Position numbers and translations under genes: made by a program
IMG/VR virus record: IMGVR_UViG_3300032242_003291
Coordinates: 248,001-312,000 of that record
Length of the DNA stretch: 64,000 bases
Direction: 5' to 3' (one strand)
Shown here: one piece after another, positions 1 through 64,000 of the stretch
Numbering within the stretch: the stretch's first letter is position 1
Layout: each line of letters begins with the position of its first letter
The notes under the pieces: generated by a model
What the model was told of the DNA's origin: nothing
The model's input: the letters and a program-made list of their open reading frames with translations, nothing else
Database searches by the model: none

Positions 1-150
1 TTTATTATCCCAAACTAAATCTCTTGTGGTGTGTAAAGGTATCTCAACTATTACGTTAGATGCTGTCCATTCTACGCCATCAATTAGAATTCTCCAAAAC
101 ATGTGATTATCTTCACACAAGGTATTCCATCTTATTTTAACGTCTATCAT
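1..150 (-). CDS. hypothetical protein, 3' end outside window
   Basis: ATG at 150-148 overlaps the TGA of the upstream gene (ATGA); open frame MIDVKIRWNTLCEDNHMFWRILIDG... runs off the window edge. Confidence 0.7.
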   Translation of the reverse strand, partial: MIDVKIRWNTLCEDNHMFWRILIDGVEWTASNVIVEIPLHTTRDLVWDNK

Positions 151-548
151 AACTTACCTTCTTGCTTTAGTTGTTCTCTGATTTTGGTTGCGGAGATTTC
201 ACTAACTTCTTGTGGTGGTATATGTTCGATAACATCATAACCGACTCCCCTTCCGAAATTAACTGACTCTATATCTGGGATTTTAATAACTTCAACCCTT
301 CCTTCACTGATTAAATCCAACAATTCAACAGTTATGTTTGAATGAACTTGATTGGCTGTGAAAGGATTTTTTTCATCAGGTTCAACATCCCTAATACAAA
401 TTAAAACATTTTTTCCTTGTTCTAATCTTTGGTCTATTAACCATCTATGACCTGCGTGCCATGGCTGCCATCTTCCAATAAACATTGAATATTGTTTACC
501 GACGCTGTTTTTTAATTTTGGGTCTCCCTCTACGTGTATTTTTTCCAT
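147..548 (-). CDS. HxGH-family nucleotidyltransferase (cytidylyltransferase/NMNAT-like; possible minimal ATP sulfurylase)
   Basis: FIGRWQPWHAGH motif and C-terminal ISATKIR; likely start MEKIH at 548, just after the cysC stop. Confidence 0.75.
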   Translation of the reverse strand: MEKIHVEGDPKLKNSVGKQYSMFIGRWQPWHAGHRWLIDQRLEQGKNVLICIRDVEPDEKNPFTANQVHSNITVELLDLISEGRVEVIKIPDIESVNFGRGVGYDVIEHIPPQEVSEISATKIREQLKQEGKL

Positions 549-549
549 A

Positions 550-993
550 TTAATATTCGTACGCCAGAATTGTTCTAGCACATTCTTGAACCGTTTTATT
601 ATCAGTATTGATATCTACGAAAAGCTCAGTTGGAGCTTCATAGTTTTCTACAAAGAAATTTTCACGTCCTCTCACCTCTGTTGTATGAACGTAAAATTCA
701 ACAAGATTATCTCCCATTTTTTTCTTGAAGTTCTCTCTTTGGTCTTTATACGGTGAAACTAACGACACAATAACATTATGTCCTTTAGATACTAGATATT
801 GTGAAAGTTGTTGAGCCAACTCGATATTCTTTCTTCTACCTTGTTCCGAATAATCTTTATTATCAAATAATTCTCTGATGTCATCACCATCAACATTGAA
901 TGAATTTTGAGTTAAAAGATTATTACAAATGTATTTTGCAATTGTAGTTTTTCCTGCTCCAGGTTGTCCTGTTAGCCAATAAATTTTAGCCAT
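550..993 (-). CDS. cysC: adenylyl-sulfate (APS) kinase
   Basis: WLTGQPGAGKTT P-loop, DGDDIR, VIVSLVSPY and YEAP motifs typical of CysC. Confidence 0.85.
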   Translation of the reverse strand: MAKIYWLTGQPGAGKTTIAKYICNNLLTQNSFNVDGDDIRELFDNKDYSEQGRRKNIELAQQLSQYLVSKGHNVIVSLVSPYKDQRENFKKKMGDNLVEFYVHTTEVRGRENFFVENYEAPTELFVDINTDNKTVQECARTILAYEY

Positions 994-1216
994 TGTTTTC
1001 TAAGTTTTTTATTTTTCTATCTAAATAGAATGCCGCTTTCTTGAGGTCTTCCAATTCTTTTGCAGGGTCTTTCTTACCCGCTCTTGCAACATATTTAACT
1101 ACATTGAATAGGTACGCATCATAATCTAATCCCCAAGCTTCACAGACTTTTATTACTTCGTATGGATTATCTGCCCCACCATAGTGAGAAGGTCCATTTA
1201 CCATTTCTTTACTCAT
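986..1216 (-). CDS. DUF3310 / SaV-like phage protein
   Basis: VNGPSHY...NVVKYVARAGKK...EDLKKAAFYL pattern. Confidence 0.85.
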   Translation of the reverse strand: MSKEMVNGPSHYGGADNPYEVIKVCEAWGLDYDAYLFNVVKYVARAGKKDPAKELEDLKKAAFYLDRKIKNLENNG

Positions 1217-1338
1217 TTTTTATTCCCCCATTTTTTTTCCATGTACTCAATATACCTGTCAGTTTTATTACCGTTGTATAAGAAATATACAAAATAATAA
1301 TCCCAAATCCAGTCTAATTTTTTAAGAAACTTTTTCAT
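1213..1338 (-). CDS. small hypothetical protein (41 aa), not in ORF track
   Basis: MKKFLKKLDWIWDYYFVYFLYNGNKTDRYIEYMEKKWGNKK*; fills the gap between neighbours with overlapping start/stop codons. Confidence 0.6.
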   Translation of the reverse strand: MKKFLKKLDWIWDYYFVYFLYNGNKTDRYIEYMEKKWGNKK

Positions 1339-1609
1339 TTTTCTTCTTTTTCTTTTCTTTATCTTTTTGGTATTGTGCCGCGGTGTTTAAAGAAACTGCT
1401 GCCGCCTCATCGATTAAAACTTTATCAGTTTCGTGATTAGGATTAACTTCCGTTTCAACAACTTTCTTTCCTTTTGATAACTTCCACTCTGTTTTGGAAA
1501 TATATTGCCAGCTGCTGCCGACCATATTCATTGCAGTTTTTTCATCAACTCTTTTGATGTCACCTACATCTACGCCTTTAGACGCTCTGATTGCTTTGAT
1601 ACACTTCAT
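1322..1609 (-). CDS. hypothetical protein
   Basis: ORF in operon context, Lys-rich C-terminus. Confidence 0.65.
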   Translation of the reverse strand: MKCIKAIRASKGVDVGDIKRVDEKTAMNMVGSSWQYISKTEWKLSKGKKVVETEVNPNHETDKVLIDEAAAVSLNTAAQYQKDKEKKKKKNEKVS

Positions 1610-1817
1610 TGGTTTTTTCCTCCATGTTTTTTTTGTTATTTATAATAGATAGAATCTCTTCATCAGTTTTTCCCTGAATGAATAGTTCATATATTTCTAC
1701 GCTTTCATCATCTTCGAAAGTGAGTCCATCACTTTTTCCGTAATACTTTCTTAAACCGCCTTCGCTCAAGGCTCTATAACTTCTTTCAAAGTCTACATAT
1801 CGTTGATTGAATCCCAT
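1578..1817 (-). CDS. hypothetical protein
   Basis: ORF with TATCTTTG 4 nt upstream of the ATG. Confidence 0.7.
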   Translation of the reverse strand: MGFNQRYVDFERSYRALSEGGLRKYYGKSDGLTFEDDESVEIYELFIQGKTDEEILSIINNKKNMEEKTNEVYQSNQSV

Positions 1818-1821
1818 ACAA

Positions 1822-1829
1822 CAAAGATA
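1822..1829 (-). promoter_or_regulatory. Bacteroidota-type -7 promoter element TATCTTTG
   Basis: matches TAnnTTTG, 4 nt upstream of ATG 1817. Confidence 0.65.
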
Positions 1830-1835
1830 GTAAAA

Positions 1836-2615
1836 TTATAATTCAGAGTCAAAATTACTTATCTTTTGAAAATTAACTACCTGAAAGACATATTGCATAA
1901 TTTTACGTTTCATAATTGGAATTAACGTTTCTTGCATTGGAAATGATTGTGAACATCTTGTTTCAAAGATTGGGAACTCTTTGTAATTTTCAACATTTGT
2001 CCAACTTGAAAATGTATCAATGATATATGAAAGTGTTAATTCGCTCGGCTTCCCTTCGTATATTAATTTTAGATATGTCTTATTATTATGGTCTGTTTTT
2101 TTTGTTTTCTTTATTTGGTATTCCCAAACCATAATCTTATTTTCTTCTTTATGATAAAAATAGATATAACCAACACCTCCGTGTAAACCTTCTTTATTTT
2201 TTTTGATGGTGACTTCTAAACTATCAAACGCTAAATTCCAAATAGATTTTGCCATATTGAAAGCATCAAACAATTTATTACCTGAATAACTAATTGTTTT
2301 GTTAAGTTCAACTTCTTCTTCTTTAGTAAGTTCTCTTGGTTTTTTGGCAACTAATTCTTTAACAAGAATTTCATCATCACAGGATTCAAATTTCTTATTG
2401 GTTAATAATAATGTATTCTCTTTAACTAAAGATTGTATGTTGGCAAGATGTAATGACAATTCAACAAAGTCGGGATATATCTCCAAATTGTTAAATCTCT
2501 TTTCACATTTTTGAAGATAGTCTAGCAAAGTATATTTGTTGAATTCAAAATCCAATGGTTCTTTTAACATCCATTCAGGATTCAACTTAAACGCTTGTTT
2601 TTTCTTTCTACCCAT
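1836..2615 (-). CDS. conserved hypothetical protein (resembles a Bacteroidota family, DFE.KY.LL.YLQ)
   Basis: 259 aa ORF with TATATTTG upstream; family resemblance from memory only. Confidence 0.65.
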   Translation of the reverse strand: MGRKKKQAFKLNPEWMLKEPLDFEFNKYTLLDYLQKCEKRFNNLEIYPDFVELSLHLANIQSLVKENTLLLTNKKFESCDDEILVKELVAKKPRELTKEEEVELNKTISYSGNKLFDAFNMAKSIWNLAFDSLEVTIKKNKEGLHGGVGYIYFYHKEENKIMVWEYQIKKTKKTDHNNKTYLKLIYEGKPSELTLSYIIDTFSSWTNVENYKEFPIFETRCSQSFPMQETLIPIMKRKIMQYVFQVVNFQKISNFDSEL

Positions 2616-2619
2616 ATAT

Positions 2620-2627
2620 CAAATATA
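2620..2627 (-). promoter_or_regulatory. Bacteroidota-type -7 element TATATTTG
   Basis: 4 nt upstream of ATG 2615. Confidence 0.6.
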
Positions 2628-2641
2628 AATCTATGATTGTC

Positions 2642-4402
2642 TTAATCAATCCTGATTACATAAATTAAATCATTTTGTATTCTTACTTCATCAACATTTC
2701 CGTCATAACTACCAATACATCCACCATAACCATCCGCATCAATTACCCCTTGGATAAAATCATCTTTATCTATGTAATCCTGCCAATCAAGTCCAAAGTC
2801 ATTCATAAAGTATTGTGGGTCCCTTTTAACATCATTAACTAAGTCATCTACTTTCTCATCCATTAAGTCCTCGGGAAATTCACCTTCAGGATTTTCTTCA
2901 ATCTCTGTAATTTCATCATTATATTCTTCGATTCTTTCATTAAGTTCTTCAATTTTCTCATCTATGTCTGAATCATCATCACTACCATAATGGTCCTCTA
3001 AACTCGAGATTGTTTTTTCTGCTTGCTCAATTCTCATTTTTAAGATATCAATCTTTTCAACTTGCTCATCTGAAAGTTGTCTATCTTCATCATTGAAATA
3101 TGAATCAGGATTTTGATAAACATCTTCATTGTAGATTTCATAAGCTCTGTGTGCCACAGCTTCTTCATCTATATAAGACTGTGCAAACCCTTCGCTAAAT
3201 CCTTCATAACCAATATCGTCAATTAAACTTTCGACATAATCGTAACAACTTCTGTCCATATCCCCTTCGAATCCTGCAGCATATCTATTACCATCAACAG
3301 GGCTATCAATTAATTCAAATTCAGCTAAACTGTAATGTTCTCCTGTTGGAATTATATTATATACATCCACCTTATCTTCTTTCAAACTTTCAATCTCTTC
3401 TTCTAAAGATTCTATTTGGTCTAACAATCCTCTATCTACGTCCTCACCATTATCATATTGGCGTTGTAATTCGTCAATTTGATTTTGGATAGAATCTATT
3501 TCGGCTCTATCTTCATTTGTTAGTACTTCAACCTCTCCATTATCAACTAAATAATTCAATACCGCATGTGCAAGTAAACCTTCATTTGGACAATTGGGAC
3601 CTAACTCCCATTCATTATTTTGTCTTCTTTCTTGAGATTCTTCTTGTCTCCCGTGTTTTAATTTTTTTAGTCTTAATTTGTCTTGTCTTTCTCTTTCTTT
3701 TTTTGCTTCTTCTTGGTCTCTAAAAACTTTTAATTGGGACGCATATTCTTCTTCCATATAAGAATTAATTGCATCACTTATTTTATTATATTCAACTGAA
3801 CCTAAAGTTTCAGGTAACGATTTTATAGTTTCATCAACCGCATTATAAGAAGACTTATCATCATTGAATTTTTGTAAAATTGCTATTTTATATAATGGGT
3901 CGTCGGTTTTCTTTGTTTTATCCAAAATATAAAATAACTTACCATCCTCATTATATCTTTTGAATTGATAATCAGAGTCCGCAGCAGTACACCATTTAGT
4001 TCCTCTACCGTAATAACAAGAAGCTTCATGTGTTTGTGGATTTACAACAAAAAATCTTGGGTCTTCATAAACAACGTTACCTCCCTCAACTTTCTTAATT
4101 TGTCTTCTTGGTTTATTTTCATAATCCTTTAATGCTTGAATTAGTTGTCCTGCATTTTTATATTCATTAATATCTGGCTGTGGAAGATTAGTTGATATTT
4201 TTTCAAATTTATTAATTGCATCAACAAGTAATGGAAAATTTTCATCAAAATTTACCGTATCAAAACTCTTACCAACCCACATCAAAAACTTTTGAGGTAT
4301 TGTATCAAGAATTTTTGTTATTTGTTCCTGAGTAAATTTTCTACCGTAACTGTTTTTGAAGTCATCAACTCTGTTCTCTAATATAATTTCTGAAAATTTC
4401 AT
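2642..4402 (-). CDS. putative head-packaged protein: leader + GTKWCT domain + very acidic C-terminal half
   Basis: MKFSEIILE leader; ASCYYGRGTKWCTAA motif shared with 17927..19240 and 39429..40316; D/E-rich tail; TATTTAT upstream. Confidence 0.7.
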   Translation of the reverse strand: MKFSEIILENRVDDFKNSYGRKFTQEQITKILDTIPQKFLMWVGKSFDTVNFDENFPLLVDAINKFEKISTNLPQPDINEYKNAGQLIQALKDYENKPRRQIKKVEGGNVVYEDPRFFVVNPQTHEASCYYGRGTKWCTAADSDYQFKRYNEDGKLFYILDKTKKTDDPLYKIAILQKFNDDKSSYNAVDETIKSLPETLGSVEYNKISDAINSYMEEEYASQLKVFRDQEEAKKERERQDKLRLKKLKHGRQEESQERRQNNEWELGPNCPNEGLLAHAVLNYLVDNGEVEVLTNEDRAEIDSIQNQIDELQRQYDNGEDVDRGLLDQIESLEEEIESLKEDKVDVYNIIPTGEHYSLAEFELIDSPVDGNRYAAGFEGDMDRSCYDYVESLIDDIGYEGFSEGFAQSYIDEEAVAHRAYEIYNEDVYQNPDSYFNDEDRQLSDEQVEKIDILKMRIEQAEKTISSLEDHYGSDDDSDIDEKIEELNERIEEYNDEITEIEENPEGEFPEDLMDEKVDDLVNDVKRDPQYFMNDFGLDWQDYIDKDDFIQGVIDADGYGGCIGSYDGNVDEVRIQNDLIYVIRID

Positions 4403-4416
4403 TCAACTTTTATTTA

Positions 4417-4461
4417 ATAAATATCTTTTGTATTGTATAATTGGATTACAAACATATTTAT
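4417..4461. promoter_or_regulatory. divergent pair of TATTTAT putative late promoters
   Basis: TATTTAT on minus at 4417-4423 (gene starting 4402) and on plus at 4455-4461 (gene starting 4491). Confidence 0.6.
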
Positions 4462-4490
4462 AATAATAAACAAAACAAAATTTAATAATC

Positions 4491-4664
4491 ATGGGATGCG
4501 GATGCAAAAATAACGGAAATAACCCACCAGCTCAGCCACAAACTCCTCAACAAGTTCAACAGGCTCAACAAGCTAAGGTACAACAAAATGAAAGTGTTAA
4601 ATCTGCTATTAAAAAAACAGTAGAAAAATACTACAACGTGAACAAAACAAACACAAACGGCTGA
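4491..4664 (+). CDS. small Gln-rich protein with MGCGCK N-terminus (57 aa), not in ORF track
   Basis: MGCGCKNNGNNPPAQPQTPQQVQQAQQAKVQQNESVKSAIKKTVEKYYNVNKTNTNG*; own TATTTAT motif upstream and terminator downstream. Confidence 0.75.
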   Translation: MGCGCKNNGNNPPAQPQTPQQVQQAQQAKVQQNESVKSAIKKTVEKYYNVNKTNTNG

Positions 4665-4697
4665 ATCAAAGATTAAGGTATTTGTAAAAACTATTTC

Positions 4698-4725
4698 AAA
4701 GGAGCAATAAAATGCTCCTTTTTTT
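4698..4725 (+). terminator. intrinsic terminator
   Basis: AAAGGAGCA-ATAAAA-TGCTCCTTTTTTT hairpin with T-run. Confidence 0.75.
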
Positions 4726-4737
4726 GTATTTATATGT

Positions 4738-5742
4738 ATGGAATATTCTTGGGACGACATAGTAGAAAAATTCAATAATAATGATTTAGACGTTGAAAAG
4801 TATTTTAACGATTATCAGACATTTTTTAGTATCTTGAAAAAAAGAGGGTTAATGAGTGAAGTTGACCCAAAAAATGGCACTTCTAGCGAATACTGGCAAA
4901 ATGAATATCTATTATGGTTATATGAAAATGATAAAGAAAAGTATTACAAATGGATTCAAGAATTGTTGAACGATATTGTTATTGAAAATGGAATTGCATA
5001 CTTAGAAGTAACAGATAGGTCTGAATTATCTAAATTGTTTTGTAAGAACAGTAGAGGTGATATCAGTCGTGATACCATCGAATCTATTTTGTCAGGGGAA
5101 CGTGATTGGGAGCCTTACTACGATACAACGGATGATGTTTATGGAGACGTCATTGAAGAACTAACACCTGAAAATGATAAAAGATTGTGTGAATACATTG
5201 TTGAAACTTTAAAAGGTCAACAAGTTATAGGTTTGAGTGAAGAATTAGAACAAATCGCATCAGAACAAGGTCATCCTGATTATGTCGAAGTTAACATGGA
5301 AAATGTTAAAAGAATAGTTGACGACAAAGAATCTATGATTGAACTTTTAGATAACCAACTACACGATTTGAAAAGTGAGTTGTATTCAATCCATAGTAGT
5401 GCATATAACGACGCATATGAATCAGAGATTTGGGACGAGATATTTGATGAATTAAAAATTTATATAATAGGTTCAGGTGAATGGATAACCAAATCACACC
5501 CTTATAAAAAAAATACAGAAATTCAATATTTTAAGGTACCTTTGGTAGACTTTGAATCAAATATAAACGATTACTTAATTAATAATAAAGGTTACGGTCA
5601 ATCGGGGACGTTGGAGTATCACGGTAGTTACATCGATATCATGGCTGAAGATAGAGATTGTTTAAGTATAAGAGTACCTGATTATCCTGATTCAAGGAAA
5701 GTTGATAAAAATATTAATTTATACTTCAAAGATTATATTTAA
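4738..5742 (+). CDS. acidic hypothetical protein
   Basis: 334 aa, D/E-rich; TATTTAT at 4727-4733. Confidence 0.75.
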   Translation: MEYSWDDIVEKFNNNDLDVEKYFNDYQTFFSILKKRGLMSEVDPKNGTSSEYWQNEYLLWLYENDKEKYYKWIQELLNDIVIENGIAYLEVTDRSELSKLFCKNSRGDISRDTIESILSGERDWEPYYDTTDDVYGDVIEELTPENDKRLCEYIVETLKGQQVIGLSEELEQIASEQGHPDYVEVNMENVKRIVDDKESMIELLDNQLHDLKSELYSIHSSAYNDAYESEIWDEIFDELKIYIIGSGEWITKSHPYKKNTEIQYFKVPLVDFESNINDYLINNKGYGQSGTLEYHGSYIDIMAEDRDCLSIRVPDYPDSRKVDKNINLYFKDYI

Positions 5743-6530
5743 TGAAAATTGAACAAATGATACATAAAGTTTTAGAGGAACAAAGAGGTTTTACCCCACA
5801 CAAAAATCCTCCTAAGAACATCAAGAATATTCTATCTCAGATTGAATTGTTTGAAATGTATCCAAAGATTTTTGCCCTTGTGATTAAAGATGATAAGTTA
5901 AGAGCCAGAGTATTCATGCGTTACCAAGAGTTCTACGAATCGGACTCTGATTCATTCAGAGGTAAAGGATTCAAATGGTATGACTACGTTAAATTCTATA
6001 AAGAAAAGACAAAGAAAGATTACTTCTCATATCACGAAGATTGGGCAGGATATAATATTCCATGTACTTCTATTGAGTCATGTATGGCTGTTATCCCCGA
6101 CCTTAACTTCTATGATTTAATAATGTTCAGTGTTGTTGATACAATCAGAGAACAAGTTGGTAGTGAAAACTTTTATTTAATTGGTATTGACCAATCAACA
6201 GGAGAAGACCCATCACTTATATTCCATGAGGTTGCTCACGGATTATGGTTTTCATCCGCAGTATACAAAGCAAAACAATCTAAGAACATAGAAAGATTAA
6301 AACCTTTTGTTAGAGATGCAGTTGCGAAAAAGATTACTGGTATGGGTTATGGTGAAAACGTTGTGGATGATGAGATTCAAGCATATTTATCTACAGGTAT
6401 TGGTGATAACATGACAAGAATAAAAGATATCAAACAAGCCCAAATTCCATTCAAAGAAACATTTGATTCTTATGCTGGTAAAATAAAACCAAAAAAGATT
6501 CAAATTGATTGGAGTACTGACTTAGACTAA
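5742..6530 (+). CDS. putative zincin metallopeptidase with N-terminal leader
   Basis: IFHEVAHG (HEXXH) plus downstream DEIQAY; MKIEQMIHKVLEEQ leader. Confidence 0.65.
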   Translation: MKIEQMIHKVLEEQRGFTPHKNPPKNIKNILSQIELFEMYPKIFALVIKDDKLRARVFMRYQEFYESDSDSFRGKGFKWYDYVKFYKEKTKKDYFSYHEDWAGYNIPCTSIESCMAVIPDLNFYDLIMFSVVDTIREQVGSENFYLIGIDQSTGEDPSLIFHEVAHGLWFSSAVYKAKQSKNIERLKPFVRDAVAKKITGMGYGENVVDDEIQAYLSTGIGDNMTRIKDIKQAQIPFKETFDSYAGKIKPKKIQIDWSTDLD

Positions 6531-7384
6531 TGATTAAATTTATTAACATATTAGAAAACGTTATATCAGAACAAAAGAAATATCAATTTCATCCTGAAGT
6601 ACTTCAGAAGTTAAAAGATATTACAAATAGACTTTGGAATGATAGAAAAAAGAAATACAAAGGGAGAACATTAGTCGACTCTTTAATATTTCACGTTGCT
6701 GATGGTACTGAAGGTTTAGTTAAGTTTTATGTAAATCCTGATTTACCATACATTGGTTTCATGGATACTGAACCAAAAAAATCTACAAATCCTAAAGATA
6801 TATACATTGATGTTAATCCTAAAAACTACGAAAGTAAAAAGAATTTATATCTCACACTATATCATGAAATGATTCATGCGTCAGACCCTAATTTGTCAAC
6901 CAAGATGACTAAAAAATACATGTCAACTTATGATGAGAATAGTGATGAAAAGTATTGGGGTCATCCAATTGAATTCTTTGCAATAACTAACGAATTTTTG
7001 GAAGGCTTGATAAATGAATTCCAACTAAGAGTGTTCAGATTAAGAAATGTTGAAAATAAAAAAGCACTAATCAAATCATTTAATAACATATTAAATTATT
7101 TTTCAAAAGGTGAAAAGTTATCAAGATTATCTTTGAATATTTTGGACAGAATAAATGATACTGGTGTAGTTGAAGATAAATTCAAAAGAGTTTTTTCAGA
7201 TATTTCAGTTGAAAGTCCAATTTCTTCTGAATTAGTTAAGTCTGAAGATGAAGAACCATATTATTTAACATATATTAATTTAATCAAAAAATACAATCCG
7301 AAAATTTGGACAAGGTTTTTAACGATGTTATATAAAGCAAAGGAAGATGTTGAAGATGTGATAAATAAAAAGGGACTTAAATAA
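6530..7384 (+). CDS. putative zincin metallopeptidase with N-terminal leader
   Basis: LYHEMIHA (HEXXH) plus HPIEFFA; [15 protein letters not shown] leader. Confidence 0.65.
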
Positions 7385-7393
7385 GTCCCTTTT
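7368..7393. terminator. bidirectional terminator hairpin within overlapping 3' ends of convergent genes
   Basis: AAAAGGGACTTA-AA-TAAGTCCCTTTT. Confidence 0.7.
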
Positions 7394-9200
7394 CTTTTGC
7401 TATTAATTCCAATTTGTCTAATTTGTTTTGACTAACTTCAAGAATAACCGATTGTTCTTTTATTGCTTCAATACATAATGCAACAATATCTTGATATTTA
7501 ACTCTTAAAATTTCAGGTTCTTCACCCATTACTACTTCGGGTAATGCGATTTTAAGCTCTTGAGCGATAAACCCTATGTCTCTTCTTTCATTATTTCCAC
7601 CTGCTCCGTTTTTCCAAAAGAAACTAACCCCTCTAATTTTTTTAATTGTATTAATTGAATCTTTTATTATTTGGATATCTTTCTTAAACCTTTGGTCTGA
7701 TGGACCTGGAGGACCCGTTGGTCCTGTTGGTCCTGGCGCTCCTGTATCACCTGGTGCGCCTCCAGGTCCTGTCGGTCCTGTAGGTCCTTGAGGACCTTGT
7801 GGACCTGTATATCCTGTTGGTCCTCTACCTCCTTGTGGACCTGTTGGTCCTTGTGGTCCTGTTGGTCCTGTTGGACCTGGTGCACCACCACCACCTTGGC
7901 TTCCTTGAGCTCCTGTAGCACCTCCACCTCCTTGAGCACCCTGAGCACCTCCAGGTCCTGTTGGTCCTGTTGCACCTTGTGGTCCTCTTGGTCCCTGTGG
8001 CCCCGTTGCCCCTTGGGCTCCTTGACCTCCTGTTCCTCCTTGGGCTCCCTGAGCTCCTTGAGCTCCACCAGCTCCTTGAGCTCCCTGAGCTCCTACGGGT
8101 GATGGTCCTGGTATTCCTGTTGCACCTTGAGCACCTTGAGCTCCTGTAGCACCTCCACCTCCTTGTGCACCTTGTGCACCTTGGCTTCCTCCAGGACCTT
8201 GTGCACCTTGGTTTCCTCCAGGACCTTGAGCTCCTTGCGCACCTTGTCCTCCTGTAGCACCTTGGGCTCCTGTTGAACCTCCGCCTCCTTGTGCACCTTG
8301 CGCACCCTGTCCTCCTGTTGCTCCTTGAGCCCCTTGTGGTCCTTGGACTAAAATTCCTGTTGGTCCTTGAGCACCTGTAGCACCTTGTGGACCTGTAGCT
8401 CCTTGAGCACCTGTGATTCCCTGAGCTCCTTGAAACCCTTGTGCTCCTTGACCTCCTTGAGCACCTACTGAACCTAAACTTCCTTGAGCACCTTGTCCTC
8501 CTGTAGTTCCTTGAGCACCTTGTGGTCCAGCATTTCCTTGAGCACCTTGAAATCCTTGGGCTCCGATTGCACCTTGTGAACCTGTTGCTCCCTGTCCTCC
8601 CTGAGCCCCTTGGGCACCTTGTCCTCCTGTTGAACCCGCACCCCCCTGTGCACCTTGTCCTCCTTGAGCACCTTGAGCTCCTTGTCCTCCTGTCGGTCCT
8701 TGAGCACCTTGTGCTCCTGAAGCACCTTGAGCACCCTGAGCGCCTTGTCCTCCCTGAGCACCCTGAGCGCCCGTTGCTCCTCCTCCTCCTTGAGCACCCT
8801 GAGCACCTTGTCCTCCTTGAGCACCCTGAGTTGTACTGTTAGCTCCTTGTGCTCCCGCAGTTCCTTGGGCTCCTTGCGCACCTTGGATTCCCTGAGCTCC
8901 TTGAGCTCCTTGAGCACCTTGAGCCCCTGTTGGTCCTGATGGTCCTGCTGGTTGAGCACTTCCTTTCCAACCTGTACTATCTATTAAAGTTCCAAATGAA
9001 TTAATTAAAGATGTACCTAATCTTAAGTCAGCATTCGAAACTGCTATTGTTGGTTGAGTCGAATTAAATGCTATATAGGTTGTTGCACCTCTTTTGAATT
9101 TAATTGAACCAGATTCAATGACCATTGTTGTTACTGTACTCGCAGTATCACTAAAATCAATTTTGCCCGACCCTGGGGTTATAATTATATCTTCAGCCAC
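7377..9200 (-). CDS. collagen-like tail fibre/spike with C-terminal peptidase S74 intramolecular chaperone
   Basis: long Gly-X-Y (GAQ/GPT) tract followed by [10 protein letters not shown]...DIGFIAQEL...AIKE. Confidence 0.85.
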
Positions 9201-12200
9201 CTATTAACTCTTTTAGTTTGTTTATTCTTTGATAGATAGAATCAATTATTTTTTGTTGTTCTTGTATTGAACCAATACCCAAACTAACCATCGCACCATA
9301 TTCTACGGATTTGTATCCGTCTTCATCAGTAAATACTAATTCGGGAACTATATTTTCAACTTGTTGAGCAATAACACCAATAGCATTACCTTGAAAGGCT
9401 TCAGGTACTTCAATATTTTTGTCATTTATAATTTTCGGATGATTATAATCCCAAACGAAACTAACTCCTTCTATTTGTTTTGTTTTGCCGTAAACATCAG
9501 ACAAAGGTTTAATATTATCTTTTAATCTTCTATCTGATGGAGGGCCTTGTGGTCCTTGAGGTCCTGTTGGTCCTTGAGCACCTTGGGCACCTTGTCCTCC
9601 CATACCACCCTGTGGTCCTGTAGGTCCTACGTTTCCTTGAGGTCCTGTGTATCCGTATGGTCCTTGTGGTCCTGTGGCACCTTGTGGTCCTGTGGCACCT
9701 TGAGGTCCTGTTGGTCCTCCAACACCTTGAGCACCTGTTGCTCCTCCACCACCCTGAGAACCTTGCGCACCTGTTGCTCCTCCACCACCTGTCGCTCCTT
9801 GAGCTCCTTGGAATCCTTGAGCACCTCCTGGTCCTCCTGGCCCTTGAGCACCTTGTGGACCACCTGGTCCTGTGGCACCCGTCGCACCTGCAGTTCCACT
9901 TGCTGCCCCTTGAGCTCCTTGAGCTCCTTGACCTCCAGTTCCACCTTGAGGTCCCGTAGGTCCTTGAGCACCTGTTGCTCCTCCTCCACCTGCGGTTCCT
10001 TGAGCTCCTTGAGCTCCAGTTGTGGCACTTGCAGCACCTTGAGCACCTGTTGGTCCCTGAGAACCTTGAGCACCTTGAGCACCTGTTGTTCCACCCTGAG
10101 CACCTTGAGCACCAGTACCTCCTTGAGCGCCTTGGGCACCTTGAGCACCTGTTGTTCCACCTTGTGCTCCTTGAGCTCCTGTGGCACCTTGAGGACCTAA
10201 TCCTCCTTGAGCCCCTGTGGCACCTTGAGCACCTGTTGAACCTTGAGCACCTTGAGCACCTGTTGAACCTTGAGCACCTTGTACACCACCTTGAGCTCCT
10301 TGAGCTCCTTGAGCACCTTGTGGACCTTGTGGGCCTTGAGCACCTTGAGTAAGTCCTTGAGCTCCTTGAGCACCTGTAGCTCCTTGAAAACCCTGAGCTC
10401 CTTGAGCTCCTGTTACCACACTTGCACTTCCTTGAGCTCCTTGGGCTCCTGTATTCCCTGTGGCTCCCTGAGCTCCAGTTGTCACACCTTGAGCCCCTTG
10501 TGCTCCCTGAGCTCCCGTATTTCCTGTAGCTCCTTGAGCCCCTGTATTAGCACCTTGTGCACCTTGAGCACCTGTTGAGCCTTGAGCCCCTGTATTACCT
10601 TGAGCCCCTGTGTTGGCACCTTGTGCACCTTGGGCACCTGTCGAACCTTGAGCACCTGTTGCCCCTTGAGCACCTGTCGCCCCTTGAGCACCTGTTGTAC
10701 CTATAGTACCTTGAGCCCCTGCTGAACCTTGAGCCCCTGTAGGACCTGTGTTACCTGGAGCTCCTGTTGCTCCTTGAGCACCTTGACCACCTTGTGCACC
10801 TGCGGAGCCTTGAGCACCTGCTATACCTGATGTGGGTCCAACCCAAACTCCTGTATTATCAATCATCTTAAGACCACCAACATATAAATTACCTGTTACT
10901 GAAGTTCCACTTGAAACCATAGTATCTGTAATTGTTGATGAACTTGTGTTAGTTGAAGATGAAAAAACAATTTGACCATTTTGTACATCTATTGCCATCA
11001 AATTTGTTCCGTCATTAAACAACGCGTAAGGGTCAGTAATAGTTCCTTTACCTTGTGGATATATAATTACATTAGCCATTAATTCAATTTATTTTCTAAG
11101 TCTTTTAATTGTTCTTCGATGTCTTCAATAAATACTTGTTGTTCTTTTATACCTTCAACTAAAACCGCATTTAATTTAGCATACTCAACTTTATAATATC
11201 CATCTTCCGTAGTTTGTATTACTTCAGGGTAATATTCTCTAACGTTTTGTGCAATTAATCCAATTGAGTGTAATCTATCTTGTTTTTGATAATAAACGTA
11301 TTGACTTGGATTTAATTTTTCGTTCCAATCAAATTCAACAACATCAAACTTCAATATAGATTTCAATGTATCAGGAATTGTTTCAATTCCTTGTTTTAAT
11401 CTTCTATCTGAACAAAATCCCTGTGCAGACCAATAACTTCGATTATCTAAGTAACCGTAAACACCACAGATTTTAACGTAATTATTTTCAATTCCTGTAC
11501 CCGAGTTATTAAATGTTTGACATGCATAGTACGTAGGATATAAAAGTCCATATCCTCTTGATGAAATATTACATGCATAGTCATTTCCAAAAACTAAACC
11601 ACCATTACCATAATAACAAGCATAGCTTATAGAAGGTCCCCATTCGATACTAAGACTATAACAAGTTTGATATGCTGATGGACCTGTCGGACCTGCTGGA
11701 CCTGATGGGCCTTGAGCTCCTTGCGCTCCTTGATAACCAGTAGGTCCTGTATATCCGTATGGTCCTGGAGGGCCGTAGGGTCCTGTTGGTCCTTGTGGCC
11801 CTGTTGGTCCTGTTGGTCCTGTACCACCTTGAGGTCCTTGTGGTCCAGTACCTCCCTGTGCCCCTGTTGCACCTCCACCACCTTGTGACCCTTGTGCACC
11901 TGTCGCACCTTGTGGGCCTGTTGGACCTGTCGGTCCCGTGGCTCCTTGTGCTCCTGTGGCACCACCTCCTCCTGTGCTACCTTGAGCTCCTTGAGCTCCT
12001 GTTGGACCTCCTGGACCTGTTGGACCTGTGGGTCCACGAGAACCTTGACCTCCTGGTGCTCCTGTTGAACCTTGTGGTCCCGCCGCGCCTCCACCTCCTT
12101 GAGCTCCTTGAGCTCCTTGTCCTCCTTGTGCTCCTGTATTACCTGTGGCTCCTTGTGGACCTCTTGTTCCTGTAGCACCTGGTGAACCTTGAGCTCCTGT

Positions 12201-13150
12201 GGCACCTCCCGCTCCTTGTGGACCAACATTACCCGTATTTCCTTGTGCACCTTGGTTCCCTGTACCACCCGTAGCACCTGTTGGACCTCTAAAACCTACA
12301 GCTCCTTGTGCCCCTGTTGGTCCTACTGGACCTTGAGCACCTTGTGGTCCTGTGGCTCCTTGTGCCCCTGTATTACCTTGAGCCCCTTGTGGACCTTGAG
12401 CACCTTGTGGGCCTGAAGCTCCTTGTGCACCTGTAGGTCCTTGTGCCCCTGTACTACCTTGAGCCCCTTGTGGTCCTACAAAACCTGTATTACCTTGTGC
12501 ACCTATATTACCTTGAGCTCCTTGTCCACCTGTTGGTCCACGTGAACCTTGTGCTCCTTGTCCTCCTTGAGCTCCTGTATCCCCTCCCGTTCCTGTTGGA
12601 CCTACAGCACCTGTGGCACCTCCCAAACCTTGTGAACCATTTGCTCCCGTCGCACCTTGTGGTCCTGGTGCACCTGTTTTTTTTATGATTAAGTTGTAGT
12701 TATTACCAATAGTTAGAGAACCAACAAAAGAATCATTAGTAAGTATAGCATAAAATGTACCAAAATCAGTTACACTTGTAATTAAAGTATTTATCCAACC
12801 ATTAGTACCATCAGTATATGTAAGTGAATCACCAACATAAGGTAAAGCTAATGTATTTCCATTAAAATCAGTTTTGTTTACATTTGCTCTTTTTGCTAAT
12901 GATTTATATAATTGTCCTGCGTCATTCGAAAAAGCATATTGATACGGGTTTGTATTACCTGCATAACCTTGAGCCCCTTGACCTCCTTGCGACCCTGTAT
13001 TACCTGTGCTACCTTGGGAGCCTGTTGCACCTTGAGCACCTGTATTACCTTGAGCACCTGTATTACCTTGAGCCCCTTGTCCTCCTTGTGCTCCTGTTGT
13101 ACCAACAGCTCCTTGAGCTCCTGTTGTACCTTGTGTACCTTGCGGTCCTT
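7700..13150. repeat. collagen-coding 9-bp-period repeats (e.g. CCTTGAGCA/CCTTGAGCT)
   Basis: hundreds of GAQ/GPT/GPQ triplets across the three fibre genes; locally high GC. Confidence 0.9.
9193..11079 (-). CDS. collagen-like tail fibre/spike with peptidase S74 chaperone
   Basis: Gly-X-Y tract then [10 protein letters not shown]...[13 protein letters not shown]. Confidence 0.85.
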
Positions 13151-14150
13151 TATATCCAACACATTTACCTACACAACTTGTATATGCATATCCTGTTGGA
13201 CAAGTGTATCCTGATGAAATATATATTCCATTTACGTTTTGAACAACTTCTGCACTTGTTTTACCACTTGATGATGAAATAATATTCAATTGGGAAACAC
13301 TTGTAGCTGCCGTTAATTGGGCTAATGTATTATCATAAACTTCATATCCAAAACCTTGGATTGAACCTTCGTTCAGTCCATAAAGTTCTAAAGTATGATT
13401 TCCCCCAGACAAAGTAATTGGATAGACGTTCCAATATTTGAATGTATTAGGACTTCCTGAAGTTGAAGGGGTATATGTATTTACAACATCTGTTGAATCT
13501 AATCTAAGTCTGTATTCGTTGTCCGCACCAACACCAATATAGTAGGTTTTACCAGCAGTTATTCCTGACAAACATGTAGAATAACCATACCAATAATAAT
13601 CTTGTACTGTTGAACCTGATTTACCAGACCTATTTAATGGTCCGTCAAGTCCACTTGGTTGAGTTCTTCTCCAAACACCAGCATTTAATGACGTTGCTTG
13701 AACAGTACCAGAACCATCAGTGGCATATCCTGAAGCGAAAAATCTTGTTCCAAAATCACTATATTCAATAGCGGCCGTATTTGTTAATGAAACCGTAAAG
13801 GCTGGTGGTGTTGGGTCTATAATGTTACCTGTGTATCCTTGTGCACCTGCAGCACCTTGTGCACCTGAAATATTTGTGGTTGGTCCAACCCAACTTGATG
13901 TTGCGTTTATGACTTGAGTTCCGTTAACTCCAAAGTAACCTGTGACATTTAATGAACTACCAATTGATATAATTGCGTTACTTGGCTGAATTGATAATAC
14001 ACTACTTTGTGTGGTCGAACTAAATTGTACTGTCGCACCTGATAAAACTTGTAAAGTAAGAGTTCCTGTATTAGTAAAATTGATGTAAGGTATACGTGTT
14101 GCCAACCTTGATACCGCATTACTCGGATAGATTATTATATTTTTAGCCAT
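11079..14150 (-). CDS. collagen-like tail fibre with inserted globular domains and peptidase S74 chaperone
   Basis: Gly-X-Y tracts interrupted by a ~220 aa beta-rich domain and a ~90 aa insert; Cys/Tyr-rich tip; [10 protein letters not shown]...IGLIAQNV. Confidence 0.85.
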
Positions 14151-14170
14151 GAACTAGTTTTCTATTATCC

Positions 14171-14178
14171 TATAAATA
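14171..14178 (-). promoter_or_regulatory. TATTTATA putative late promoter of the fibre operon
   Basis: about 20 nt upstream of ATG 14150. Confidence 0.6.
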
Positions 14179-14267
14179 CAACGAAATTTATTATTAGTGG
14201 AATATTTCATTCCTTTTTATTTTTAATTTTACTATAATTTAGCCTACAATAAACACATATTAATATT

Positions 14268-15005
14268 ATGACAATAAAGAAACCTTGTAGTAGAATTTTT
14301 TTAGTGAACTTATTTGCAGACTTTATATTATCAAAAATCCCTATTACTGAAAACTCAATTATAAATGTAGTAGACTGCAAAAACTTTTTTGTTGTGAAAG
14401 GAAAAACTTCATCAAAAGATTTATTAAATTTATCTGAAATTATCACAGAATTTTCGAGTAAGTTTTCAAATTATATTATAGAAAATAAAATTACACATAC
14501 AATTGATTTAATCGAATACGACCAAGAATTAAATCCATACAAAAATTCAACTTTTACATATTACAATAGTGACAATTGTTCTTACCATTACGAACAAATC
14601 AGTGCGTACAAACAAAAAGAATCATCATATGAGTATATTCATTTTCTAAATGAAATTAATGATGAGGAATTTATTACACAATCAGAATTCCCACATGGGT
14701 ACTCATTGGGACAAGGGAGATTATTATATTACTATGGTAAACATATAATGTATAATATTCCTTCAAATTATCCCGTTACTTATTTAACTTTCAATTTATC
14801 AACTGAAAAGAATGAGGATGGTGAACAATTATTTTCTATCGATAAAAATGAGGAATTAACTTCTGCAGTATTAGATGTTTTTGATTTTGATATGAGTTGG
14901 TTAGAAACAGAAATGAAAAAAGTGGATTGGTCTGTTGAACTTACCAACCCACTTCAGGATTATGATTTCTTAAAAAGAATTATTGACGGATTTATTATTA
15001 TATAA
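14268..15005 (+). CDS. degenerate S-adenosylmethionine synthetase (MetK)-like protein
   Basis: LVNLFADFIL...FFVVKGKTSS, LYYYGKHIMYNI and VLDVFDF align by eye with MetK N- and C-terminal motifs; GHPDK absent. Confidence 0.45.
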   Translation: MTIKKPCSRIFLVNLFADFILSKIPITENSIINVVDCKNFFVVKGKTSSKDLLNLSEIITEFSSKFSNYIIENKITHTIDLIEYDQELNPYKNSTFTYYNSDNCSYHYEQISAYKQKESSYEYIHFLNEINDEEFITQSEFPHGYSLGQGRLLYYYGKHIMYNIPSNYPVTYLTFNLSTEKNEDGEQLFSIDKNEELTSAVLDVFDFDMSWLETEMKKVDWSVELTNPLQDYDFLKRIIDGFIII

Positions 15006-15297
15006 TTCCAACCTTTTTTCTATGATTATTAATGATATCAACAGCTTCGGTTAATTCCATATAATCTCTATCAGGAGCATACAAGAATGATTCATAGGTT
15101 TCACCCTCACCTTCAATCACTAATAAAGCAGGTATCATATCATTTTCAGTTATTTTAGAATACGTATCATATTCTTTTTCATGTTCGTGAATATCTCTAT
15201 CAAAAAACTCAATTCCTTCTTTAACTAGCATTTCTTTGAATTGGTCACAAAAAGGACACCCTTTCATAGTATAGACAATAACGTTTAAGTCTTTCAT
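14998..15297 (-). CDS. glutaredoxin
   Basis: VYTMKGCPFC active site. Confidence 0.85.
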   Translation of the reverse strand: MKDLNVIVYTMKGCPFCDQFKEMLVKEGIEFFDRDIHEHEKEYDTYSKITENDMIPALLVIEGEGETYESFLYAPDRDYMELTEAVDIINNHRKKVGII

Positions 15298-15298
15298 A

Positions 15299-15622
15299 TT
15301 AATCTAATAAGTTTAGCACTTCTCCTGGAGTCATCACACCTGGTCTTGAAAAAACCTCTTTACCCTCTTTGAAGATTTTTATAGTTGGTACACTTCTAAT
15401 ACCTAATTCATTGACAACGAATTCTTTATCAGTATCGATATCGTATTTGTAGATATTGTATTTTGGAGCACTTGTTGATTCTTTAATTAAAGTTTCATTA
15501 ACCTTTGATAGGTTGTTTAACATTATTTTACAAGGTCCGCACCATGTCGCAAATAAATCTAATACAAAATCTTCCCCATTTTGCATTTTTTCTTTAAGTT
15601 GGTCTGTTGTTAGTTGTTGCAT
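15299..15622 (-). CDS. trxA: thioredoxin
   Basis: FATWCGPCK and GIRSVPT. Confidence 0.9.
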   Translation of the reverse strand: MQQLTTDQLKEKMQNGEDFVLDLFATWCGPCKIMLNNLSKVNETLIKESTSAPKYNIYKYDIDTDKEFVVNELGIRSVPTIKIFKEGKEVFSRPGVMTPGEVLNLLD

Positions 15623-15947
15623 TTTTATATTGTTTTAATAATTGTGATAAGAACATGTACAATTCTGTGTACTGTTTTACGTTATAATAAATAGTTAAAT
15701 TTGAAATTATGTCTGAATGTGGAACTACTCTGAATTTAACGAATAAATAAAAGTTTTGTTGGCTTTCAAAAATTACTTCTTCAAATTTTATAATACCACT
15801 TTCATTCATTGATGACTTTTCATAAACTCTCGTTAACTTTTTTTCGTTTAGATATTTCAAAAAATCCCCTTTTAATTCAGGTGCAACCATTACCGAGAAG
15901 ATTCCTTCATTTGATTCTATGTTTTTTATATATTCTGGTTTATCCAT
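15594..15947 (-). CDS. hypothetical protein
   Basis: 117 aa ORF coupled to neighbours. Confidence 0.65.
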   Translation of the reverse strand: MDKPEYIKNIESNEGIFSVMVAPELKGDFLKYLNEKKLTRVYEKSSMNESGIIKFEEVIFESQQNFYLFVKFRVVPHSDIISNLTIYYNVKQYTELYMFLSQLLKQYKNATTNNRPT

Positions 15948-17578
15948 TATAAAAAAATATTATTGAAAAATAATGATTGATTACTATCAATAGTTTTATG
16001 TGTCCATCTAAGATTTCCTTGTTCATCCCAATATGAATCCGACTTAAGGGTCGTACCATTATTACACTCTTTGGTTAACTTTACAGTATCAAATCTTTTG
16101 TCTCTTACACAAGATAATACTTGTTGGTCTAATTTCAATAGAACCGAAGTCCACACATCATCTAATTTTTGATTAAACTTACCTAAACTTTGAACTCTAT
16201 TAGCACTTACCAATGCTCCACTCATGTTCATCCTGTATTCAATAGTTGCCCTTTCATCACCTTTTTGTACAGAGATAATCAAAGAACCAGGTTTACCAAT
16301 ATAACCTTTAACACAATTAGATTGGAAATTACTCTCATCATTATAGTTTTTACTACTATCTAACAATGTTGGGTGGTAGACTTCGAATATTGGTTTAGAA
16401 ATTTTTTCATACATATATTCGGGATAGTGTCTACTATAAGTTCCCATCTTATAATGTTGTAATTTGTCACTCCAATCCAAATGTTCTTTTCTAAAATCTT
16501 CTTTACTCTCAACTGATTGCCACCTCAAATCACGTTCACCAAACATTTTCAATTCTGTATACATTCTGATATGGTCATGAAATGTATATGAATCTAAATT
16601 TTGATGAATGAAAACTTGTTTGAAAAGAATATATACTCTCCTCAATTCTTCTTTTGAAATGAGTTCAGAAAACAATCGAGGGTAATTAATTGAACCTAAA
16701 AGTGAGTTAGGTGAGTTTAATATATCTACAATAATATTTTCTTCGTCTTGGTTTAACCAATCATCTCCAAAAAGTTTTCTCGCCGCTTGATATAATTCAA
16801 TATTTAATTTATCACATGTATGTAATGCATGTTTAACTTTTTTTCCTGATAACTGATGTTTAATCATAATGGCATCAACTAATTTGTTACCATTCTTTTT
16901 CAGGATTTTTTTAATCTCAGGACCTACTAATTGACTCGGAAATATTTTGAAATTATTTGGGTACTTGTAATTTCTCTTATCAAGATAAAATCTGAATAGT
17001 CTATCCCCAAAATTTAGTGTTTCGAAATTTTGTCTTTGGTCTATTTGAAACATAAATTCAGAAAACGCAATTGATACTTCATCATAAGAATTTTCAGTAA
17101 ATCTTGTAAGAATGTTTTTAATTTTAGACTTGAGTGATTCAATAGGTTCTAAATAAAAAGCATTTCTCTTAACCGCCTTTACACATTTTTTCTTCCTTTG
17201 ATATCCACGGATATGACCGCTATACACATCACCAGTTTTAGTATTAACTGAAATATAATCTACATTCTTTTCAACTTTGAACCATAGCTTACCTTCCCCT
17301 CTATGCCTAAATCCTGTAAATAATTTAATTACAACCTTGTCTTCATTTTTTTCGACAACAATCATCACGTATTCTTTTGAAATGGAACACAATGGATTGA
17401 ATAGATTTTCAGTATAACACTCTTCGCCCTCAACATTACCATTATTTATAAACAACGGATGTTTTTCTGTCACATAAAAAATATTGTCATCATTATTTAA
17501 TGGAAATATTTTTGTTTGGTCTTTATACTTGACTGTATTGTATCTCTCAAAATTTTTCTTGTAGATTTCCTCTTTCAT
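15947..17578 (-). CDS. PcfJ-like domain protein
   Basis: C-terminal ESNFQSNCVKGY...RATIEY...QSLGKFN pattern; TATATTTG at 17584-17591. Confidence 0.7.
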   Translation of the reverse strand: MKEEIYKKNFERYNTVKYKDQTKIFPLNNDDNIFYVTEKHPLFINNGNVEGEECYTENLFNPLCSISKEYVMIVVEKNEDKVVIKLFTGFRHRGEGKLWFKVEKNVDYISVNTKTGDVYSGHIRGYQRKKKCVKAVKRNAFYLEPIESLKSKIKNILTRFTENSYDEVSIAFSEFMFQIDQRQNFETLNFGDRLFRFYLDKRNYKYPNNFKIFPSQLVGPEIKKILKKNGNKLVDAIMIKHQLSGKKVKHALHTCDKLNIELYQAARKLFGDDWLNQDEENIIVDILNSPNSLLGSINYPRLFSELISKEELRRVYILFKQVFIHQNLDSYTFHDHIRMYTELKMFGERDLRWQSVESKEDFRKEHLDWSDKLQHYKMGTYSRHYPEYMYEKISKPIFEVYHPTLLDSSKNYNDESNFQSNCVKGYIGKPGSLIISVQKGDERATIEYRMNMSGALVSANRVQSLGKFNQKLDDVWTSVLLKLDQQVLSCVRDKRFDTVKLTKECNNGTTLKSDSYWDEQGNLRWTHKTIDSNQSLFFNNIFL

Positions 17579-17602
17579 CACTGCAAATATAAGAAAATAA
17601 AA

Positions 17603-17624
17603 AAGGAGAACAAACGTTCTCCTT
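17603..17624 (-). terminator. intrinsic terminator
   Basis: AAGGAGAAC...GTTCTCCTT hairpin with A-run on plus (U-run on minus). Confidence 0.6.
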
Positions 17625-17627
17625 ATA

Positions 17628-17909
17628 TTAATTTAGACAAATTAGTCCGTATTTTGTTGTTATGAATATGTCTTTGATTTTCTTATCCAAGACAGGGTCT
17701 TTACCATTAATCTTAACACAAATCTCCATTAATTGAGTTTGAGTTAAACTAGCTTCTTCTCCTTTATCAAAGTTTTTTGAAGCTTGTTCACGAATTTTGA
17801 CATAAAATTCTTCTTCTTTATCTTTAGGTACCAAATTTAATAAATCATTTGGGTTCTCCCTGAAGAATTTTAAGATGTTATTCATGTATATGTCAACATC
17901 AACACTCAT
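17628..17909 (-). CDS. hypothetical protein
   Basis: 93 aa ORF. Confidence 0.7.
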   Translation of the reverse strand: MSVDVDIYMNNILKFFRENPNDLLNLVPKDKEEEFYVKIREQASKNFDKGEEASLTQTQLMEICVKINGKDPVLDKKIKDIFITTKYGLICLN

Positions 17910-17926
17910 AGATTAAATTTTTGAGA

Positions 17927-19240
17927 TTACTCTTGAAGGTCCCACATTCCTCCACCCATATCAGTACCTTTTGCTTTGATTGATTCAGGAACATTAACAT
18001 TATTACTTCCTTTTAAGTTTAAGAAGTATAAGTTTGGAATGTCCGCAATACATTCAGGAATTGATTTCAACTTAGGGTTATTAATTAACGCTAAGAATCT
18101 TAACTTAGGTAATGAACAAATTGCATCTGGTACACTTTCAATACAGTTATCCAAAAGAATCATATGTAAGTTTTTGAATCTTCCGATTTCCTGTGGAATA
18201 TTAATAGTGATATCACTCTTGTTATCTCTATTTTGAATTTGGAATTCTTGTAGAGTATCAGGTAAATTACCAATCAAATCATCTAAACCATAAAGAGCAA
18301 TGAATTTACCAATTGCACCATGACTGAAACTATCAATTATTAATTTTTCACCACCAACCGTAAGTCCTTTCGCAAATTCAGGTTTGAATAACTCTTTCAA
18401 CTCTTTCATTGGACCATTTAAGTATTGAACCAAATCAATCTGATGGTCATGAATATCCATGAATTGATTGGATGGGAAATGGAATTGATATCTTTCTTTT
18501 GGTAAACCTGATGGGTGAACGTTTGTATCAGTTGGTTTGTAAACCACATATAATGGACCATCCTTAATATATCTATCGAACCAATTCAAACCAGGTCCTG
18601 AAGTACACCATCTTGTTTCTTGTTGATTACCACCGTAAAAACATGCAGCTTCTTTTCCTAACGCACCTTTATCTTTGATTTCAACAACTCTCCACTCATC
18701 ACCATCATATAAAAGTTTTGAGCCAGGATGAACTGTTGCCGTTTTTCTTTCAGTTTTAGTTGTTGTTGCAAGAGTCAAATCAAAATCTTTAACCGCATCA
18801 AATAACTGACGAGGAGTTAATTTGTTAATATCTTTTTCACCTTTAATCTTATTCTTGAATCTATCGAATTTTGTAAGGTCCTCAGTTACTTTATATAAAT
18901 CCTCCATAAAAAGGTCCTTAACTTGCTTAACCTCTTTCTCATATCCATTATCACCAGGTTGTCTTTCTGTTGTTGGAGTTAAGTAATTTTTAATTAACCA
19001 TTGAACATACTTACCCACCTTGATTTTCTCAAGTTCTTTTGGGTCTTTACTATCAGGGTCAACGTTGTTCATTCTTGACGTTGGGTCAGCCTGAACTAAT
19101 GCCATGAACTCTTGTTTAGTCAGTTTTGGTTTAGTTTTATTCCCTTTTTTATCCTCACTAGGTTTTGTTAGTGCGTTGTATAAAACCTCAAACCTTGACT
19201 GTTCTGATATTATTGATTTAAGTATTGACGTAAATTTCAT
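17927..19240 (-). CDS. leader + WCT domain + C-terminal leucine-rich repeats
   Basis: MKFTSILKSIISEQ; AACFYGGNQQETRWCTS; LRR units IPQEIGRFKNLHMILL / VPDAICSLPKLRFLAL / IPECIADIPNLYFLNL. Confidence 0.75.
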   Translation of the reverse strand: MKFTSILKSIISEQSRFEVLYNALTKPSEDKKGNKTKPKLTKQEFMALVQADPTSRMNNVDPDSKDPKELEKIKVGKYVQWLIKNYLTPTTERQPGDNGYEKEVKQVKDLFMEDLYKVTEDLTKFDRFKNKIKGEKDINKLTPRQLFDAVKDFDLTLATTTKTERKTATVHPGSKLLYDGDEWRVVEIKDKGALGKEAACFYGGNQQETRWCTSGPGLNWFDRYIKDGPLYVVYKPTDTNVHPSGLPKERYQFHFPSNQFMDIHDHQIDLVQYLNGPMKELKELFKPEFAKGLTVGGEKLIIDSFSHGAIGKFIALYGLDDLIGNLPDTLQEFQIQNRDNKSDITINIPQEIGRFKNLHMILLDNCIESVPDAICSLPKLRFLALINNPKLKSIPECIADIPNLYFLNLKGSNNVNVPESIKAKGTDMGGGMWDLQE

Positions 19241-19283
19241 CTAAAAAGATTTAATTATAAATATATTGTGAGAGCAAAAATAA

Positions 19284-20123
19284 CTAATAATTCAATATCA
19301 ACAGCTCTTCACCCATATTTTGTTTGGTATTTTTTTTCGCAGAAGCTGCTTTAGCAAATTCTTTACGTTCCCAACGGTATAAATCTTCAGGAAACCAATC
19401 ATGTAATAGCGGAAAATCGTAATATGATAGACTGAATTTACCTTGAATACCTTGAAGGGTATTTGCAAGTCTTTCGTGGTCTTGTCGGTCAAAATCATGA
19501 TTAGAATAGTAATTCTCTGTTTTCCAATATGGTGGGTCTAAGTAGATGTATGTTGATTTTGAATCATATTTGTTTATTACATCCCCAAAATCCATATTCT
19601 CAACATCTGTAATCTTCAAAAAATGGTCAATCCAGTTAGGTTTACTTAACTTATCCCTGAAAGAAAGGTATTTGGACCTATATTTCCCCTTCAAATCTAT
19701 AAATGAAGATGTCTCAGGCTTACTACCTGAAAACACCTGTGTGAGGACATAAGCGTACTTAGCAGCCACTTCATAATCAGGATAATTGATTGTAAATCCA
19801 GAGCTGAATAATTCTTGTTGGAATGTATTAAATCTTTCTTTGTGTTCGGGCGGAGTAACATCAACTCCGATTTGTTGTACGGATATTGAATCTAACGCTC
19901 TTTGCAGTTCAGATGGATTCTGAACACACTTAAATAGATTATAATTTAATGGGTTAAAGTCATTATAAACAACTTTCTTAAGATTTGGGTACTGACTCAA
20001 ATTCATATTAAAGAAACACCAAAACATCCCTCCGAATGTTTCAACATATGTTTCCATGTCCTGTGGGTAATATGGAACTATCCATTTACCAATTTTTGAT
20101 TTTCCACCGATATAACTTAGCAT
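19284..20123 (-). CDS. DNA adenine methyltransferase, Dam/D12 class
   Basis: YIGGKS, YVETFGG, YLDPPY motifs. Confidence 0.9.
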   Translation of the reverse strand: MLSYIGGKSKIGKWIVPYYPQDMETYVETFGGMFWCFFNMNLSQYPNLKKVVYNDFNPLNYNLFKCVQNPSELQRALDSISVQQIGVDVTPPEHKERFNTFQQELFSSGFTINYPDYEVAAKYAYVLTQVFSGSKPETSSFIDLKGKYRSKYLSFRDKLSKPNWIDHFLKITDVENMDFGDVINKYDSKSTYIYLDPPYWKTENYYSNHDFDRQDHERLANTLQGIQGKFSLSYYDFPLLHDWFPEDLYRWERKEFAKAASAKKNTKQNMGEELLILNY

Positions 20124-20194
20124 ACTTCAATAATAAAACAAAATGTTGAAAAAGCAAATTTATTGTCGTATTATTTATAAATAAATCAATTACT

Positions 20195-20344
20195 ATGTCA
20201 GAAGAAAAAGAATGTAAAAAGTGTAAACAAAAAAATACGTCACCTAAACAACTATTGATGGCAATTGGAGGTTTTTATTTATTGTTTTCATCAATCTATG
20301 GAACCATCCAAATCGTTCACAACATCATCAACTTATTTAGATAG
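20195..20344 (+). CDS. small CxxC + transmembrane protein (49 aa), not in ORF track
   Basis: MSEEKECKKCKQKNTSPKQLLMAIGGFYLLFSSIYGTIQIVHNIINLFR*; TATTTAT at 20172-20178. Confidence 0.65.
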   Translation: MSEEKECKKCKQKNTSPKQLLMAIGGFYLLFSSIYGTIQIVHNIINLFR

Positions 20345-21254
20345 GTCTTTCAAACCTTACATTAAGTTTTACATACATATCCCCACCATCAAAACCTTTT
20401 CCTCTTAGTCTTAGAGGTCTACCTGTGTCAAATATTTTTGGTGCGTCCATGTTCAGGTCACCATCTGGATGTGGAATTAAAAATTTATCTTTTTGTATTT
20501 CTTCTAAGTTCAATGTTAGTTTATAGATTAAATCGTTATTCATTTTTTCAAACCCATCTTTTTCTATAAGTTCAATCTGAACAACTAAGTCTCCATAGTC
20601 CCCATTCCTATAATCTCCAAGATTCTGTAATTTCAAGAACTGACCACTATCAACTCCAACAGGAATATTGATTCTGACTTCATTTGAATTTGGTTTACTT
20701 CCTCTACCATCACAATAATAACATTTGTGTATCAAAGTATAACCTCTACCACCGCAAGTCTGACAAGAAGTTCTTATCTGTTGAACCATAAATCCAGTAC
20801 CAAAGGTTTTAACTTGAGCTCCGCTACCACCACAAGTTGAACACAATTGCTGGTCACCACCTGACCCATTACATATATTACAATTAATATCCCTTACATA
20901 ATATAAAGTTTTTTCAACACCTTTATAAGATTCTATTGGTGTTATCTGAAGTTTAATTATTTTATCTGGTGCGGATTTTCTATGTCTTGGTTGTGCATGT
21001 GCCTGTTGGTGCATAGCATTGAATATGTCTTGGAATGGTGTTCCTGCATATGGATTGCTTTTGGATTGATTATATTGAGCTTTCTTGGTCTTATCACTTA
21101 ATATATCATAAGCTTCTGCAATCTCCTTAAATTTTTCAGCGCCTTCAGGATTAACATCGGGATGATATTTCTTAGATAGGTTCCTATAACTTTTTTTTAT
21201 GTCGTCATCGGACGCATTCTCTTCAACTTCTAAAATTTTGTAGTAATCTTTCAT
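20337..21254 (-). CDS. dnaJ: DnaJ chaperone
   Basis: MKDYY start, HPD J-domain, four CxxCxGxG repeats, GDLVV and LRLRGKG C-domain. Confidence 0.92.
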   Translation of the reverse strand: MKDYYKILEVEENASDDDIKKSYRNLSKKYHPDVNPEGAEKFKEIAEAYDILSDKTKKAQYNQSKSNPYAGTPFQDIFNAMHQQAHAQPRHRKSAPDKIIKLQITPIESYKGVEKTLYYVRDINCNICNGSGGDQQLCSTCGGSGAQVKTFGTGFMVQQIRTSCQTCGGRGYTLIHKCYYCDGRGSKPNSNEVRINIPVGVDSGQFLKLQNLGDYRNGDYGDLVVQIELIEKDGFEKMNNDLIYKLTLNLEEIQKDKFLIPHPDGDLNMDAPKIFDTGRPLRLRGKGFDGGDMYVKLNVRFERPI

Positions 21255-21256
21255 AT

Positions 21257-21895
21257 ATGGCAAACTACTTAGTAGTCTTATTCAAGGATAAAAAGAGAAA
21301 AAGAATAATAAAGAAGTTCATCACACATAAAAAGGCAAAACTTTTTTATGACGGGTTGATAAAAAATTCTAATGAGGTAATCTTCAATACCGAAGTTGAA
21401 AATGGCAAGCCGTGCAAATATGAACTTGGTATCGTTGAAATGAGTTCAAAACAACTTATCCCTGTTTATATGACAGACGAGTTTGGTCGTTCTATTAAAG
21501 TAAAGTTGGAAGAAGATGGTATGACTTTATTCCAAATTGCACCTTACAAAAAAGAAGAAACAATCTACGACGTTGAAAAGAAAAAGAAAATAACCATCCA
21601 ACAATTTATTTCAAAATATCTAAAAGGGACGGGTATGAAAATGGTGTCATCATTGAATAATAAAATCATTGTACAAGAAGACGAGAAGGTATCGTTGTTC
21701 ACAACAAAATCTGAATCTGAATCTCAACGATTTATTGATTGTATATCAAATTATTTCTTTAAAACCAAAAGAGGTGATTGTTTGTTTGTAAAAGATAACT
21801 CTATACCGCAAAAAAAATACCTTTATGAATTGTTAGAATCAAAAGGTATTTCTAAAAAAATATTATATCGAAAATTTACATCTCTTCCTCAGTAG
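21257..21895 (+). CDS. hypothetical protein
   Basis: 212 aa ORF, head-to-head with dnaJ. Confidence 0.7.
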   Translation: MANYLVVLFKDKKRKRIIKKFITHKKAKLFYDGLIKNSNEVIFNTEVENGKPCKYELGIVEMSSKQLIPVYMTDEFGRSIKVKLEEDGMTLFQIAPYKKEETIYDVEKKKKITIQQFISKYLKGTGMKMVSSLNNKIIVQEDEKVSLFTTKSESESQRFIDCISNYFFKTKRGDCLFVKDNSIPQKKYLYELLESKGISKKILYRKFTSLPQ

Positions 21896-22127
21896 ATTTT
21901 TTCTTTTTCTCAATTAAAACAAAATGAAACTCAGTTCCTGATATGTCAATTGAAAATTGCTTGTGGTCTCTATCAATTTCTCTAAAATGATTAATAACAC
22001 TAGTGTATTCTCCTTTAGGTAATTCAAAAAGTATAGTCGCTTTACCTGAAAAAATTGTTTGTACAGATTCTGCAATAAGGGCAAGTTTTTCTAACTCCCC
22101 AATATCAGTATTTTTATCTTTTTCCAT
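21876..22127 (-). CDS. hypothetical protein
   Basis: 83 aa ORF in operon. Confidence 0.6.
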   Translation of the reverse strand: MEKDKNTDIGELEKLALIAESVQTIFSGKATILFELPKGEYTSVINHFREIDRDHKQFSIDISGTEFHFVLIEKKKKSTEEEM

Positions 22128-22285
22128 AGACTTAGTTTTTTTGGTTTTGGAAACATTTGTTCCTTATTCAACTTCTTTACCTGTTGGGCGAGTTTGTCTC
22201 TTTGTTGCTGTAACTCTCTTTGGTCTTTCCTCTTCTCGCTCTCCAACCATTTCAAAAGTTTCTCGTTCTGACTCGTCTGGCTCAT
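22091..22285 (-). CDS. hypothetical protein overlapping both neighbours
   Basis: 64 aa helical, protein-like ORF. Confidence 0.5.
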   Translation of the reverse strand: MSQTSQNEKLLKWLESEKRKDQRELQQQRDKLAQQVKKLNKEQMFPKPKKLSLWKKIKILILGS

Positions 22286-22676
22286 GTATATCTAAATTTG
22301 TATCTTCTTCAGTTTCAAAATCAAAATATAAGTTCTGAAGTTTATCTAAATCAGTCTTTTCAAATGTTTGTTTTAATTGTTCAACTGTTTGTTTGAAAAG
22401 TTTCTCTTTTATCTCTTTTTCTTTATTTAATTTAATCAATTTCGCAATTGTGTATAAAGTTGCGTCAATTTTCTCGTCTGAAATTTCTGTTACAAAAGAT
22501 ATACCTTTTGTTTCGGTATTTTCAGTTTCAAATCCTACAACTTGATTTTCATCTATTAAACTTTTTGGCATTGACCATTTGGTTGGAAATTCCATGTCAA
22601 AACTTAAATAGTTCTTAAGCTTTCTTATTGAACGAATGTATTCAATAAATGGTGATAATTGTGTATAAAAACTCAT
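22164..22676 (-). CDS. hypothetical protein
   Basis: 170 aa ORF. Confidence 0.7.
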   Translation of the reverse strand: MSFYTQLSPFIEYIRSIRKLKNYLSFDMEFPTKWSMPKSLIDENQVVGFETENTETKGISFVTEISDEKIDATLYTIAKLIKLNKEKEIKEKLFKQTVEQLKQTFEKTDLDKLQNLYFDFETEEDTNLDIHEPDESERETFEMVGEREEERPKRVTATKRQTRPTGKEVE

Positions 22677-22861
22677 TTTGAAATTAAGTATGTGATTATG
22701 TAACTTATTGATAATGCTAGGAAAGTGAGTTCCCTGTTACTATAAAATAACGGTTTAGGGTCTTTTTGTAACAGGGCACCTACAAACTTTGTGACATTTT
22801 TCAACGACACTAATATTGTGAATACAAATATAAAAAGGTATATAGTATCAATATTATGCAT
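22673..22861 (-). CDS. small membrane protein
   Basis: two hydrophobic segments; likely start MHNID. Confidence 0.6.
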   Translation of the reverse strand: MHNIDTIYLFIFVFTILVSLKNVTKFVGALLQKDPKPLFYSNRELTFLALSISYIITYLISK

Positions 22862-23036
22862 TATCTTGTGTCTTGTTGTGTTCAAGGACTTCTCCTCTTA
22901 ATTGTTGAAGAAGTGCTTTTAACTCTTGAGCAGTTTTTCTAGCTCTTGTACCAGCACTCTTGTTACCTTTGAAGAACTTCGTAGTATCAACAGAAAGTAC
23001 CTCCGTCAATTCTTTAATTTTTTCTAATGTTTCCAT
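22854..23036 (-). CDS. histone H1-like Hc1 family protein
   Basis: KGNKSAGTRARK...ELK...LR motif. Confidence 0.75.
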   Translation of the reverse strand: METLEKIKELTEVLSVDTTKFFKGNKSAGTRARKTAQELKALLQQLRGEVLEHNKTQDNA

Positions 23037-23119
23037 TTTAAGAATATTAAGTTTTGTTTATTGTAATATCAAAAATATTAACTTTTTTTACCCTGGTGTA
23101 AATAGAAATGAGGTTTTTT

Positions 23120-23587
23120 TTATTCTATATTTTTTTCTAACAATTTATAAAGTTCAGTAAGAACATCTAAATCTGATTTGGTAAAAGGCTTATCAACATC
23201 AAAAACGTCGGACAAAAAGTTAGGAATTGCTTCTCTGATATTTTTTTCTGTTGGATTATAAAAAGTATCTAAGTAAAAATCTTTAAAGTAATCTTTATGT
23301 GTCCCTTCCAACTTAATTTCGATATTTTCTTTTTTGAAGGACTCTACGGTTTTTTTCCAACACCATTCAAAATGAGATTCTTTCTCATCTTCAGACATTG
23401 TTATTTTAGTTTCAGTATTGTCATCACCCATGTACGTGTCGGAAACCGTTTGATTAAGTGATTTGAATACGTCACCGTATAGCTCAATCTTCTCATAATT
23501 CATGTTATGAATATTGAACCAAATTACAATATCTTCTTGTGGTACTGGCTTGGACATCCAATTAAAAAAATTCTCCATAGAGTTCAT
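23120..23587 (-). CDS. hypothetical protein
   Basis: 155 aa ORF. Confidence 0.7.
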   Translation of the reverse strand: MNSMENFFNWMSKPVPQEDIVIWFNIHNMNYEKIELYGDVFKSLNQTVSDTYMGDDNTETKITMSEDEKESHFEWCWKKTVESFKKENIEIKLEGTHKDYFKDFYLDTFYNPTEKNIREAIPNFLSDVFDVDKPFTKSDLDVLTELYKLLEKNIE

Positions 23588-23597
23588 CTATGGAGAA
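23564..23597 (-). terminator. terminator-like hairpin overlapping a start codon
   Basis: TTCTCCATAGA-GTTCA-TCTATGGAGAA perfect 11-bp stem followed by a U-run on the minus strand. Confidence 0.6.
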
Positions 23598-23626
23598 TAT
23601 AAGTTATTGATTCTAAATGTGAATTT

Positions 23627-25309
23627 TTATTGAGTTTTTCTACTATAAGATATTAAATTTTTCATCTTATTCATTTCTTCATTAACAATATTTTGTTTTT
23701 TTTCATCTTTAGACTCAGACAATTTATTAAGAACTTTAGTCCCTTTACTTGATTTCAAATTTGCTGTTGCTTTGTCATCACCTGCATTATCAACTGGTGT
23801 TGGGTATCTCTGATAAGACGCTGACTTTTGTTCTTTTCCAAATTCATTGTTTTTGTAGTTCTTCATAAATCTTTCTCCAACTTTACTTGGAACTACATTT
23901 CCTAAAGCATTTCCTTCTTCATCCATCTCTGCGTTTCCCGTAGTTCTATGACCTTTCAAATACTTTTCGATATTCTTATCGTTAGGTTTGATTTCATCAT
24001 AAACAATGTTTGTTTGACCAGGATATGAAAAGTATTCAATATATTCTTCAACTGCATCTGAAGGCATATATTTTTTTACCTTGGGATTTTTCTCTAAATT
24101 GTAATTACTTTCAGGAAAATTATCGGGACTTTCACTATATTCACCTTTACTACCAGCTTTAACGTAATCTTTCATTTTTTTAACAACTTCTTTAGCATAG
24201 TCGTCGTTTTCTTTTTTAGATGCGTCTTGAGCCTTAACAGTTTTTTTCAAACCTTCAGGTGATTTTTTTGCTATGTTATCTTTCTCAGCCTTATCTTTAA
24301 CTTTTTGTTCAACAACTAATTTTTCAATTAAGTCAATTAATTCGTTTTCAGTTAATTTAAGACTATTAGTATTTTCTTTAATTCCTTTAAGTGTTAAAGC
24401 AAGATTAACTTGTTTTAATAATTTAGCGTCAGCTGCAGATAACTTTTTATCACCTTCACCTTTCTTCATCAATTCTTTTTTCAAAGATTTTAATTTAGCT
24501 TGTGGGATTTTGTCTCCTTCAGCAACACCTAATTTCTTGTGTAGCGCTCCTTTTTTCATTCCTGTTTTTTGAATCCACTTTTCTTTACCTTCTTTAACAG
24601 GATATTTGTGACCATCAACTTCAAAACTATCTTCATGATTTTTTTTAGCATTAGCTAAAGCACCTGAGAAAGCATTACCTTCTTCAGTTTCTGCCTCGTC
24701 CATATCTCTTGCAGTTCTAACTCTAAATGGTTTACCTCCAAACTTATCTTTATATCTATTAAAAAACTTATCTCCGTGTTCTTTATCAAACCAAATTTGA
24801 TTACTTCCATGTTTGTCCATCAATGATGGAAAATCATGAAATTCTTCTTCATCATAATCTTCCAAATCATCTGCATTTGCAGGTCTATCATGTTCGTCGA
24901 ACCAACCATGTTCGTCATCAAATGAACCCATCATTTTTGGTTTCTTCAATCCTTTTCCAACATAAGTTGGTTCATTTTGAGATAATTCTTCTGCTTCGTC
25001 TTCAGCATCCTCATCTCCATCATAATCACCTGGTGTTGATGATTCTTCTCCGTCTTTATCAAAATAGAACCATTCGTCCATTTCTTCACTTTCTTTCGTT
25101 TCTTTCTTTTTACTTCTAAGTTTTTTGAAATCAGCAGCATCAAGTTCACCTTTCGGCTCTGCAACATCTAATTTCTTTTGGTTACCTTTAAGAGACTCTT
25201 TAGTCTCAACTTCAGTCCAATCTTCAGTTAGTTGTTTTACTTTACTCTCGATTTCCTCATTCAAAATTTTGGAAACCAATTTATCAATATTTGTGTTAGT
25301 TTTATTCAT
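23627..25309 (-). CDS. charged head/core (scaffold-like) protein
   Basis: KILNEE, LTENELIDLIEKLVVEQ and IVNEE motifs; highly charged; TATTTAT at 25325-25331. Confidence 0.6.
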   Translation of the reverse strand: MNKTNTNIDKLVSKILNEEIESKVKQLTEDWTEVETKESLKGNQKKLDVAEPKGELDAADFKKLRSKKKETKESEEMDEWFYFDKDGEESSTPGDYDGDEDAEDEAEELSQNEPTYVGKGLKKPKMMGSFDDEHGWFDEHDRPANADDLEDYDEEEFHDFPSLMDKHGSNQIWFDKEHGDKFFNRYKDKFGGKPFRVRTARDMDEAETEEGNAFSGALANAKKNHEDSFEVDGHKYPVKEGKEKWIQKTGMKKGALHKKLGVAEGDKIPQAKLKSLKKELMKKGEGDKKLSAADAKLLKQVNLALTLKGIKENTNSLKLTENELIDLIEKLVVEQKVKDKAEKDNIAKKSPEGLKKTVKAQDASKKENDDYAKEVVKKMKDYVKAGSKGEYSESPDNFPESNYNLEKNPKVKKYMPSDAVEEYIEYFSYPGQTNIVYDEIKPNDKNIEKYLKGHRTTGNAEMDEEGNALGNVVPSKVGERFMKNYKNNEFGKEQKSASYQRYPTPVDNAGDDKATANLKSSKGTKVLNKLSESKDEKKQNIVNEEMNKMKNLISYSRKTQ

Positions 25310-25334
25310 CACGTGATTTTTTATATAAATATCT

Positions 25335-26264
25335 TTATTTAGTTCTTTTGTTTAATTTTTCATATTCGTATTCCAAAATTGTTGTAATCACATTCTCACT
25401 TAGATTCAATTGTTTTGCAACGTTTTTGATTGCTTCTTTAACTGATTCGTTTTTTGATATGTTGAGTGCATTTATGTCACCTTGATTACAGTAAGGAAAT
25501 TTGGTACACTTCTTTTTTACAGATACAAATTTTCCGCCAGGTACTTGTGTCTTTCTACTTGGTCCCCAATCTTTTTTCTTTGTAGATTTAGCCCACATAG
25601 CAGGACTTGAGTATCCACCAACTGAACCTGAGCCTGTAGCTTCTGTAGCTTCAACTTTTTCAGTCTCTTCTTTAAGTTTTTTAACATTCATTTTTGGTTT
25701 TGTTAAACCATCAATATGTATTTCTTGAGCACCATGGTCATTTTTATATCCAGCTTTGATACCACCGTCTTTTTTAGATAAGTAATCAATTTTGATATTT
25801 TCTTTTGTATCTAACGTTTTAGCTTCATCTCCCACTCTAAATGACTCTCCATCATTATTAGTTGCTTTTTTAACTTTAGGAGATTCTTTGAATGGTTTTC
25901 TTCCTTCTTTAAGTTTGTTTGCTGGGTATGATTCCGCTCTACTTTTTTCCCAAAATTCATTATCTCCATCTCCACCAAAAACAGGTGCTGAGAATGCCCC
26001 AGCCGAACCTGACCCTGTAGCTTCTTTAGTTTCAGATTTACTTTTCTTTTTCTTTCCCTGACAATGAGCTCTCTGACTGAACCCTTTTGGATGTGAACAA
26101 TCTATAGACCTTTTATATTTTTCAGTCCATTTTTCAGTAACATCTTCTTCTTTCATACCTTGTTTAGCATTCATCATATCTAACATAGTATCACCATTGA
26201 GTGTTACTTGTGAGAAAGCCTTATCTAATCCTTTCTTAAACATTTCTCCTGATGTGTTGTCCAT
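25335..26264 (-). CDS. charged late protein with repeated EATGSGS modules
   Basis: EATGSGSAGAFSAP / EATGSGSVGGYSSP; Cys-containing mini-modules. Confidence 0.65.
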   Translation of the reverse strand: MDNTSGEMFKKGLDKAFSQVTLNGDTMLDMMNAKQGMKEEDVTEKWTEKYKRSIDCSHPKGFSQRAHCQGKKKKSKSETKEATGSGSAGAFSAPVFGGDGDNEFWEKSRAESYPANKLKEGRKPFKESPKVKKATNNDGESFRVGDEAKTLDTKENIKIDYLSKKDGGIKAGYKNDHGAQEIHIDGLTKPKMNVKKLKEETEKVEATEATGSGSVGGYSSPAMWAKSTKKKDWGPSRKTQVPGGKFVSVKKKCTKFPYCNQGDINALNISKNESVKEAIKNVAKQLNLSENVITTILEYEYEKLNKRTK

Positions 26265-26266
26265 TA

Positions 26267-26512
26267 TTAAGCGTTTTTAAGTCTTGGTTCCCAATAGCTT
26301 CTATTCATCCACATAAATTGATAGAACTCACGGAACATTCTTAGTGTGATATCTTTAACGTCACCTTCGAGTTTTCCTTTTTTGATTTCCTTCTTCAATT
26401 TGTCAATGAACTTATCTTCGTATTGTCTTAGCGTACTTGCTTCCATAAAGCTTTTTATTTCTTTACGAATCAATACTTCGATTTCATTCTTTTCTGCGCT
26501 TGAAAGTGCCAT
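26267..26512 (-). CDS. hypothetical protein
   Basis: 81 aa ORF. Confidence 0.7.
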   Translation of the reverse strand: MALSSAEKNEIEVLIRKEIKSFMEASTLRQYEDKFIDKLKKEIKKGKLEGDVKDITLRMFREFYQFMWMNRSYWEPRLKNA

Positions 26513-26922
26513 TATTTAGTAATTAAGAAAAAGGTTAATACTGCAACCATACCAGTACCTAAAATTGATTTGAATTTACTTTTTACTTTTTCTTTCTTGA
26601 GGTCCCACTCTAATCTTTTTGAATAATTTTCCATTAAATCATACTTTTGATTTTGAGCATCAATTATTTTAACGTAGTTAGCTTCTTTGACTTGCATAGT
26701 ATTAATAACACTATCTTTTAAGTTAACTTTAGTTTCAAGACCTGAGATATGTTGATTAGCTAAAGTTAATTCAGCTTTTGCAGAATCTCCTGACAATAAG
26801 TCTTTAGCGATTAATTTGAATACACTAATAGGTAAACACTTAGTTTTAATAGTGGTATCTTGCTGAGAAAAAGCTGTCAAGCTGAGGCTCAGTATAGTTA
26901 CCAGCGCGATTAATTTCTTCAT
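26512..26922 (-). CDS. secreted coiled-coil protein with C-terminal anchor (spanin-like)
   Basis: signal peptide MKKLIALVTILSLSLTAFSQ, coiled coil, C-terminal hydrophobic tail; overlaps upstream gene by 77 bp. Confidence 0.5.
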   Translation of the reverse strand: MKKLIALVTILSLSLTAFSQQDTTIKTKCLPISVFKLIAKDLLSGDSAKAELTLANQHISGLETKVNLKDSVINTMQVKEANYVKIIDAQNQKYDLMENYSKRLEWDLKKEKVKSKFKSILGTGMVAVLTFFLITK

Positions 26923-27211
26923 GGTAGATTTCTTTTACGATTGTTTTTTGTCCCTTGATGTTATTGATATCATTATCAACCGCATCAATTTTTTTATTGT
27001 AACCTTCTATGTTACTATCCAACTTTTGTTGGTCTTTGTAAATGTCTTTAATTACTTGATTCAATGAATCAATTTTAGCCTTTTCATCTGCAGGCATTCC
27101 TACTTTTGGTGTAAGTACAAAAACAACCCAATACAATAGGAATAATCCTACTAATACTTTAGCAATTGTTTTGTAATTACCTTTCAAAAAATTTAAAATT
27201 AACTGTACCAT
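26846..27211 (-). CDS. N-terminally anchored coiled-coil protein (i-spanin-like)
   Basis: TM segment followed by coiled coil. Confidence 0.5.
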   Translation of the reverse strand: MVQLILNFLKGNYKTIAKVLVGLFLLYWVVFVLTPKVGMPADEKAKIDSLNQVIKDIYKDQQKLDSNIEGYNKKIDAVDNDINNIKGQKTIVKEIYHEEINRAGNYTEPQLDSFFSARYHY

Positions 27212-27780
27212 TATTGTGGTGATTCTTTTGTTTTCTTTCTACTTGCAAGAACTTTACCCCATTTGGATTTGAACTTTTGGTAGAACTGTTGTAGTTTATT
27301 CATCGTGTTCATAAAGTCTTGGTCAACTTTAAGCATTTGACCATTAATATATACTCCACTATTTTCACCAATTGTGAAAATAAAATCGATGTCTTCATCA
27401 ATTAGTTTACCAGACCATTCAACATTATTAGGATAAACATTCAATGTTTCAAAGTCTGATAAATCAGAAACTTCATTAACAAACTCATCCATAGTCTCTT
27501 GGAATGCAACTTTCTCATCTGTAGTAATATCTAAATCACTTCTACTTTTACCGTGAAGTGCTAATATACCACCTGAAATTCTGTACTTTTGAACCTTGTC
27601 TGATGGAGATGGTGTTTCATCATCTTCAATATCATCTTCGGCTGTTTCATAATCATTATCTTGGTCAATCTTATCTTCTACATCTTGACCAACATTAATT
27701 TGTTCTTGTTCAAACAAGAATCTTGATTTCTTAAGGAGAGATTTAATCTCATCGTATCTTTCGTTATGCGTATTGCTCAT
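27211..27780 (-). CDS. hypothetical late protein
   Basis: likely start MSNTH; FLFEQ motif near N-terminus. Confidence 0.7.
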   Translation of the reverse strand: MSNTHNERYDEIKSLLKKSRFLFEQEQINVGQDVEDKIDQDNDYETAEDDIEDDETPSPSDKVQKYRISGGILALHGKSRSDLDITTDEKVAFQETMDEFVNEVSDLSDFETLNVYPNNVEWSGKLIDEDIDFIFTIGENSGVYINGQMLKVDQDFMNTMNKLQQFYQKFKSKWGKVLASRKKTKESPQ

Positions 27781-28369
27781 TTTCAATGTATTTTGTAAAA
27801 GATGCAAAGTCAAAAGATGGATTTAGGTCTGTGTATTTTGAATCCAAATTACTTTTTGAGAATATACCTTCAAAGTTTTGAATTCCTTCTACTTTTGTAT
27901 TATGACCAATACATCTTTTTTCTATATGAAGTGATTCAGTTAATTGTGAACATAGACCAGCTGCCGCTTGTAATTGGCTTGTGGTATAAGGTTCCCAAAA
28001 AAAGAAGTCTCTCCATTTTTTTTCGTACACCTGTTGATTATAAATACTCCCTTTCCAATTAATGTAATCATTGCTCAATGGTTTCTTTTCTAACCAACCT
28101 AAATTCTCCAAACAAATTATGATGGAGCTCTTATTTAATGTTTCTTCTGTTAGGAAATTGGCGAATGTATCATCAGGTAATAATTGTAATATCTTACCTT
28201 CCTTGGTTATAACATAATGAGGTATCTTGTCATACTTACCGTAGTATCTAAATTTAAGGGAGGTTAAGTATTCCTCAACCTCCCTTGATGTATGACATAA
28301 GACAATCTTAGTCTTCTTTTTATGTTTCCCTATAAACTTGAAATTTCCGTATTTTTCAATGTTAAGCAT
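27764..28369 (-). CDS. N-acetylmuramoyl-L-alanine amidase (Amidase_2-like endolysin)
   Basis: IVLCHT, HYVITKEGKILQL, SIIICLEN, IGHN, DLNPSFDF. Confidence 0.75.
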   Translation of the reverse strand: MLNIEKYGNFKFIGKHKKKTKIVLCHTSREVEEYLTSLKFRYYGKYDKIPHYVITKEGKILQLLPDDTFANFLTEETLNKSSIIICLENLGWLEKKPLSNDYINWKGSIYNQQVYEKKWRDFFFWEPYTTSQLQAAAGLCSQLTESLHIEKRCIGHNTKVEGIQNFEGIFSKSNLDSKYTDLNPSFDFASFTKYIENEQYA

Positions 28370-29066
28370 CTCTTCTTAAATAACTTAATACTTTTTTAAT
28401 AGGACCAGGTTTTTCTTCCTCTATGGGTTCTTCAACAACTGATTCTTCAACAATTGGTTCAGGTATTGTTTCTTCAACTAATACTCCAAACTTGTCTTCG
28501 TTTATTTTACTTAACACAACTTCAAGTTTTTCCAAATCTTCTTTTGTTGCAGTCAATTTTGGTTCTTCAATTTCAGGTAATGGTTCTGTTGGTACCTTCT
28601 TTTTCTCCTCTTCTTCAAACTTAACTAACATGTGTAAAAACGAAAGAGAAATAATTGGTAACATTCCTCCTGCAAAGAATGCCAAAAATCTTTTATGTCC
28701 TACCAAATCTCCATTCTCAATCCCTAAGTATTGAACTAAAGGACTAACTAAGTCAACCCAGTCTTTGAATGATTGACTTGCAATGTCGATGAATTGATAA
28801 GCAAAAAAGACGTTACCGATAAATTGAATAAGGGTAACGATTGCAAATGGGAAATATACTTTTCTTCCCATTCTAGCAGCAATTGCTGCCAAGGTTGATA
28901 ATGCCGCAATCTCAACAGCAACAGATAGATAGATGGACCAACTTGTTGGGTTGGAGATACCATACCATTTCGTTACGTGGGAGATTGATACAAGAGCAAC
29001 CAATAAGATTGGAATAAGGAAAGCAATGTAAATTACTTTCTTCAGATTCTTTTCAATCCAATTCAT
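28362..29066 (-). CDS. multi-pass membrane protein (holin candidate)
   Basis: about four TM helices and an acidic C-terminal tail, adjacent to the amidase. Confidence 0.55.
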   Translation of the reverse strand: MNWIEKNLKKVIYIAFLIPILLVALVSISHVTKWYGISNPTSWSIYLSVAVEIAALSTLAAIAARMGRKVYFPFAIVTLIQFIGNVFFAYQFIDIASQSFKDWVDLVSPLVQYLGIENGDLVGHKRFLAFFAGGMLPIISLSFLHMLVKFEEEEKKKVPTEPLPEIEEPKLTATKEDLEKLEVVLSKINEDKFGVLVEETIPEPIVEESVVEEPIEEEKPGPIKKVLSYLRRDA

Positions 29067-29347
29067 TATTTGTTATTTAATTTTTTTATCTCTTCTTCAA
29101 TTTCAGACTGTCTTCTCACATCAAGAAGTTTTCTGTCAGTTGCTTGAATCATTCTTTTTTCTGCTTCAAGACCTGAAATTTTAAGTTCTTTGTTTAACTC
29201 ACCTTTAGTATAAGTTGAGTCTTTGATAGCTTGAATCTCATTTTTGATTTTAGCTAAATCTCTTCCGTCTCCACAGCTTTTGAATAATCCAAGTAATGCG
29301 ATTACCAAGACAATCGTTGTGAAGTTGTTTTGAATAAATTTTTTCAT
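29066..29347 (-). CDS. putative lipoprotein / membrane-anchored coiled-coil protein
   Basis: hydrophobic N-terminus ending LFKSC. Confidence 0.55.
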   Translation of the reverse strand: MKKFIQNNFTTIVLVIALLGLFKSCGDGRDLAKIKNEIQAIKDSTYTKGELNKELKISGLEAEKRMIQATDRKLLDVRRQSEIEEEIKKLNNK

Positions 29348-29377
29348 AGTTTTTTTATTTAATACCTTTTAGAAATA

Positions 29378-29407
29378 TAAAAGGTGTACTTAATAAATAC
29401 ACCTTTT
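29378..29407 (-). terminator. terminator hairpin containing a TATTTAT motif
   Basis: AAAAGGTGTA...TACACCTTTT downstream of the sigma gene; ATAAATA at 29393-29399. Confidence 0.6.
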
Positions 29408-29415
29408 TAATCATT

Positions 29416-30213
29416 TTACATATAATCAAACAAGGAACCCGTCTCATTTCTTAATTTTCTAAGTGCTTTTTCTTTGATTTGACGGACCCTTTCCTTTGTT
29501 AAGTCAAAGTCACTACCAATATCTTCTAAGGTTCTTGTGGACCCTGAAAGACCAAAATAGTCCTCAATAATAATCTTCTCTCTCTCATCCAATACATCCA
29601 ACATGGATAATAACTTTTCTTTCAAAGTTTGTTCCGTAGATAGACCAGCATCAGGAGCATCTGAGTTTGGGTTATTAATAACGTCAATTAAGGTATCTCC
29701 TTCCTCATTCAAAGGACTTTCCAAATTAACTATCTTTGGTAAACTAGTGAATTTATCTGGTAAATTGTCTCCAGTGATTTCTTGTTCTTTTTTTGCCTTA
29801 TGCAATTCTTGAACCACATTCACTGGTAGACGAATGGTTCTTGCGTTCTCATTAAGAGATTGAAGGATGGATTGTCGAACCCACCAAACCGCATAAGATA
29901 TGAATCTTAATTTTTTTGTCCAATCGAAGTTTTCGATTGCTTTCAATAATCCGTAGTTACCTTCAGCAATCAAGTCAGGTAAATCTAACCCTTGGTTTTG
30001 ATATTGCTTACTTACGGTAATAACGAATCTGAGGTTACCCTCCACCAATTCTTTTTGGATTTCTTGTTTCTCTTGTAATGTTATATTACCTGACATCATC
30101 TTCTGAGCCAGTTCTCTTTCCCTTTCAGGAGTCATTACTTTAATCTTTCTAATGTCTTTAAGGTAGGAATTAATTTCCTCTTGATTGATAGGTATTACTG
30201 CTTTTTCTTTCAT
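29416..30213 (-). CDS. RNA polymerase sigma-70 factor, RpoD/SigA-like (Bacteroidota type, no region 1.1)
   Basis: NLRFVITVSKQYQNQGLDLPDLIAEGN, FISYAVWWVRQSI, IRLP, TLEDIG..LTKERVRQIKEKALRKLR. Confidence 0.92.
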   Translation of the reverse strand: MKEKAVIPINQEEINSYLKDIRKIKVMTPERERELAQKMMSGNITLQEKQEIQKELVEGNLRFVITVSKQYQNQGLDLPDLIAEGNYGLLKAIENFDWTKKLRFISYAVWWVRQSILQSLNENARTIRLPVNVVQELHKAKKEQEITGDNLPDKFTSLPKIVNLESPLNEEGDTLIDVINNPNSDAPDAGLSTEQTLKEKLLSMLDVLDEREKIIIEDYFGLSGSTRTLEDIGSDFDLTKERVRQIKEKALRKLRNETGSLFDYM

Positions 30214-30216
30214 TAT

Positions 30217-30738
30217 TTATTTTTTACTATAACCGTCTAAAATGTCTTGTTCAAAGGGTGATAGTGATGGGTAACCTTTAGATAATATTTTATCAAGGAT
30301 TTGGTCTAAGGTAGGTCTTCTAAGATACTGTTCTCGTTCTCCCAAAAGTAATGCCACAAAATCGTCTTCTTCCTCTTCATCCATATATAAGTCAGGATTG
30401 TTTTTCACCTGTCTCATATCTATATTAATACTTACATCGTCACTTACATTTTCTAAATCAAATAAGTGAGTTTTTATATCTTCAGGTACTGAAACTGACA
30501 CATTGTCAGTAATCTCTGTCAAAATGAACGTTTCGGTAATTCCGAACAGTACGGTTTGAATATAAACAAATACCTCTTCTTTATCGACCTCAGTCTCAAA
30601 ATGGAACAATAAAATTCCTTTACTATGTTGAAACTTAAGGTGTTGTGAATCCACAATTGGTGTAATTGCCATCGCAATCTCAGTACACTCATCCTCCGAC
30701 TTAAAGTCGCCAATAATCGTTAGCAAATATCTATCCAT
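30217..30738 (-). CDS. hypothetical protein
   Basis: likely start MDRYL; C-terminal LDQILDKI...GYPSL motif; TATCTTTG at 30757-30764. Confidence 0.7.
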   Translation of the reverse strand: MDRYLLTIIGDFKSEDECTEIAMAITPIVDSQHLKFQHSKGILLFHFETEVDKEEVFVYIQTVLFGITETFILTEITDNVSVSVPEDIKTHLFDLENVSDDVSINIDMRQVKNNPDLYMDEEEEDDFVALLLGEREQYLRRPTLDQILDKILSKGYPSLSPFEQDILDGYSKK

Positions 30739-30807
30739 AATTTTTTGTAATTTAGTCAAAGATATGGGTTTAGTTTGAAAATCAGTATTTATACTGAATA
30801 TTTTTGA

Positions 30808-30836
30808 AAAAAAACCTTAACAACGTAAGGTTTTTT
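30808..30836. terminator. intrinsic terminator downstream of the R-M gene
   Basis: AAAAAACCTTA-ACAACG-TAAGGTTTTTT. Confidence 0.7.
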
Positions 30837-30842
30837 ATTATT

Positions 30843-33188
30843 TTAAAGTGAATCTAAAAATTGTAAATTATGCGAATATGAACAACTTTTGATATATCTT
30901 GACATAAATTCTGTATTCAAATTACCATTTGAATCAATTGGTAGTTTTAATTTTAATTCAGCTAATCTAGTTTTACTTGCCCCTCTTCCATAATTAAATC
31001 TATAATTTTCTCTATTAATAAGTGTAACAATAAATAAAAGAATATATTGATTGTTTTCAAATTTTGGTTTCAATTTTTCAACGTGGTCACTAGCGGCAAA
31101 ATTTAAATGTTGGTAATTACAAAATCCCAAAACAGAACTTTCAACAGTAATTACTTGTCCACTTTCTGTTTGGATGTCAGTGAATCTTTCAACACCATTA
31201 TTTGTTGCTTGTGTTGTAACATAGGGATATTCACCGCCATCAGCAAACTTAATAATATCAGGTGGCGTTGTTTTCGTTCCAGTTATTTCAAAGATTTCAG
31301 GTAAATAAAAAGTTTTCCATTCAACTTGAGATAATTCAATTTGTTCCTCTTCTTGAGATTTCATATAAACTTCCTCAACAAGTCTATTTGAAAATAAAAA
31401 TGTTGAATATCTATGTAACTCATCGACAAATGAATTTTTATTTAGAGTTGAATAGTCTGTTTCCAAATAATTTTCTGCGGACCATTCAGATAAGGGTGTT
31501 ATTGTTTTACAAACGGAAAACCCTGGTTCGTCTTGTCTGTTAATATAATCATTAACCCATTTTTGTTTTATTTTAGTCCACTTACTATGAAAATCTACTC
31601 TACCTGAAGTTTTTCTCTTTACAAATCCATCGTCTTTATAATACCCAAAATAAACTTTTTTATCAAAATTGTGTGGTTTATGTGCTGTGAATATCATAAT
31701 ACAAGAAACTACACCGACGTTTGAATTATGAAATAGTTCATTGGGCATAGATAATACTGCCTCGAGTGTATGATTTTGTAGAATTTTGTCTTTTACTGCC
31801 ATAACTTTCTTGCTCACAGTCACCGCTGAGGACATCGGTAAAATCGCTATACAAGTACCGTTCACTTCCAAACAATCAAGATTTGTATATACAAATTCTA
31901 ATTCTTCAGTGTCATTTTTTTTATCACCTTTATACGGTGGATTTAAAAATCCGACTGTTGGTTTTTTTTCTTTGATTGTAATAATATTTTTTTCATCAAA
32001 ACAACTTCCGCTTAATAAATTTTTTGTTTTCATATTATGTATCAAAAAATTTGAAATTAATAAAGAATATATGTGAGACGAATATTCGACTCCTATTAAA
32101 TTATTTTCTTTAATTTTTGAAATTAAAGATTCATCTCCTTTAGCATCTTCAATCATATACTTCATTGCAGAGATTAGAAATCCTCCTGTACCTGTGCAAT
32201 TATCCAAAACGACACTATTTTTATTAACTTGAGCTAATTCTGAAAAAAATTCAGTAATGTGAGGTGGCGTCAACACAATACCTAATCCTTTGTCTGAGTT
32301 AGAATATGATAAAAAAATGTTATATATCTCACCTAAAACGTCTCTAAATTTGTATGTGTCAATAAAATTTTTGATATTTAATTCAACATCAATTATTATA
32401 TCTCTCAAAACATTTGGATTTGTAGTAAGTGCTGTATCAGTTTTAATAAAATCAAAATGGGTTTTCATTATTTCTAATTGGCGTTTACTCAAATCAACTT
32501 CTTTATCTAAGTATGAGTAAAAAGAAGTTATTAAATACTCCGCAAGTTGTGTAGGGTCAATAAGATTTCTATATGAATTTTGAAAATTTATATTTTCTAA
32601 AGCAACTAAAATAGCACTTAGGAGTAAACTACGATAATTTTCAGCTATTTTCGCACTATGAAGTTTTGTGTTTAAATTTTGAGCAAAAGTTCTCAATTTT
32701 TCATAATCTTGTAATATTACTTTTTCATTTTTAGTGTAAAAATTGGAGTATGATTCAATATCCAAAAGTTTATTACCTAAAACATTTTCTATTTTATATG
32801 AATTACGCTCCTGAAAAAAGTGACTTACTTTATAGTTTGAAGGGGAATTTCCACTTATCGCAATAGATAAAACATCATAATGTTTTGATAAAAAATTGGA
32901 GTAGTGTTTAACACCGTCTACAGCATATTTGACTTCATCAACATTACCATTGTTTTCATGTAAGGAAATCTCACCCTTACATTCAGTAATAATCACTAAA
33001 TCAGGGTGATTAAAAATTTGTATTATATGCTCAGGATATCCCGCACCTCCTTTCTTTGATTTAGACGCACCTTTTAATGCATTTTTGATTTTATTGTTAT
33101 CAGATTGATGGGTTTCTATTTTTCCGATACCTTCTAATTGAGATTTGAAATGGTCTCTTGTAAATTCTTGAATAATTGTTTCGTTCAT
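30843..33188 (-). CDS. fused restriction-modification enzyme (type IIG / BcgI-like): nuclease + N6-adenine MTase + target-recognition domain
   Basis: GYPEH...ITECK nuclease-like motif; LTPPHIT, VLDNCTGTGGFL, NPPY; C-terminal HsdS-like WKTFYL.EIF...PYVT...NNGV. Confidence 0.8.
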   Translation of the reverse strand: MNETIIQEFTRDHFKSQLEGIGKIETHQSDNNKIKNALKGASKSKKGGAGYPEHIIQIFNHPDLVIITECKGEISLHENNGNVDEVKYAVDGVKHYSNFLSKHYDVLSIAISGNSPSNYKVSHFFQERNSYKIENVLGNKLLDIESYSNFYTKNEKVILQDYEKLRTFAQNLNTKLHSAKIAENYRSLLLSAILVALENINFQNSYRNLIDPTQLAEYLITSFYSYLDKEVDLSKRQLEIMKTHFDFIKTDTALTTNPNVLRDIIIDVELNIKNFIDTYKFRDVLGEIYNIFLSYSNSDKGLGIVLTPPHITEFFSELAQVNKNSVVLDNCTGTGGFLISAMKYMIEDAKGDESLISKIKENNLIGVEYSSHIYSLLISNFLIHNMKTKNLLSGSCFDEKNIITIKEKKPTVGFLNPPYKGDKKNDTEELEFVYTNLDCLEVNGTCIAILPMSSAVTVSKKVMAVKDKILQNHTLEAVLSMPNELFHNSNVGVVSCIMIFTAHKPHNFDKKVYFGYYKDDGFVKRKTSGRVDFHSKWTKIKQKWVNDYINRQDEPGFSVCKTITPLSEWSAENYLETDYSTLNKNSFVDELHRYSTFLFSNRLVEEVYMKSQEEEQIELSQVEWKTFYLPEIFEITGTKTTPPDIIKFADGGEYPYVTTQATNNGVERFTDIQTESGQVITVESSVLGFCNYQHLNFAASDHVEKLKPKFENNQYILLFIVTLINRENYRFNYGRGASKTRLAELKLKLPIDSNGNLNTEFMSRYIKSCSYSHNLQFLDSL

Positions 33189-33292
33189 AATGTTTTTTTA
33201 TAAATATAATAATATTGTACAAAAGTTCAAATACTAAATATGGAAATATTGTACGATAATTTTTTAACTGAAGACATGTTGATAAATCTTTT

Positions 33293-33766
33293 TTACAAAT
33301 ATACTCTATTTTTTATACCCGAATATTGTTCGTACCACTTATTTTCTTTATCCATCCAAACATATGGATTGGTAGGGTCTACTTGCCATCTGTACTTTGA
33401 ATAAAACTCAAAGTCTTTCTTCAATAAATTGGACTTATGTGAATCGTGAAACTTTTGATTACCCCACCACTCAGGATAAGTTACCGATTCATCAATCACT
33501 TCCTTATTCATGGTATTTTTGAATCCACGTTTAACCCACTCGTCAATACTTACATTCAAGTACATCTTAAGTAATGGTACGTATTGTCTCCACATAACAG
33601 AACACGGATGGTTTAACCAACCCTTGTAAGGAGTTCCATCTAACTTTGGTCTACCTGTTATAGCATTGATGATTTGGAATGTTTCAACTCTCTGTTTTCC
33701 CAAACGTTTATCATCAAGTACTCTCAGTGATTCTGTAATGTCTGAATAGGGTAAGAATGTTTGCAT
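33293..33766 (-). CDS. pyrimidine dimer DNA glycosylase / endonuclease V family
   Basis: MQTFLPY...LDDKRLGKQRVE...GWLNHP..MW...SHKSNLLKKD; TATATTTG at 33771-33778. Confidence 0.85.
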   Translation of the reverse strand: MQTFLPYSDITESLRVLDDKRLGKQRVETFQIINAITGRPKLDGTPYKGWLNHPCSVMWRQYVPLLKMYLNVSIDEWVKRGFKNTMNKEVIDESVTYPEWWGNQKFHDSHKSNLLKKDFEFYSKYRWQVDPTNPYVWMDKENKWYEQYSGIKNRVYL

Positions 33767-33804
33767 GGTGCAAATATATGATGTTTAATTTAAATGGCAA
33801 AATA

Positions 33805-33828
33805 AAACCCCACTTCATGGGTGGGGTT
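33805..33828 (-). terminator. intrinsic terminator after sbcC
   Basis: AACCCCAC-TTCATGG-GTGGGGTT. Confidence 0.7.
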
Positions 33829-33834
33829 AATTAA

Positions 33835-36213
33835 TTATTGTGAAACTTTACTTACGTTATCTGTCTTAGTAATATGAACTACGTTATCCGCCCAATTGGA
33901 TATAAGTGGGTTATGACTGATTACAAATATCTTTTCAAAGTAATCCTTCAACTTCATAAAGAAGTCCCCAACCATCTCTAAATTATCATTAGATACCTTA
34001 CCCCACGTCTCATCGTAGACAGATATGTTTGGTTTTGGAAGTGAACATACCTTAGCGAGTACCGCTCTGATAGCCAAGGCTCCCACCGTCTTCTCATATC
34101 CTGAACCTGCGGTCATAGGTTTTTCAATACCTGTTCCGTTGTCAATCATGATGAAGTCAACCTCATTCTTATCGTTAATACGAATCTCCAAGTTGAAGAA
34201 ACAAGAGTCCTGAAGTAATCTCTGAAGTTCAGAGTTAATCAATGGCATCATTGTCTTCATAATGATTTTAGATATTCCGTTCTTACCGAAGACATCAACG
34301 TAGATTTTATAAATCTTCTCACGTTCAAACTCTTCAGCAATCTTAAGGATGATATCGTTATTCTTTTCAATACGACCTTCAAGGTTTTTGATTTGAGTTG
34401 CATTACTTGCTTGAATTCTTTCATACCCTCTCTTCTCACCAATCAATTCGTCAATACGAAGACCAGCTTTAACCAACTGAGCATCCACCTCGTTGTTCTT
34501 CTTAATCTTATCTTGAACCTCTTGATATCTCTTAAGTTTATCTTTGGCTTGTTCCAACTTAAGGTCATTGGATTCCAAAGATATCTCGTACTTCTCCTTG
34601 ATAAGTTTGTTTCTCTCATACTCATCGAAGTCCTTCTTAAGTTGAGTGAATGATTGTTCTTTCTTTTCAAGTTTGGATTGTTCCTTTTCAAGGTCCTTAA
34701 CTTTTTTCTCCCAATCTTTCAACTCATCAATCTTTTTCATTGTAAGTGCCGCCTCCATCAATTTGATTCCGCAGTGCTCACACTGAATACCATCACCATA
34801 CTTCTTGATAAGTTCTTTGATGTCATCAACTTGTTTCTGTGCAAGGATTAACTCACCAGAAACTCTTTTGATTTCACCCTTAACCTCATCATGTTGGTCC
34901 TCGTGATAATATTCCTTTGGCTCAACAATCTTAACCTCTTTAATTTGACCTTTAATCTTCTCACTACCTTCTTCATAACCTGTGATGTCTGATTGAAGTT
35001 TGATTGGGTTAAGAACAATTAACTCTTGGTCCAAGTCGGTATGCTTTGAGTTTAATAACCCATCCTTGTACTCCTGACCCTTCTGAAGTCTTTTGTTAAC
35101 ATCCTCAATCTTTGTTTCAGATGAATCAATCTCGTCCTGAAGTCTTTCAATCTCTTCCTTGTTGTTCACATTGTCTTGTTTCAATGACTCTGTGTTGTAT
35201 ATGTTGGACATCATACCCTTTGAGAACTCAGCAAAGATTTCTTTGCCAGTCTCTTCCTTCTTCTTCAAGAACTCAAGACCCAAGAATCTACTTAACACCT
35301 GACCACGAGCTGTTGGTTTTGCCTCCAACAGGTCCTCAAGGTTTGATGCTGTCGTCACAATCGTCATTAGGAAGTCATCCATGTCCCCAATTGATGTCTT
35401 GATGAAGTTCTCAGTCTCACGTCTTTGCTCCCCTGTAAAGTTCTGTAATTGACCGTCAGCTAACTTCTTAAAGAAGTCCAAGTCAGTCTTAACATTCCAT
35501 TCACCAGCTTTGGATTTCTTTCTCTCAATTTTACGAGCAATGATATACTCCTCACCATCAATGATGATATCACCTTTAACCGATACCACATTCTTATCTG
35601 TGAATCTGTTAAAAATTTCTTCAGCTTTCTGTGTCTTTGTTGTCGTGTTAAAGAACAAGAATAATAACAAGTCCACAGTTAATACCGTCTTACCTCCAAA
35701 GTTTGGTGGGTCTGACTCAACTACAGTGATACCATTACACTTGTCAAAATCAATCACTTGGTCCTCACCATAAGATAAGAAGTTACTGAACTCAATCTTC
35801 TTGATGTACCATCTTTTGAATGGTGTCACCTCAACCTCGTTCTCCATCATTCTGTTCTCAACCGCAAGGTCAATGTTCATTACTTGGTCGTAATACTGGT
35901 CTTGTTGTTTAGACTCAAGAAGTGATTTGATAAGTTCCTTCTGATAATTCTTATCCATGATGTTAACCGCAACATCAATCGTCTGTTGTGTATCATCAAC
36001 GGTCTTTGCCTTAGTAATAACATTAATGTTGTTAGACACATACTTCTTCATGAAGTACTGTTTAACAGACTTGATTCTCTCTTGTGTAAAGTTCTCAGGA
36101 GTGTCCTCCCAAATTACTTGGATATAAGGATTCTCCAACGTAGTTATGTCTAACTTTGTTGCCATATTGGTGTAATTAAATTCTGGTATCGGATTGAATA
36201 AATCCCATTTCAT
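33835..36213 (-). CDS. sbcC: SbcC/Rad50 (gp46-like) ATPase with ~130 aa N-terminal extension
   Basis: IEFSNFLSYG, NFGGKT Walker A, CEHC zinc hook, GSGYEK signature, VYDE Walker B, ISH. Confidence 0.9.
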   Translation of the reverse strand: MKWDLFNPIPEFNYTNMATKLDITTLENPYIQVIWEDTPENFTQERIKSVKQYFMKKYVSNNINVITKAKTVDDTQQTIDVAVNIMDKNYQKELIKSLLESKQQDQYYDQVMNIDLAVENRMMENEVEVTPFKRWYIKKIEFSNFLSYGEDQVIDFDKCNGITVVESDPPNFGGKTVLTVDLLLFLFFNTTTKTQKAEEIFNRFTDKNVVSVKGDIIIDGEEYIIARKIERKKSKAGEWNVKTDLDFFKKLADGQLQNFTGEQRRETENFIKTSIGDMDDFLMTIVTTASNLEDLLEAKPTARGQVLSRFLGLEFLKKKEETGKEIFAEFSKGMMSNIYNTESLKQDNVNNKEEIERLQDEIDSSETKIEDVNKRLQKGQEYKDGLLNSKHTDLDQELIVLNPIKLQSDITGYEEGSEKIKGQIKEVKIVEPKEYYHEDQHDEVKGEIKRVSGELILAQKQVDDIKELIKKYGDGIQCEHCGIKLMEAALTMKKIDELKDWEKKVKDLEKEQSKLEKKEQSFTQLKKDFDEYERNKLIKEKYEISLESNDLKLEQAKDKLKRYQEVQDKIKKNNEVDAQLVKAGLRIDELIGEKRGYERIQASNATQIKNLEGRIEKNNDIILKIAEEFEREKIYKIYVDVFGKNGISKIIMKTMMPLINSELQRLLQDSCFFNLEIRINDKNEVDFIMIDNGTGIEKPMTAGSGYEKTVGALAIRAVLAKVCSLPKPNISVYDETWGKVSNDNLEMVGDFFMKLKDYFEKIFVISHNPLISNWADNVVHITKTDNVSKVSQ

Positions 36214-36401
36214 TATTGTCCTGTAGTAATTGTAGCTCCTGACTCAGCTTCATACTTCTTTTTTAATTCTTCGATTTGCGTTCTCATTGATTCATTCATC
36301 AACTTTTGCATGGCATTTTGTTGTGCCTTGATATGTTGATTTCTTGCTTCAATTTTTTTTCTGTGTTCTTTTGCTCCACCTCTAACTTTAGCCTTTGCCA
36401 T
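36213..36401 (-). CDS. hypothetical protein
   Basis: 62 aa basic helical ORF. Confidence 0.65.
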   Translation of the reverse strand: MAKAKVRGGAKEHRKKIEARNQHIKAQQNAMQKLMNESMRTQIEELKKKYEAESGATITTGQ

Positions 36402-36406
36402 TGATA

Positions 36407-36763
36407 TTAATTTTGATTTTGTTGTGGTCTGTTTTGTTCAAACCATTCGATTATTGAGTTTATTGCCCAAACTGAGCCAGATGCCAACATTCCATCGAAA
36501 AACCACGATACGAATGGTGTAACATTTAATAATTCGTGTACAGGTGAATAAATTGAAATGGATAAAAACCATCCACAATGAAACCCAAAACACATCATAC
36601 ATTTAATCATGTTGGATATAAAAATCCAGAACCCATTAAATGGTGTAAATTCATTGTCTGCCCATCGATTGATTGCGTTTCTTGGTCCATTAAAAATACT
36701 ACCGTAAACTACAATATTACTTAACCCATAAGCAATAATCATCCATAATACTAATTGTGTCAT
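36407..36763 (-). CDS. membrane protein with CxxC (DUF1360-like)
   Basis: TM helices and CMMCFGF motif. Confidence 0.55.
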   Translation of the reverse strand: MTQLVLWMIIAYGLSNIVVYGSIFNGPRNAINRWADNEFTPFNGFWIFISNMIKCMMCFGFHCGWFLSISIYSPVHELLNVTPFVSWFFDGMLASGSVWAINSIIEWFEQNRPQQNQN

Positions 36764-36774
36764 ATATTTTATTT

Positions 36775-37494
36775 TTATTTATAAAGTGTGTCGTTTAAGT
36801 TTGACCCTCTTAAAAAAGCCGCTTTTTTATCTTGTTGAAACTTTTGAATCTCTTCAATTGTTTTTTCATATTCTTTAAGTTGTCTATCTTTTTCAATATT
36901 GTCCTGTTTCAATTTTTGAACCGTATTTTGAAGAGCTTCAAGTTTGGGTTTCCAATTCCCATCAGACTCCTTTTCTATAATTATCTCCTTAACCACTTCA
37001 ACAGGAACCTCAACTATCTTCTCAACTTCCTTGATAACTTCAACTATCTTTTCAATAATAACCTCTCTGATTTCAGGTTCAGGTTTGTCGTAAATATTGT
37101 CATTATTTGAGACAAAAACTTCCTTAATCACCTCTTTAATAACCTCTCTATCAACGTATTCTATAACTTTTATTTCAGTGGGAGGGCTCGGGATTTCCTT
37201 AATGACCTCAATAATTCTGTCAACAGGAACCTCCACTCTTTTTTCAACTTCCACATACTCAATCTTCACAACCTCTTTCTCTTTCACCACAGGGACTTCA
37301 ACATACTTGATAACCTCTTTGATTACCTCTTTTTCCTTTGTCTCAACCCCCGCATTTAAAAGACCATACCTTTCAATATTGAATCCAGTTGTAAAGGAGT
37401 CCTTGACAACTGAACTAATTAGCAAATCATTAAGGTTACAATAGGACAAAAGGTCTTTATGTTCACTACTTGAAAGTTTTAATTTAATCTCCAT
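36775..37494 (-). CDS. protein with V/I/E/K/P-rich (EVIKEV / EVPV) repeats and C-terminal coiled coil
   Basis: repeats such as EKIVEVPVEVVKEIIIEK. Confidence 0.7.
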   Translation of the reverse strand: MEIKLKLSSSEHKDLLSYCNLNDLLISSVVKDSFTTGFNIERYGLLNAGVETKEKEVIKEVIKYVEVPVVKEKEVVKIEYVEVEKRVEVPVDRIIEVIKEIPSPPTEIKVIEYVDREVIKEVIKEVFVSNNDNIYDKPEPEIREVIIEKIVEVIKEVEKIVEVPVEVVKEIIIEKESDGNWKPKLEALQNTVQKLKQDNIEKDRQLKEYEKTIEEIQKFQQDKKAAFLRGSNLNDTLYK

Positions 37495-38113
37495 TAATTA
37501 TTTTGTCTCGTTTTCTTATATTATCTAAAGCCCATAGTGGTTGTAAATTAGTATAATGACACAACCTTTTCAATTCTTCATCATTTTTTGCCGATGATAT
37601 TGGTATAATGTGGTCAATATGCCAACCAAATAATCCGTGATTTTCCCAAGTCATCCCCATCCAAAATTGTTTTTCAAGATATTCTTTTAATTGTAATGGA
37701 GAACATCCAATTAAATCAAAAGTTTTTTCCTTTTTTGACCTAAGAATTTTATTAATTTTAGACCTATACAACATTTTCAATTTTAATATAGGTTCATTTT
37801 TTTTCCTTTCAGACATTCTTTCATTTATAATATCTCTTTTATTTTTTACATAACTTTTCTTATATTCTTTAACTTTGTCTTGATTATTTTCACCCCATAA
37901 TTTAACTCGTTCTATCACATGACCCTTATTATGTTCGTAATAAATTTTTGATTTTTCTGAAATTTTACTTTTGTTTTTTAGGTAATATTCCAATTTATAT
38001 TCTTTATTACAAACTTTACATATTGGTTGTAATCCGTCATTTCTATTTTTATCTTTATTAAAGTCACAAATATTTTTAGATAATTGGCATTTAAGACAAG
38101 TTTTTGTTTCCAT
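37484..38113 (-). CDS. HNH endonuclease with N-terminal Zn-binding CxxC motifs
   Basis: CLKC...CKVC; WHIDHIIP...HYTNLQPLWA.DN..K. Confidence 0.85.
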   Translation of the reverse strand: METKTCLKCQLSKNICDFNKDKNRNDGLQPICKVCNKEYKLEYYLKNKSKISEKSKIYYEHNKGHVIERVKLWGENNQDKVKEYKKSYVKNKRDIINERMSERKKNEPILKLKMLYRSKINKILRSKKEKTFDLIGCSPLQLKEYLEKQFWMGMTWENHGLFGWHIDHIIPISSAKNDEELKRLCHYTNLQPLWALDNIRKRDKIINGD

Positions 38114-38255
38114 TGTTCTTATAGTTTTTAAGTAACTGATTTACTAATGAAGATAAATTAATATGAATACTTCTATAATACGCCAATAATTCTGGGTCTA
38201 ACGCAACCGATACTTTAGTTTTTTTCTCTTCTAATGTTTTTAATTTTCTCCCCAT
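38091..38255 (-). CDS. ribbon-helix-helix (CcdA/CopG-like) protein (54 aa), not in ORF track
   Basis: MGRKLKTLEEKKTKVSVALDPELLAYYRSIHINLSSLVNQLLKNYKNNGNKNLS*. Confidence 0.65.
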   Translation of the reverse strand: MGRKLKTLEEKKTKVSVALDPELLAYYRSIHINLSSLVNQLLKNYKNNGNKNLS

Positions 38256-38262
38256 ATTAATA

Positions 38263-38295
38263 AATATTCACAAATATAATAAAAGTGTGAATATT
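38263..38295. promoter_or_regulatory. inverted repeat (putative operator) over the RHH-HNH promoter
   Basis: AATATTCACA-N13-TGTGAATATT perfect 10-bp arms, overlapping TATTTAT and TATATTTG motifs. Confidence 0.55.
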
Positions 38296-38306
38296 AACAA
38301 TTTTTT

Positions 38307-39086
38307 TTAAAAATTAATTAACTTCTCAGTCCCTTCACTTAACGCATCAAACGAATTAATGTAAAAAGAAAGGAAAGGTTTAGGATTAGGTAAATCCACA
38401 AAAGAATATTCGTCTTTTTCAATTTCATATACACCATACCCATGTTTTCTAACTGTTTCCCCAAAATTTTGTTGGATGGTCGAACCGACCATGTACGCCT
38501 TCTTTCCACCAGGGATATCAAAAATTTGTCGTTTATGGATATCACCACAAAGAACCAAATCACACCCTTTGAATTTACTTACATCAAATCCATCTTCAAA
38601 CTTATAACCTATGTCCGTATATAAACCTTGAACTGGTCCGTGAAATAATCCAATATTCTTATTCTTTGATTTTTGTATGTCTGGTGGAATATTATGTTCC
38701 ATTAATGAAAATACACACCAATTAACATTATCGTCCTCATATACCCCTCTATTCTTTAAATAAACAATATTCTCACTATTCAAAGAATTAATAACTGGTG
38801 TCAACGCATCTAATCTTTGTAAATTGGATTCAATCATATCATGATTTCCGATTATCACTATTGTTTTAGCAATTTTAGAACATTCTAAAAATACCCAAGC
38901 AACAAACTCCACCAATTCAGGTGTCATTTGGTTTTTGGAATGAACTAAGTCTCCTGTGAATACTATTCTATCAGGTTGTAATGTCTTCCATTCCTTCAAT
39001 GCAGATTCAAGGATTCCACGATATAAATCGTGGTCCTTGAATAATCTGATATGTAAATCTGAAAAGTGTACTAATCTTTTAATCAT
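38307..39086 (-). CDS. sbcD: SbcD/Mre11 (gp47-like) metallophosphoesterase nuclease domain
   Basis: SDLH, TGDL, GNHD, LFHG, GDIHK.Q, GS..QQNFGE. Confidence 0.9.
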   Translation of the reverse strand: MIKRLVHFSDLHIRLFKDHDLYRGILESALKEWKTLQPDRIVFTGDLVHSKNQMTPELVEFVAWVFLECSKIAKTIVIIGNHDMIESNLQRLDALTPVINSLNSENIVYLKNRGVYEDDNVNWCVFSLMEHNIPPDIQKSKNKNIGLFHGPVQGLYTDIGYKFEDGFDVSKFKGCDLVLCGDIHKRQIFDIPGGKKAYMVGSTIQQNFGETVRKHGYGVYEIEKDEYSFVDLPNPKPFLSFYINSFDALSEGTEKLINF

Positions 39087-39228
39087 TGTCTGTCATTAAT
39101 GAGAATCCAAGTATCATAAAAATTGAACCTACAGCCCAATTTTCAAACACTATGAATTGTGAAATACCTGTACCGATAAGGATATAAGGTCCGAACTTTC
39201 TCCAAAGTTTTGTAAATTTATTCTTCAC
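39079..39228 (-). CDS. small two-TM membrane protein (49 aa), not in ORF track
   Basis: GTG start; KNKFTKLWRKFGPYILIGTGISQFIVFENWAVGSIFMILGFSLMTDND*; fills an operon gap. Confidence 0.5.
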   Translation of the reverse strand: MKNKFTKLWRKFGPYILIGTGISQFIVFENWAVGSIFMILGFSLMTDND

Positions 39229-39454
39229 TGATTATTGGGTTTTGTTGTTCTTCAAATGGATTTTGTCCTTTATTTATGTGTCCACATTCGTCACACTTAT
39301 AAATTGGAAATGGTACTGTTGTATCTTCAGGAGCTCCTTGTAATCTTGAAACAAATTTCAAGTAAATTACCTCTCTGAAGTATACCGAATCACACTTATC
39401 GCATTTAACTGTGGGAGAATCCCTTAAATTAACCCTCCGTCCTAAATCTTGCAT
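39218..39454 (-). CDS. zinc-ribbon protein
   Basis: CDKC...CDECG. Confidence 0.7.
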   Translation of the reverse strand: MQDLGRRVNLRDSPTVKCDKCDSVYFREVIYLKFVSRLQGAPEDTTVPFPIYKCDECGHINKGQNPFEEQQNPIISEE

Positions 39455-40316
39455 ATTCTTCGTTTTTTAATGTTTTATGTAGGTTGTTTATTGTTTCCTG
39501 TAAATTAGAAATATAAGTAAGATTTCTGGTTTGTTCAAGTATTTGAATGTGTTCTGATAATGTTTTGAAATCTAAAGAACCTAATGTTGTTGTAAATTTA
39601 TCTATGAAATCTTTTGATTTTCTTGTTTTTTTCATGTGAACGAAATAAGCCCTAAAATACCAAAAAATTGTTTGGAGTTCATTTTCAGTCCACCCATTAT
39701 TCAAAAGAGCGGTATCTGCAACATCTGAATCATTAGCATTATAAACTAAAACTTCACCTGAGAACGCACTAAAATTATACTCAAGATACAATGCGAATTT
39801 ATTATAGTTTGTTTGTCTTTTACCTGTCTTATCAATAATATAACCAAGTAATCCGTTTCTAACGTATCGTTGAAAGGTGCTTGTATCATTTCTACTAGCC
39901 GTACACCATTTGGTGCCTGCACCGTATTTTAATGAACCTCTATGAGTTAAAGGTGATAATAACAAATAATCATCAGTCTCATGTAAAACTATAACATGTT
40001 CGTCTCGGATAAAAGTTTTTTCATCTTTGATTTCTTCTGCCCGAAGTATAGTTTTTCTTAACAGACTAAGACTGGTATAATCCTTGGCGTAAATGTCTTT
40101 GTTATCTATGTAAGGTAACAACTCATCGAACTTGTTCACTAAATCTATAAGACCATCAGTTGTCGATGGACAATCGTTATAACCTCTATTTGACCAACTT
40201 TTTAATAAGTAATCTAAATATTTTTTTGTTGGTGTCTTATCTGCATCGACAAGTTTATTAAATGTTCTTGCTATGACTCCCTCATATTTGAGTTTTAATT
40301 CATCAACTTTTGACAT
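39429..40316 (-). CDS. GTKWCT-domain protein (paralogue of 2642..4402)
   Basis: GSLKYGAGTKWCTAS...F.RY...G.L.YI.DK; TACCTTTG upstream. Confidence 0.75.
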   Translation of the reverse strand: MSKVDELKLKYEGVIARTFNKLVDADKTPTKKYLDYLLKSWSNRGYNDCPSTTDGLIDLVNKFDELLPYIDNKDIYAKDYTSLSLLRKTILRAEEIKDEKTFIRDEHVIVLHETDDYLLLSPLTHRGSLKYGAGTKWCTASRNDTSTFQRYVRNGLLGYIIDKTGKRQTNYNKFALYLEYNFSAFSGEVLVYNANDSDVADTALLNNGWTENELQTIFWYFRAYFVHMKKTRKSKDFIDKFTTTLGSLDFKTLSEHIQILEQTRNLTYISNLQETINNLHKTLKNEEYARFRTEG

Positions 40317-40356
40317 ATATTAATTTTTTACGAAAGACAAAGGTAAGTGAAAACTA

Positions 40357-41214
40357 TTACTTAACCAAATATTTTTTGATGTCCATATCTAAAACAGTCT
40401 TGATGATGTCTTGAGGGACTCTATATTCATCAAAGAACGTATCCTCTTTCAAATGTGAGATGATACAACCATAAAGTTTGATGTTCTCATATTTTGTACC
40501 CTGTAACATCTTAATCAACAACTTACCATATAAAGGTAATTGAAGATAGTAGTGACCTAACGCATTGTCAGGATATTGTTCGAATGGGTCTTTTAATCTT
40601 TTGGTATAACTGTTCTCTTGGAAATTCTTTGGTTTATTAGTCTTCCAATCTGTAATCAAAAGACCGAATTCATCACCAGTCTTGTTCAATGTCAACCATA
40701 CTTTATCGGGTTGTCCTGTATATCCCAAATCAGGGTCACCTAATACCATCTCCGTATCAAGTAATTCCACCTTTCTATTTTCCATTAACTCAAGGTATCG
40801 TTTACCCGCAAAAATCATATTATCACTCTTCATTAACTGAGTAAGGTCACAATCAAATATTGGTTGCCTTACTTCTTTGTATCCACCATATTTTTCTATA
40901 AGAGTCTTCTCCAACATAAAGTGAACTCTACTTCCTAAATTAGTTGAGTAGTCACCAGCAGCTGCCCACTCCTCAATTAATTGTTGTTGTTTTTGTGGGT
41001 CCCCACCAGCTTTGTTATACGCCGCTTCTTCAGTTGGAAATTCAGTGTAGAATTTTTTTAATACTTTTGATACTGAAGGATAATCTCTACGACCATTCAT
41101 AGTGTAGATGTGTTTATCTTCTTCGAATGTTAATCCAAGTGACTCTTGTCTTACTTTGATTAAATCTCTAATCTCTTTGGCTATGTTACTTAAATTCATA
41201 ATAGTATTCTTCAA
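40357..41214 (-). CDS. PD-(D/E)XK exonuclease
   Basis: SVSKVL, GSRVH, GQPDKVW, ITDWKTNK, YYLQLPLY. Confidence 0.85.
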   Translation of the reverse strand: MKNTIMNLSNIAKEIRDLIKVRQESLGLTFEEDKHIYTMNGRRDYPSVSKVLKKFYTEFPTEEAAYNKAGGDPQKQQQLIEEWAAAGDYSTNLGSRVHFMLEKTLIEKYGGYKEVRQPIFDCDLTQLMKSDNMIFAGKRYLELMENRKVELLDTEMVLGDPDLGYTGQPDKVWLTLNKTGDEFGLLITDWKTNKPKNFQENSYTKRLKDPFEQYPDNALGHYYLQLPLYGKLLIKMLQGTKYENIKLYGCIISHLKEDTFFDEYRVPQDIIKTVLDMDIKKYLVK

Positions 41215-42100
41215 TTTGTCCCCTTAAATCACAAATGTCTTTGTCTAAAGGTAGTTTAACAATTTTTATTTTATTATATAATTTTCCACCATTCAACTCG
41301 TTATAAACTTTCACACCATCTGTCCAAGCATCTCCATCGGTACAAATGATGATGTTTCCCTCAGCTCTTTCGTATAATGTTTGGAAAAGAAGTTTACTCA
41401 TTTTCTTACCTAACATCACAATTGAATTCTCAATGAAGAATCCGTCAAACGCACCTTCCACCAAATATACATCTTTTGTCCAATCTATCAGTCCCTCGTT
41501 GAATATTATCTCATCTTTTGGTACCGCAGGATTCTTATATTTCATCTTCCTTGGTGTCCAAGCTCTTGCAACATAATAGTTCAATACCCCATCCTTGTCG
41601 AACGAAGGTACGATAATTCTGAATGCAAAATCACCTTTTACAGTATAACCTATCTTATATTTTTCAATCATTTCGTCATTTATACCCCTTGATTGCAAAT
41701 ACTTGTAAGCTTCTATATGTGGAATGAACCTTGGATTGGAGTCTTTGAAGGTCGTGTAACCCTCAGGAAGTCTTAATTTTGGTCGTTTCTTTTCTTCCTG
41801 CTTGAGTTCTTCAGGTTTAATTAAGTTGTAGAGTTTCTTTTGGGCTTTGGTTGCATAACCATCGAATAACTTACCCAACGGACCGTGAGTTCCGTGTGTC
41901 TCACCACAAGCCCAACATTTGTATACGTGTCTTGAATAGTTGATTTCAAGGTTTCCCTTACCATCACCTTGGTCTAACCCTTTCTCTTCAGCACAAACAG
42001 GACAGTCGAAAGATATCTGACCCTTCGACTCATAGTGTTGTTTTGGTGTACCTAATACATCAGTTAACAACTCAACCAATACTTCAACTTCATCTGACAT
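41186..42100 (-). CDS. DNA primase (Zn finger + TOPRIM)
   Basis: CPVC...CWAC; YLVEGAFD; DGDA; TATATTTG at 42105-42112. Confidence 0.88.
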   Translation of the reverse strand: MSDEVEVLVELLTDVLGTPKQHYESKGQISFDCPVCAEEKGLDQGDGKGNLEINYSRHVYKCWACGETHGTHGPLGKLFDGYATKAQKKLYNLIKPEELKQEEKKRPKLRLPEGYTTFKDSNPRFIPHIEAYKYLQSRGINDEMIEKYKIGYTVKGDFAFRIIVPSFDKDGVLNYYVARAWTPRKMKYKNPAVPKDEIIFNEGLIDWTKDVYLVEGAFDGFFIENSIVMLGKKMSKLLFQTLYERAEGNIIICTDGDAWTDGVKVYNELNGGKLYNKIKIVKLPLDKDICDLRGQIEEYYYEFK

Positions 42101-42117
42101 ATTACAAATATAGTAAA

Positions 42118-42279
42118 TTATTTGTCAATATCATCAGGATGGATTCCTATAACGTGTGCTCTCCACCATTTTTTTACTGGATGTGATTCTTCTAAGTTTT
42201 TTTCAATTACTATTGCCACGATAATGAACGTTACTACCGATAATAGACAAAGTAAGTACAAGTAAGCTAATGCTATCAT
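42118..42279 (-). CDS. small membrane protein
   Basis: one TM helix; likely start MIALA. Confidence 0.55.
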   Translation of the reverse strand: MIALAYLYLLCLLSVVTFIIVAIVIEKNLEESHPVKKWWRAHVIGIHPDDIDK

Positions 42280-42280
42280 A

Positions 42281-42640
42281 TTATTCCCATTTAATTTTTC
42301 CAATATTGTAATAATCACCAATTTCAACACCAAAATATTTCATCCTTGTTTTAACATCAAATAAAGATGATTTTCTCAAAAATCTATTAAGTTTAATTTT
42401 TGAAATATTATGAGTTTTTAATATTGTATTGGTATGCCAAGCTCTTTTCTCACGACCCATCCTAACAAAGATGTTTCCTTCGAAAACAACATCAACTTCT
42501 TCGGAGAAACTATATTTTCTGTAATTTTTAATCTTGACGATACCTTCTACATGCTCAGTACAGATAGGTATTTCACCCCACTTTTTAAGTGACTTCTTAA
42601 TCGCCTTAGTCTCATCATTTTGAATTATGTATCTCGCCAT
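42281..42640 (-). CDS. hypothetical protein
   Basis: likely start MARYI; TATCTTTG at 42647-42654. Confidence 0.7.
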   Translation of the reverse strand: MARYIIQNDETKAIKKSLKKWGEIPICTEHVEGIVKIKNYRKYSFSEEVDVVFEGNIFVRMGREKRAWHTNTILKTHNISKIKLNRFLRKSSLFDVKTRMKYFGVEIGDYYNIGKIKWE

Positions 42641-42670
42641 AGATGACAAAGATACGGAGAATAAATTAAA

Positions 42671-43273
42671 CTACCAAATTTCTTGCATCTTCATATAACC
42701 CAAAGCCGCACAATATGCGTCGGTTTGGTCATAATTTTCCTTTTTAAGGGTATTGTTTTTGGTATATTGCCAAGTGATTTGAGGTTCACGTTTAGCAACC
42801 AACTCCCATATTATAACTTTTTTATCTATGTCTTTAGGGAACCCTCCAAATAAAACATGCTTACCTTTGTCGTTCTGTTGAACTAAATGTGGAAAGGCGA
42901 ATTTTCTTGAGTTGTAAGTAGATACAAATTCAGGCACCACACCTAAAACATCGTAGACTTCTTTACAAACTAATGTATTGAATCTCATTAATGTCCCTAC
43001 AGTGTAAACGTTGTTTGAGTTAAGTAATGGTTCTTCGATAACCACACTTGTAATTCCCATGTTGACGTAGTCTTCTAATTTTTTTCTAAAAATACCACTC
43101 TTAAGGATTAATTCCTCAATCTTGTTTTCAACTTTAGGTTTAGGGATTGGAGATATGTGAGTTAACTCTAATAAGTTTTTACTTTCAATATCAAATAATG
43201 CCCACCCAATTGTTTTTGTGGATACATCTAAGCCTAATACTTTTGGAGAATCTTTACCTATTGTTTTTGCCAT
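42671..43273 (-). CDS. RuvC-like Holliday junction resolvase
   Basis: VLGLDVSTKTIGWA, VVIEEP, DQTDAY acidic catalytic set. Confidence 0.8.
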   Translation of the reverse strand: MAKTIGKDSPKVLGLDVSTKTIGWALFDIESKNLLELTHISPIPKPKVENKIEELILKSGIFRKKLEDYVNMGITSVVIEEPLLNSNNVYTVGTLMRFNTLVCKEVYDVLGVVPEFVSTYNSRKFAFPHLVQQNDKGKHVLFGGFPKDIDKKVIIWELVAKREPQITWQYTKNNTLKKENYDQTDAYCAALGYMKMQEIW

Positions 43274-43275
43274 GA

Positions 43276-45474
43276 TTAAAAATCTAATTTAACTACATAT
43301 TGCTGAATACCTTGTCTCAATTCAGGAGATTGTAGTTTAGATATAACCATAAGGTCTTTATTACTATTGTAAAGACCAATTTCAGTAACATAGGATGTTG
43401 TACCAGAAACCCAAGTTGGATTTGACGTATTGGTAAATTGATTTCTACCAAGATTAATTAGGTATTTCATCTCGTATATCGTTGCAGATATGTCAGTAGT
43501 TAGATTACCATAGAAATAATACTCATCACCAAAATTCAATGTGTCTGGTTGACCATTCATTGGTATGTCGATGTAGTTATTCAATTGGTAAATTGTTGCT
43601 CCTGTTGCAGGATAATAGTCATCTTGATTGATTTGGAATGTAACACCTGTTAACGAATCTGTTGTAATAAATCCATTGTTCAAAGTCATTGCTGATGTAA
43701 CATCAATCTCTCTCCATGCAGTTGCGGATGGTCTTGTATCACCTGTAACAAGTTGACATAATAACTTCATCGAAGTTGCTGTGAATCCTGTCATACCTGA
43801 TTGTGATAAGAACGGGAACTCAGCTCCGAATCTAACCGCCACGTTTTCAGTGTTTGCAGTTACGGAGTCAGCGGCTTTAATAACAGAATAGTAATTACAA
43901 TGTAAAGATGATGTTGCACCTGACACAGTATCAAATCTATAAGTAACCCATAATCTTTGAGCTGGATTTGTCATTATACCTTCTTGTGTTGAACCATTTG
44001 GATAACAGATATTTGGTGTTATCAACGAAAGTTTTGGTGCTGGTAGAGTCCAGTTTCTGTTTGATTTGTTAGATAATGCGGCAATTACTTCTTCATCATC
44101 AATAACCACAATCTCTTGGTCTGGAAATACTTTTCCAATTCTATTTAAGTTGGCATTACTATCAGGATTCAAATCCCATAGATGATAATATCTAATACCA
44201 GGGTCATTCATATCCAAATTCTTTGTTGATTTAATGTAATAAGGTATACATAAATCATAACCTGGAGGGTCTATCCAAAATGTCTCACCTATAGTAGAAC
44301 CTGTTGATTTGTGCCACATCAATGTAGGTATGTTAAGTTTGAAGTGTCTTGCCAAACCTATATTATCATTTGGATTTTGTGGGTCAAATGGAACAGTTGA
44401 GAACTTCTCACCATATACGTTATCAATGTTTTGATTTGTATAGTGAATGATTGCAATCGCCTTTTGATTCTTTGGTGTAACTATAATTTTTTCATCGAAG
44501 GAGTTATAGTAAAATACCTTACTCGTATCTGTTTGACCACTCGGCTCTTGATATCCGAGATATTCTTTAGTTCCAATATAAGTTACTGAATTATACATGT
44601 CATACCCTTGATAATAACTTGTGAATACGCCTGCAGGATTTTCAGACCAAGGAATATTCATATTCCATATTGGTGTATCCAAACGTTGTGCAACATTACA
44701 AGGAGATTCAAAGTTCAGTACATCATTAGACCAATAAGGTGCTGGTGTATTAAAATCATATAATTGAGTCATGCCAGATGGGTAAATGTACGCTCTTGCA
44801 TAATAGGTACCTGTATTAAGTAATGGGTATGATGGAACTGCTCTATCCAATGTAAGTGTGAAAGTTGTACCAGTTACTCCTGTTGTTGGAGTCATTGACT
44901 GAATCTTATATGTTAAAATTTGATTAGTGCCAAAAGTACCACATCCACCATTACCATCAAGAACTAATGTAACAAAATCATTAACTTGCGGAGTTCCTGT
45001 ACAAGTTGGTGAACAAACTGAATAATCATATTCAACTGTAATTGATGTTTGACCTGTCAATGTTGACATATCAACCCAATAGTTTGAAGTGATTGTGTAG
45101 GCTGAAGATGTTTGTATTTGAGTATTACCTGTTGTAAAAAATCCTTTTGGTCCCGCAGAATTATATACCTCCTGAACAATACTATCCATATAAGGAATAC
45201 CATATGTGTTACCCGCGCCACCTTGAACGTAATATGGATATTTTACGTTTTGTTTGTTTGATTCAGGAGAACCAGTATCATTTTGAGCATTGAATGCAGG
45301 CATCAAAATATTATTATTAACTTGATTATAATTGGTTACAGCTGAATAATTAACTTCACTATCACCTATTTGGAAATAAGCAATATTAAAATTACCTTGG
45401 GAGATATATCTTCTTCCAACATCTGTAACTCTTGTGTTAATTAATCCTGAGGTATTTTTTAGAATATATGACAT
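43276..45474 (-). CDS. virion structural protein (baseplate/tail-collar-like)
   Basis: N-terminal VTDVGR...FQIGDSEVNY and C-terminal VTEIGLYN...LMVISKL motifs; TATTTAT at 45480-45486. Confidence 0.6.
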   Translation of the reverse strand: MSYILKNTSGLINTRVTDVGRRYISQGNFNIAYFQIGDSEVNYSAVTNYNQVNNNILMPAFNAQNDTGSPESNKQNVKYPYYVQGGAGNTYGIPYMDSIVQEVYNSAGPKGFFTTGNTQIQTSSAYTITSNYWVDMSTLTGQTSITVEYDYSVCSPTCTGTPQVNDFVTLVLDGNGGCGTFGTNQILTYKIQSMTPTTGVTGTTFTLTLDRAVPSYPLLNTGTYYARAYIYPSGMTQLYDFNTPAPYWSNDVLNFESPCNVAQRLDTPIWNMNIPWSENPAGVFTSYYQGYDMYNSVTYIGTKEYLGYQEPSGQTDTSKVFYYNSFDEKIIVTPKNQKAIAIIHYTNQNIDNVYGEKFSTVPFDPQNPNDNIGLARHFKLNIPTLMWHKSTGSTIGETFWIDPPGYDLCIPYYIKSTKNLDMNDPGIRYYHLWDLNPDSNANLNRIGKVFPDQEIVVIDDEEVIAALSNKSNRNWTLPAPKLSLITPNICYPNGSTQEGIMTNPAQRLWVTYRFDTVSGATSSLHCNYYSVIKAADSVTANTENVAVRFGAEFPFLSQSGMTGFTATSMKLLCQLVTGDTRPSATAWREIDVTSAMTLNNGFITTDSLTGVTFQINQDDYYPATGATIYQLNNYIDIPMNGQPDTLNFGDEYYFYGNLTTDISATIYEMKYLINLGRNQFTNTSNPTWVSGTTSYVTEIGLYNSNKDLMVISKLQSPELRQGIQQYVVKLDF

Positions 45475-45508
45475 CTTATATAAATATTTTTGTTTTTACT
45501 TTATGGTA

Positions 45509-48463
45509 TTACATACAACACTCCAAACTATTTGTTACTGTTGAACCTCCATTTAAGACAATAGCATTATTGTTATAATGTCCATATAAAGTTGGAGTAC
45601 CATACACGTTATTGTTACAAATTGCATGATAATAGTTGTCAGCTTGAGTATAATATATGTCTACAGGGACTTTACTAATACAATCATAGTATCTTAACCA
45701 AACTGTATTATTCCAATTAGGAGTTGAGTTACCATAAGAAGCATCAAAATCCGAGGTGGTTAAAACAAGATTATAATACGTACAATCACATGACGATACA
45801 GGGTCAGCATTTTTCTGATATGATGTCGTAACATCAATTGTATCTACAGTATCTCCTGCAACTGATGTACAACAAATACATCCATTTATTATAGGATTAG
45901 TTATATGTCCACTAATTTTTCCTTCCAAAACAGTAACACAACTATTTGTACTTATTTGTCCGTCAGTTATTACTAAATCTGATGTGCTTGTTACTAATAT
46001 AGTAGAGGTACTTGATAAAGTAATATTATATGATTGGGTGTCCGTTATTGTTGTTTGAGACTCAGGACTACAATTTGGTCTCGTTGTTGTATTGGTAGTT
46101 GTTTTTGGATTTAATGCAACAAGATTATTACCGTCTTGTGATACCACAATTCCATTTGATATTGTACCAGTACCTGGTCCGTTCACAATTTTGAATGAAG
46201 AGAAGTCCAAGGTAGCTTGTATTGTTACTCCCGTTGGTATTGCTGGTGTTGAAATTATATTATATCTACTTACTCCCGAATTTTTATTCGATGAAGGATT
46301 TGTTTGTGAATCGACTAATTTAAATGATAATTGATATGTTGTTGGTGCTTGATTAAATCCAATTGTAATAACATTTGATAAAGTTGTCCCTGAAGAATCT
46401 TTAACCAATGTAGTATATGTGTTCGGACATAAATTGAAGAAGAAGTTACTTGTTTGCCAAGTCAATCCATTATTGATTGAATATACATATGGTGATGTAC
46501 CATAAGATGCAGCAATCGTAATTGAACCATCACAGTTTTGTGTTCCATTACAAGTACTATTTTGATAAGTAACTTGAGCTTGTAAAGGTACTTTGGTAGG
46601 ACAATCACCTTCAGTCATTGTGACTGTATAAGTTATACTTCCTCCAGCCACTTGCCATAAAGCCGTTGGAATATTAGATGTTGTTGTACTTACGAATATT
46701 CCACCTCCATCGGAAATAAATGGTGTCTTCATATCTTGTTCAACAATTTCCCAAACAAGATTATTCCAAATAATATTATAAGTCCCGTTTGTCCAAGTAG
46801 TTTTTCCATTAAACATACCATTACATGTAAATTGTAATGGACCATAGGAAGTTGTACTACTAATTGCAACAAAACATAATTTAGGACATGTACCTGAAGG
46901 AGTAACAGTTGGAGTTGCAGTCACTGTTGGTGTTGGAGTTGATGTAGGTGCAAAAATACTACAAATTGTTGTTGCTGTATAATCACGATAATAATCAATA
47001 ACCGTGCATTGATAAGTTCCTCCTGAAATTCCTGATAATGTTTGATTTCTTTGTCCATTATCCCAATAAAACGAATAAGGGCTTGTTCCACCAGTTACAT
47101 TCAAAGATAAAATTCCATCATTTGAGTTTGCAGAAGATGGATACTTAATAACATTACAAGTTGCACCCATGTCAAACAATGTGAACACCTGACAATCGTT
47201 TTGAGGTTTATATACTGGTAAATTACTTGAGGTTGGAGTAATTGATGGAGTTAATGTAGGAGTTGGTGAAGATGTGATTGAAGGTGTGGGTGTAACTGCT
47301 GGTGTCGATGTTGTTGTTGGCGTAGGTGTTGGTGTTGGTGTTACACAATTTGCGGCATAACTGACGTATAACTTAGTCACACCATTTGTTGCTTTTGAAT
47401 AATCTAATGTGATAGGTAAACCGACTTGTGTTCCTTGAACAAAATTTCCACAGCAATCGGTATAATAATAATTTCCTGTTGTAATACCTTGACCACAATT
47501 AAGTTGTGTAGTTGTAGGTGTTGGGTTGGGCGTTCTTGTCATTGTAGGTGTATTAGTAGGTGTAGAAGTGTTTGTTGGTGTTGGCGTGGGTGTATTTGAA
47601 GGTGCTGGTGTACTGGTTGATGTTGGTGTTGGCGTCGGTGTATTACTAGATGTTGGTGTCGGTGTTGGTGCAACGCAGTATTGATAACTAACACAATTTC
47701 CACTACATGTTGAATAAACGTATCCTGATGGACAAGTATATCCTGAAGATGTGTAGTTTCCATTTATGTCTTGAGCAAGAGTAAATTGTGTAACATTACC
47801 TGTTGTAAAGATAATATTCAAATCATTCATTGTAGTTGCTCCTGTTAATTGAGCCAATGTGTTGTCGTAAATTTCACATCCGAAACCAGCAGGATTTGTA
47901 CTTCCACCTGGGTCGTTCAATCCGTATAATTCCAACGTATGATTTCCAGCCCCAATTTCAACAGGGTATACATGCCAGTAGGTAAATGCACTATATTGAC
48001 CTGAATAAGGTGCTGGTGAAGCCTTTGTGTTCAAGATTTGAACTCCGTCTAATACAAGTCTAAATTCATTATCCGCAGCAATACCAACATAATAGGTTTT
48101 TGTTGCAATAAATCCTGTTAAACATTTTGAAAATCCTAACCAAGTGTTAATCGGAGTCGCATTTAATGCAGTTGTATCCCAAATTGCGGTTCTATTCAAA
48201 GGTCCTTGACTTGAAGATAAACCTGGGTTAGCCCAAATATTGTTTGTTGTAACTATACCATAAGTTGTACCTGTACCACAAACTGAAAATCCTGGTTCAT
48301 AAAATACAGTACCGTATCTTGAATATAAATTGTATGACGTTCTTACAACAGGTAAGATTGTTGTAGGAGGCGTAGCCCCAACCACAACCTCTCTAAAACA
48401 AGAGTTGTCGTCATATGGGTACCAAGTATACGCTGGATTACAATCTGAACAGTTATATGCCAT
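45509..48463 (-). CDS. Cys-rich, Pro/Thr-linker virion/adhesion protein with SprB-like repeats
   Basis: N-domain shared with the collagen fibre; TPTP tracts; DGILSLNVTGGTSPYSFYW and DGSITIAASYGTSPYVYSIN repeats. Confidence 0.7.
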   Translation of the reverse strand: MAYNCSDCNPAYTWYPYDDNSCFREVVVGATPPTTILPVVRTSYNLYSRYGTVFYEPGFSVCGTGTTYGIVTTNNIWANPGLSSSQGPLNRTAIWDTTALNATPINTWLGFSKCLTGFIATKTYYVGIAADNEFRLVLDGVQILNTKASPAPYSGQYSAFTYWHVYPVEIGAGNHTLELYGLNDPGGSTNPAGFGCEIYDNTLAQLTGATTMNDLNIIFTTGNVTQFTLAQDINGNYTSSGYTCPSGYVYSTCSGNCVSYQYCVAPTPTPTSSNTPTPTPTSTSTPAPSNTPTPTPTNTSTPTNTPTMTRTPNPTPTTTQLNCGQGITTGNYYYTDCCGNFVQGTQVGLPITLDYSKATNGVTKLYVSYAANCVTPTPTPTPTTTSTPAVTPTPSITSSPTPTLTPSITPTSSNLPVYKPQNDCQVFTLFDMGATCNVIKYPSSANSNDGILSLNVTGGTSPYSFYWDNGQRNQTLSGISGGTYQCTVIDYYRDYTATTICSIFAPTSTPTPTVTATPTVTPSGTCPKLCFVAISSTTSYGPLQFTCNGMFNGKTTWTNGTYNIIWNNLVWEIVEQDMKTPFISDGGGIFVSTTTSNIPTALWQVAGGSITYTVTMTEGDCPTKVPLQAQVTYQNSTCNGTQNCDGSITIAASYGTSPYVYSINNGLTWQTSNFFFNLCPNTYTTLVKDSSGTTLSNVITIGFNQAPTTYQLSFKLVDSQTNPSSNKNSGVSRYNIISTPAIPTGVTIQATLDFSSFKIVNGPGTGTISNGIVVSQDGNNLVALNPKTTTNTTTRPNCSPESQTTITDTQSYNITLSSTSTILVTSTSDLVITDGQISTNSCVTVLEGKISGHITNPIINGCICCTSVAGDTVDTIDVTTSYQKNADPVSSCDCTYYNLVLTTSDFDASYGNSTPNWNNTVWLRYYDCISKVPVDIYYTQADNYYHAICNNNVYGTPTLYGHYNNNAIVLNGGSTVTNSLECCM

Positions 48464-48530
48464 TTATGATGTTATTATATCCTATAAGTATAGGTTTTAA
48501 TGATATTTTGTATAGGTTTATCATATCTAA

Positions 48531-49175
48531 CTAACACTGTACAAAGTTTACTATCTCACCAACAACGTTAATCTGCACCGCATAATAATTACTTCCCCAC
48601 CCCATTTTAATCCATCTATTTTGACCATTAAATGGATTATATAAAGTAATACCAACTTTAGTTTGATAAACCACAGCACCATTAACAGGGACTGAATTTG
48701 CTTGACTAATGTAAGTGTAATAGTTATTAACCGTAATGGTTTCATTACAAGTATTTGCTGAGGTCACGGAAGTTGTTTGACCGATAGCGTGTGTTGCGAT
48801 TGCTGGCGTTAAGGATGGTGTTGGTGTAAAAGTTGGTGTAACTGTAGGTGTTGCAGATTGTGTTGGAGTTATTGTTGGTGTTACTGATTCAGTTGGTGTT
48901 TGTGTTATAGTTTGACTTGGAGTTATTGTTGGTGTTGGTGTATGACTGGCTGTGGGTGTAGGTGTGATTAATACAACATTACCGTCAATACATCCTTGTG
49001 TATCAACAATCTTTACAACAAAATCTACTGTATCATAAGGGTCTGGTACATCAAATACAAATGGAAATGTTGATACAGTTGCAACATAAACACAACTTGC
49101 ACTATATGAATCACAATAGTATATGTTTACTGGTGTGTTAGCCGTTACTGATGTTATGGTTACTTGTTGACTCAT
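48531..49175 (-). CDS. Pro/Thr-rich virion protein
   Basis: start MSQQV overlaps the upstream TGA; N-domain paralogous to 49172..49390. Confidence 0.7.
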   Translation of the reverse strand: MSQQVTITSVTANTPVNIYYCDSYSASCVYVATVSTFPFVFDVPDPYDTVDFVVKIVDTQGCIDGNVVLITPTPTASHTPTPTITPSQTITQTPTESVTPTITPTQSATPTVTPTFTPTPSLTPAIATHAIGQTTSVTSANTCNETITVNNYYTYISQANSVPVNGAVVYQTKVGITLYNPFNGQNRWIKMGWGSNYYAVQINVVGEIVNFVQC

Positions 49176-49390
49176 TGAACTACTGTTACTCCTGAAATTA
49201 TACAATTATTATTATCAATCACTTTCAACATATAAGATGGTGAAGTGTTGTATGGCGATGGTATGTCAAATATGTATGGAGTTGAACTTATTGTTGTAAT
49301 ATAAAAACAAGCCGAGCCATTGGGTTGACAAACAAACACATCGTATGGTGATTGTCCTGTTATACTATCTATTGTTACTTGAATTGCCAT
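49172..49390 (-). CDS. small beta-rich virion protein
   Basis: 72 aa with three Cys. Confidence 0.7.
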   Translation of the reverse strand: MAIQVTIDSITGQSPYDVFVCQPNGSACFYITTISSTPYIFDIPSPYNTSPSYMLKVIDNNNCIISGVTVVQ

Positions 49391-49403
49391 TATCTTAAAT
49401 ATT

Positions 49404-52400
49404 TTAACAAGCTACCGAACTATATGTTACGTTAGGATTATCGGTACCTGAAACACAACTTCCACAAATACTTGCACCCTGAGGGAAGTATTGTCCTTGT
49501 CCGTTACATACATCAGTTTGTCCACTATTTGTTCCCGCCTGAACAAGGACAAAGAATGATGCCGTACTATTCAAATAAATAGGGTTAAGACATTGTGTAC
49601 CACTATTACCATTTTGATAATAAACAGTAACATTCACTAGTGTATCCACACTAACATTATTATCCAAATAAACTGATGCACCCATAAAGTCATCAATAGT
49701 TCCTCCAACGCAAGGTTGCATAAACCCACCTGCTTGAGTTACTTTTGATGGTGGTTTTGTTTGACAAGTATTACAATCATCATAGGTTATTGTAGGTGCG
49801 GAAGAGAAATAATCTCCTGTAAACGTAATTGGCGTTGTATTTTGCGGTGCAATATAGTTAGAATCATATCTACCTAAATAAATCCAACAATTACCACTAC
49901 CATCTTTGAATGTTTGATTTGCCGATATTGTGAATGATAATGGTAATGTTTGTATTACTGTTATTATGTTTCCTGATATTGTTGAACAACTTTGGGCAAC
50001 ATAGACATATACTGGCGATGGAGTCATAGTCGGAGTTTCAGTTGGCGTTGGTGTGTTGGTCGCGGTTTCTGTAGGTGTTTGTGTCATAGTTGGAGTCGGT
50101 GTAGGTGTATCACTACCTGTTGGAGTTGGAGAACTACCAATAGTTGGAGTAGTCGATGGTGTTGCTGTTTGGCTTGCAGTTTGAGTTGGTGTTACAGGAG
50201 ATGTTGTAACAGGTGTACTTGTTTGAGTTGGTGTAGGTGTAGGGGTGTTTGTTGCTGTAGTTGTAACTGATGGGGTAGGAGTTGGATAGATTGAACAATA
50301 AGCACAAGAACCATATATTTGATATATGAAGTTAACAGTAGAATTAGATGAAATATTACTGTCGTCTCTTGTATACGTAACACACATATTTTCATTGTTG
50401 ATGTTTGCAAAGAATGTTGTTCCTGTAATAATACTTACCCCACTAAACACTAATGAATCTGAAGTATATAATTCTTTACCTGTATCACAATTTGTTAAAA
50501 CTTTTGCAGATACACAACTAAATCTCTCATCTAACATAACAAATGTTGCCTTACCTTGAACATCAACAGTTCTTGTTAACGTCACAGATGGTGTATTTGT
50601 TATTGTTGGAGTAATTGCTGGTGTGTAACCACTCATAGTGAATGAAATTGCTTTGTTATCACAAATCATTCCTGTTGGTGAAGGTGTTGGTGTTAAACCA
50701 AATGAGTTTATATCAAAATTAACATCAGCACAAGCAACACTCGGTGTTGGTGTTGGCAATGGTTCCCAATCACAATCAAAATATGCATTGAAATCAAAAG
50801 TATTACAATTGATTGGCGTTGGTGTTGGTGTAGGACAAACTCCTCCTGTGAATTCATTTGCAGAAATATCAGGACATTGAGAATAACATGGTGTTGCTCC
50901 TTGTAATATACAAGAACCACCAAGACTATTACTTAAACACCATGCACTTCCGTTATAATAAATGTATGCTGTTGTAACACCATCCCCAACATAATACTGT
51001 CTTGTATTATATGTTCCCGCATCCGTGTAATTTCCATTGTAATTCAATAGACTTGATAAAGATGACCTTAAACAAAATGTACTATAAGAACATGGTGCTG
51101 CGGTTGATGAAACCGTTGGTGTCATTGTTGGTGTTGTATATGGTGTTGGTGTTGGACTTGGATTTAATAAACACGATTTACAATCAGAATAACTTGGTGC
51201 ACCTAAATCGGGACCACCAGGACCTGAGAATTCAATCCAAGAATAACATTCTCCACTATAAATGTAAGTCGCACCAACAAATGCAGTGTCTTCTTCAACG
51301 TTTGCATAAAATACCGTTTGGTCTGTACACTTACTAAGTAAAGAGGCTTTATTAGCTGACCTTGGACAAATATTATCACCACATCCTCCATCAGTCATCA
51401 AGAAAGAAACCCCATATCCATTATATTGTGGACCTGTACCATCATTTATCACACTCGTTGCACAACCTGTAAATTGAGTGCTACCTGTAATATAATATGT
51501 GACACCAATTGTGGATGGAATTGCTGGGTCATTAAATCTAAAAATGTTAGTTGCGTTAGAACAATCTACAAATTGAACAGTATAACCTAATGTAGGTGAA
51601 GGTGTTGGAGTCTGTGTTGGCGTCTGTGTTGGCGTTTCAGTATTAGTTGGAGTTGGTGTTGGAGTATCACTACCTGTCGGTGTTGGCGTTTCAGTATTAG
51701 TTGGAGTTGGTGTTGGAGTATCACTACCTGTTGGTGTTGGCGTTTCAGTATTAGTTTGAGTTGGAGTCTGAGTTGGCGTTTCAGTATTAGTTGGAGTTGG
51801 TGTTGGAGTATCACTACCTGTAGGAGTTTGAGTTGGAGTTATTGTTGGGTCAGGTGTTGAAGTTGGTGTCGGGTCTGGTGGAGGTGCAATACATGCCAAA
51901 TCAAAACAATCCGCAGGTGCTGGAAATAATAAAGTATCTAAATCAAAATCAAATGGCTGTGGTGTTTGACTTGGAGCAACGTCAGGTAACAAATAACAAG
52001 TGTATATAGAAGTTTGAACCCAACTACCTTGTAAACCACCATTTGTACTTCTTCCTATTTTTGTACCTACACCAGTACAAGGTGACATACTATAATAGTA
52101 GTAGGACACGGAAGGTGTAGATGCTGGTGTTGAATCAGGTGTAGATGCTGGTGTTGAATCAGGTGTAGATGCTGGTGTTGAATCAGGTGTTGGTGTTGGT
52201 GTAGTAATATCACCTGGACAATATTGACCACAAGAACCCAAGTCGGTTAAAAATCCAACATATGGGCCAGTTATACTAATTGCACATACACTATCACCAT
52301 AATTTATATCTACGTTACTGTAACTTACATTATTACAATCTGTATAATAAAACCCACCGTAATTACCAGAATTATTATAATATGTGGTACATTGAATACA

Positions 52401-52724
52401 TGGGATTGTAGGTGTAACAGTTGGAGTTGGGTCTGGTGTTGGTGGTGGTCCACAAAGGATTCCAGTGTTAATGAATGAACTATTTAATGCATCAATTTGT
52501 GCATCATTCTGATAATAGAAAGCAGTTGTAGTTCCAAATTCATCAAAACAGGTTGAAGCACTATAAGTTCCTGAAGAAGTGTAACTTTCAGTTATTGTGT
52601 TACCTAAACAGTCTTGATACATCATATAAACTGTTCCGTCAACATATGGATAACTTCCGCTGTTGCCGAATGAGTTTGCAATGTCAACACCATCAATATA
52701 AAGCTCTAAATATTTACACGCCAT
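49404..52724 (-). CDS. large Cys-rich, mucin-like Pro/Thr-rich virion protein
   Basis: small Cys-rich domains separated by TPTPT tracts; TATTTAT at 52741-52747. Confidence 0.75.
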   Translation of the reverse strand: MACKYLELYIDGVDIANSFGNSGSYPYVDGTVYMMYQDCLGNTITESYTSSGTYSASTCFDEFGTTTAFYYQNDAQIDALNSSFINTGILCGPPPTPDPTPTVTPTIPCIQCTTYYNNSGNYGGFYYTDCNNVSYSNVDINYGDSVCAISITGPYVGFLTDLGSCGQYCPGDITTPTPTPDSTPASTPDSTPASTPDSTPASTPSVSYYYYSMSPCTGVGTKIGRSTNGGLQGSWVQTSIYTCYLLPDVAPSQTPQPFDFDLDTLLFPAPADCFDLACIAPPPDPTPTSTPDPTITPTQTPTGSDTPTPTPTNTETPTQTPTQTNTETPTPTGSDTPTPTPTNTETPTPTGSDTPTPTPTNTETPTQTPTQTPTPSPTLGYTVQFVDCSNATNIFRFNDPAIPSTIGVTYYITGSTQFTGCATSVINDGTGPQYNGYGVSFLMTDGGCGDNICPRSANKASLLSKCTDQTVFYANVEEDTAFVGATYIYSGECYSWIEFSGPGGPDLGAPSYSDCKSCLLNPSPTPTPYTTPTMTPTVSSTAAPCSYSTFCLRSSLSSLLNYNGNYTDAGTYNTRQYYVGDGVTTAYIYYNGSAWCLSNSLGGSCILQGATPCYSQCPDISANEFTGGVCPTPTPTPINCNTFDFNAYFDCDWEPLPTPTPSVACADVNFDINSFGLTPTPSPTGMICDNKAISFTMSGYTPAITPTITNTPSVTLTRTVDVQGKATFVMLDERFSCVSAKVLTNCDTGKELYTSDSLVFSGVSIITGTTFFANINNENMCVTYTRDDSNISSNSTVNFIYQIYGSCAYCSIYPTPTPSVTTTATNTPTPTPTQTSTPVTTSPVTPTQTASQTATPSTTPTIGSSPTPTGSDTPTPTPTMTQTPTETATNTPTPTETPTMTPSPVYVYVAQSCSTISGNIITVIQTLPLSFTISANQTFKDGSGNCWIYLGRYDSNYIAPQNTTPITFTGDYFSSAPTITYDDCNTCQTKPPSKVTQAGGFMQPCVGGTIDDFMGASVYLDNNVSVDTLVNVTVYYQNGNSGTQCLNPIYLNSTASFFVLVQAGTNSGQTDVCNGQGQYFPQGASICGSCVSGTDNPNVTYSSVAC
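51600..52200. repeat. near-perfect DNA repeats encoding Pro/Thr linkers
   Basis: GTTGGCGTTTCAGTATTAGTTGGAGTTGGTGTTGGAGTATCACTACCTG x3 (about 51628-51820) and a 24-bp GGTGTAGATGCTGGTGTTGAATCA tandem (about 52114-52190). Confidence 0.8.
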
Positions 52725-52828
52725 ATCATTATCTTACACTATAAATAACCAGTTATTTGTTTTTATACAAGAAAATATAGTTTTATCTAAAACTAAATAA
52801 AGGGCGGTCAGGACTATATTTATGATAT

Positions 52829-53005
52829 ATGAAACTTCTAAAGACAATAAAAAAAATTATACAAGAGGCTGAGGAGCAATACAACGCTGCGTCCGAAACA
52901 AATTTACCATTAGAAGAAATCGACAGATTAGAGAAACATTATAAAGATTCTCTCAGATTACTTAGATTGTATAATTCGAAACAAGAAAAAAAAGAAAAAA
53001 AATAA
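52829..53005 (+). CDS. small leader-bearing late protein (58 aa), not in ORF track
   Basis: MKLLKTIKKIIQEAEEQYNAASETNLPLEEIDRLEKHYKDSLRLLRLYNSKQEKKEKK*; TATTTAT at 52817-52823. Confidence 0.7.
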   Translation: MKLLKTIKKIIQEAEEQYNAASETNLPLEEIDRLEKHYKDSLRLLRLYNSKQEKKEKK

Positions 53006-53854
53006 TTATTTTATAGCCATACCAATTCCACCTTTGGAATATATTTTATATCCATTATTCTCAAGATAAGAAACTAAAGTATTTTTTTCATCATTTTCCA
53101 AATTAAAATCTTCGTAGATAATGAAATTAGGTAATTCATCAATTTTAATCGACAATAGTAATTTAGCATCAAGTCCTTCAACGTCTAAATGTATCCAATC
53201 CAATTTTTTATTATACGCTGAAAAATGATTAAATATTAAGTCATTTATTGATATTGAACTTCTTTTTGTAGAGTGTATTTCTTCTTTCTCCCAAAAATCA
53301 ATAACCCTTTTTATCACGCTATTTGTATACCCTTTTCCTCCTTCGTAAAACTCGACATCAGAACCATCGGTTGTAATTAAATTATTTACAAGAGTTACCC
53401 CTTGTTTTCCTTCGTAGTTTTTTTTCAACTCAATGAATTGTTTTTCACTTCCTTCTACAAGAACCATATCTGACATAAAATTTCTAACTAGTGGTACCCA
53501 TTCACCAAATTCACCGTCATGAGTTCCAATAACAAGACCTTTAGGTTTAATTCCTTTATTAATTAGTGATTTACAATAAAGCCATAACGATTTGTAAAAT
53601 ATTGACCCGTGTTGAATTACATCCCACCTGTATTGATAAATAAAATTGCCTTGGGCATCTCTAACTACAACATCATTCATTTCAGTATTTGGAAATTTAG
53701 CCCACATTTCATTAGTTAAATTTGTTTCCCAAACAATTTTTTTTGATAAGGCATTTTTAATTTGAAAATTAATCGGCAATTGTTCGGGTGTAAAAATACC
53801 CGTAAGGTTACCAGTTTCTATTTTAATATCATCGGAATAGATTATGTTAATCAT
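53006..53854 (-). CDS. FkbM-family methyltransferase with extra N-terminal beta domain
   Basis: IGTHDG, VLVEG, IHLDVEGLD, FIIYE. Confidence 0.75.
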   Translation of the reverse strand: MINIIYSDDIKIETGNLTGIFTPEQLPINFQIKNALSKKIVWETNLTNEMWAKFPNTEMNDVVVRDAQGNFIYQYRWDVIQHGSIFYKSLWLYCKSLINKGIKPKGLVIGTHDGEFGEWVPLVRNFMSDMVLVEGSEKQFIELKKNYEGKQGVTLVNNLITTDGSDVEFYEGGKGYTNSVIKRVIDFWEKEEIHSTKRSSISINDLIFNHFSAYNKKLDWIHLDVEGLDAKLLLSIKIDELPNFIIYEDFNLENDEKNTLVSYLENNGYKIYSKGGIGMAIK

Positions 53855-54396
53855 AAATGTTTGTCTATAAAGTTATCTATATTATCTGACCATAAGTCCA
53901 TGGCCTCTGTTTTTATTCTATCTTCAGTCCAATCCCACCAAGAAATTTTTAATAAAGATTCTATTTGTTTTTCACTGAATCGGTATTTTACTACTTTACT
54001 AGGATTTCCAACCACTATCGCATACGGTGGTACATCTTTAGCAATAGTCGCTGTTGAGCCAATTATTGCTCCGTGACCAATCTTAACTCCTGACATAATT
54101 GTAGACTTAGCGCCAATCCATACGTCGTTTCCAATTACAATATCCCCCTTACACGCAGGATGACCCATACTCATATGCATGTCTGCAATCTCAGGTGTGA
54201 CTGGTCCCCACAATTGTGAACTTGTTGTCACCCAATCAGGTCTATGATTTGCATGTAAAAAGAAATTGCAATCTCTTCCTATTGAAGTGTATTTTCCAAC
54301 GTGGATATGGTATTGGTCACTCCAAGAAATTATGTTAACATTTCGGTCAAAATACGTTCCTCTATCCGCGTGCCAAAGATGAAGATTTTCTATCAT
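53851..54396 (-). CDS. CatB/Vat-family hexapeptide-repeat O-acetyltransferase
   Basis: IVIGNDVWIG...GVKIGHGAIIG...KDVPPYAIVVGNP...LLKISWWDW. Confidence 0.9.
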   Translation of the reverse strand: MIENLHLWHADRGTYFDRNVNIISWSDQYHIHVGKYTSIGRDCNFFLHANHRPDWVTTSSQLWGPVTPEIADMHMSMGHPACKGDIVIGNDVWIGAKSTIMSGVKIGHGAIIGSTATIAKDVPPYAIVVGNPSKVVKYRFSEKQIESLLKISWWDWTEDRIKTEAMDLWSDNIDNFIDKHL

Positions 54397-57305
54397 TTTA
54401 TTTGTAGTACGTTATTATAAAGTTTAGTTTTACTGTTTGTTCCAACTATTTCAATAATATATGTCTTATCTGTTAAATGAATATTTGAAATGTAAAATAA
54501 AAAATATTGAAATAAATTTTGATTAGATAATGATTCGACAATTTCTCCATTAATTTGTTTTATTACAAAATCAACATTTTCGTTAATGCGTTTTGAGCCT
54601 AAAAAAGAATTTTTTTCAAAGAAAATTGTATCATTTTGATAATAAACCAAGACCTCTTCAGAATCTAAAACTGTGTTACCATAGTCTTTTTGTATACCTA
54701 TAAATCTTTCTTTTGTTTTTAGTCCGTGAAATACTGCAATATCATTTTGATGGTTTGGTAATTTAACATAATTAGAAATTCCTGTCATATGGAACGGATG
54801 ATTTACATCTGTAAACTTATCCATTTCAATATTATTTGTTTCTTCGATATCACATAAATGTAAAGCTTTTTGAAGATTATGTTTTGATAAAACCACATTA
54901 GCAGAATCTTCGTCATGTAATGTAAAAATTCCAACTTCAGTTCCTTTATATTCTTGATACATTTGAATTTGTTCTTCAAAAAACCATTTGGAGTTTGCAT
55001 CAAACAACATTACATTAGTTTTTCTCCTTGGATATACACAAACATTAACTCCTGCTTTGTCTGCCAAAATACCAACAGTATCTGTCCATTTTTCGCCTTC
55101 CCTAATTCCACTTAGGTATAGTCTATCATGGATATGGGAATTAATCAACGGATAATTTTCTAATTGGTTGAAATAAGTTGATATGTCGTCAGCCGATACC
55201 GTTAGATAAATGTCACTATCAATAAAAATAAATTTTTTATCAGGATATTGATTGATAACATCAATCATTAATTTTGGTTTACTGCTGATTATATTTTCAT
55301 CTCTACCCTTATCGTCTTTGTTACCTTTTTCAATATCAATTCTTCTTAAAATAAATTGCTCACTTGTTAAAAATTTAGATGGTATTTGATAATCAAAATT
55401 AATTGTATAAATGACACACTTTCTATTGGAATAATTATGTATTGATTCCATTAGATATTTTACTGTGGATGAATAATTTTCTGTAAATCCAAAAACCCAA
55501 TAAAAATCATCTATGAATTTTTTATCATATTTGGCATAAATTTGATTTCCAACTTTATCAAATTTTGTATGTTCTTTTTTATAAAAATGATACAAAAATA
55601 TTTCATCTTCGTTAATGAAGTTTTTACCTCCTCTCCAAACACAATCATATAAGTTTTTTCCAAATGAATTTGTGTTCATAGAATAAATCAACTTAACATC
55701 AAATTTATTCTTAGCCAATCTATCCATAACATCTTCTTCATAACATTTGACATCAGGACTTTGAAAACATTCAATAAATTCATTTGTTTTATAAAATGTT
55801 CTTAACTCCTCAGTATTTTTTATTATTAAAAAAGGGCCCGATAACCTATCATGATATGTTTTTTCAGCGACAGAAATTATATCATGTTTTCCGAGTAAAG
55901 GGTAAACGTATTTAACAACATCACCAAATAAAGTATCAATATCATAACATCCAAAATACTCATAATCCATTATATACTCCGAGAATATATCACCAAGAGA
56001 TGCTTTCAAGTCACAAGTTTTCTTGTTATTTTTCAATTCAATTTTTGAACCAACTAAGTTTGATATTTTATCAACAATATTATTAAGGTCTGTTTTGATA
56101 ACTCTATAATTTGGAGAATCTAGACTTATATCTTGGTCGGTTACAAATAAAAAATCAACATTTTTTAAATTTTTTGTTGTTTCATAATGAAACCAAAAAT
56201 AATCGGGTATTTTACCAAGCCATAATTGTATCAAAACAATTTTTTTTCTGTAATCTTTTTGTAATATGATTTCTTTTGTTTCCCTATCACGAAAAACTAT
56301 TTTTTTATCATCAAACCCTTTTTCGACAAATATCCAATAATTTAATTGAGGTTGTAAATCAAGACTAAAAAAATCAATTAAATTATTTTCAAACCCTTCA
56401 TATACTGAAATTTCAACTCTTTGCTCACTATATTTTTTATTTAAAAAATGAATCTTTTTTTTGTCGTCAGAAAAATAGGTTATTTCAATTTTTTTAGGAT
56501 TATTTTTCATGTACCTATTTTTTATTTTATTTTCGATTGCTATCTTATATTCGTCAGCATACTTATATTTTATTTTATCATTACTTTGAACTGAATTAAC
56601 AGGTTTTTGCCATCTAGTTTTATCTGAATCTATTGATACCGCAAACTGTACTCTTTCACACTCTTCTATTAAATGATTGATACCATTGTGTTGGTAACAT
56701 AATAAAAGAGCTCTCTCAATATTTAATGAATCTTGTTTTTCAAGAAATTTAAAATTATTTTCATCACATATATAATTACCTCCTCCTAATACTTTGTCTG
56801 AAAATTTACTGTCAAAAATATGATGTCTATCAGTGACACCGAAATATGATTCCGCTTCAGGAACGTATAACTTTCCCAAAGGTAATATAGGATGGTCTTT
56901 TACATAATAATAATCTGAACGAGATAATATTATCCTATCATATTCCAACAAGACATCTTTTTTATTTTTGAGGATATAATCTCTAAAAGCCAAAATTATA
57001 GCACCAGAACCGATGGCATTATCTATTCCACCCATAAAACCACTATGTTTATTAAGTTTGAAAATATAATCCCAGTTTCCTTCAAATGAATTTGAATAAT
57101 AATCTCTCCAATTATCATATTCGGGCAACTCCCAAATATATTTTGCTCTTTTGTATAATGAAGGAGTTTTATCATTTGTTTCTCCAAAACATAATGCTAA
57201 ATCTGCATTATAAGGAGATAGAAGATGTTTATAAATTGTCTCCCAAGTTTCTTCACCACCACGAGGATTACCCATTAATATGACTAAAGTTTTTTCCATT
57301 AACAA
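54393..57305 (-). CDS. multidomain glycosyltransferase-like protein (three catalytic-like modules, one DUF6625-like)
   Basis: IILSRSDY module; WLGKIPDYF...CDLK...YDIDTLFGD module; FIDSD (DxD) module. Confidence 0.65.
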   Translation of the reverse strand: MLMEKTLVILMGNPRGGEETWETIYKHLLSPYNADLALCFGETNDKTPSLYKRAKYIWELPEYDNWRDYYSNSFEGNWDYIFKLNKHSGFMGGIDNAIGSGAIILAFRDYILKNKKDVLLEYDRIILSRSDYYYVKDHPILPLGKLYVPEAESYFGVTDRHHIFDSKFSDKVLGGGNYICDENNFKFLEKQDSLNIERALLLCYQHNGINHLIEECERVQFAVSIDSDKTRWQKPVNSVQSNDKIKYKYADEYKIAIENKIKNRYMKNNPKKIEITYFSDDKKKIHFLNKKYSEQRVEISVYEGFENNLIDFFSLDLQPQLNYWIFVEKGFDDKKIVFRDRETKEIILQKDYRKKIVLIQLWLGKIPDYFWFHYETTKNLKNVDFLFVTDQDISLDSPNYRVIKTDLNNIVDKISNLVGSKIELKNNKKTCDLKASLGDIFSEYIMDYEYFGCYDIDTLFGDVVKYVYPLLGKHDIISVAEKTYHDRLSGPFLIIKNTEELRTFYKTNEFIECFQSPDVKCYEEDVMDRLAKNKFDVKLIYSMNTNSFGKNLYDCVWRGGKNFINEDEIFLYHFYKKEHTKFDKVGNQIYAKYDKKFIDDFYWVFGFTENYSSTVKYLMESIHNYSNRKCVIYTINFDYQIPSKFLTSEQFILRRIDIEKGNKDDKGRDENIISSKPKLMIDVINQYPDKKFIFIDSDIYLTVSADDISTYFNQLENYPLINSHIHDRLYLSGIREGEKWTDTVGILADKAGVNVCVYPRRKTNVMLFDANSKWFFEEQIQMYQEYKGTEVGIFTLHDEDSANVVLSKHNLQKALHLCDIEETNNIEMDKFTDVNHPFHMTGISNYVKLPNHQNDIAVFHGLKTKERFIGIQKDYGNTVLDSEEVLVYYQNDTIFFEKNSFLGSKRINENVDFVIKQINGEIVESLSNQNLFQYFLFYISNIHLTDKTYIIEIVGTNSKTKLYNNVLQIK

Positions 57306-57345
57306 ATTACCAATTGATTATTTAATTTAGTTTTTAAAACCACAC

Positions 57346-57924
57346 TTATTTTTTTTTGAATTTTGCAGGGACTCCAACGTAAACCCCACTTGTTACTATG
57401 TTTTTAACCACAGTCGCATTAGCACCTATTATTACATTTGAACTAACGTGTATTTTTTCTTTAATTGATGAGTTATTACCCATATAAACATTTGAACTAA
57501 TATTAACGTTTCCAGATACAATAGAACCTGGCATCGCACTAAAATAATCTCCAATCTTTGAATCATGACCTATTTGAACTCCTCTATTTAGTATTGCATG
57601 TGAACCTATTTTTATATTTGTTGTCAGTATTGAATAGGCCCCAATAAAACTACCTTCTCCTACTTCAATATAATCCAAAATTAATGCAGTTGGATGAACA
57701 AATGTAAAAAATTGGAGCCCTTTAGGTAATCGTTGAACCATTTCATACCTATCCTTGGAGTTTCCAATTGCAATCATTGCAACATGTTCGTTTGGGTCTA
57801 ACATAGATAATGGTGATGTTTCGCTGTCAACATATTTGTCGTCAACAAATCGTTCTAATTTAACCCCCATTTGTGCCATTACTTCTCTTGCATGACCACC
57901 ATTTCCAATTAATACTTTTTTCAT
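57346..57924 (-). CDS. NeuD/PglD-family sugar acetyltransferase
   Basis: IGNGGHAREV, AIGN, VHPTA, IGHD, YVGVPAK. Confidence 0.88.
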   Translation of the reverse strand: MKKVLIGNGGHAREVMAQMGVKLERFVDDKYVDSETSPLSMLDPNEHVAMIAIGNSKDRYEMVQRLPKGLQFFTFVHPTALILDYIEVGEGSFIGAYSILTTNIKIGSHAILNRGVQIGHDSKIGDYFSAMPGSIVSGNVNISSNVYMGNNSSIKEKIHVSSNVIIGANATVVKNIVTSGVYVGVPAKFKKK

Positions 57925-58565
57925 TGTTTGTAAATTTCGTATTTTGATAAATCTGGATATGGTAATTCCAAATCTAAATTATCTTTTTTACTTCCATCCA
58001 GATTATAAAATTGAGTCATCATCAACAATCCTCTTGCTGCAAGTTCAGGCATCATATAAAAATTCCAACCTAACATATCAAAATTATCGTCATGGTAAGA
58101 ACATTCTCTTCTACCACTAAATCTGGCTCTCTTAAACCATAACATCGCCTGATAGTCATCAGTAATTATTGCGCCTCCTTTACTCAATTTTAATGTCTTA
58201 TAAGGTCCTGTAAATGATAGACACATATGTGTCCCTGAGACGTACATATCCGCAGTAAACCTCAATGCTGAGTCAACAACATTACTTGGAAATAATCTGT
58301 AAGCCCCTTTAATTGTTTTTCCTTCAACAGGTGTGAAATTAACCTTCAATCCTGCATGAATTATCTCACAAGGAACCGAAGGATATGTCTTCGAAGGACA
58401 GTCTACAGTGTCTCCTGTAAATGACTTCTTAACATGTTTTTCATAATATAACGCTAAGAATAATGCGTTACTCATATTATCTAATGCAATAGCATGAGGA
58501 GCACCTGTGTAATCACACAATGTTTTCTCAAAATCTTCAGTAATTTTATGTACACCTTGTGCCAT
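57921..58565 (-). CDS. DegT/DnrJ-family PLP aminotransferase, short form
   Basis: FEKTLCDYTG..HAIA, DSA, LSF..YKTL..KGGAI.TDD, GWNFYM. Confidence 0.8.
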   Translation of the reverse strand: MAQGVHKITEDFEKTLCDYTGAPHAIALDNMSNALFLALYYEKHVKKSFTGDTVDCPSKTYPSVPCEIIHAGLKVNFTPVEGKTIKGAYRLFPSNVVDSALRFTADMYVSGTHMCLSFTGPYKTLKLSKGGAIITDDYQAMLWFKRARFSGRRECSYHDDNFDMLGWNFYMMPELAARGLLMMTQFYNLDGSKKDNLDLELPYPDLSKYEIYKQ

Positions 58566-58614
58566 TTAATTTAAGTTTTAGATTAAAAATATAATTGACA
58601 TGTTTTATATTTTC

Positions 58615-58660
58615 AACTTTATATTTTGTGAAACAAATCACCTTTTTTATGACCGATACA
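58615..58660 (+). pseudogene. remnant of the GT4 glycosyltransferase gene
   Basis: ATATTTTGTGAAACAAATCACCTTTTTTATGACCGATAC matches 62321-62363 (ILCETNHHLFYDQY). Confidence 0.75.
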
Positions 58661-59612
58661 TAATCTCGACGTCATTTATCAAAGTTAAATTTTCCTCAAT
58701 AGTGAAATCAATGTTAAAATATTTTATATCATTAATGAATGCCTTTGCGTTTTTTATATCTGTAATTTCAACTTTTTTTGTATTCCAAGTTTTTGGTTGA
58801 ATTTTTAAATTTGTAAAAAAATTGTCATTGATTATTAAATCAAGAGAAACTTCAATACTTGTTCCGTTATGAATAAAATAATTTAAATCATCACCACTTC
58901 TAAAAAAAGTAAAAGCAATTTTACTTAAAATATTTTCTGACATAATTTCACATTTTCCAAAATCTAAGAATTTCTCTAACTCTTGGTGATTCAATTTTAA
59001 TACTTTTTGATTTTCAAATAACAACTCATAAACAGTTCTTTCACTTGAAAATAAATCACTATCTAAATGAACTTTTTTATACAAGTCAAAGATTTTTTTA
59101 TAGTTGTATTCAAATGTTTCAAAGTGAAATTTTTCCAAATTTATTGAAATTAAATTTCCAATAATATTACCTCTGTCGCTCTCATAGATAACAACATCGT
59201 TGTTTTCAAGTTTACTTTTGTTTATTTCAAGAATACTCAAATCTTTGATTAGTGCGTCATATTCAAGAACATGAACTATTTTATATTCGGCATTTTTTAA
59301 AAAGGACAAAGGAAGTTGCCACAATCTAAGTATCGCAGGTACATGACTTGAAGGAAAGAAATAAGATTTATGCATAATATAAAAATCATCGTTGGCAAAG
59401 AATCTTTTTCCTTTCAATGAGTTGTCAGTAATAAATGGATTATTTTTATCATAAAAATAAAAATCAACATCTTCTACAATATCAAAAGGTAACACACAAT
59501 GACTGGCAATACAAATTTTATACTTTGAATTAATTTGACGAATTAATTTTTTTAAAATAAGTTTTTTTTCGCTTGTGTTTGAAAAATCCGTTATAAGTAC
59601 TATCTCACTCAT
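58647..59612 (-). CDS. putative glycosyltransferase-like protein
   Basis: ICIASHC, YFYDKNN, HVLEYDA; glycan-island context. Confidence 0.5.
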   Translation of the reverse strand: MSEIVLITDFSNTSEKKLILKKLIRQINSKYKICIASHCVLPFDIVEDVDFYFYDKNNPFITDNSLKGKRFFANDDFYIMHKSYFFPSSHVPAILRLWQLPLSFLKNAEYKIVHVLEYDALIKDLSILEINKSKLENNDVVIYESDRGNIIGNLISINLEKFHFETFEYNYKKIFDLYKKVHLDSDLFSSERTVYELLFENQKVLKLNHQELEKFLDFGKCEIMSENILSKIAFTFFRSGDDLNYFIHNGTSIEVSLDLIINDNFFTNLKIQPKTWNTKKVEITDIKNAKAFINDIKYFNIDFTIEENLTLINDVEIMYRS

Positions 59613-59663
59613 TATTCAATAATTTATTTCCATTTGTAATTTTATTTCAAAAAATAAAACCTT

Positions 59664-60428
59664 TTAAACCCAAAAATCGATATTTAGCCATTCGTCATTT
59701 ACTGTATGACAATTTATTGATGGTTGTACTGTCCCTATTTTACAACTCTCACTATTAATTAAATTAATTAAATCTTCGTCATTTTTATAGTTTAAAATAC
59801 ACGGATATTTATAAAAATTTTCATTTAGTATTGTTTTTCTACCCATTAATGCCATTTCTATTGCTGTTGCCATTCCATTACCGTCAGACAAATTTAAGTT
59901 AAGAAAAGATTTATCGTAATAATTATTTTTCAAATAATTTATATCATAGTAATCATTAATATTAAAATGATTCGTAGTTATTATTTCATAATTAATTTGT
60001 TTTTGTATTTGTTTTAATTTTTCAACGTTAAATTGATTACTCCATCCATTTTTAAAACCAGTATATGCATATATTTTATCCCCCAAAACATTAGGTTCAA
60101 ACAATGAGTAATCTTTAACTTCTATCGTTACGTTTCTACAATTAACATTATCAGGTATTTTTGAAATTAATCTAACTTCTTCTAATATATTAATAATGAA
60201 CAAATCATCTGTATTTGTGACTATATCAAAATTTGGTAGGTCATATGGGTTTGTAAGAAATATAAATTTGTATGATTTATGATTTTGTATTTGATGAGAT
60301 AATTCGTTTCCGCCAAAAAATATACATGGTTTGTTCACATCATAATATTCATCAAAATTATATCTTTCAATAAAACCTTTTTTAAAAAAATTAACAGAAG
60401 GGGCAACAAGTGTTTGAGATATTCTCAT
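59664..60428 (-). CDS. putative GT-B-like glycosyltransferase
   Basis: DGNGMATAIEMALMGRK resembles the GT-B E-x7-E region. Confidence 0.45.
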   Translation of the reverse strand: MRISQTLVAPSVNFFKKGFIERYNFDEYYDVNKPCIFFGGNELSHQIQNHKSYKFIFLTNPYDLPNFDIVTNTDDLFIINILEEVRLISKIPDNVNCRNVTIEVKDYSLFEPNVLGDKIYAYTGFKNGWSNQFNVEKLKQIQKQINYEIITTNHFNINDYYDINYLKNNYYDKSFLNLNLSDGNGMATAIEMALMGRKTILNENFYKYPCILNYKNDEDLINLINSESCKIGTVQPSINCHTVNDEWLNIDFWV

Positions 60429-60502
60429 TATATTATTATTTTTTTTATTTTTTATTTATTTTTGAATTTGACAGCAACACCCACATTCAAATAACGCTAA
60501 TT

Positions 60503-61129
60503 TCATTTTTTCTTATAATAAGAATATTCACCAAAATCGCCAACCAACTCACAATGTGGTGTTAAAAATTTATTAATAGAATTACGAACACTATCCCAAC
60601 TGGAATCGTCCATAATAATATATCCTCCCTTCTTAACTAAAGGTAAATAAAGTAAAATGTCTCTTGATACATTCATCTCATTGTGATTTCCGTCAATATG
60701 TAATACATCTATCGATTCTTTTTCAAAATGAATGAATGAGTCCTCTGATGGTTCTCTAATTATTGTAATTGTTTTCGATAAATCATTATTTTCAATAATT
60801 TCACAAACATTTTTGTAAATTGAATCAAAGGTTTCTTGTCCTTTTAATAATTCGTTATAAAAAAATTCTTCTTGATTTTTATCCCAAAAAGGGATTTCAT
60901 TTTTTGACATTTCAAAAGACCATGGGTCAATACCAATAATTTTTCCTTCAATTTTTTCTAAAACCTCTGCAAAAGAAAATAAAGAACTACCTTTATACAC
61001 TCCAATTTCAACACAAACTTTACTGTGAGTTGTTTTAATTAAATTATGTATAAGATTTCTTTTCTCATCAATACACCAACCTCCTTGGTCATAAACATCA
61101 TTTTTAATTAATCCTCTTAAATTTCTCAT
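60503..61129 (-). CDS. class I SAM-dependent methyltransferase (Methyltransf_24-like)
   Basis: VEIGVYKGSS, IGIDPW, IDVLHIDGNH, GGYIIMDD. Confidence 0.85.
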   Translation of the reverse strand: MRNLRGLIKNDVYDQGGWCIDEKRNLIHNLIKTTHSKVCVEIGVYKGSSLFSFAEVLEKIEGKIIGIDPWSFEMSKNEIPFWDKNQEEFFYNELLKGQETFDSIYKNVCEIIENNDLSKTITIIREPSEDSFIHFEKESIDVLHIDGNHNEMNVSRDILLYLPLVKKGGYIIMDDSSWDSVRNSINKFLTPHCELVGDFGEYSYYKKK

Positions 61130-61130
61130 G

Positions 61131-61835
61131 TTATTTTTTTTGTATTATAATTTTTATATTATCGTAACTATCGTAGTGTGTCCCAATTAGTTTCCAATCG
61201 GTGTTACCTTTCAAAACGTGTTGGTAAATATGAACCCCTTTACCGACCATTGGATAAGGAATAACCATATTATCTTCTTGACCATTAGCATGAAACCACT
61301 GAACATATGTACCTTGTTTATAATTGTCATCGATTACAATAATACTACCTTTTAACATTTTTGATTCGATTGCTTTAAACTCTTCCCAACCATGTAATGC
61401 ACTTGGAAATGCATCAAATAAATTAAAATCCCAACTGTCTAAATGGACAAAATTAGGTATTTCTTCAATATTTTTTAAAAACGAAACAGAATCACTTACG
61501 TGTATTGAATAATCCAAATTAGGAATAGCATCTTCAAATATTTTTACACTTTTTTCAACAATGTTAGATGAGATGTCAACTGACGTCATTTTACCATTTG
61601 TGTTTTTTGCAACATACCCTAAAAAAAGACCAAATAACCCATCGTTATAGTTTGATGATGCTCCAGTTTCTAAAACAATCAATTTATCAAAATTGAATTC
61701 ATCATTAATTGAGTCAATAACTGTTTCACATTGTTGTCTCCTAATTCTGTGTGCATTTGAATTTTCATAATCAAAAATGACTGTCTTCATATGACTTAAG
61801 TATTCCTCATATCCCTCTAAAAAATTTTGTTTCAT
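61131..61835 (-). CDS. class I SAM-dependent methyltransferase-like protein
   Basis: VLETG, SVDI, DSVSFL, HLDSWD, IVIDDN...GKG. Confidence 0.75.
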   Translation of the reverse strand: MKQNFLEGYEEYLSHMKTVIFDYENSNAHRIRRQQCETVIDSINDEFNFDKLIVLETGASSNYNDGLFGLFLGYVAKNTNGKMTSVDISSNIVEKSVKIFEDAIPNLDYSIHVSDSVSFLKNIEEIPNFVHLDSWDFNLFDAFPSALHGWEEFKAIESKMLKGSIIVIDDNYKQGTYVQWFHANGQEDNMVIPYPMVGKGVHIYQHVLKGNTDWKLIGTHYDSYDNIKIIIQKK

Positions 61836-61952
61836 TATTTATATATTTTGTATTTTGATAAATCAGGATATGGTAATTCCAAATCTACATTATGTTTTTT
61901 ACTTCCATTTAAATTATAAAATAAAGTCATCATAAGTAATCCCTTGTACCAT
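61835..61952 (-). pseudogene. internally deleted copy of the DegT aminotransferase gene
   Basis: ATGGTACAAGG start fused out of frame to LLMMTLFYNLNGSKKHNVDLELPYPDLSKYKIYK*, homologous to 57921-58036. Confidence 0.85.
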
Positions 61953-62008
61953 TTAATTTAAGTTTTGGATTGAAAATATAATTGATATGCATTATATTTT
62001 CAACATTA
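61953..62008. repeat. second copy of the degT/GT4 intergenic region
   Basis: TTAATTTAAGTTTT.GATT.AAAATATAATTGA.ATG..TTATATTTTCAAC also at 58566-58617. Confidence 0.8.
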
Positions 62009-62024
62009 AAAAGACATAATTGAA

Positions 62025-64000
62025 ATGAGTAAATCAAAAATTTTTGCACATGGTTCCTATGTTGGTAACACAGGATATAATCAACACACAAGAGATTTTT
62101 TCAGACATCTTAGTAAACACGCAGATATAAAAGTTAGAAACTTTACGATAGGTAATTCTTGGAAGGGTTATTCCGAAAGACCACATGATAACGAAACTTA
62201 CTTTAATGCAACCGATGAAAAACTATTATATCAACAAGTTCTTTGGAATGGTGACAACACAAGAAGTAATTTTCCAATTTATTCAGATAAATCAAAAAAT
62301 TTCACACCTGATGTTAACATTATATTATGTGAAACAAATCACCACCTTTTTTATGACCAATACAATGGTCCGAAAATTGCATATAACGTATGGGAGTCTA
62401 CATTGCAACCTAAAGAATACTTCAACAAATTAAAAGAATTTGATGAAATGTGGGTACCATCAAAATGGCAAAGAGACTGTACCATAGCTCAAGGTTATGA
62501 CCCAAACAAAATTAAAGTCGTTCCTGAAGGTGTTGATGTTAATACATTTTACCCCGATAACTCAGTAAATCATCCATTAACAAAAGACAAGTTTACATTC
62601 TTTTTAGCGGGAAGATGGGATTATAGAAAATCTATCAAGGAAATTATTGAAACATTTATAAAGACTTTTAATAACAACGAACCTGTTGAGTTAATTGTTT
62701 CTGTTGATAATCCATTTTCGAATGATGGATTAAACTCAACTGAAGAAAGATTGAAACATTATGGGTTAGAAGATGATAGAATTAAAATTCTCCATTTCCC
62801 ACCAAGAGAGGAATACATTAGATTGTTAAAATCTTGTAATGTATTTGTATCATGCGCAAGAGCAGAAGGTTGGAACTTACCACTTATTGAGGCTATGGCT
62901 TGTGGTACTCCGTCAATTTATTCAGATTGTTCAGGTCAGTTGGAATTTGCAGAGGGTAGAGGTATACCTGTTAAAATATCGCATGAATTACCTGTAAGTG
63001 CTAGTACATATAATCACTTCAACGATAATGTTGGAAACTATTATGAACCTGATTTTTATGATTTGGGTATCAAAATAAAAAATGTGTTTGAGGATTATAA
63101 AAAGTATAAAATTTTTGCATTAGTAGAATCAGAACAAATTAGAGAAGAGTTTAGTTGGGAAAATGTTGCTAAAATAGGTATTGATACTATTAATGATTTT
63201 TTAGACAGAAAACCTTGGTTAAATAAACCAATCAAAACTAATGAAATTAAAATTAGTTATTTAGATGGTCCAAGAGTTGAAGTATCAGGTGACGAAAAGA
63301 AAGATTATTTTGTTGAATTTATTGATAGTACCGATGGAAAGGTAATACATTCTCAAACTATTAGTAATAACATGTGGGTTTCTTGTAGTAAAAAATACTA
63401 TATTCCTTGGATAATTAAAATTAATGGTGAAGTTTACGATGAACTGAATTTAGAAGGAAAAACGGTAATGATTTCACTTGAATCAAAAGCTTTAGGTGAT
63501 ACTATATCTTGGGCACCATATGCTGTTGAATTTCAAAAGAAACATAATTGTAAGGTGTTATTGTCCACTTTCAAAAATAACTTCTTTGAAGGTTTAGAAT
63601 CATATAAAAATATAACCTTTATCAAACCAGGTGAATCTCATGGTTGTGATGTAATATACAGAATCGGTTGGTTTAAAAAAGATAAGAAATGGGAAGATAG
63701 AGACAAAAATCCAAATCAACCAAACTTGATTCCACTTCAACAAGCAGCAACCGACATTTTAGGTTTAGAATATAAAGAACTTAACTTTGGTTTAAATTTT
63801 GAAAAAAAGGAAAAACCTATGGAAAAAGATTATGTAGTGTTCGCACCAAATGCAACTTCAGGTTGTAAAGAGTGGGATTATAATCATTGGGTGACATTAT
63901 CTAAACTCATTAAAGAATTAGGATATGATGTTTTAACATTAACACAAAAACCATTTCACATAGATGGTGTATTAAATATTTGGGATGAACCTTTGGACGT
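62025..64000 (+). CDS. GT4 glycosyltransferase fused to a TibC/Aah-like (autotransporter heptosyltransferase-like) domain; 3' end outside window, not in ORF track
   Basis: MSKSKIFAHGSYVGNTGY..WES..WVPSKW..GRWDYRK..AEGWNLPLIEAMACGTP, then DGPRVE..SKKYY..ALGDTISWAPYAVEFQKKHNCKV..KEW. Confidence 0.85.
   Translation, partial: MSKSKIFAHGSYVGNTGYNQHTRDFFRHLSKHADIKVRNFTIGNSWKGYSERPHDNETYFNATDEKLLYQQVLWNGDNTRSNFPIYSDKSKNFTPDVNIILCETNHHLFYDQYNGPKIAYNVWESTLQPKEYFNKLKEFDEMWVPSKWQRDCTIAQGYDPNKIKVVPEGVDVNTFYPDNSVNHPLTKDKFTFFLAGRWDYRKSIKEIIETFIKTFNNNEPVELIVSVDNPFSNDGLNSTEERLKHYGLEDDRIKILHFPPREEYIRLLKSCNVFVSCARAEGWNLPLIEAMACGTPSIYSDCSGQLEFAEGRGIPVKISHELPVSASTYNHFNDNVGNYYEPDFYDLGIKIKNVFEDYKKYKIFALVESEQIREEFSWENVAKIGIDTINDFLDRKPWLNKPIKTNEIKISYLDGPRVEVSGDEKKDYFVEFIDSTDGKVIHSQTISNNMWVSCSKKYYIPWIIKINGEVYDELNLEGKTVMISLESKALGDTISWAPYAVEFQKKHNCKVLLSTFKNNFFEGLESYKNITFIKPGESHGCDVIYRIGWFKKDKKWEDRDKNPNQPNLIPLQQAATDILGLEYKELNFGLNFEKKEKPMEKDYVVFAPNATSGCKEWDYNHWVTLSKLIKELGYDVLTLTQKPFHIDGVLNIWDEPLD

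What the first reader, a model, noticed from the sequence alone, without database searches (positions are those of the whole stretch)
2642..53005. Shared N-terminal leader ending in (I/L/V)xE on unrelated late proteins: a capsid-targeting code for injected cargo
Seen: MKFSEIILE (4402), MKIEQMIHKVLEE-Q (5742), [15 protein letters not shown] (6530), MKFTSILKSIISE-Q (19240), ..KLVSKILNE-E (25309) and MKLLKTIKKIIQE-A (52829) begin otherwise unrelated proteins, all in TATTTAT-led units. Genes with TAnnTTTG promoters lack the leader. Established: T4 internal proteins use a ~10 aa capsid-targeting sequence (MKTYQEFIAE) removed by the prohead protease after (I/L)xE. Inference: these proteins are loaded into the head and co-injected with the DNA. 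The cargo includes two metallopeptidases, two WCT-domain proteins, an LRR fusion and an acidic protein, which together look like an uncharacterised effector arsenal, possibly anti-defence.
Basis: partly seen in the sequence, partly recalled or inferred. Interest (0 to 1): 0.75.

Follow-up and report, generated by a model that had tools for sequence, protein, structure and literature searches.

The report
Capsid-targeting leaders on late phage proteins
A 317-kb uncultured freshwater phage distantly related to T4 puts a short N-terminal tag that looks like T4's capsid-targeting, protease-cleaved leader on about 45 late proteins. These proteins are therefore probably loaded into the phage head, but no experiment has shown it yet.

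Summary
All six leaders sit at the stated coordinates behind TATTTAT motifs.

**Enrichment.** Across the whole 317-kb genome, the pattern h..hh.E (h = hydrophobic residue) occurs in the first 35 residues of 48 of 392 proteins. About 17 are expected by chance. A larger second class, MK(I/Y)I(I/L)TE-(S/Q)Q, lies outside the window.

**Late genes.** 42 of 45 profile-positive genes lie in TATTTAT-led units (p = 6e-10).

**T4-type machinery.**
- The phage is a distant T4 relative of the freshwater "bS21 phage" lineage.
- It has a gp21-family (S77) prohead protease with its catalytic His and Ser.
- Its capsid protein has I-N-E|A aligned to T4's L-T-E|A maturation site.
- The leader spacing equals that of T4's capsid-targeting sequence (Y4, F7, I8, E10).

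**Evolutionary behaviour.**
- Orthologues keep hh.E while the rest of the leader changes in sequence and length.
- One orthologue lost half its body but kept the leader.
- An XacN1 homologue has no leader.

**Virion evidence.** The "WCT" passenger domain has a homologue found by mass spectrometry in PA5oct virions. It also occurs in a metagenomic tandem array behind near-canonical T4 leaders.

**Not shown.** Cleavage, packaging and ejection were not tested. The "effector/anti-defence" reading is speculative. This is the T4 mechanism in a new lineage.

The parts
2642..4402 (-). 586-aa acidic protein (pI 4.3) with a WCT domain (GTKWCTA, about residues 100-200) and a long acidic coiled C-terminal half. 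The leader is MKFSEIILE|N (nt 4376-4402).
   Evidence: paralogue family of six. Orthologues keep I(L/I)xE at residue 9, with variable P2. One orthologue (L021) lacks the WCT half but keeps the leader MKIFRILKE|D.
4417..4423 (-). TATTTAT late-promoter-like motif, 14 nt upstream of the ATG of gene 2642-4402.
   Evidence: The motif is 20-fold enriched in the -50..-1 region of genes.
4727..4733 (+). TATTTAT motif 4 nt upstream of the ATG of 4738-5742. It heads the three-gene + strand unit 4738-7384.
   Evidence: conserved in all related loci.
4738..5742 (+). 334-aa acidic protein (pI 4.3). Its variable N-terminus, MEYSWDDIVE|K, ends in hhE just before the conserved FNNNDLDV.
   Evidence: Orthologues read DIIE|K, GFLE|S, DFVE|M and DFLE|M; one has EIVD.
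5742..6530 (+). 262-aa HExxH protein (HEVAH at residue 162). The leader is MKIEQMIHKVLEE|Q (nt 5742-5780).
   Evidence: Orthologue leaders differ in sequence and length but all keep hh.E before QRGF. The XacN1 homologue ORF432 keeps HETRH and has no leader. The family is virus-only, with weak zincin-like structural neighbours.
6530..7384 (+). 284-aa HExxH protein (HEMIH at residue 112). The leader is MIKFINILE|NVISE|Q (nt 6530-6571).
   Evidence: Peptidase_M91 scores 20.3 bits, below the 25-bit cut-off. Orthologues keep (V/I)(I/L)(S/T)E at residue 14, with P1' Q, A or G. The family is virus-only.
17927..19240 (-). 437-aa protein made of a leader, a helical region, a WCT domain (residues 165-300, ETRWCTS) and C-terminal leucine-rich repeats. 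The leader is MKFTSILKSIISE|Q (nt 19202-19240).
   Evidence: In 15 orthologues I11, E13 and Q14 are invariant, while P2 is S, A, L or V.
19257..19263 (-). TATTTAT motif 16 nt upstream of the ATG of 17927-19240.
23627..25309 (-). 560-aa highly charged protein. The leader is MNKTNTNIDKLVSKILNE|E (nt 25256-25309). A second, internal copy of the composite motif (LKLTENELIDLIEKLVVEQ) lies at about residue 319. This may be a core or scaffold-like protein rather than an effector.
   Evidence: No Pfam or PHROG family.
25325..25331 (-). TATTTAT motif 15 nt upstream of the ATG at 25309.
39429..40316 (-). 295-aa WCT-family paralogue with only a short V-D-E at residue 6 (MSKVDE|L). It is a weak candidate.
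52817..52823 (+). TATTTAT motif 5 nt upstream of the ATG of 52829-53005.
   Evidence: It is conserved in the 321-kb relative G001.
52829..53005 (+). 58-aa protein with the leader MKLLKTIKKIIQE|A (nt 52829-52867). Cleavage would leave a 45-residue charged peptide.
   Evidence: The orthologue in G001 is 86% identical and has the same leader and promoter.
30843..33188 (-). 781-aa N6 DNA methylase behind TATTTAT, starting MNETIIQE|F. This is a doubtful candidate.
   Evidence: N6_Mtase E=9e-26. IIQE is not conserved in a 45%-identical homologue. The gene is absent from the relative G001.

Best explanation
The leaders are the local version of the T4 capsid-targeting propeptide. The proposed steps are as follows.

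1. Late in infection the proteins are made from TATTTAT-led units, together with the head genes.
2. An N-terminal amphipathic segment binds the scaffolding core of the prohead. This segment has hydrophobic residues at -6, -3 and -2 relative to a Glu.
3. The phage's gp21-family (Peptidase S77) prohead protease then cuts after that Glu, at (I/L/V)-x-E. This releases the mature protein inside the head.
4. Some of these proteins are expected to stay with the DNA and enter the host with it, as T4 IPI-III and Alt do. Others may be core components that are degraded.

Shown here: the motif, its enrichment and its position; the late-promoter link; the protease and its catalytic residues; the homologous I-x-E site in the capsid protein; the modular, motif-preserving evolution of the leader; and virion presence of one passenger family in another phage.

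Inferred only: binding to the core, cleavage, packaging, ejection, and any function in the host.
For: 1. T4-type machinery.
- Peptidase_S77 matches at E=1e-22, with His (ELNHPES) and Ser (SRGVGS) aligned to T4 gp21, structure 5JBL.
- The genome also has a gp23-type capsid protein, a portal and an acidic scaffold.
- The capsid protein's FLINE60|ASS aligns with T4 gp23's FLTE65|AEI.
- The protease itself starts MKNLRILE|A, like T4 gp21's LIE-9.

2. Same code as T4.
- T4 IPII and IPIII start MKTYQEFIAE, gp24 starts MAKINELLRE, Alt starts MELITE, and IPI has ..TITE|A.
- In IPIII, residues 4 and 7 govern targeting and residues 8 and 10 govern processing (PMC9026906). These are positions -6, -3, -2 and 0.

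3. Enrichment is z = 8 to 12 over shuffles and internal windows.

4. Late-gene link.
- 42 of 45 profile-positive genes lie in TATTTAT units, against 165 of 347 others (p=6e-10). The promoter was not used to train the profile.
- Tail and baseplate genes behind the same promoter lack the leader.

5. Evolution.
- P1 Glu and P3 are kept, P2 is free, and the upstream leader varies in sequence and length.
- The leader is kept after loss of the WCT half in L021.
- The leader is absent from the XacN1 homologue.

6. The gene at the position of T4 gp67/68 starts MTFGTIKSIIE|K.

7. WCT passenger domain.
- 69 of 142 diverse family representatives carry h..hh.E in their first 22 residues, against 8.8 +/- 2.8 in shuffles.
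- A tandem array of seven genes starts MRAREFI.E or MKSYEFIIEG.
- The PA5oct homologue is a virion protein by ESI-MS/MS, and PA5oct has a T4-like prohead protease.

8. Flavobacterium phage immuto, the nearest cultured relative, shows the same N-terminal enrichment: 22 proteins against 8.9 +/- 2.8.

9. The constraint is on amino acids, not bases. Glu codon usage at P1 equals the genome ratio, and the hydrophobic positions use many different codons.
Against: - There are no proteomic or N-terminal data for this phage or its lineage.
- The protease-plus-leader complex prediction gave no answer.
- In T4, the only phage where the truth is known, N-terminal hh.E has a positive predictive value of only about 50%. 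DNA ligase and several early proteins match by chance.
- P1' here is mostly Q, whereas T4 prefers A.
- Some class-2 small proteins may be diverged paralogues that simply kept their N-terminus.
- The iterated profile is circular, so its count of 45 is descriptive and is not a test.
- My gene calls and transcription units are crude.
Confidence: 0.6

Rival explanations
1. The shared N-terminus is inherited. The proteins would be diverged paralogues that kept a conserved N-terminal helix or strand while their bodies drifted beyond recognition, so no targeting function is implied.
For:
- A few class-2 pairs show residual body similarity.
- A small MKIIITESQ protein shares a fold (TM 0.74-0.78) with several virus-only clusters.
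- Many class-2 genes sit in one cluster at 196-210 kb.
Against: - Among 52 leader proteins, only 3 to 4 body pairs are significantly similar.
- The passenger domains are clearly different: HExxH, WCT, LRR, a 58-aa peptide and a charged 560-aa protein.
- Within true orthologues the leader is the fastest-changing part, and only hh.E is kept. Retained homology predicts the opposite.
- The leader survives domain loss (L021) and is absent from the XacN1 homologue.
Confidence: 0.12
2. The leader is an uncleaved amphipathic N-terminal helix with another shared role in late infection. Examples would be docking to a phage chaperone or DnaJ, membrane association, or oligomerisation. The Glu would be incidental to helix chemistry.
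For: - AlphaFold models residues 3-12 of 17927-19240 as a detached, low-confidence helix.
- The phage encodes DnaJ next to these genes.
- No direct evidence of cleavage exists.
Against: - Across orthologues there is an invariant Glu with a hydrophobic P3 and a free P2. That is the signature of a cleavage site and is more specific than amphipathicity requires.
- The same I-x-E occurs at the capsid protein's homologous maturation site.
- The spacing is identical to that of the experimentally dissected T4 capsid-targeting sequence.
- The PA5oct homologue is in virions.
Confidence: 0.15
3. The pattern is a by-product of a nucleotide-level or translation-initiation constraint on late mRNAs. This could act through A/T-rich, unstructured 5' coding regions, leaderless transcripts, or selection by the phage ribosomal protein bS21.
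For: - TATTTAT lies only 4-5 or 14-16 nt from the ATG, so late mRNAs have very short or no 5' UTRs.
- The lineage encodes bS21, which has been proposed to favour late transcripts (PMC9723584).
- MK(K/I) starts are common in A/T-rich genomes.
Against: - Shuffling the same N-terminal residues removes the motif.
- The Glu position ranges from residue 7 to 28.
- Codons at P1, P3 and P4 are diverse, and GAA:GAG equals the genome ratio.
- The most highly expressed late genes (sheath, tube, baseplate) lack the leader.
Confidence: 0.05

Closest known systems
[quoted passage not shown]
   Same: - A leader of about 6 to 20 residues on otherwise unrelated proteins.
- Hydrophobic residues at -6, -3 and -2, with Glu at P1.
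- A gp21-family S77 protease in the genome.
- Late expression.
- I-T-E (class 2) matches T4 Alt (LITE) and IPI (TITE|A).
- Diverse passengers, some in gene clusters like the T4 IP loci.
   Different: - There are about 45 candidates, against about 10 substrates in T4.
- Passengers are mostly larger (up to 586 aa) and enzyme-like.
- The consensus differs (MKFxxILxxIIxE-Q and MKIIITE-SQ), and P1' is mostly Q rather than A.
- A composite two-site form occurs (LTE[SN]DLxRLVKRVIKE|Q).
- The host is predicted to be Bacteroidota, and the genome is 317 kb.
- Nothing has been tested experimentally.
Inner-body and ejection proteins of giant phages phiKZ, 201phi2-1 and SPN3US, processed by gp175/gp245 (PMC9026906, PMC5694885, PMC10052503)
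   Same: - A jumbo phage with many head proteins.
- N-terminal propeptides removed after Glu by a distant gp21 homologue.
- Paralogue families among the head proteins.
   Different: - Those proteases use (S/A/G)-x-E rather than (I/L/V)-x-E.
- No short, shared, transferable leader has been defined there.
- The lineage differs (Chimalliviridae-like, with virion RNA polymerase).
- The present phage keeps T4-type capsid, portal and scaffold proteins.
Phage P1 Dar anti-restriction proteins, with N-terminal capsid-targeting signals (PMC9024508, PMC12810830)
   Same: Proteins carried in the head by an N-terminal targeting region and delivered with the DNA to counter host defence.
   Different: - There is no sequence relationship.
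- P1 incorporation is hierarchical (it depends on DarA and Hdf) and is not defined by an L/I-x-E leader.
- An anti-defence role is shown in P1 and only guessed here.
Pseudomonas jumbo phage PA5oct virion protein EST35_0205
   Same: - It contains the WCT domain (hhalign probability 99.2%).
- It starts MKLFEVFTLYE, an L-x-E at residue 11.
- The phage has a T4-like prohead protease.
- The protein was detected in virions by ESI-MS/MS.
   Different: - The host and lineage differ.
- N-terminal processing is not reported in the text I could read.
- It has no LRR domain or acidic tail.

Membership tests
T4-type capsid-targeting propeptide (substrate of a gp21-family protease) | The genome encodes a gp21-family (Peptidase S77) prohead protease with catalytic His and Ser. 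| tested here: met
   PF03420 at E=1e-22, over the cut-off. phrog_207 at 2.5e-43. Alignment to T4 gp21 (5JBL) keeps ELNHP and SRGxGS.
T4-type capsid-targeting propeptide (substrate of a gp21-family protease) | A short N-terminal leader ends in (L/I)-x-E. | tested here: met
The pattern is enriched genome-wide. V is also accepted at P3 in some.
T4-type capsid-targeting propeptide (substrate of a gp21-family protease) | Hydrophobic targeting determinants lie at the positions of IPIII residues 4 and 7 (-6 and -3 from the Glu). | tested here: met
   The h..hh.E spacing is present in 6 of 6 leaders. The T4 determinants are taken from PMC9026906, and the T4 sequences.
T4-type capsid-targeting propeptide (substrate of a gp21-family protease) | The same protease motif is used at the known maturation site of the major capsid protein. 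| tested here: met
   BLASTP aligns FLINE60|A with T4 gp23 FLTE65|A. This is a sequence inference; cleavage itself is not shown.
T4-type capsid-targeting propeptide (substrate of a gp21-family protease) | The proteins are expressed late, together with the head genes. | tested here: inconclusive
   The promoter-motif association is strong. No RNA data could be laid, because only one weak RNA run was listed.
T4-type capsid-targeting propeptide (substrate of a gp21-family protease) | The leader is removed and the mature protein is present in proheads or virions. | not testable with these tools
   This needs virion N-terminomics. The only indirect support is the WCT homologue in PA5oct virions.
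T4-type capsid-targeting propeptide (substrate of a gp21-family protease) | The leader alone is sufficient to package a foreign protein. | not testable with these tools
   This needs a leader-reporter fusion assay. Natural domain swaps hint at modularity (L021, XacN1).
Zincin-type metallopeptidase (the two HExxH proteins, 5742-6530 and 6530-7384) | An HExxH zinc-binding motif is conserved in homologues. | tested here: met
   HEVAH at residue 162 and HEMIH at residue 112. The XacN1 homologue has HETRH.
Zincin-type metallopeptidase (the two HExxH proteins, 5742-6530 and 6530-7384) | A significant match to a curated peptidase family or fold. | tested here: not met
   Peptidase_M91 scores 20.3 bits against a 25-bit cut-off for 6530-7384, and 5742-6530 matches nothing. 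Atlas neighbours of peptidase type have TM 0.28-0.48 only. 'Metallopeptidase' stays a lead.
Leucine-rich repeat domain (C-terminus of 17927-19240) | Repeated LxxLxLxxN units forming a beta-alpha solenoid. | tested here: inconclusive
   Three LRR Pfam families match at E=2e-4 to 6e-4, below their cut-offs. The AlphaFold model shows alternating strand-helix units over residues 299-408, with pLDDT 74-93.

The most novel reading that the evidence does not exclude
An abundant freshwater lineage of T4-related jumbo phages of Bacteroidota would load about a tenth of its proteome into the head. That is some 30 to 45 different proteins, including enzyme-like ones. Loading would use a readable two-part N-terminal code (h-T-E|S/Q and hh-x-E|Q). 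The result would be a phiKZ-scale ejected protein bolus that evolved independently within the T4-type assembly pathway. If so, the injected cargo of uncultured T4-like phages could be predicted from sequence alone.
Probability: 0.3. Interest if true: 0.75.

Novelty: new member of a known kind. Interest (0 to 1): 0.6.

Why it matters
If the leaders work as in T4, injected or head-internal proteins could be read directly from the genomes of uncultured phages. This phage's relatives are very common in lake metagenomes: thousands of 78-97% identical orthologues were found. The predicted cargo would be a sizeable set of first-contact proteins acting on Flavobacteriia.

The finding also flags the widespread, unannotated WCT domain as a recurrent capsid passenger. 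The domain has more than 1,500 clusters and no Pfam family or solved fold. In addition, it gives a lineage-specific targeting tag that could be tested in the cultured relative, Flavobacterium phage immuto.

The mechanism itself is not new, so the value lies in scale, predictive use and new cargo families.

Tried and rejected
- **Near-identical DNA in GenBank phages:** none found.
- **Protease plus leader complex prediction:** no answer, so it is not evidence either way.
- **Full-length AlphaFold model of 17927-19240:** mediocre (pLDDT 69), and the LRR would have dominated a fold search. I therefore modelled the WCT domain alone (pLDDT 88).
- **Fold searches for the WCT domain:** Foldseek against the PDB gave TM below 0.3. 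The wide VIA-align search gave a best Z of 5.0, which is below the noise level. No fold or function was assigned.
- **Pfam on nine diverse WCT proteins:** no family found.
- **RNA runs to map late transcription starts:** none was listed for the 5.9-kb stretch, and only one run with a 0.04 word share was listed for one gene.
- **PA5oct supplementary tables for peptide coverage:** not held.
- **N6 DNA methylase 30843-33188 as a DarB-like packaged enzyme:** rejected as a firm candidate. Its IIQE is not conserved in a homologue, and the gene is accessory.
- **DnaJ (MKDYYKILE):** a plain false positive, because this is the start of the J-domain.
- **Iterated profile:** I report it only descriptively, because it is trained on the data it scores.


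Full report
**What the window is.** The 64-kb window is bases 248001-312000 of a 317,259-bp IMG/VR virus record with 33% G+C. The genome encodes several T4-type head genes:
- a gp23-type major capsid protein (phrog_138, 2.5e-64);
- a gp20-type portal;
- a large terminase;
- a very acidic 537-aa scaffold-like protein;
- a Peptidase_S77 (T4 gp21 family) prohead protease (PF03420, E=1e-22; phrog_207, 2.5e-43).

The nearest capsid proteins in GenBank are at 42-44% identity. They belong to Flavobacterium phage immuto, Microcystis phage Mel-JY01 and a 484-kb uncultured phage.

A 61-aa gene that looks like ribosomal protein bS21, judged by eye from its sequence, lies on the opposite strand between the protease and the portal. 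This is the arrangement described for the freshwater 'bS21 phages' of Bacteroidota, whose genomes reach 331 kb (PMC9723584). Orthologues of one window gene at 78-97% identity number in the thousands in lake and freshwater metagenomes.

**The observation.** Each gene is preceded by TATTTAT or sits in an operon behind one.

TATTTAT is about 20-fold enriched in the 50 bases before genes, and it precedes the sheath, tube, scaffold, protease and portal genes. The Bacteroidota-type TAnnTTTG motif is about 10-fold enriched.

I made a crude gene call of 411 ORFs covering 93.5% of the genome. On it, [ILV]xE is over-represented with its Glu at residue 7 (23 of 397 proteins, against a 1.6% background) and at residues 9-11.

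The table gives counts in the first 35 residues of 392 proteins.

| Pattern | Observed | Shuffles of the same residues | Expected from internal windows |
|---|---|---|---|
| h..hh.E | 48 | 16.9 +/- 3.9 | 16.1 |
| hh.EQ | 16 | 2.3 +/- 1.5 | 1.6 |
| [ILV]TE[SQDNE] | 26 | 3.5 +/- 1.8 | 4.5 |

Outside the window there is a more numerous class, MK(I/Y)I(I/L)TE-(S/Q)Q, mostly in a cluster at 196-210 kb. There is also a composite form, (K)IIRLTE(S/N)DLxRLVKRVIKE-Q, on at least seven proteins.

**Link to late genes.** An iterated profile marks 45 proteins. It is circular, so I use it only to describe the set. Of these, 42 lie in TATTTAT-led units, against 165 of 347 other genes (odds ratio 15, p=6e-10). 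Promoter information was not used in building the profile. Only 2 of 112 genes in TAnnTTTG-led units score positive.

Abundant late structural genes such as sheath, tube and baseplate start MA, MS or MP and lack the leader. The leader is therefore not a general feature of late or highly expressed genes.

**Comparison with T4, using T4 sequences fetched here.** The T4 N-termini are:
- IPII and IPIII: MKTYQEFIAE|A
- gp24: MAKINELLRE|S
- gp22: MLKEQLIAE|A
- gp21: MNEPQLLIE|T
- Alt: MELITE|L
- IPI: ..STITE|A
- gp23: cut at FLTE65|A

The review PMC9026906 states four relevant facts:
- gp21 cleaves after L/I-X-E.
- Propeptides range from 7 residues (Alt) to 65 residues (gp23).
- The first 10 residues of IPIII suffice for head incorporation.
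- IPIII residues 4 and 7 matter for targeting, and residues 8 and 10 for processing.

Those residues are positions -6, -3, -2 and 0 relative to the Glu.

The phage's capsid protein aligns FLINE60|ASS with T4's FLTE65|AEI. Its protease keeps the catalytic His and Ser and itself starts MKNLRILE|A. The gene at the position of T4 gp67/68, between portal and protease, starts MTFGTIKSIIE|K.

**How predictive is such a motif?** I ran a control on 90 kb of T4 (138 ORFs). N-terminal hh.E within 12 residues picks 16 ORFs. Seven are known gp21 substrates (IPII, IPIII, gp68, gp21, gp22, gp24 and Alt). Two more are the alt.-1 remnant and the head protein gp2. The rest, such as DNA ligase, are chance matches.

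The positive predictive value is therefore roughly one half. That figure agrees with the excess seen here, about 30 proteins above expectation.

**Evolutionary behaviour of the leader.**

*Gene 17927-19240.* In 15 orthologues (77-93% identity), I11, E13 and Q14 are invariant, while P2 is S, A, L or V.

*Gene 5742-6530.* The body is 72-88% identical across related loci, but the leader changes in both sequence and length. Every version keeps hh.E directly before the conserved body. The versions are:
- MKIEQMIHKVLEE|Q
- (M)NIVNNILKVLEE|Q
- MELTNKILSILKE|Q
- MAYVKYILVE|Q
- MKNANKILKVLLE|L

*Gene 2642-4402.* I(L/I)xE at residue 9 is kept. In locus L021 the orthologue has lost the whole WCT half but still starts MKIFRILKE|D.

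*A homologue without the leader.* The homologue of 5742-6530 in Xanthomonas phage XacN1 keeps the HExxH motif but has no leader.

*Amino acids or bases?* Codon usage at the Glu equals the genome ratio, and the hydrophobic positions use many different codons. The constraint is therefore on the protein and not on the RNA.

This pattern is what a modular targeting and cleavage tag predicts. Simple retained homology predicts the opposite.

**The passengers.** Bodies beyond residue 30 are mostly unrelated: only 3 to 4 significant pairs occur among 52 leader proteins.

*The two HExxH proteins.* They belong to virus-only families below Pfam cut-offs. Their structural neighbours are only weakly zincin-like.

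*The WCT domain.*
- It has the consensus ..AAC.YG...T.WCTA...F..Y...GPLY...YQFHF...QFMD, read from the alignment.
- It is shared by six paralogues in this genome.
- It occurs in at least 1,525 clusters at 50% identity.
- It has no Pfam family.
- It gives a confident AlphaFold model (pLDDT 88), but no solved structural relative was found.

*WCT proteins in other phages.*
- Of 142 diverse WCT-family representatives, 69 have h..hh.E within 22 residues of the start, against 8.8 +/- 2.8 in shuffles.
- One metagenomic contig carries seven consecutive genes starting MRAREFI.E, MKSYEFIIEG or MRAWEFISES. Four of them have WCT domains. This is a T4 IP-locus-like array with a near-canonical T4 leader.
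- The homologue in Pseudomonas jumbo phage PA5oct is EST35_0205 (hhalign probability 99.2%). It is annotated as a structural protein found by ESI-MS/MS.
- PA5oct has a T4-like prohead protease.

This is the only experimental link to virions, and it comes from another phage.

*The 560-aa charged protein, 23627-25309.* It has an internal copy of the composite motif. It may be a core or scaffold-like protein rather than an effector.

**The nearest cultured relative.** Flavobacterium phage immuto shows the same N-terminal enrichment, 22 proteins against 8.9 +/- 2.8. Examples are MKKSELVKLIKE|E and MKLDLLKKLIKE|A. It is a practical model for experiments.

**What is not shown.** There are no data on cleavage, packaging or ejection for this phage. 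The complex prediction gave no answer. No usable RNA run was found. 'Effector arsenal' and 'anti-defence' remain speculation.

In T4 the same signature also marks proteins that are degraded or that form the shell. Some class-2 small proteins may be diverged paralogues.

**Verdict.** The best explanation is a T4-type capsid-targeting propeptide code read by the S77 protease, with confidence about 0.6 for most of the six. This is the T4 mechanism in a new, abundant lineage, with many more passengers and new passenger families.

I found no paper describing this for the lineage in the searchable library.

Noticed in passing
Genome G000:C1:107686-107871 (+), outside the window: This 61-aa gene looks like ribosomal protein bS21 by eye; no family search was run on it. 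It lies on the opposite strand between the prohead protease and the portal. That is the hallmark context of the freshwater 'bS21 phages' of Bacteroidota (PMC9723584), so the lineage and probable host group can be named.
   Followed up: partly
Whole genome; window examples at 4727-4733 and 52817-52823 (4-5 nt from the ATG) and at 4417-4423, 19257-19263 and 25325-25331 (14-16 nt): The spacing from the end of TATTTAT to the ATG is sharply bimodal. 35 genes have 4-5 nt and 26 genes have 14-16 nt. Late mRNAs would then be leaderless or have very short 5' UTRs. Alternatively, the motif may act in translation rather than transcription. This could bear on the role of the phage bS21.
   Followed up: no
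window 7377-14150 (- strand): This block has 44-51% G+C in a 33% genome. It holds three large paralogous ORFs of 582, 628 and 1023 aa. They belong to a 15-member family that also includes 45509-48463 and 49404-52724. They are probably fibre or receptor-binding proteins, and the composition anomaly is unexplained.
   Followed up: no
window 22854-23036 (-): This 60-aa protein matches the Chlamydia-type histone H1-like protein Hc1 (PF07432, E=5e-19). It starts METLEKIKE|LTE|V and lies two genes downstream of the 560-aa leader protein. It may be a DNA-condensing protein packaged with the genome.
   Followed up: no
window 23627-25309, about residue 319: There is an internal copy of the composite leader motif (LKLTENELIDLIEKLVVEQ) in a protein that also has the N-terminal leader. 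This suggests either internal cleavage, as in T4 core proteins, or a fusion of two leader-bearing modules.
   Followed up: no
L021 (IMGVR_UViG_3300046000_012596), orthologue of window 2642-4402: This orthologue is 347 aa and aligns only from residue 245 of the window protein. It has lost the WCT half, yet it keeps a leader, MKIFRILKE|D, and the TATTTAT promoter.
   Followed up: partly
L029 (Logan SRR27476766 contig, 7.6 kb): Seven tandem genes all start with a near-canonical T4 capsid-targeting sequence (MRAREFI.E, MKSYEFIIEG or MRAWEFISES). Four carry WCT domains. The array resembles the T4 IP locus, but the source phage is unidentified.
   Followed up: partly
window 30843-33188 (-): This is a 781-aa N6 DNA methylase behind a late-type promoter. 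It is absent from the 321-kb relative G001, so it is an accessory gene. Its leader-like start is not conserved in a homologue.
   Followed up: yes
window 14998-21254 (-): Leader genes are interspersed with host-like genes. In the syntenic relative these are annotated as a full-length DnaJ (20337-21254), a Dam-type methyltransferase (19284-20123), a thioredoxin and a glutaredoxin.
   Followed up: no
Genome G000:C1:1-3000, outside the window: There is a run of spurious-looking ORFs rich in M, V, Q and E (MVPQVHQAQTEQ...) at the left end. They are probably the antisense reading of a repetitive, collagen-like or low-complexity gene. I excluded them from all statistics.
   Followed up: no

What the first reader, a model, noticed from the sequence alone, without database searches (positions are those of the whole stretch)
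4417..52823. Putative late promoter TATTTAT(A), the reverse complement of the T4 late promoter
Seen on the coding strand 4-45 nt upstream of at least 13 gene or operon starts (motifs at 4417, 4455, 4727, 14172, 19257, 20172, 25325, 29393, 33200, 38260, 45480, 52741, 52817; variant TACTTAT at 48484). It is always oriented with the gene and mostly precedes structural, lysis or leader-bearing genes. Established: the T4 gp55 promoter is TATAAATA on the coding strand, so this is the opposite orientation. Inference: a distinct late-promoter class read by a phage factor. The sigma at 29416-30213 keeps a host-like region 2.4, so a different factor may be responsible.
Basis: partly seen in the sequence, partly recalled or inferred. 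Interest (0 to 1): 0.6.

Follow-up and report, generated by a model that had tools for sequence, protein, structure and literature searches.

The report
Conserved phage promoter heptamer TATTTAT
A strictly conserved seven-base signal, TATTTAT, lies a few bases upstream of about a quarter of the genes of this 317-kb freshwater phage and its many uncultured relatives; it most likely marks the phage's own promoters, including all those of the virion-gene operons, and is probably read by a phage-encoded sigma factor.

Summary
All 13 sites are at the stated coordinates and point the same way as the gene downstream.

- **Window:** TATTTAT is not over-represented overall (34 sites, 39 expected). But 13 of the 34 lie in the 3.3% of strand positions that are sense-upstream windows (p 3e-11).
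- **Whole genome:** it is the top upstream 7-mer, with 87 sense and 36 antisense copies against 15.6±4 in shuffles.
- **Relatives:** it is also the top upstream 7-mer in two relatives fetched whole. It is invariant before orthologous genes whose flanks have diverged, for example 75 of 75 portal upstreams. Motif presence agrees between orthologues (odds ratio 81, p 3e-36).
- **Anatomy:** no single-mismatch variant is enriched and there is no -35-like element. The distance to the ATG is bimodal, 4-5 nt or 12-17 nt, which implies leaderless or very short-leader mRNAs.
- **Second promoter class:** TTTG-N19-TAnnTTTG, the Bacteroidota sigma-A type, precedes the tRNAs and the operon of the window's sigma70-like gene.
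- **Candidate reader:** a second, highly divergent sigma with weak similarity to T4 gp55 lies outside the window.

Not shown: transcription start sites, late timing, and which sigma reads the motif. The TACTTAT variant at 48484 and the site at 20177 are not supported.

The parts
4417..4423 (-). TATTTAT, 14 nt before the ATG of ORF 2642-4402 (586 aa)
   Evidence: 'aaagaTATTTATtaaa' is conserved before the G001 orthologue
4455..4461 (+). TATTTAT, 29 nt before small ORF 4491-4664 (57 aa), divergent from the 4417 site
   Evidence: the ORF has a tblastn match in G001 (47% identity)
4727..4733 (+). TATTTAT, 4 nt before the ATG of ORF 4738-5742 (predicted leaderless class), directly after a hairpin plus T-run
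   Evidence: conservation in G001 is unresolved because the ORF starts differ
14172..14178 (-). TATTTAT, 21 nt before the ATG of ORF 11079-14150 (1023 aa)
   Evidence: conserved in G001
19257..19263 (-). TATTTAT, 16 nt before the ATG of ORF 17927-19240
   Evidence: conserved in G001, replaced by TAnnTTTG boxes in G002
20172..20183 (.). Two overlapping copies. The plus-strand copy at 20172 is 16 nt before small ORF 20195-20344. The minus-strand copy at 20177 is 53 nt before ORF 19284-20123. Both are doubtful.
   Evidence: the minus-strand copy is not conserved in G001, where only TAAATTTG is kept; the small ORF has a weak tblastn match in G002
25325..25331 (-). TATTTAT, 12-15 nt before the start of ORF 23627-25312 (561 aa)
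   Evidence: 'agaTATTTAT' is invariant in all 15 distinct relatives printed, although the protein is only 34-61% identical; also in G001 and G002
29393..29399 (-). TATTTAT, 45 nt before ORF 29066-29347, inside the loop of the terminator hairpin (about 29379-29408) that follows the sigma gene
   Evidence: the heptamer is kept before the orthologous gene with or without the hairpin, at 1-45 nt
33200..33206 (-). TATTTAT, 11 nt before the N6 DNA methyltransferase gene 30843-33188
   Evidence: no orthologue of this gene in the relatives
38260..38266 (-). TATTTAT, 4 nt before the ATG of small ORF 38091-38255 (predicted leaderless class)
   Evidence: conserved in G002 at 5 nt
45480..45486 (-). TATTTAT, 5 nt before the ATG of ORF 43276-45474 (732 aa; predicted leaderless class)
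   Evidence: The heptamer and the 5-nt spacing are conserved in G001 and G002 while the spacer and flanks differ
52741..52747 (-). TATTTAT, 16 nt before the ATG of ORF 49404-52724 (1106 aa)
   Evidence: conserved in G001
52817..52823 (+). TATTTAT, 5 nt before the ATG of small ORF 52829-53005 (58 aa)
   Evidence: the ORF is 90% identical in G001; upstream conservation is unresolved
48484..48490 (-).
   Evidence: No one-mismatch variant is sense-enriched (TACTTAT 11 sense, 12 antisense); not conserved
29416..30213 (-). Sigma70-family gene (265 aa) with regions 1.2, 2 and 4; one of two candidate readers
   Evidence: Pfam and PHROG hits; aligns with primary SigA of solved holoenzymes, E 1.5e-49
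30217..30738 (-). Gene of unknown function (173 aa) co-transcribed upstream of the sigma gene
   Evidence: no family match
30757..30764 (-). Host-type (Bacteroidota sigma-A) box TATCTTTG, 18 nt before the ATG at 30738 and after a terminator hairpin; it drives the operon that contains the sigma gene
   Evidence: a TAnnTTTG box sits at -545 to -600 from the sigma start in nearly all 19 relatives

Best explanation
TATTTAT is the core of a phage-specific promoter class. It is one strictly conserved -10-like heptamer with no -35 element. Host core RNA polymerase uses it after being reprogrammed by a phage-encoded sigma factor.

Transcription would start about 4-6 nt after the heptamer. Genes with the ATG 4-5 nt downstream (41 of 119) would then give leaderless mRNAs. 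Those at 12-17 nt (34 of 119) would give A-rich leaders of roughly 7-12 nt.

The likely cascade is as follows. Host sigma-A reads bipartite TTTG/TAnnTTTG promoters, which stand before the tRNAs, the operon of the window's sigma70-like gene and other genes. A phage sigma then switches RNA polymerase to the TATTTAT promoters that head all virion and lysis operons and many other units.

My preferred reader is the divergent two-domain sigma at G000 92371-93153, which shows weak similarity to T4 gp55. The sigma70-like protein at window 29416-30213 is the alternative.

Shown: enrichment, orientation, strictness, spacing, conservation, the existence of two promoter classes and of two sigmas. Inferred: promoter function, start-site position, timing, and which sigma reads the motif.
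For: Statistics:
- Top upstream 7-mer de novo in three genomes.
- A 50-kb control stretch of a Flavobacterium phage of the same GC content shows no enrichment (7 sense, 6 antisense).

Strictness and architecture:
- No one-mismatch variant is enriched.
- No upstream element is present (information content below 0.14 bit from -45 to -2). The TAnnTTTG class does have TTTG at -24/-23 from the box.

Features of transcription units:
- The motif is found before 6-7% of genes with an upstream gap of 10 nt or less, and before 39-54% of genes with gaps of 11-120 nt.
- 45 of 119 sites have a T5 run within 35 nt upstream, against 36 of 272 controls. A conserved terminator-then-motif layout stands before G000 105795-106118.
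- The major capsid protein (MCP) gene lacks the motif in 18 of 18 relatives, while the gene immediately upstream of it has the motif in 9 of 9.

Conservation:
- 75/75, 66/66 and 54/54 orthologous upstreams keep it.
- Orthologue concordance has odds ratio 81, p 3e-36 for G001, and p 4e-10 for G002.
- Spacing class is conserved: 20 short-short, 22 long-long, 1 mixed.
- The spacing gap at 6-11 nt recurs in three genomes. This fits a fixed start site combined with constraints on translation.

RNA:
- Lake metatranscriptome contigs cover the MCP gene and the gene upstream of it. They stop 14-22 nt inside the 5' end of that motif-headed gene, with almost nothing beyond.

Factors:
- No RNA polymerase beta or beta' genes were found.
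- The sigma70-like gene is driven by a conserved host-type promoter.
- The second sigma has an AlphaFold model with pLDDT 89.5. All top-50 fold matches are sigma factors, with the sigma-2 domain at Z 8.7-9.6 and rmsd 2.5-3.0 A.
- Its family profile hits SigA at E 0.0024 and T4 gp55 at 0.17 among solved structures. Its top PHROG hit is the gp55 family. BLASTP against gp55 gives E 7e-4.
- The gene just after this sigma carries the motif here, in contig L163, and in contig L164, where it takes the form AACTATTTA.
Against: - No start site was observed. Contigs cannot show 5' ends, and they stop 32-40 nt short of the predicted start.
- The motif never precedes a tRNA gene. It lies very close to start codons, so an element acting on the mRNA is not excluded.
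- Similarity of the second sigma to gp55 is weak: hhalign probability 54%, PHROG E 0.044, and Foldseek E-values all above 0.05.
- That sigma has a sigma-4-like C-terminal domain, yet the promoters show no -35 element.
- T4 gp45 gave no BLAST match in this genome; gp33 was not searched for.
- The second sigma's own operon appears to be headed by a TATTTAT site, with no recognisable host-type promoter upstream. That is awkward for a simple cascade.
- Distal copies stand before DNA polymerase (59 nt) and RNR (52 nt). Inheritance along same-strand gene runs would also put the UvsX and exonuclease genes under this promoter class, which blurs the 'late' label.
Confidence: 0.72

Rival explanations
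1. TATTTAT acts on the mRNA rather than on DNA. It could be a translation-initiation enhancer for SD-less Bacteroidota ribosomes, perhaps ones carrying the phage's own bS21. Or it could be the recognition site of a phage endoribonuclease that trims polycistronic RNA to leaderless or short-leader cistrons.
For: The motif lies 4-17 nt from the ATG in most cases. It never precedes tRNA genes, which have TAnnTTTG instead. The phage encodes bS21. No Shine-Dalgarno sequences are present. Orientation specificity would be expected in either case.
Against: The spacing is bimodal with a tail to about 60 nt. It varies between orthologues (1-45 nt before window 29066-29347) while the heptamer stays invariant. 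The motif is nearly absent before tightly packed operon-internal genes, which also need translation. It often follows terminator hairpins, where little upstream RNA should exist. All-or-none heptamer conservation is unusual for ribosome-binding signals.
Confidence: 0.12
2. TATTTAT is a promoter, but it is read by the sigma70-like protein of the window (29416-30213) or by the host's own sigma-A, not by the divergent second sigma.
For: The window's sigma is a complete sigma with regions 1.2, 2 and 4. It is expressed from a conserved host-type promoter, as an early regulator would be. It differs from SigA at two positions of the -12-recognition helix, reading ...RQSILQS... against ...RQAITRA.... 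This could shift its specificity. The heptamer shares T-A at its 5' end and T at two further positions with TAnnTTTG.
Against: It keeps the YA.WW.RQ core used by primary sigmas to capture A-11 and T-7 (residue roles are from my own knowledge of sigma70). In the register that puts the heptamer's A at -11, position -7 would be A, not T. It has a strong region 4, yet no -35 or -33 element accompanies TATTTAT. The start-site map of Flavobacterium psychrophilum found no TATTTAT-like class among six promoter motifs (PMC9723704).
Confidence: 0.3
3. The pattern is a by-product of AT-rich intergenic composition, or of conserved stop-codon and coding contexts, and has no function.
For: The window-wide count is at chance level. 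The genome is 33% GC with AT-rich spacers. A few cited sites are not conserved (20177) or sit in a hairpin loop (29393).
Against: The count exceeds dinucleotide shuffles by about 18 sd and stands above all same-composition permutations. There is strong sense-over-antisense asymmetry. The heptamer is invariant amid diverged flanks in up to 75 relatives. Orthologue concordance has p 3e-36. A composition-matched control phage shows no enrichment.
Confidence: 0.02

Closest known systems
T4-type late promoters (TATAAATA, read by gp55 with gp33 and the gp45 clamp)
   Same: A single, very strictly conserved AT-rich -10-like element with no -35 element. It is used by host core RNA polymerase with a phage sigma. 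It stands before head, tail and lysis genes. The phage itself is a distant T4-like myovirus: gp23-like major capsid protein, portal, sheath, UvsX and a gp46-like SbcC. It has a sigma with weak gp55 similarity.
   Different: The sequence is TATTTAT(A/T), not TATAAATA. Sense-strand TATAAATA is not enriched (16 copies against 12.7 expected). The candidate sigma is 248-260 aa with an added sigma-4-like domain, whereas gp55 is 185 aa. T4 gp45 gave no BLAST match, and gp33 was not searched for. About a third of the promoters sit 4-5 nt from the ATG, implying leaderless mRNAs, unlike the SD-led late mRNAs of T4.
Bacteroidota sigma-A promoters (TTTG at -33, TAnnTTTG at -12 to -5; PMC9723704)
   Same: This class is present in the same genome as a second promoter class. 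TATTTAT shares the 5' TA and the T-rich middle, and would occupy about the same position relative to the start site.
   Different: TATTTAT has A where the box has the third-from-last T. It has no G at the 3' end and no -33 TTTG. It is never used before tRNA genes. Predicted leaderless mRNAs are about 34% of motif-bearing genes (41 of 119), against 5.5% in F. psychrophilum.
Sigma cascades of large phages (for example SPO1 gp28 and gp33/34; phage-encoded sigma70-like factors of jumbo phages and cyanophages)
   Same: The phage encodes sigma factors that redirect host RNA polymerase to phage-specific promoter classes. The early sigma gene lies behind a host-type promoter.
   Different: The motif, the host phylum and the sigma family differ. 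The divergent sigma has no match in 50,697 GenBank phage records. It is 85-95% conserved in the 120 closest of about 8,000 metagenomic proteins matched.

Membership tests
T4-type late promoter system (gp55/gp33/gp45) | Consensus TATAAATA on the non-template (sense) strand at about -10 | tested here: not met
   Sense TATAAATA occurs 16 times against 12.7±3.9 in shuffles, and 53 times antisense because it is the complement of the real motif. The enriched word is TATTTAT.
T4-type late promoter system (gp55/gp33/gp45) | No -35 element; a single short, highly conserved box | tested here: met
   Information content is below 0.14 bit at all positions from -45 to -2. No one-mismatch variant is enriched.
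T4-type late promoter system (gp55/gp33/gp45) | A gp55-family sigma encoded by the phage | tested here: inconclusive
   The ORF at G000 92371-93153 is a sigma by fold. The only gp55-family (phrog_234) match in the genome lies in it, at E 0.004-0.044. BLASTP against T4 gp55 gives E 7e-4, hhalign gives probability 54%, and its profile hits gp55 chain 7d7c_F at E 0.17. A six-frame search of the genome with T4 gp55 itself found nothing.
T4-type late promoter system (gp55/gp33/gp45) | A gp45 sliding clamp and the gp33 co-activator | tested here: inconclusive
   T4 gp45 found no match in the genome, but the tool states that an empty result shows nothing. gp33 was not searched for.
T4-type late promoter system (gp55/gp33/gp45) | Drives late (virion and lysis) genes after replication starts | not testable with these tools
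   Position only. The motif heads the units that contain the major capsid protein, portal, terminase, sheath, adaptor, baseplate wedge and endolysin-like genes. There are no time-resolved data.
Bacteroidota sigma-A promoter | TAnnTTTG box at -12 to -5 with TTTG near -33 | tested here: not met
   TATTTAT lacks the 3' TTG and the -33 element. In the same genomes the TA[TC][CA]TTTG class has TTTG at -24/-23 from the box in 26 of 64 cases.
Bacterial promoter in general | A primary transcript 5' end a few nt downstream | not testable with these tools
   Only assembled metatranscriptome contigs were available. They end 14-22 nt inside the first gene of the capsid operon and show nothing upstream. 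This is compatible with a start there but is not a start-site map.

The most novel reading that the evidence does not exclude
An abundant, uncultured clade of roughly 280-330-kb T4-like phages of freshwater Bacteroidota may use a previously undescribed sigma family, a gp55-like sigma-2 domain joined to a sigma-4-like domain. This sigma would read an invariant single-element promoter, TATTTAT. The promoter is placed so that about a third of its transcripts are leaderless and most of the rest have leaders of about 10 nt. If so, the phage would switch the mode of transcription initiation and of translation initiation together, in a phylum that lacks Shine-Dalgarno pairing and rarely uses leaderless mRNAs. 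The phage's own bS21 might contribute.
Probability: 0.3. Interest if true: 0.75.

Novelty: new variant of a known kind. Interest (0 to 1): 0.6.

Why it matters
Promoters of Bacteroidota phages are almost uncharted, and I found no paper that describes TATTTAT as a phage promoter. The heptamer is sharp and conserved, and this phage clade is among the commonest large phages in lake metagenomes: more than 600 portal matches in IMG/VR, and about 8,000 metagenomic proteins matched for each sigma. That gives three uses:
- It allows operon maps for these genomes to be drawn from sequence alone.
- It provides a concrete pair of candidates, two sigmas and two promoter classes, for biochemical study of how RNA polymerase of Bacteroidota is redirected.
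- It offers a natural test case for mass use of leaderless mRNAs in an SD-less host. The parts could also serve as orthogonal promoter-sigma pairs for Flavobacterium or Bacteroides genetics.

Tried and rejected
- **Window-wide count:** no over-representation. This is not the right test; position and strand are.
- **Shine-Dalgarno-based start refinement:** failed because the genome has no SD sequences. Longest-ORF starts and the first ATG after the motif were used instead.
- **Near-identical DNA search against GenBank phages:** no match.
- **Host as LD12/SAR11:** considered because a 318-kb Lake Biwa phage (LBVG_1) is predicted to infect LD12 (10.1101/655167). Rejected for this genome. Its capsid protein is not the Atu_ph07-like one described for LBVG_1; its nearest isolates are Microcystis, Flavobacterium and Rhodothermus phages. 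Its tRNA and early promoters are the Bacteroidota TTTG/TAnnTTTG type.
- **Protein Atlas search of the sigma:** gave only viral clusters and no clue to the host.
- **Solved-structure search with the second sigma as a single sequence:** nothing significant. The family profile was needed.
- **Foldseek E-values for the second sigma:** all above 0.05. Domain-level VIA alignment was needed.
- **T4 gp55 and gp45 as queries on the genome:** no match.
- **Phage-encoded RNA polymerase:** no beta or beta' Pfam hits. The T7-type model was silent in the control genomes too, so that result is uninformative.
- **Second sigma in GenBank phages:** absent, so no cultured system is at hand.
- **Flavobacterium phage immuto (first 50 kb):** no TATTTAT enrichment. 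Used as a negative control.
- **Metatranscriptomes:** only contigs, not raw reads, so no 5' ends.

Full report
**What the window is.** The 64-kb window is bases 248,001-312,000 of a 317,259-bp IMG/VR virus record that CheckV rates 100% complete. It has 33% GC and 20 tRNA genes. Start codons have no Shine-Dalgarno sequences upstream. PHROG and Pfam hits show a distant T4-like myovirus:
- a gp23-like major capsid protein (MCP), portal, large terminase, tail sheath and baseplate wedge;
- UvsX-like recombinase, DnaB, DNA polymerase, ribonucleotide reductase (RNR), thymidylate synthase, RNA ligase and a gp46-like SbcC.

The nearest cultured capsid proteins are only 37-42% identical: Microcystis phage Mel-JY01, Flavobacterium phage immuto and Rhodothermus phage RM378. 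No RNA polymerase beta or beta' domain is encoded, so the phage must use host core enzyme. The clade is very common in lake metagenomes. There are more than 600 portal matches in IMG/VR at 81-98% identity, and about 8,000 metagenomic proteins matched for each of its two sigma genes.

**Checking the observation.**
- The raw count in the window is at chance: 34 sites against 39.4±6.3. Placement is not. 13 of 34 sites lie in sense upstream-60 windows, which are 3.3% of strand positions (p 3e-11).
- An unbiased k-mer scan of the whole genome puts TATTTAT first among all 7-mers in co-directional intergenic DNA: 66 sense, 18 antisense, 4.1 expected.
- In 60-nt upstream windows of 391 ORFs it occurs 87 times sense and 36 times antisense. 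Dinucleotide shuffles give 15.6±4.0, maximum 28. It stands well above every other A2T5 permutation.
- Half of all 221 copies lie in the 6.4% of the genome that is intergenic.
- As a composition control, 50 kb of Flavobacterium phage immuto (34% GC) has 7 sense and 6 antisense copies.

**Anatomy.**
- The heptamer is all-or-none. Pooled over three genomes it is 262 sense, 128 antisense, 26 expected. No single-substitution variant shows a sense excess. The proposed variant TACTTAT at 48484 therefore has no support.
- The base before the motif is A, G or C but rarely T. The base after it is A (56%) or T (31%). Nothing is conserved from -45 to -2.
- The distance from the motif end to the ATG is bimodal: 4 nt in 23 genes and 5 nt in 18, then 12-17 nt in 34 genes. 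Only six genes fall at 6-11 nt, and a tail runs to about 60 nt.
- The same two peaks appear in both relatives fetched whole. Spacing class is conserved between orthologues: 20 short-short, 22 long-long, 1 mixed. Meanwhile spacer sequences diverge to 54% identity.
- The motif is rare before genes that abut the previous gene (6-7% at gaps of 10 nt or less) and common at gaps of 11-120 nt (39-54%).
- 38% of sites have a T5 run within 35 nt upstream, against 13% of controls. Several follow clear hairpin-plus-T-run terminators.

**Conservation.**
- In 24 loci around the sigma gene (sigma 65-83% identical), 'agaTATTTAT' is invariant before the orthologue of window 23627-25312, even where that protein is only 34-61% identical. 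It is also kept before the orthologue of 29066-29347, whether or not the terminator hairpin around it is present.
- In 80 loci around the portal gene, the heptamer is present in 75/75, 66/66, 54/54, 9/9 and 9/9 upstream regions of five consecutive genes, among strongly diverged flanks. It is present in 0/18 upstream regions of the MCP gene, which abuts the motif-headed gene before it.
- Two relatives were fetched whole: G001 (321,283 bp, terminal repeats) and G002 (282,192 bp). Among 249 reciprocal-best orthologues of G001 (median 65% identity), the motif is present in both for 67, in one only for 23, and in neither for 159 (odds ratio 81, p 3e-36). For G002 (median 51% identity) p is 4e-10.
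Site 33200 belongs to a methyltransferase gene that the relatives lack. Sites 4727 and 52817 are unresolved. Site 20177 is not conserved.

**A second promoter class, and the host.**
- TAnnTTTG, mostly TATCTTTG or TATATTTG, is also enriched upstream of genes: 67 sense against 23.6±4.9. It has a TTTG element 23-24 nt before the box in 26 of 64 strict cases.
- It stands 8-30 nt before the tRNA-Pro, Glu, Arg and Phe genes.
- This is the bipartite sigma-A promoter of Bacteroidota, with TAnnTTTG at -12 to -5 (PMC9723704).
- Three further observations point to a Bacteroidota host: the lack of SD sequences, the nearest cultured capsids including Flavobacterium and Rhodothermus phages, and a MAG label 'Chryseobacterium' on one homologue.
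- A 318-kb Lake Biwa phage assigned to LD12 (10.1101/655167) is a different phage. Its capsid protein is Atu_ph07-like, whereas this one's is not.
- TATTTAT never precedes a tRNA gene. In the F. psychrophilum start-site map none of six promoter classes resembles it, and only 5.5% of mRNAs are leaderless.

**Which genes follow the motif.**
- Directly behind it: tail sheath (34 nt), adaptor-like protein (5 nt), portal (29 nt), the gene before the MCP gene (22 nt), an endolysin-like peptidase (5 nt), and many large proteins of unknown function.
- By same-strand inheritance: the MCP, terminase, baseplate wedge and a Hoc-like protein.
- Distal copies precede DNA polymerase (59 nt) and RNR (52 nt). 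DnaB, a helicase, thymidylate synthase and RNA ligase have none. The last two lie in runs headed by host-type promoters.
- In all, 108 genes have their own copy and about 58% of genes lie downstream of one. It is the phage's main promoter-like signal. 'Late' is plausible for the virion modules but not demonstrated.

**RNA evidence.** Eight lake, estuary and freshwater metatranscriptomes hold parts of the capsid region, but only as assembled contigs. Four lake runs were laid on L035:2001-8000. Contigs cover the MCP gene and the gene before it (2447-5724). They stop at 5716-5724, which is 14-22 nt inside the gene whose ATG is at 5738 and whose motif is at 5761-5767. Almost nothing lies beyond. 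This fits a transcription unit starting at that motif, but contigs cannot show 5' ends.

**Who reads it.**
- The window's sigma (29416-30213) has regions 1.2, 2 and 4. It aligns with primary SigA proteins (E 1.5e-49) and keeps '...YAVWWVRQ...'. It reads 'SILQS' where SigA has 'AITRA'.
- Its two-gene operon follows a terminator and a TATCTTTG box 18 nt before the ATG. A TAnnTTTG box sits at the same place in nearly all relatives. It therefore looks like an early gene.
- A second sigma lies at G000 92371-93153, outside the window. Pfam Sigma70_r2 matches it only at E 0.01-0.1.
- Its family profile (63 sequences drawn from 1,099 cluster representatives) hits SigA chains at E 0.0024-0.008 and T4 gp55 at 0.17 among solved structures.
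- Its best PHROG is the gp55 family. BLASTP against gp55 gives E 7e-4 over the region-2 helix, and hhalign gives 54% probability.
- The AlphaFold model (pLDDT 89.5) matches only sigma factors in the top 50. The sigma-2 domain matches at Z 8.7-9.6 and rmsd 2.5-3.0 A over 91-98 residues, including sigma-E bound to its -10 strand. A sigma-4-like C-terminal domain is also present.
- It is 85-95% identical in the 120 closest of about 8,000 metagenomic proteins matched and absent from GenBank phages.
- The gene immediately after it carries the motif at 4 nt here. It carries TATTTAT in a 30%-identical relative (L163) and AACTATTTA in a 32%-identical one (L164), where the same word precedes two further genes. 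This hints that the core TATTTA travels with this sigma family.
- In the register that puts the heptamer's A at -11, position -7 would be A rather than the T that primary-type sigmas capture (my own knowledge of sigma70). I therefore favour the divergent sigma, at roughly 45% against 30% for the sigma70-like one.

**Verdict.** The reading as a distinct phage promoter class is the best explanation (confidence about 0.7). It works like the T4 late promoter in architecture but fails membership on sequence, and only doubtfully shares the gp55 factor. An element acting on the RNA is the main rival. I rate it a new variant of a known kind, of moderate to good interest. The grounds are the abundance of the clade, the sharpness of the signal, the implied large-scale use of leaderless mRNAs in an SD-less phylum, and the undescribed sigma family.

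Noticed in passing
window 30757-30764 (-); also upstream of window ORFs 33293-33766, 39429-40316, 41186-42100, 15947-17581 and 1836-2615; G000 tRNA cluster 131.6-138.9 kb: A second, bipartite promoter class, TTTG-N19/20-TA[TC][CA]TTTG, of the Bacteroidota sigma-A type. It precedes tRNA genes and the operon that holds the sigma70-like gene, and it is conserved in relatives.
   Followed up: yes
G000 92371-93153 (+), outside the window (L002:1282-2064): A highly divergent sigma factor with a sigma-2 domain, a sigma-4-like domain and weak similarity to T4 gp55. It is 85-95% conserved in the 120 closest of about 8,000 metagenomic proteins matched, is absent from GenBank phages, and is named 'SprT metalloprotease' or 'hypothetical' by automatic annotation.
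   Followed up: yes
G000 107695-107847 (+), outside the window (L159): The phage encodes ribosomal protein bS21 (Pfam S21, E 4.7e-10), inside the head-gene region and on the opposite strand. bS21 is the protein reported to mask the anti-SD sequence in Bacteroidota ribosomes (from my own knowledge).
   Followed up: partly
window about 23588-23615 (-), upstream of ORF 23120-23587: A conserved 'TATATTCTCCATAG' element directly before the start codon. In many relatives it is followed by its inverted partner 'CTATGGAG' at the start of the gene. It may be a hairpin or operator that overlaps the initiation site.
   Followed up: no
window 7377-14150: A GC-rich island (44-51% GC against about 30% elsewhere) covering three large minus-strand ORFs of about 600 to 1023 aa. 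The last of them is headed by the TATTTAT site at 14172. No family match was sought.
   Followed up: no
window about 29379-29408 (-): The terminator hairpin after the sigma gene (stem AAAGGTGTA/TACACCTTT, then a T-run) carries TATTTAT in its loop. Some relatives keep the heptamer without the hairpin.
   Followed up: partly
window 30843-33188 (-): A 781-aa N6 DNA methyltransferase gene has no orthologue at this position in any of 24 related loci, nor in G001 or G002. It looks like a recent insertion, yet it has its own TATTTAT 11 nt upstream.
   Followed up: partly
G000 about 74-93 kb (+), outside the window: A run of about 19 kb and 25 or more plus-strand genes (nucleotide-sugar epimerases, glycosyltransferases) with no internal TATTTAT or TAnnTTTG. 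It ends with the divergent sigma gene. The only motif copy is at its head (73.8 kb).
   Followed up: partly
G000 57281-58819 (+), outside the window: A 512-aa protein with both Fe/Mn superoxide dismutase domains (E 9e-40 and 9e-23), headed by TATTTAT and followed by an adaptor-like gene.
   Followed up: no
G002 (L144-L158), whole genome: In the more distant relative, the words GTTCAGT (26 sense, 0 antisense) and GAGTTCA (12, 0) are strongly sense-biased upstream of genes. This suggests a further upstream element or repeat that is absent from G000.
   Followed up: no
L162 (Flavobacterium phage immuto, 1-50000): In this cultured Flavobacterium phage TATTTAT is not enriched, but TATATTA (11 sense, 1 antisense) and GTATATT (7, 0) are. 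It may have a promoter word of its own.
   Followed up: no
L164:1150-1185, 10785-10808 and 14825-14846: A contig carrying a 32%-identical homologue of the divergent sigma has AACTATTTA before three genes, alongside TAnnTTTG boxes before others. This may be a clade-specific variant of the motif.
   Followed up: partly

What the first reader, a model, noticed from the sequence alone, without database searches (positions are those of the whole stretch)
45509..64000. Candidate phage-encoded virion glycosylation system: mucin-like structural proteins beside a glycan island with a TibC/Aah-like protein glycosyltransferase
Seen: four adjacent late genes (45509-52724), three of them encoding Cys-rich domains joined by long Thr/Pro/Ser tracts. 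They are followed by ten consecutive glycan-type genes: FkbM MTase, two acetyltransferases, a DegT aminotransferase, two more MTases, several GT-like proteins, and an unlisted ORF from 62025. That ORF is a GT4 fused to a domain carrying TibC/Aah-like motifs (DGPRVE..SKKY..LGD..W.PY..FQ.KH.C). Established: TibC/Aah glycosylate Ser residues of bacterial adhesins, and DegT plus PglD/NeuD-type enzymes make N-acetylated amino sugars. Inference: the phage builds an unusual methylated/acetylated glycan and attaches it to its own Thr/Ser-rich fibres, giving a glycocalyx for receptor binding, protease resistance or camouflage. The alternative is remodelling of host surface glycans for superinfection exclusion.
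Basis: partly seen in the sequence, partly recalled or inferred. Interest (0 to 1): 0.8.

Follow-up and report, generated by a model that had tools for sequence, protein, structure and literature searches.

The report
Phage TibC-type fibre glycosylation locus
A 317-kb uncultured phage carries a large sugar-handling gene cluster built around an enzyme of the TibC/Aah family, which puts sugars on serines of proteins.

Summary
Positions 45509-52724 hold three (not four) Cys-rich ORFs with long Thr/Pro/Ser tracts. Positions 53006-61835 plus the ORF from 62025 hold ten genes, seven with tool support for a sugar-related function.

The ORF from 62025 is a 762-aa GT4 fused to a true TibC/Aah-family domain. 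It scores 218 bits against NCBIfam TIGR04414 (cut-off 200) and E 1.8e-34 against the TibC structure. It keeps the catalytic Asp and all four iron-finger Cys. LPS heptosyltransferases do not match.

The proposed target is not supported. The PT-rich genes are a conserved module tied to a 732-aa gene in one jumbo-phage family, and glycan-island genes lie beside that module in about one locus in ten.

The TibC-like gene instead pairs with collagen-like genes whose X/Y positions are 80-97% Ser/Thr and have no Pro:
- 64 of 144 viral loci have one nearby, against 4 of 139 control loci.
- 21 of 39 cellular loci have one nearby.
- The median gap is under 800 bp.

In this phage that fibre gene lies about 3 kb beyond the window end.

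Best reading: the phage glycosylates its Ser/Thr-rich collagen-like fibres in the cytoplasm. This is a new variant of a known kind, and no biochemistry has been done.

The parts
62025..64000 (+). First 658 codons of a 762-aa GT4 + TibC/Aah-type (BAHT) glycosyltransferase fusion. The gene ends 313 nt beyond the window (L002:10001-12289).
   Evidence: Pfam finds GT4 families plus TibC_1st and GT9. Against the TibC structure 4RAP it gives E 1.8e-34 over residues 412-754. NCBIfam TIGR04414 scores 218 bits, cut-off 200.
61131..61835 (-). 234-aa protein of unknown function, first gene of the minus-strand island.
   Evidence: No Pfam or NCBIfam match reaches significance. It matches phrog_24975 (unknown function) and only chance-level PDB hits.
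60503..61129 (-). SAM-dependent methyltransferase of the Methyltransf_24 / CmcI / TylF type, typical of sugar O-methyltransferases.
   Evidence: Pfam PF13578, E 5e-21; PF04989, E 8e-8.
59664..60428 (-). 254-aa protein of unknown function.
   Evidence: No match in Pfam, PHROGs, NCBIfam or PDB.
58647..59612 (-). 321-aa protein, possibly a GT-A-like glycosyltransferase domain (lead only).
   Evidence: Atlas structure search: its fold recurs as a domain inside viral 'Aah/TibC family' multidomain proteins and in GT2/GT25-bearing clusters, TM 0.57-0.69. Homologues occur in 6 TibC loci.
57921..58565 (-). Short (214 aa) DegT/PseC-like aminotransferase homologue. It lacks the C-terminal domain and part of the large domain.
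   Evidence: Pfam PF01041, E 7e-14, covers only profile positions 26-98. The PDB alignment to perosamine synthetase covers 37-99 and 182-246, which includes the Lys region. It is 73-92% identical in relatives.
57346..57924 (-). NeuD/PglD/VioB-type sugar N-acetyltransferase.
   Evidence: TIGR03570 scores 160.6 bits (cut-off 160.8); PglD_N and hexapeptide repeats are present.
54393..57305 (-). 970-aa multidomain glycosyltransferase with two GT-A-fold domains: DUF6625 at 359-535 and a DxD domain at about 585-870. The N-terminal 350 aa are unresolved.
   Evidence: Pfam DUF6625, E 2e-27. D696 and D698 are invariant in alignment A3. The AF2 model matches heparosan synthase 2, chondroitin polymerase K4CP, LH3 and GT6/GT8 enzymes at E 3e-9 to 1e-6. 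The DxD domain is fused or adjacent to TibC proteins in other clades.
53851..54396 (-). Hexapeptide-repeat O-acetyltransferase (CatB/Vat-like).
   Evidence: Pfam Hexapep, E 1e-10. NCBIfam CatB and Vat models score 100-130 bits, below their equivalog cut-offs.
53006..53854 (-). FkbM-family methyltransferase.
   Evidence: Pfam PF05050 scores 27 bits, cut-off 22.7.
49404..52724 (-). 1106-aa protein with 48 Cys and five PT(S) tracts of up to 100 aa. It belongs to the conserved PT module, and nothing shows it to be an acceptor.
   Evidence: Homologues lie upstream of the 732-aa gene in 69 of 80 related loci.
48531..49205 (-). 224-aa protein with one 37-aa PT tract.
   Evidence: It matches phrog_15511 and phrog_21885, both of unknown function. 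Homologues are present in 60 of 80 related loci.
45509..48463 (-). 984-aa protein with 36 Cys and three PT tracts. The N-terminal 265 aa may be a PA14/CBM-like beta-sandwich (lead only).
   Evidence: Atlas feature hits score 0.90-0.92 to PA14-containing clusters. Homologues are present in 74 of 80 related loci.
43276..45474 (-). 732-aa conserved protein of unknown function, the anchor of the PT-rich module in this jumbo-phage family.
   Evidence: It has at least 302 relatives in viral contigs. No family match was found. The AF2 model has pLDDT 70.5 and no informative fold match.

Best explanation
This is a phage-encoded, cytoplasmic protein O-glycosylation system.

Core enzyme. The core is a GT4 domain fused to a TibC/Aah-family (BAHT) glycosyltransferase (window 62025 onward, 762 aa). 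A second, barrel-less TibC-like enzyme follows it with a 1-nt overlap.

Most likely acceptor. The acceptor is probably the collagen-like fibre protein encoded convergently about 3 kb beyond the window end (L002:14931-16946, minus strand, cut by the contig end). Its Gly-X-Y repeats are 96% Ser/Thr at X and Y (GSS/GTS) and contain no proline.

Inferred mechanism. The TibC-like domain transfers a first sugar onto the repeat serines before virion assembly. By homology that sugar is a heptose from ADP-heptose. The fused GT4, the tandem GT-A protein and the other candidate transferases extend it. The FkbM and CmcI-type methyltransferases, the two acetyltransferases and the DegT-like/PglD pair supply or decorate methylated and N-/O-acetylated sugars. 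The result would be a densely glycosylated fibre. Glycans may take over the role that proline or hydroxyproline has in keeping such repeats extended or triple-helical, and they may shape adsorption or protection.

Shown: family membership of the enzyme, the gene content, and the genomic pairing. Inferred: the acceptor, the donor sugar, the order of steps and the physical effect.
For: Enzyme:
- TIGR04414 (Aah/TibC equivalog) scores 218 bits against a cut-off of 200, while LPS heptosyltransferase I scores 19.9 bits.
- TibC is the only GT9-type PDB hit, E 1.8e-34. The downstream 293-aa paralogue gives E 7e-32.
- The equivalents of TibC Asp110, Thr226, Lys230, Trp305 and Cys339/342/358/370 are kept.

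Pairing with Ser/Thr collagen-like genes:
- First viral set: 48 of 67 TibC loci have a Ser/Thr-type collagen-like ORF within 10 kb (counts; X/Y composition 80-97% Ser+Thr with Pro about 0). Around terminase the count is 3 of 59 and around primase 1 of 80.
- Replication set: 13 of 73.
- Combined: 64 of 144 loci, and 25 of 44 clusters at 70% identity, against 4 of 139 controls. Fisher p = 3e-18 and 5e-15.
- The median gap between the two genes is 792 bp.
- In 39 cellular or MAG loci, 21 have such an ORF (median gap 742 bp). These are often small signal-peptide or lipobox proteins directly flanking a stand-alone TibC-like gene.
- The only cultured phage with the fusion, Microcystis phage Mel-JY01, has the same pair next to its structural module.
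- The 735-kb phage LR756501 also has the pair.

Specificity within this phage: the window's three other collagen-like fibre genes (7377-14150) are Q/A/P/T-type with only 16-24% Ser+Thr.

Fibre nature: the Ser/Thr collagen-like proteins have fibre architecture. Pfam finds no Peptidase_S74 domain in this phage's fibre. Some relatives end in sequences that look like that chaperone domain by eye only.

Conserved machinery: the GT4+TibC fusion, with added methyltransferase, PIG-L or SDR domains, is conserved across clades. GT-A domains of the island are fused to TibC proteins elsewhere.
Against: - There are no biochemical or proteomic data.
- The pairing depends on clade. In the replication set only 18% of loci (27% of those of at least 12 kb) have a Ser/Thr collagen-like gene nearby, and LR756504 has none. 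Adjacency could partly reflect shared residence in fibre modules.
- TibC Arg286, a sugar-binding residue, is not conserved (Val here). The stereoselectivity position (Pro300 in TibC) is Gly here and Ser in the family consensus. The beta-hairpin thumb is shorter. The donor sugar and the dodecameric state are therefore uncertain.
- I did not look for heptose-pathway genes, and the host is unknown.
- Within this phage family the TibC operon also lies next to the PT-rich module, so the PT proteins cannot be excluded as acceptors.
- The function of the minus-strand island is inferred from family names only. Its DegT homologue is truncated, and no sugar dehydratase was found in the island.
Confidence: 0.52

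Rival explanations
1. One reading: the glycan is attached to the Thr/Pro/Ser linkers of the three Cys-rich proteins (45509-52724), giving mucin-like virion fibres. This could be instead of, or in addition to, the collagen-like fibre.
For: - The minus-strand island lies directly upstream of the PT genes on the same strand, here and in the closest relatives.
- In the L034-type and L298-type relatives the TibC gene abuts the PT module.
- PT linkers are classic O-glycosylation sites in secreted proteins (general knowledge).
- The N-terminal domain of the 984-aa protein may be lectin/PA14-like.
Against: - The PT module is present in 74 of 80 relatives of the 732-aa gene, but island genes are beside it in only about 5-9 of 80 and a TibC-like gene in 14 of 80.
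- PT-rich ORFs are near TibC genes in 14 of 67 loci of the first set (all from this phage family) and 3 of 73 of the second.
- No cellular TibC locus was seen to have a PT-type partner, although the PT-tract detector was not run on the cellular loci.
- No evidence was found that the PT proteins are virion components.
Confidence: 0.22
2. The TibC-like enzyme modifies some other phage protein (capsid, tail tube, or another fibre domain). Its frequent adjacency to Ser/Thr collagen-like genes would then only reflect common placement in fibre or accessory modules.
For: - About 40-55% of TibC loci have no Ser/Thr collagen-like gene within 10 kb.
- In mycobacteriophages the glycosylated proteins are the capsid and tail-tube subunits (as cited in PMC12619734).
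Against: - The cellular loci repeat the pairing with small non-fibre Ser/Thr-repeat lipoproteins, which are not phage modules.
- Q/A/P/T-type collagen-like fibres are not enriched next to TibC genes.
Confidence: 0.15
3. The cluster remodels host surface glycans (LPS, capsule or host glycoproteins) during infection, for example for superinfection exclusion.
For: - DegT, PglD, FkbM, GT4 and GT-A families are typical of O-antigen and capsule loci.
- No structural role has been proven for any gene of the region.
Against: - The defining enzyme belongs to a family that glycosylates proteins in the cytoplasm (PMC4358343) and falls far below the LPS heptosyltransferase threshold.
- No flippase, polymerase, ligase or undecaprenyl-phosphate transferase family was found in the ten genes.
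- The pairing with a repeat-protein gene is conserved.
Confidence: 0.08
4. The glycosyltransferases hypermodify phage DNA bases.
For: - Phage glycosyltransferases often act on DNA (discussed in PMC12619734).
- The Pfam GT4-conflict model matches the GT4 domain.
- A DNA methyltransferase is encoded in the window.
Against: - No base-hypermodification genes were found in the region.
- The TibC family is a protein-specific enzyme family, and the conserved partner is a protein-coding repeat gene.
Confidence: 0.03

Closest known systems
TibC / Aah bacterial autotransporter heptosyltransferases (BAHT family; TibC structures 4RAP/4RB4, PMC4358343)
   Same: - Same family by curated threshold (TIGR04414, 218 bits against 200).
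- N-terminal beta-barrel region, catalytic Asp, Thr226/Lys230/Trp305 equivalents and the four-Cys iron finger are all present.
- Predicted to act in the cytoplasm on Ser of a highly repetitive substrate encoded next to the enzyme.
   Different: - Encoded by phages (at least 554 stretches in IMG/VR) and by diverse non-enteric bacteria.
- Fused to a GT4 domain, and often to methyltransferase or other domains.
- The neighbouring candidate substrate is a Gly-Ser/Thr-Ser/Thr collagen-like repeat, not an AIDA-I/TibA beta-helix autotransporter.
- Arg286 is not kept, the thumb is shorter, and the donor sugar has not been tested.
Mycobacteriophage virion glycosylation (Freeman et al. 2023, PMC10527164, as cited in PMC12619734)
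   Same: Phage-encoded glycosyltransferases modify the phage's own structural proteins inside the host cell.
   Different: There the acceptors are the C-termini of capsid and tail-tube subunits, and the enzymes are not BAHT-type (from the citing paper and my own knowledge; I did not read the primary paper). Here the candidate acceptor is a repeat fibre, and the enzyme set is much larger.
BclA-type glycosylated collagen-like exosporium fibres of Bacillus, and glycosylated collagen-like fibrils of giant viruses (own knowledge, not checked here)
   Same: Collagen-like Gly-X-Y repeats with Thr or Ser carrying O-glycans form a surface nap.
   Different: BclA repeats are GPT (proline-rich) and are glycosylated by unrelated enzymes. 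The repeats here have no Pro at all, and the partner enzyme is TibC-like.
Thr-O-galactosylated cuticle collagen of Riftia (own knowledge, not checked here)
   Same: Glycosylated Thr in Gly-X-Y repeats stabilises a triple helix without hydroxyproline. This is a precedent for the proposed physical role.
   Different: It is an animal extracellular collagen that still contains Pro in the X position, and the enzymes are unrelated.

Membership tests
BAHT (TibC/Aah) protein O-heptosyltransferases | Scores above the curated family threshold | tested here: met
   NCBIfam TIGR04414 equivalog: 218 bits, cut-off 200, E 1.8e-64, residues 406-759. LPS heptosyltransferase I TIGR02193 scores only 19.9 bits against a cut-off of 185.
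BAHT (TibC/Aah) protein O-heptosyltransferases | N-terminal flattened beta-barrel domain (TibC residues 1-97) before the catalytic domain | tested here: inconclusive
   Pfam TibC_1st matches residues 408-466 at 24.6 bits, just under the gathering score of 27. The phmmer alignment starts at TibC residue 28. No structure model of this domain was made. The downstream 293-aa paralogue lacks this domain.
BAHT (TibC/Aah) protein O-heptosyltransferases | Catalytic base Asp110 | tested here: met
   Aligned Asp in the 'LGD' motif. G87-D88 is invariant in 25 phage sequences. The residue's role is taken from PMC4358343.
BAHT (TibC/Aah) protein O-heptosyltransferases | Iron-finger cysteines Cys339, Cys342, Cys358, Cys370 | tested here: met
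   All four align to Cys in both phage proteins and are invariant in alignment A1. Metal binding itself was not tested.
BAHT (TibC/Aah) protein O-heptosyltransferases | Sugar-binding residues Thr226, Lys230, Arg286, Trp305 | tested here: inconclusive
   Thr226, Lys230 and Trp305 are kept. Arg286 aligns to Val, and that column is variable in the phage family.
BAHT (TibC/Aah) protein O-heptosyltransferases | Beta-hairpin thumb and dodecameric ring | not testable with these tools
   The thumb region is about 10 residues shorter in the alignment. The oligomeric state needs experiment.
BAHT (TibC/Aah) protein O-heptosyltransferases | Uses ADP-heptose as donor | not tested
   I did not search for heptose-pathway genes. 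The stereoselectivity position (Pro300 in TibC, Ser294 in AAH) is Gly here and Ser in the family consensus.
BAHT (TibC/Aah) protein O-heptosyltransferases | Acceptor is an adjacent self-associating autotransporter (AIDA-I/TibA/Ag43 type) | tested here: not met
   No autotransporter gene lies in the window or in L002. The recurrent neighbour is a Ser/Thr collagen-like repeat protein.
Collagen-like (Gly-X-Y) fibre proteins | Long uninterrupted Gly-X-Y repeats | tested here: met
   L002:14931-16946 matches Pfam Collagen at E 3e-56 and has 456 residues in GXY runs.
Collagen-like (Gly-X-Y) fibre proteins | Proline-rich or charged X/Y positions that stabilise the triple helix | tested here: not met
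   X/Y composition is 79% Ser, 17% Thr and 0% Pro. Whether a triple helix forms cannot be told from sequence.
Phage virion glycosylation systems | The glycosylated protein is a virion component | not testable with these tools
   Fibre-like architecture of the Ser/Thr collagen-like proteins and, in Mel-JY01, placement beside the structural module are indirect evidence only.

The most novel reading that the evidence does not exclude
BAHT-type O-glycosyltransferases and proline-free (Gly-Ser/Thr-Ser/Thr)n repeats form a widespread, so far undescribed enzyme-substrate pair. Phages would use it for their fibres and diverse bacteria for small exported lipoproteins. Dense Ser/Thr O-glycosylation would replace proline or hydroxyproline in giving the repeat a stiff, possibly triple-helical, form. 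That would be a second kind of 'collagen' whose stability is written by a glycosyltransferase.
Probability: 0.35. Interest if true: 0.8.

Novelty: new variant of a known kind. Interest (0 to 1): 0.66.

Why it matters
- TibC/Aah enzymes are known only as modifiers of enterobacterial adhesins. Here the family turns out to be common in phages (hundreds of IMG/VR contigs) and in environmental bacteria, with a different and very simple candidate substrate.
- If confirmed, this would give a second, mechanistically distinct example of virion glycosylation in phages.
- It would explain how proline-free Gly-Ser-Ser repeats can serve as fibres.
- It would offer a compact two-gene system (enzyme plus repeat) for making densely glycosylated rods.
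- It makes a concrete prediction for a cultured system, Microcystis phage Mel-JY01.

Tried and rejected
- Nucleotide search of 45000-64000 against GenBank phages found no match. tblastn of the 984-aa and 732-aa proteins also found nothing.
- The 732-aa protein: Pfam, PHROGs and Atlas gave only uncharacterised viral relatives. An AF2 model from 36 homologues (pLDDT 70.5) had no significant PDB fold match, and its only BFVD match was an uncharacterised homologue. So the 'late/structural' label of the PT module stays unverified.
- The promoter and terminator scan of 44500-64000 found no more sites than in shuffled sequence.
- PDB sequence searches for 58647-59612, 59664-60428, 61131-61835 and the 970-aa protein gave nothing useful.
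- Literature searches found no paper linking TibC/BAHT with phages or collagen-like proteins. Mel-JY01 has no paper in the library. One search was wasted on the currency 'baht'.
- My first estimate of the TibC-collagen pairing (about 75%) was too high. A second, independently drawn set gave 18%, so I report the combined and dereplicated figures.
- Some Ser/Thr collagen-like genes in the control and 732-aa-gene sets have no TibC gene in the fetched stretch. Most lie at the locus edge, so the reverse association could not be settled.
- I did not use read mapping, the metagenome scan or the large protein-database searches. They would not have decided between the models.


Full report
WHERE THE WINDOW COMES FROM. 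The window is positions 248001-312000 of IMG/VR contig UViG_3300032242_003291 (317,259 bp), identified through locus L002. Window position = L002 position + 52024. GC content is about 30%, except for a collagen-gene island at 8-14 kb. The surrounding genes are phage-like: primase 41186-42100, RuvC-like resolvase 42671-43273, SbcC-like 33835-36213 and a DNA N6-methyltransferase 30843-33188. No cultured phage is close at the DNA level, and the best primase matches are about 30% identical. The host is unknown.

THE OBSERVATION: PT-RICH GENES. All genes from 43276 to 61835 are on the minus strand, and the ORF from 62025 diverges on the plus strand. The range 45509-52724 holds three ORFs, not four: 984 aa with 36 Cys, 224 aa with 5 Cys, and 1106 aa with 48 Cys. 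Their Thr/Pro/Ser tracts run from 15 to 100 residues.

THE OBSERVATION: GLYCAN-TYPE GENES. Ten genes follow.
- Supported by family searches: an FkbM methyltransferase, a CatB/Vat-like hexapeptide O-acetyltransferase, a NeuD/PglD-type N-acetyltransferase (160.6 bits, cut-off 160.8), and a CmcI/TylF-type methyltransferase.
- The DegT homologue is only 214 aa. It aligns to perosamine synthetase residues 37-99 and 182-246 and lacks the C-terminal domain. It is nevertheless 73-92% identical among relatives, so it is under selection.
- The 970-aa protein carries DUF6625 and a second domain with an invariant DxD motif. Its AF2 model is confident only for residues about 353-540 and 600-820. That model matches tandem GT-A enzymes: heparosan synthase 2, chondroitin polymerase K4CP, LH3, and GT6/GT8 transferases.
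- The 321-aa protein is a GT-A-like lead from the Atlas.
- The 254-aa and 234-aa proteins remain unexplained.

THE KEY ENZYME. On the contig the ORF from 62025 is 762 aa long.
- Residues 103-383 are a GT4 domain.
- Residues 406-759 score 218 bits on NCBIfam TIGR04414, 'autotransporter strand-loop-strand O-heptosyltransferase' (cut-off 200). LPS heptosyltransferase I scores 19.9 bits.
- Among solved structures the only GT9-type hit is TibC, at E 1.8e-34 with residues 412-754 aligned to TibC 28-379.
- Measured against the features defined in the TibC paper (PMC4358343), the protein keeps the catalytic Asp110, Thr226, Lys230, Trp305 and the four iron-finger cysteines. These are invariant or nearly so in 25 phage homologues. 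Arg286 is not kept, the position of Pro300 is Gly (Ser in the family consensus, as in AAH), and the beta-hairpin thumb is shorter.

THE REST OF THE OPERON, BEYOND THE WINDOW END.
- A second TibC-like gene of 293 aa without the beta-barrel overlaps the stop codon by one base (TibC E 7e-32).
- Next come a 332-aa ORF with no family match and another FkbM methyltransferase.
- Convergent with these, 37 bp further on, lies a collagen-like gene (L002:14931-16946). Pfam Collagen gives E 3e-56, and the gene is cut by the contig end.

WHAT TRAVELS WITH WHAT. I fetched 67 viral loci with relatives of the fusion. As controls I fetched 59 loci around a terminase and 80 around the primase.
- A collagen-like ORF (at least 8 consecutive Gly-X-Y triplets, at least 30 residues in all) lies within 10 kb in 51 of 67 TibC loci. 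The control figures are 3 of 59 and 5 of 80.
- PT-rich ORFs show the opposite pattern: 14 of 67 near TibC but 72 of 80 near primase.
- The TibC-linked collagen-like ORFs are of a special kind. X and Y positions are 80-97% Ser+Thr (GSS/GTS) with essentially no Pro. The window's own three other collagen-like fibre genes (7377-14150) are Gln/Ala/Pro/Thr-type with 16-24% Ser+Thr. Pfam finds a Peptidase_S74 chaperone domain in the two of them that were scanned.
- A second, independent draw of 73 TibC loci, found with the domain alignment, gave a much weaker figure of 13 of 73. I therefore report the combined result. Of 144 loci, 64 are positive. Of 62 loci with at least 5 kb on both sides, 36 are positive. 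Of 44 clusters at 70% identity, 25 are positive. Of 139 control loci, 4 are positive. Fisher p = 3e-18 by loci and 5e-15 by clusters.
- Relatedness among loci means these p-values overstate independence. The pairing does recur in 6 of 9 clusters at 50% identity.
- The median distance between the two genes is 792 bp.

THE SAME PAIR IN CELLULAR GENOMES. A scan of one genome per species found 39 loci with TibC-like genes. They include Methylobacter, other Methylococcales, Arenicellales, Acidiferrobacterales and Bacteroidota MAGs. Of these, 21 have a Ser/Thr-type Gly-X-Y ORF nearby, with a median gap of 742 bp. In chromosomes of Methylobacter luteus and an Arenicellales bacterium, the partners are small proteins with a signal peptide or lipobox, (GTS/GSS/GTA)n repeats and often a poly-Asp tail. 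They directly flank a stand-alone TibC-like gene. These are not phage fibre modules. This argues that the link is functional (enzyme and substrate) rather than an accident of phage genome layout.

OTHER PHAGES. The only cultured phage with the fusion, Microcystis phage Mel-JY01 (46% identity, a 1226-aa version), has a Ser/Thr collagen-like ORF 1.7 kb upstream and the terminase-portal-capsid module downstream. One of two huge phages with a TibC-like gene also has the pair.

THE PT-RICH GENES. They form a conserved module with the 732-aa gene 43276-45474.
- That gene has at least 302 relatives in viral contigs.
- Homologues of the 984-aa, 224-aa and 1106-aa proteins lie just upstream of it in 74, 60 and 69 of 80 loci.
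- Island genes are next to the module in only about 5-9 of 80 loci, and a TibC-like gene lies within reach in 14 of 80.
- In several sub-lineages the order is: 732-aa gene, PT genes, variable glycan genes, GT4-TibC, FkbM, Ser/Thr collagen-like gene.
- Outside the family the link disappears (3 of 73).
- I could not establish what the PT proteins or the 732-aa protein do. A PA14/CBM-like N-terminal domain in the 984-aa protein is only a lead.

MECHANISM.
- Shown: a BAHT-family enzyme fused to a GT4; a second BAHT paralogue; at least two GT-A domains; three FkbM or class-I methyltransferases; two acetyltransferases; a DegT-like protein; and a Ser/Thr-rich collagen-like fibre gene, all within 16 kb. 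The statistical pairing of the enzyme with that kind of repeat is also shown.
- Inferred: as TibC does for TibA in the cytoplasm (PMC4358343), the enzyme glycosylates the repeat serines before assembly. The fused GT4 and the GT-A enzymes extend the glycan, and the methyl- and acetyltransferases decorate it. The GT4+TibC fusion, often with methyltransferase, PIG-L or SDR domains, is conserved across clades. Domains of the 970-aa and 321-aa proteins occur fused to TibC proteins elsewhere. This supports one pathway rather than unrelated genes.
- Speculative: glycans may stiffen a proline-free Gly-Ser-Ser repeat. Precedents from my own knowledge are glycosylated Thr in Riftia cuticle collagen and the BclA exosporium fibres.

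WHAT IS KNOWN. BAHT enzymes are described for enterobacterial and Burkholderia autotransporters. Phage virion glycosylation is described for mycobacteriophage capsid and tail-tube proteins (cited in PMC12619734). Automatic annotation already labels viral protein clusters as 'Aah/TibC family'. I found no paper that discusses them or their link to collagen-like repeats. I file the enzyme as a BAHT-family member by sequence, with a different candidate acceptor class. The system is a new variant of a known kind.

VERDICT. The enzyme call is right and is now firm. The proposed acceptor is probably wrong or at best secondary. The better candidate lies just outside the window. Everything beyond gene content and genomic association remains to be tested.

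Noticed in passing
window 7377-14150 (minus strand): Three consecutive collagen-like fibre genes (607, 628 and 1023 aa) of Gln/Ala/Pro/Thr type. The two that were scanned carry a Peptidase_S74 chaperone domain. They account for the GC-rich (0.44-0.51) island in an otherwise 30% GC window. They differ in kind from the Ser/Thr-type collagen-like gene next to the TibC operon.
   Followed up: partly
L001 (Microcystis phage Mel-JY01, PP395634) 2-3049: The plus strand holds a Ser/Thr collagen-like ORF with 606 residues of Gly-X-Y, running from the record start. The GenBank record instead annotates a minus-strand 'hypothetical protein' (739-2298) over it. This is probably a strand mis-call in repeat DNA, and the gene is probably split by the record's start point.
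   Followed up: partly
L210 8938-11140; L230 8516-12586; also L215, L224, L226, L232, L236: Bacterial chromosomes (Methylobacter, Methylococcales, Arenicellales, Acidiferrobacterales) carry stand-alone TibC-like genes. These are flanked by one to three small exported or lipobox proteins with (GTS/GSS/GTA)n repeats and poly-Asp tails. This looks like an undescribed cellular glycoprotein system.
   Followed up: partly
window 57921-58565: The DegT-like protein has only 214 aa, lacking the C-terminal domain and part of the large domain, yet it is 73-92% identical across phages whose other island proteins are 50-75% identical. It may be a minimal aminotransferase or may have taken on another role.
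   Followed up: partly
window 43276-45474 and relatives L247-L326: The 732-aa protein is a highly conserved core gene of a large family of freshwater-type jumbo phages. It has at least 302 contigs, 49-80% identity and about 115 invariant positions. It has no recognisable family or fold.
   Followed up: yes
window 2642-4402 and 39429-40316: Two proteins share matches to the same PHROGs of unknown function (phrog_17056 and phrog_28193), so they are probably paralogues. The larger one also has a weak integrase-PHROG match.
   Followed up: no
window 17927-19240: A 437-aa protein with weak leucine-rich-repeat matches at its C-terminus.
   Followed up: no
L002 13175-14173 (window-equivalent 65199-66197): A 332-aa ORF with no family match lies between the second TibC-like gene and the FkbM gene. 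It contains a 'GDSH' motif reminiscent of SGNH/GDSL esterases or acyltransferases. I judged this by eye only.
   Followed up: no
L356, L358, L360, L335, L361: In some TibC loci the nearby collagen-like gene is the proline-rich type (Pro 29-39% and Ser+Thr 3-5% of X/Y positions). The pairing with the Ser/Thr type is therefore not exclusive.
   Followed up: no
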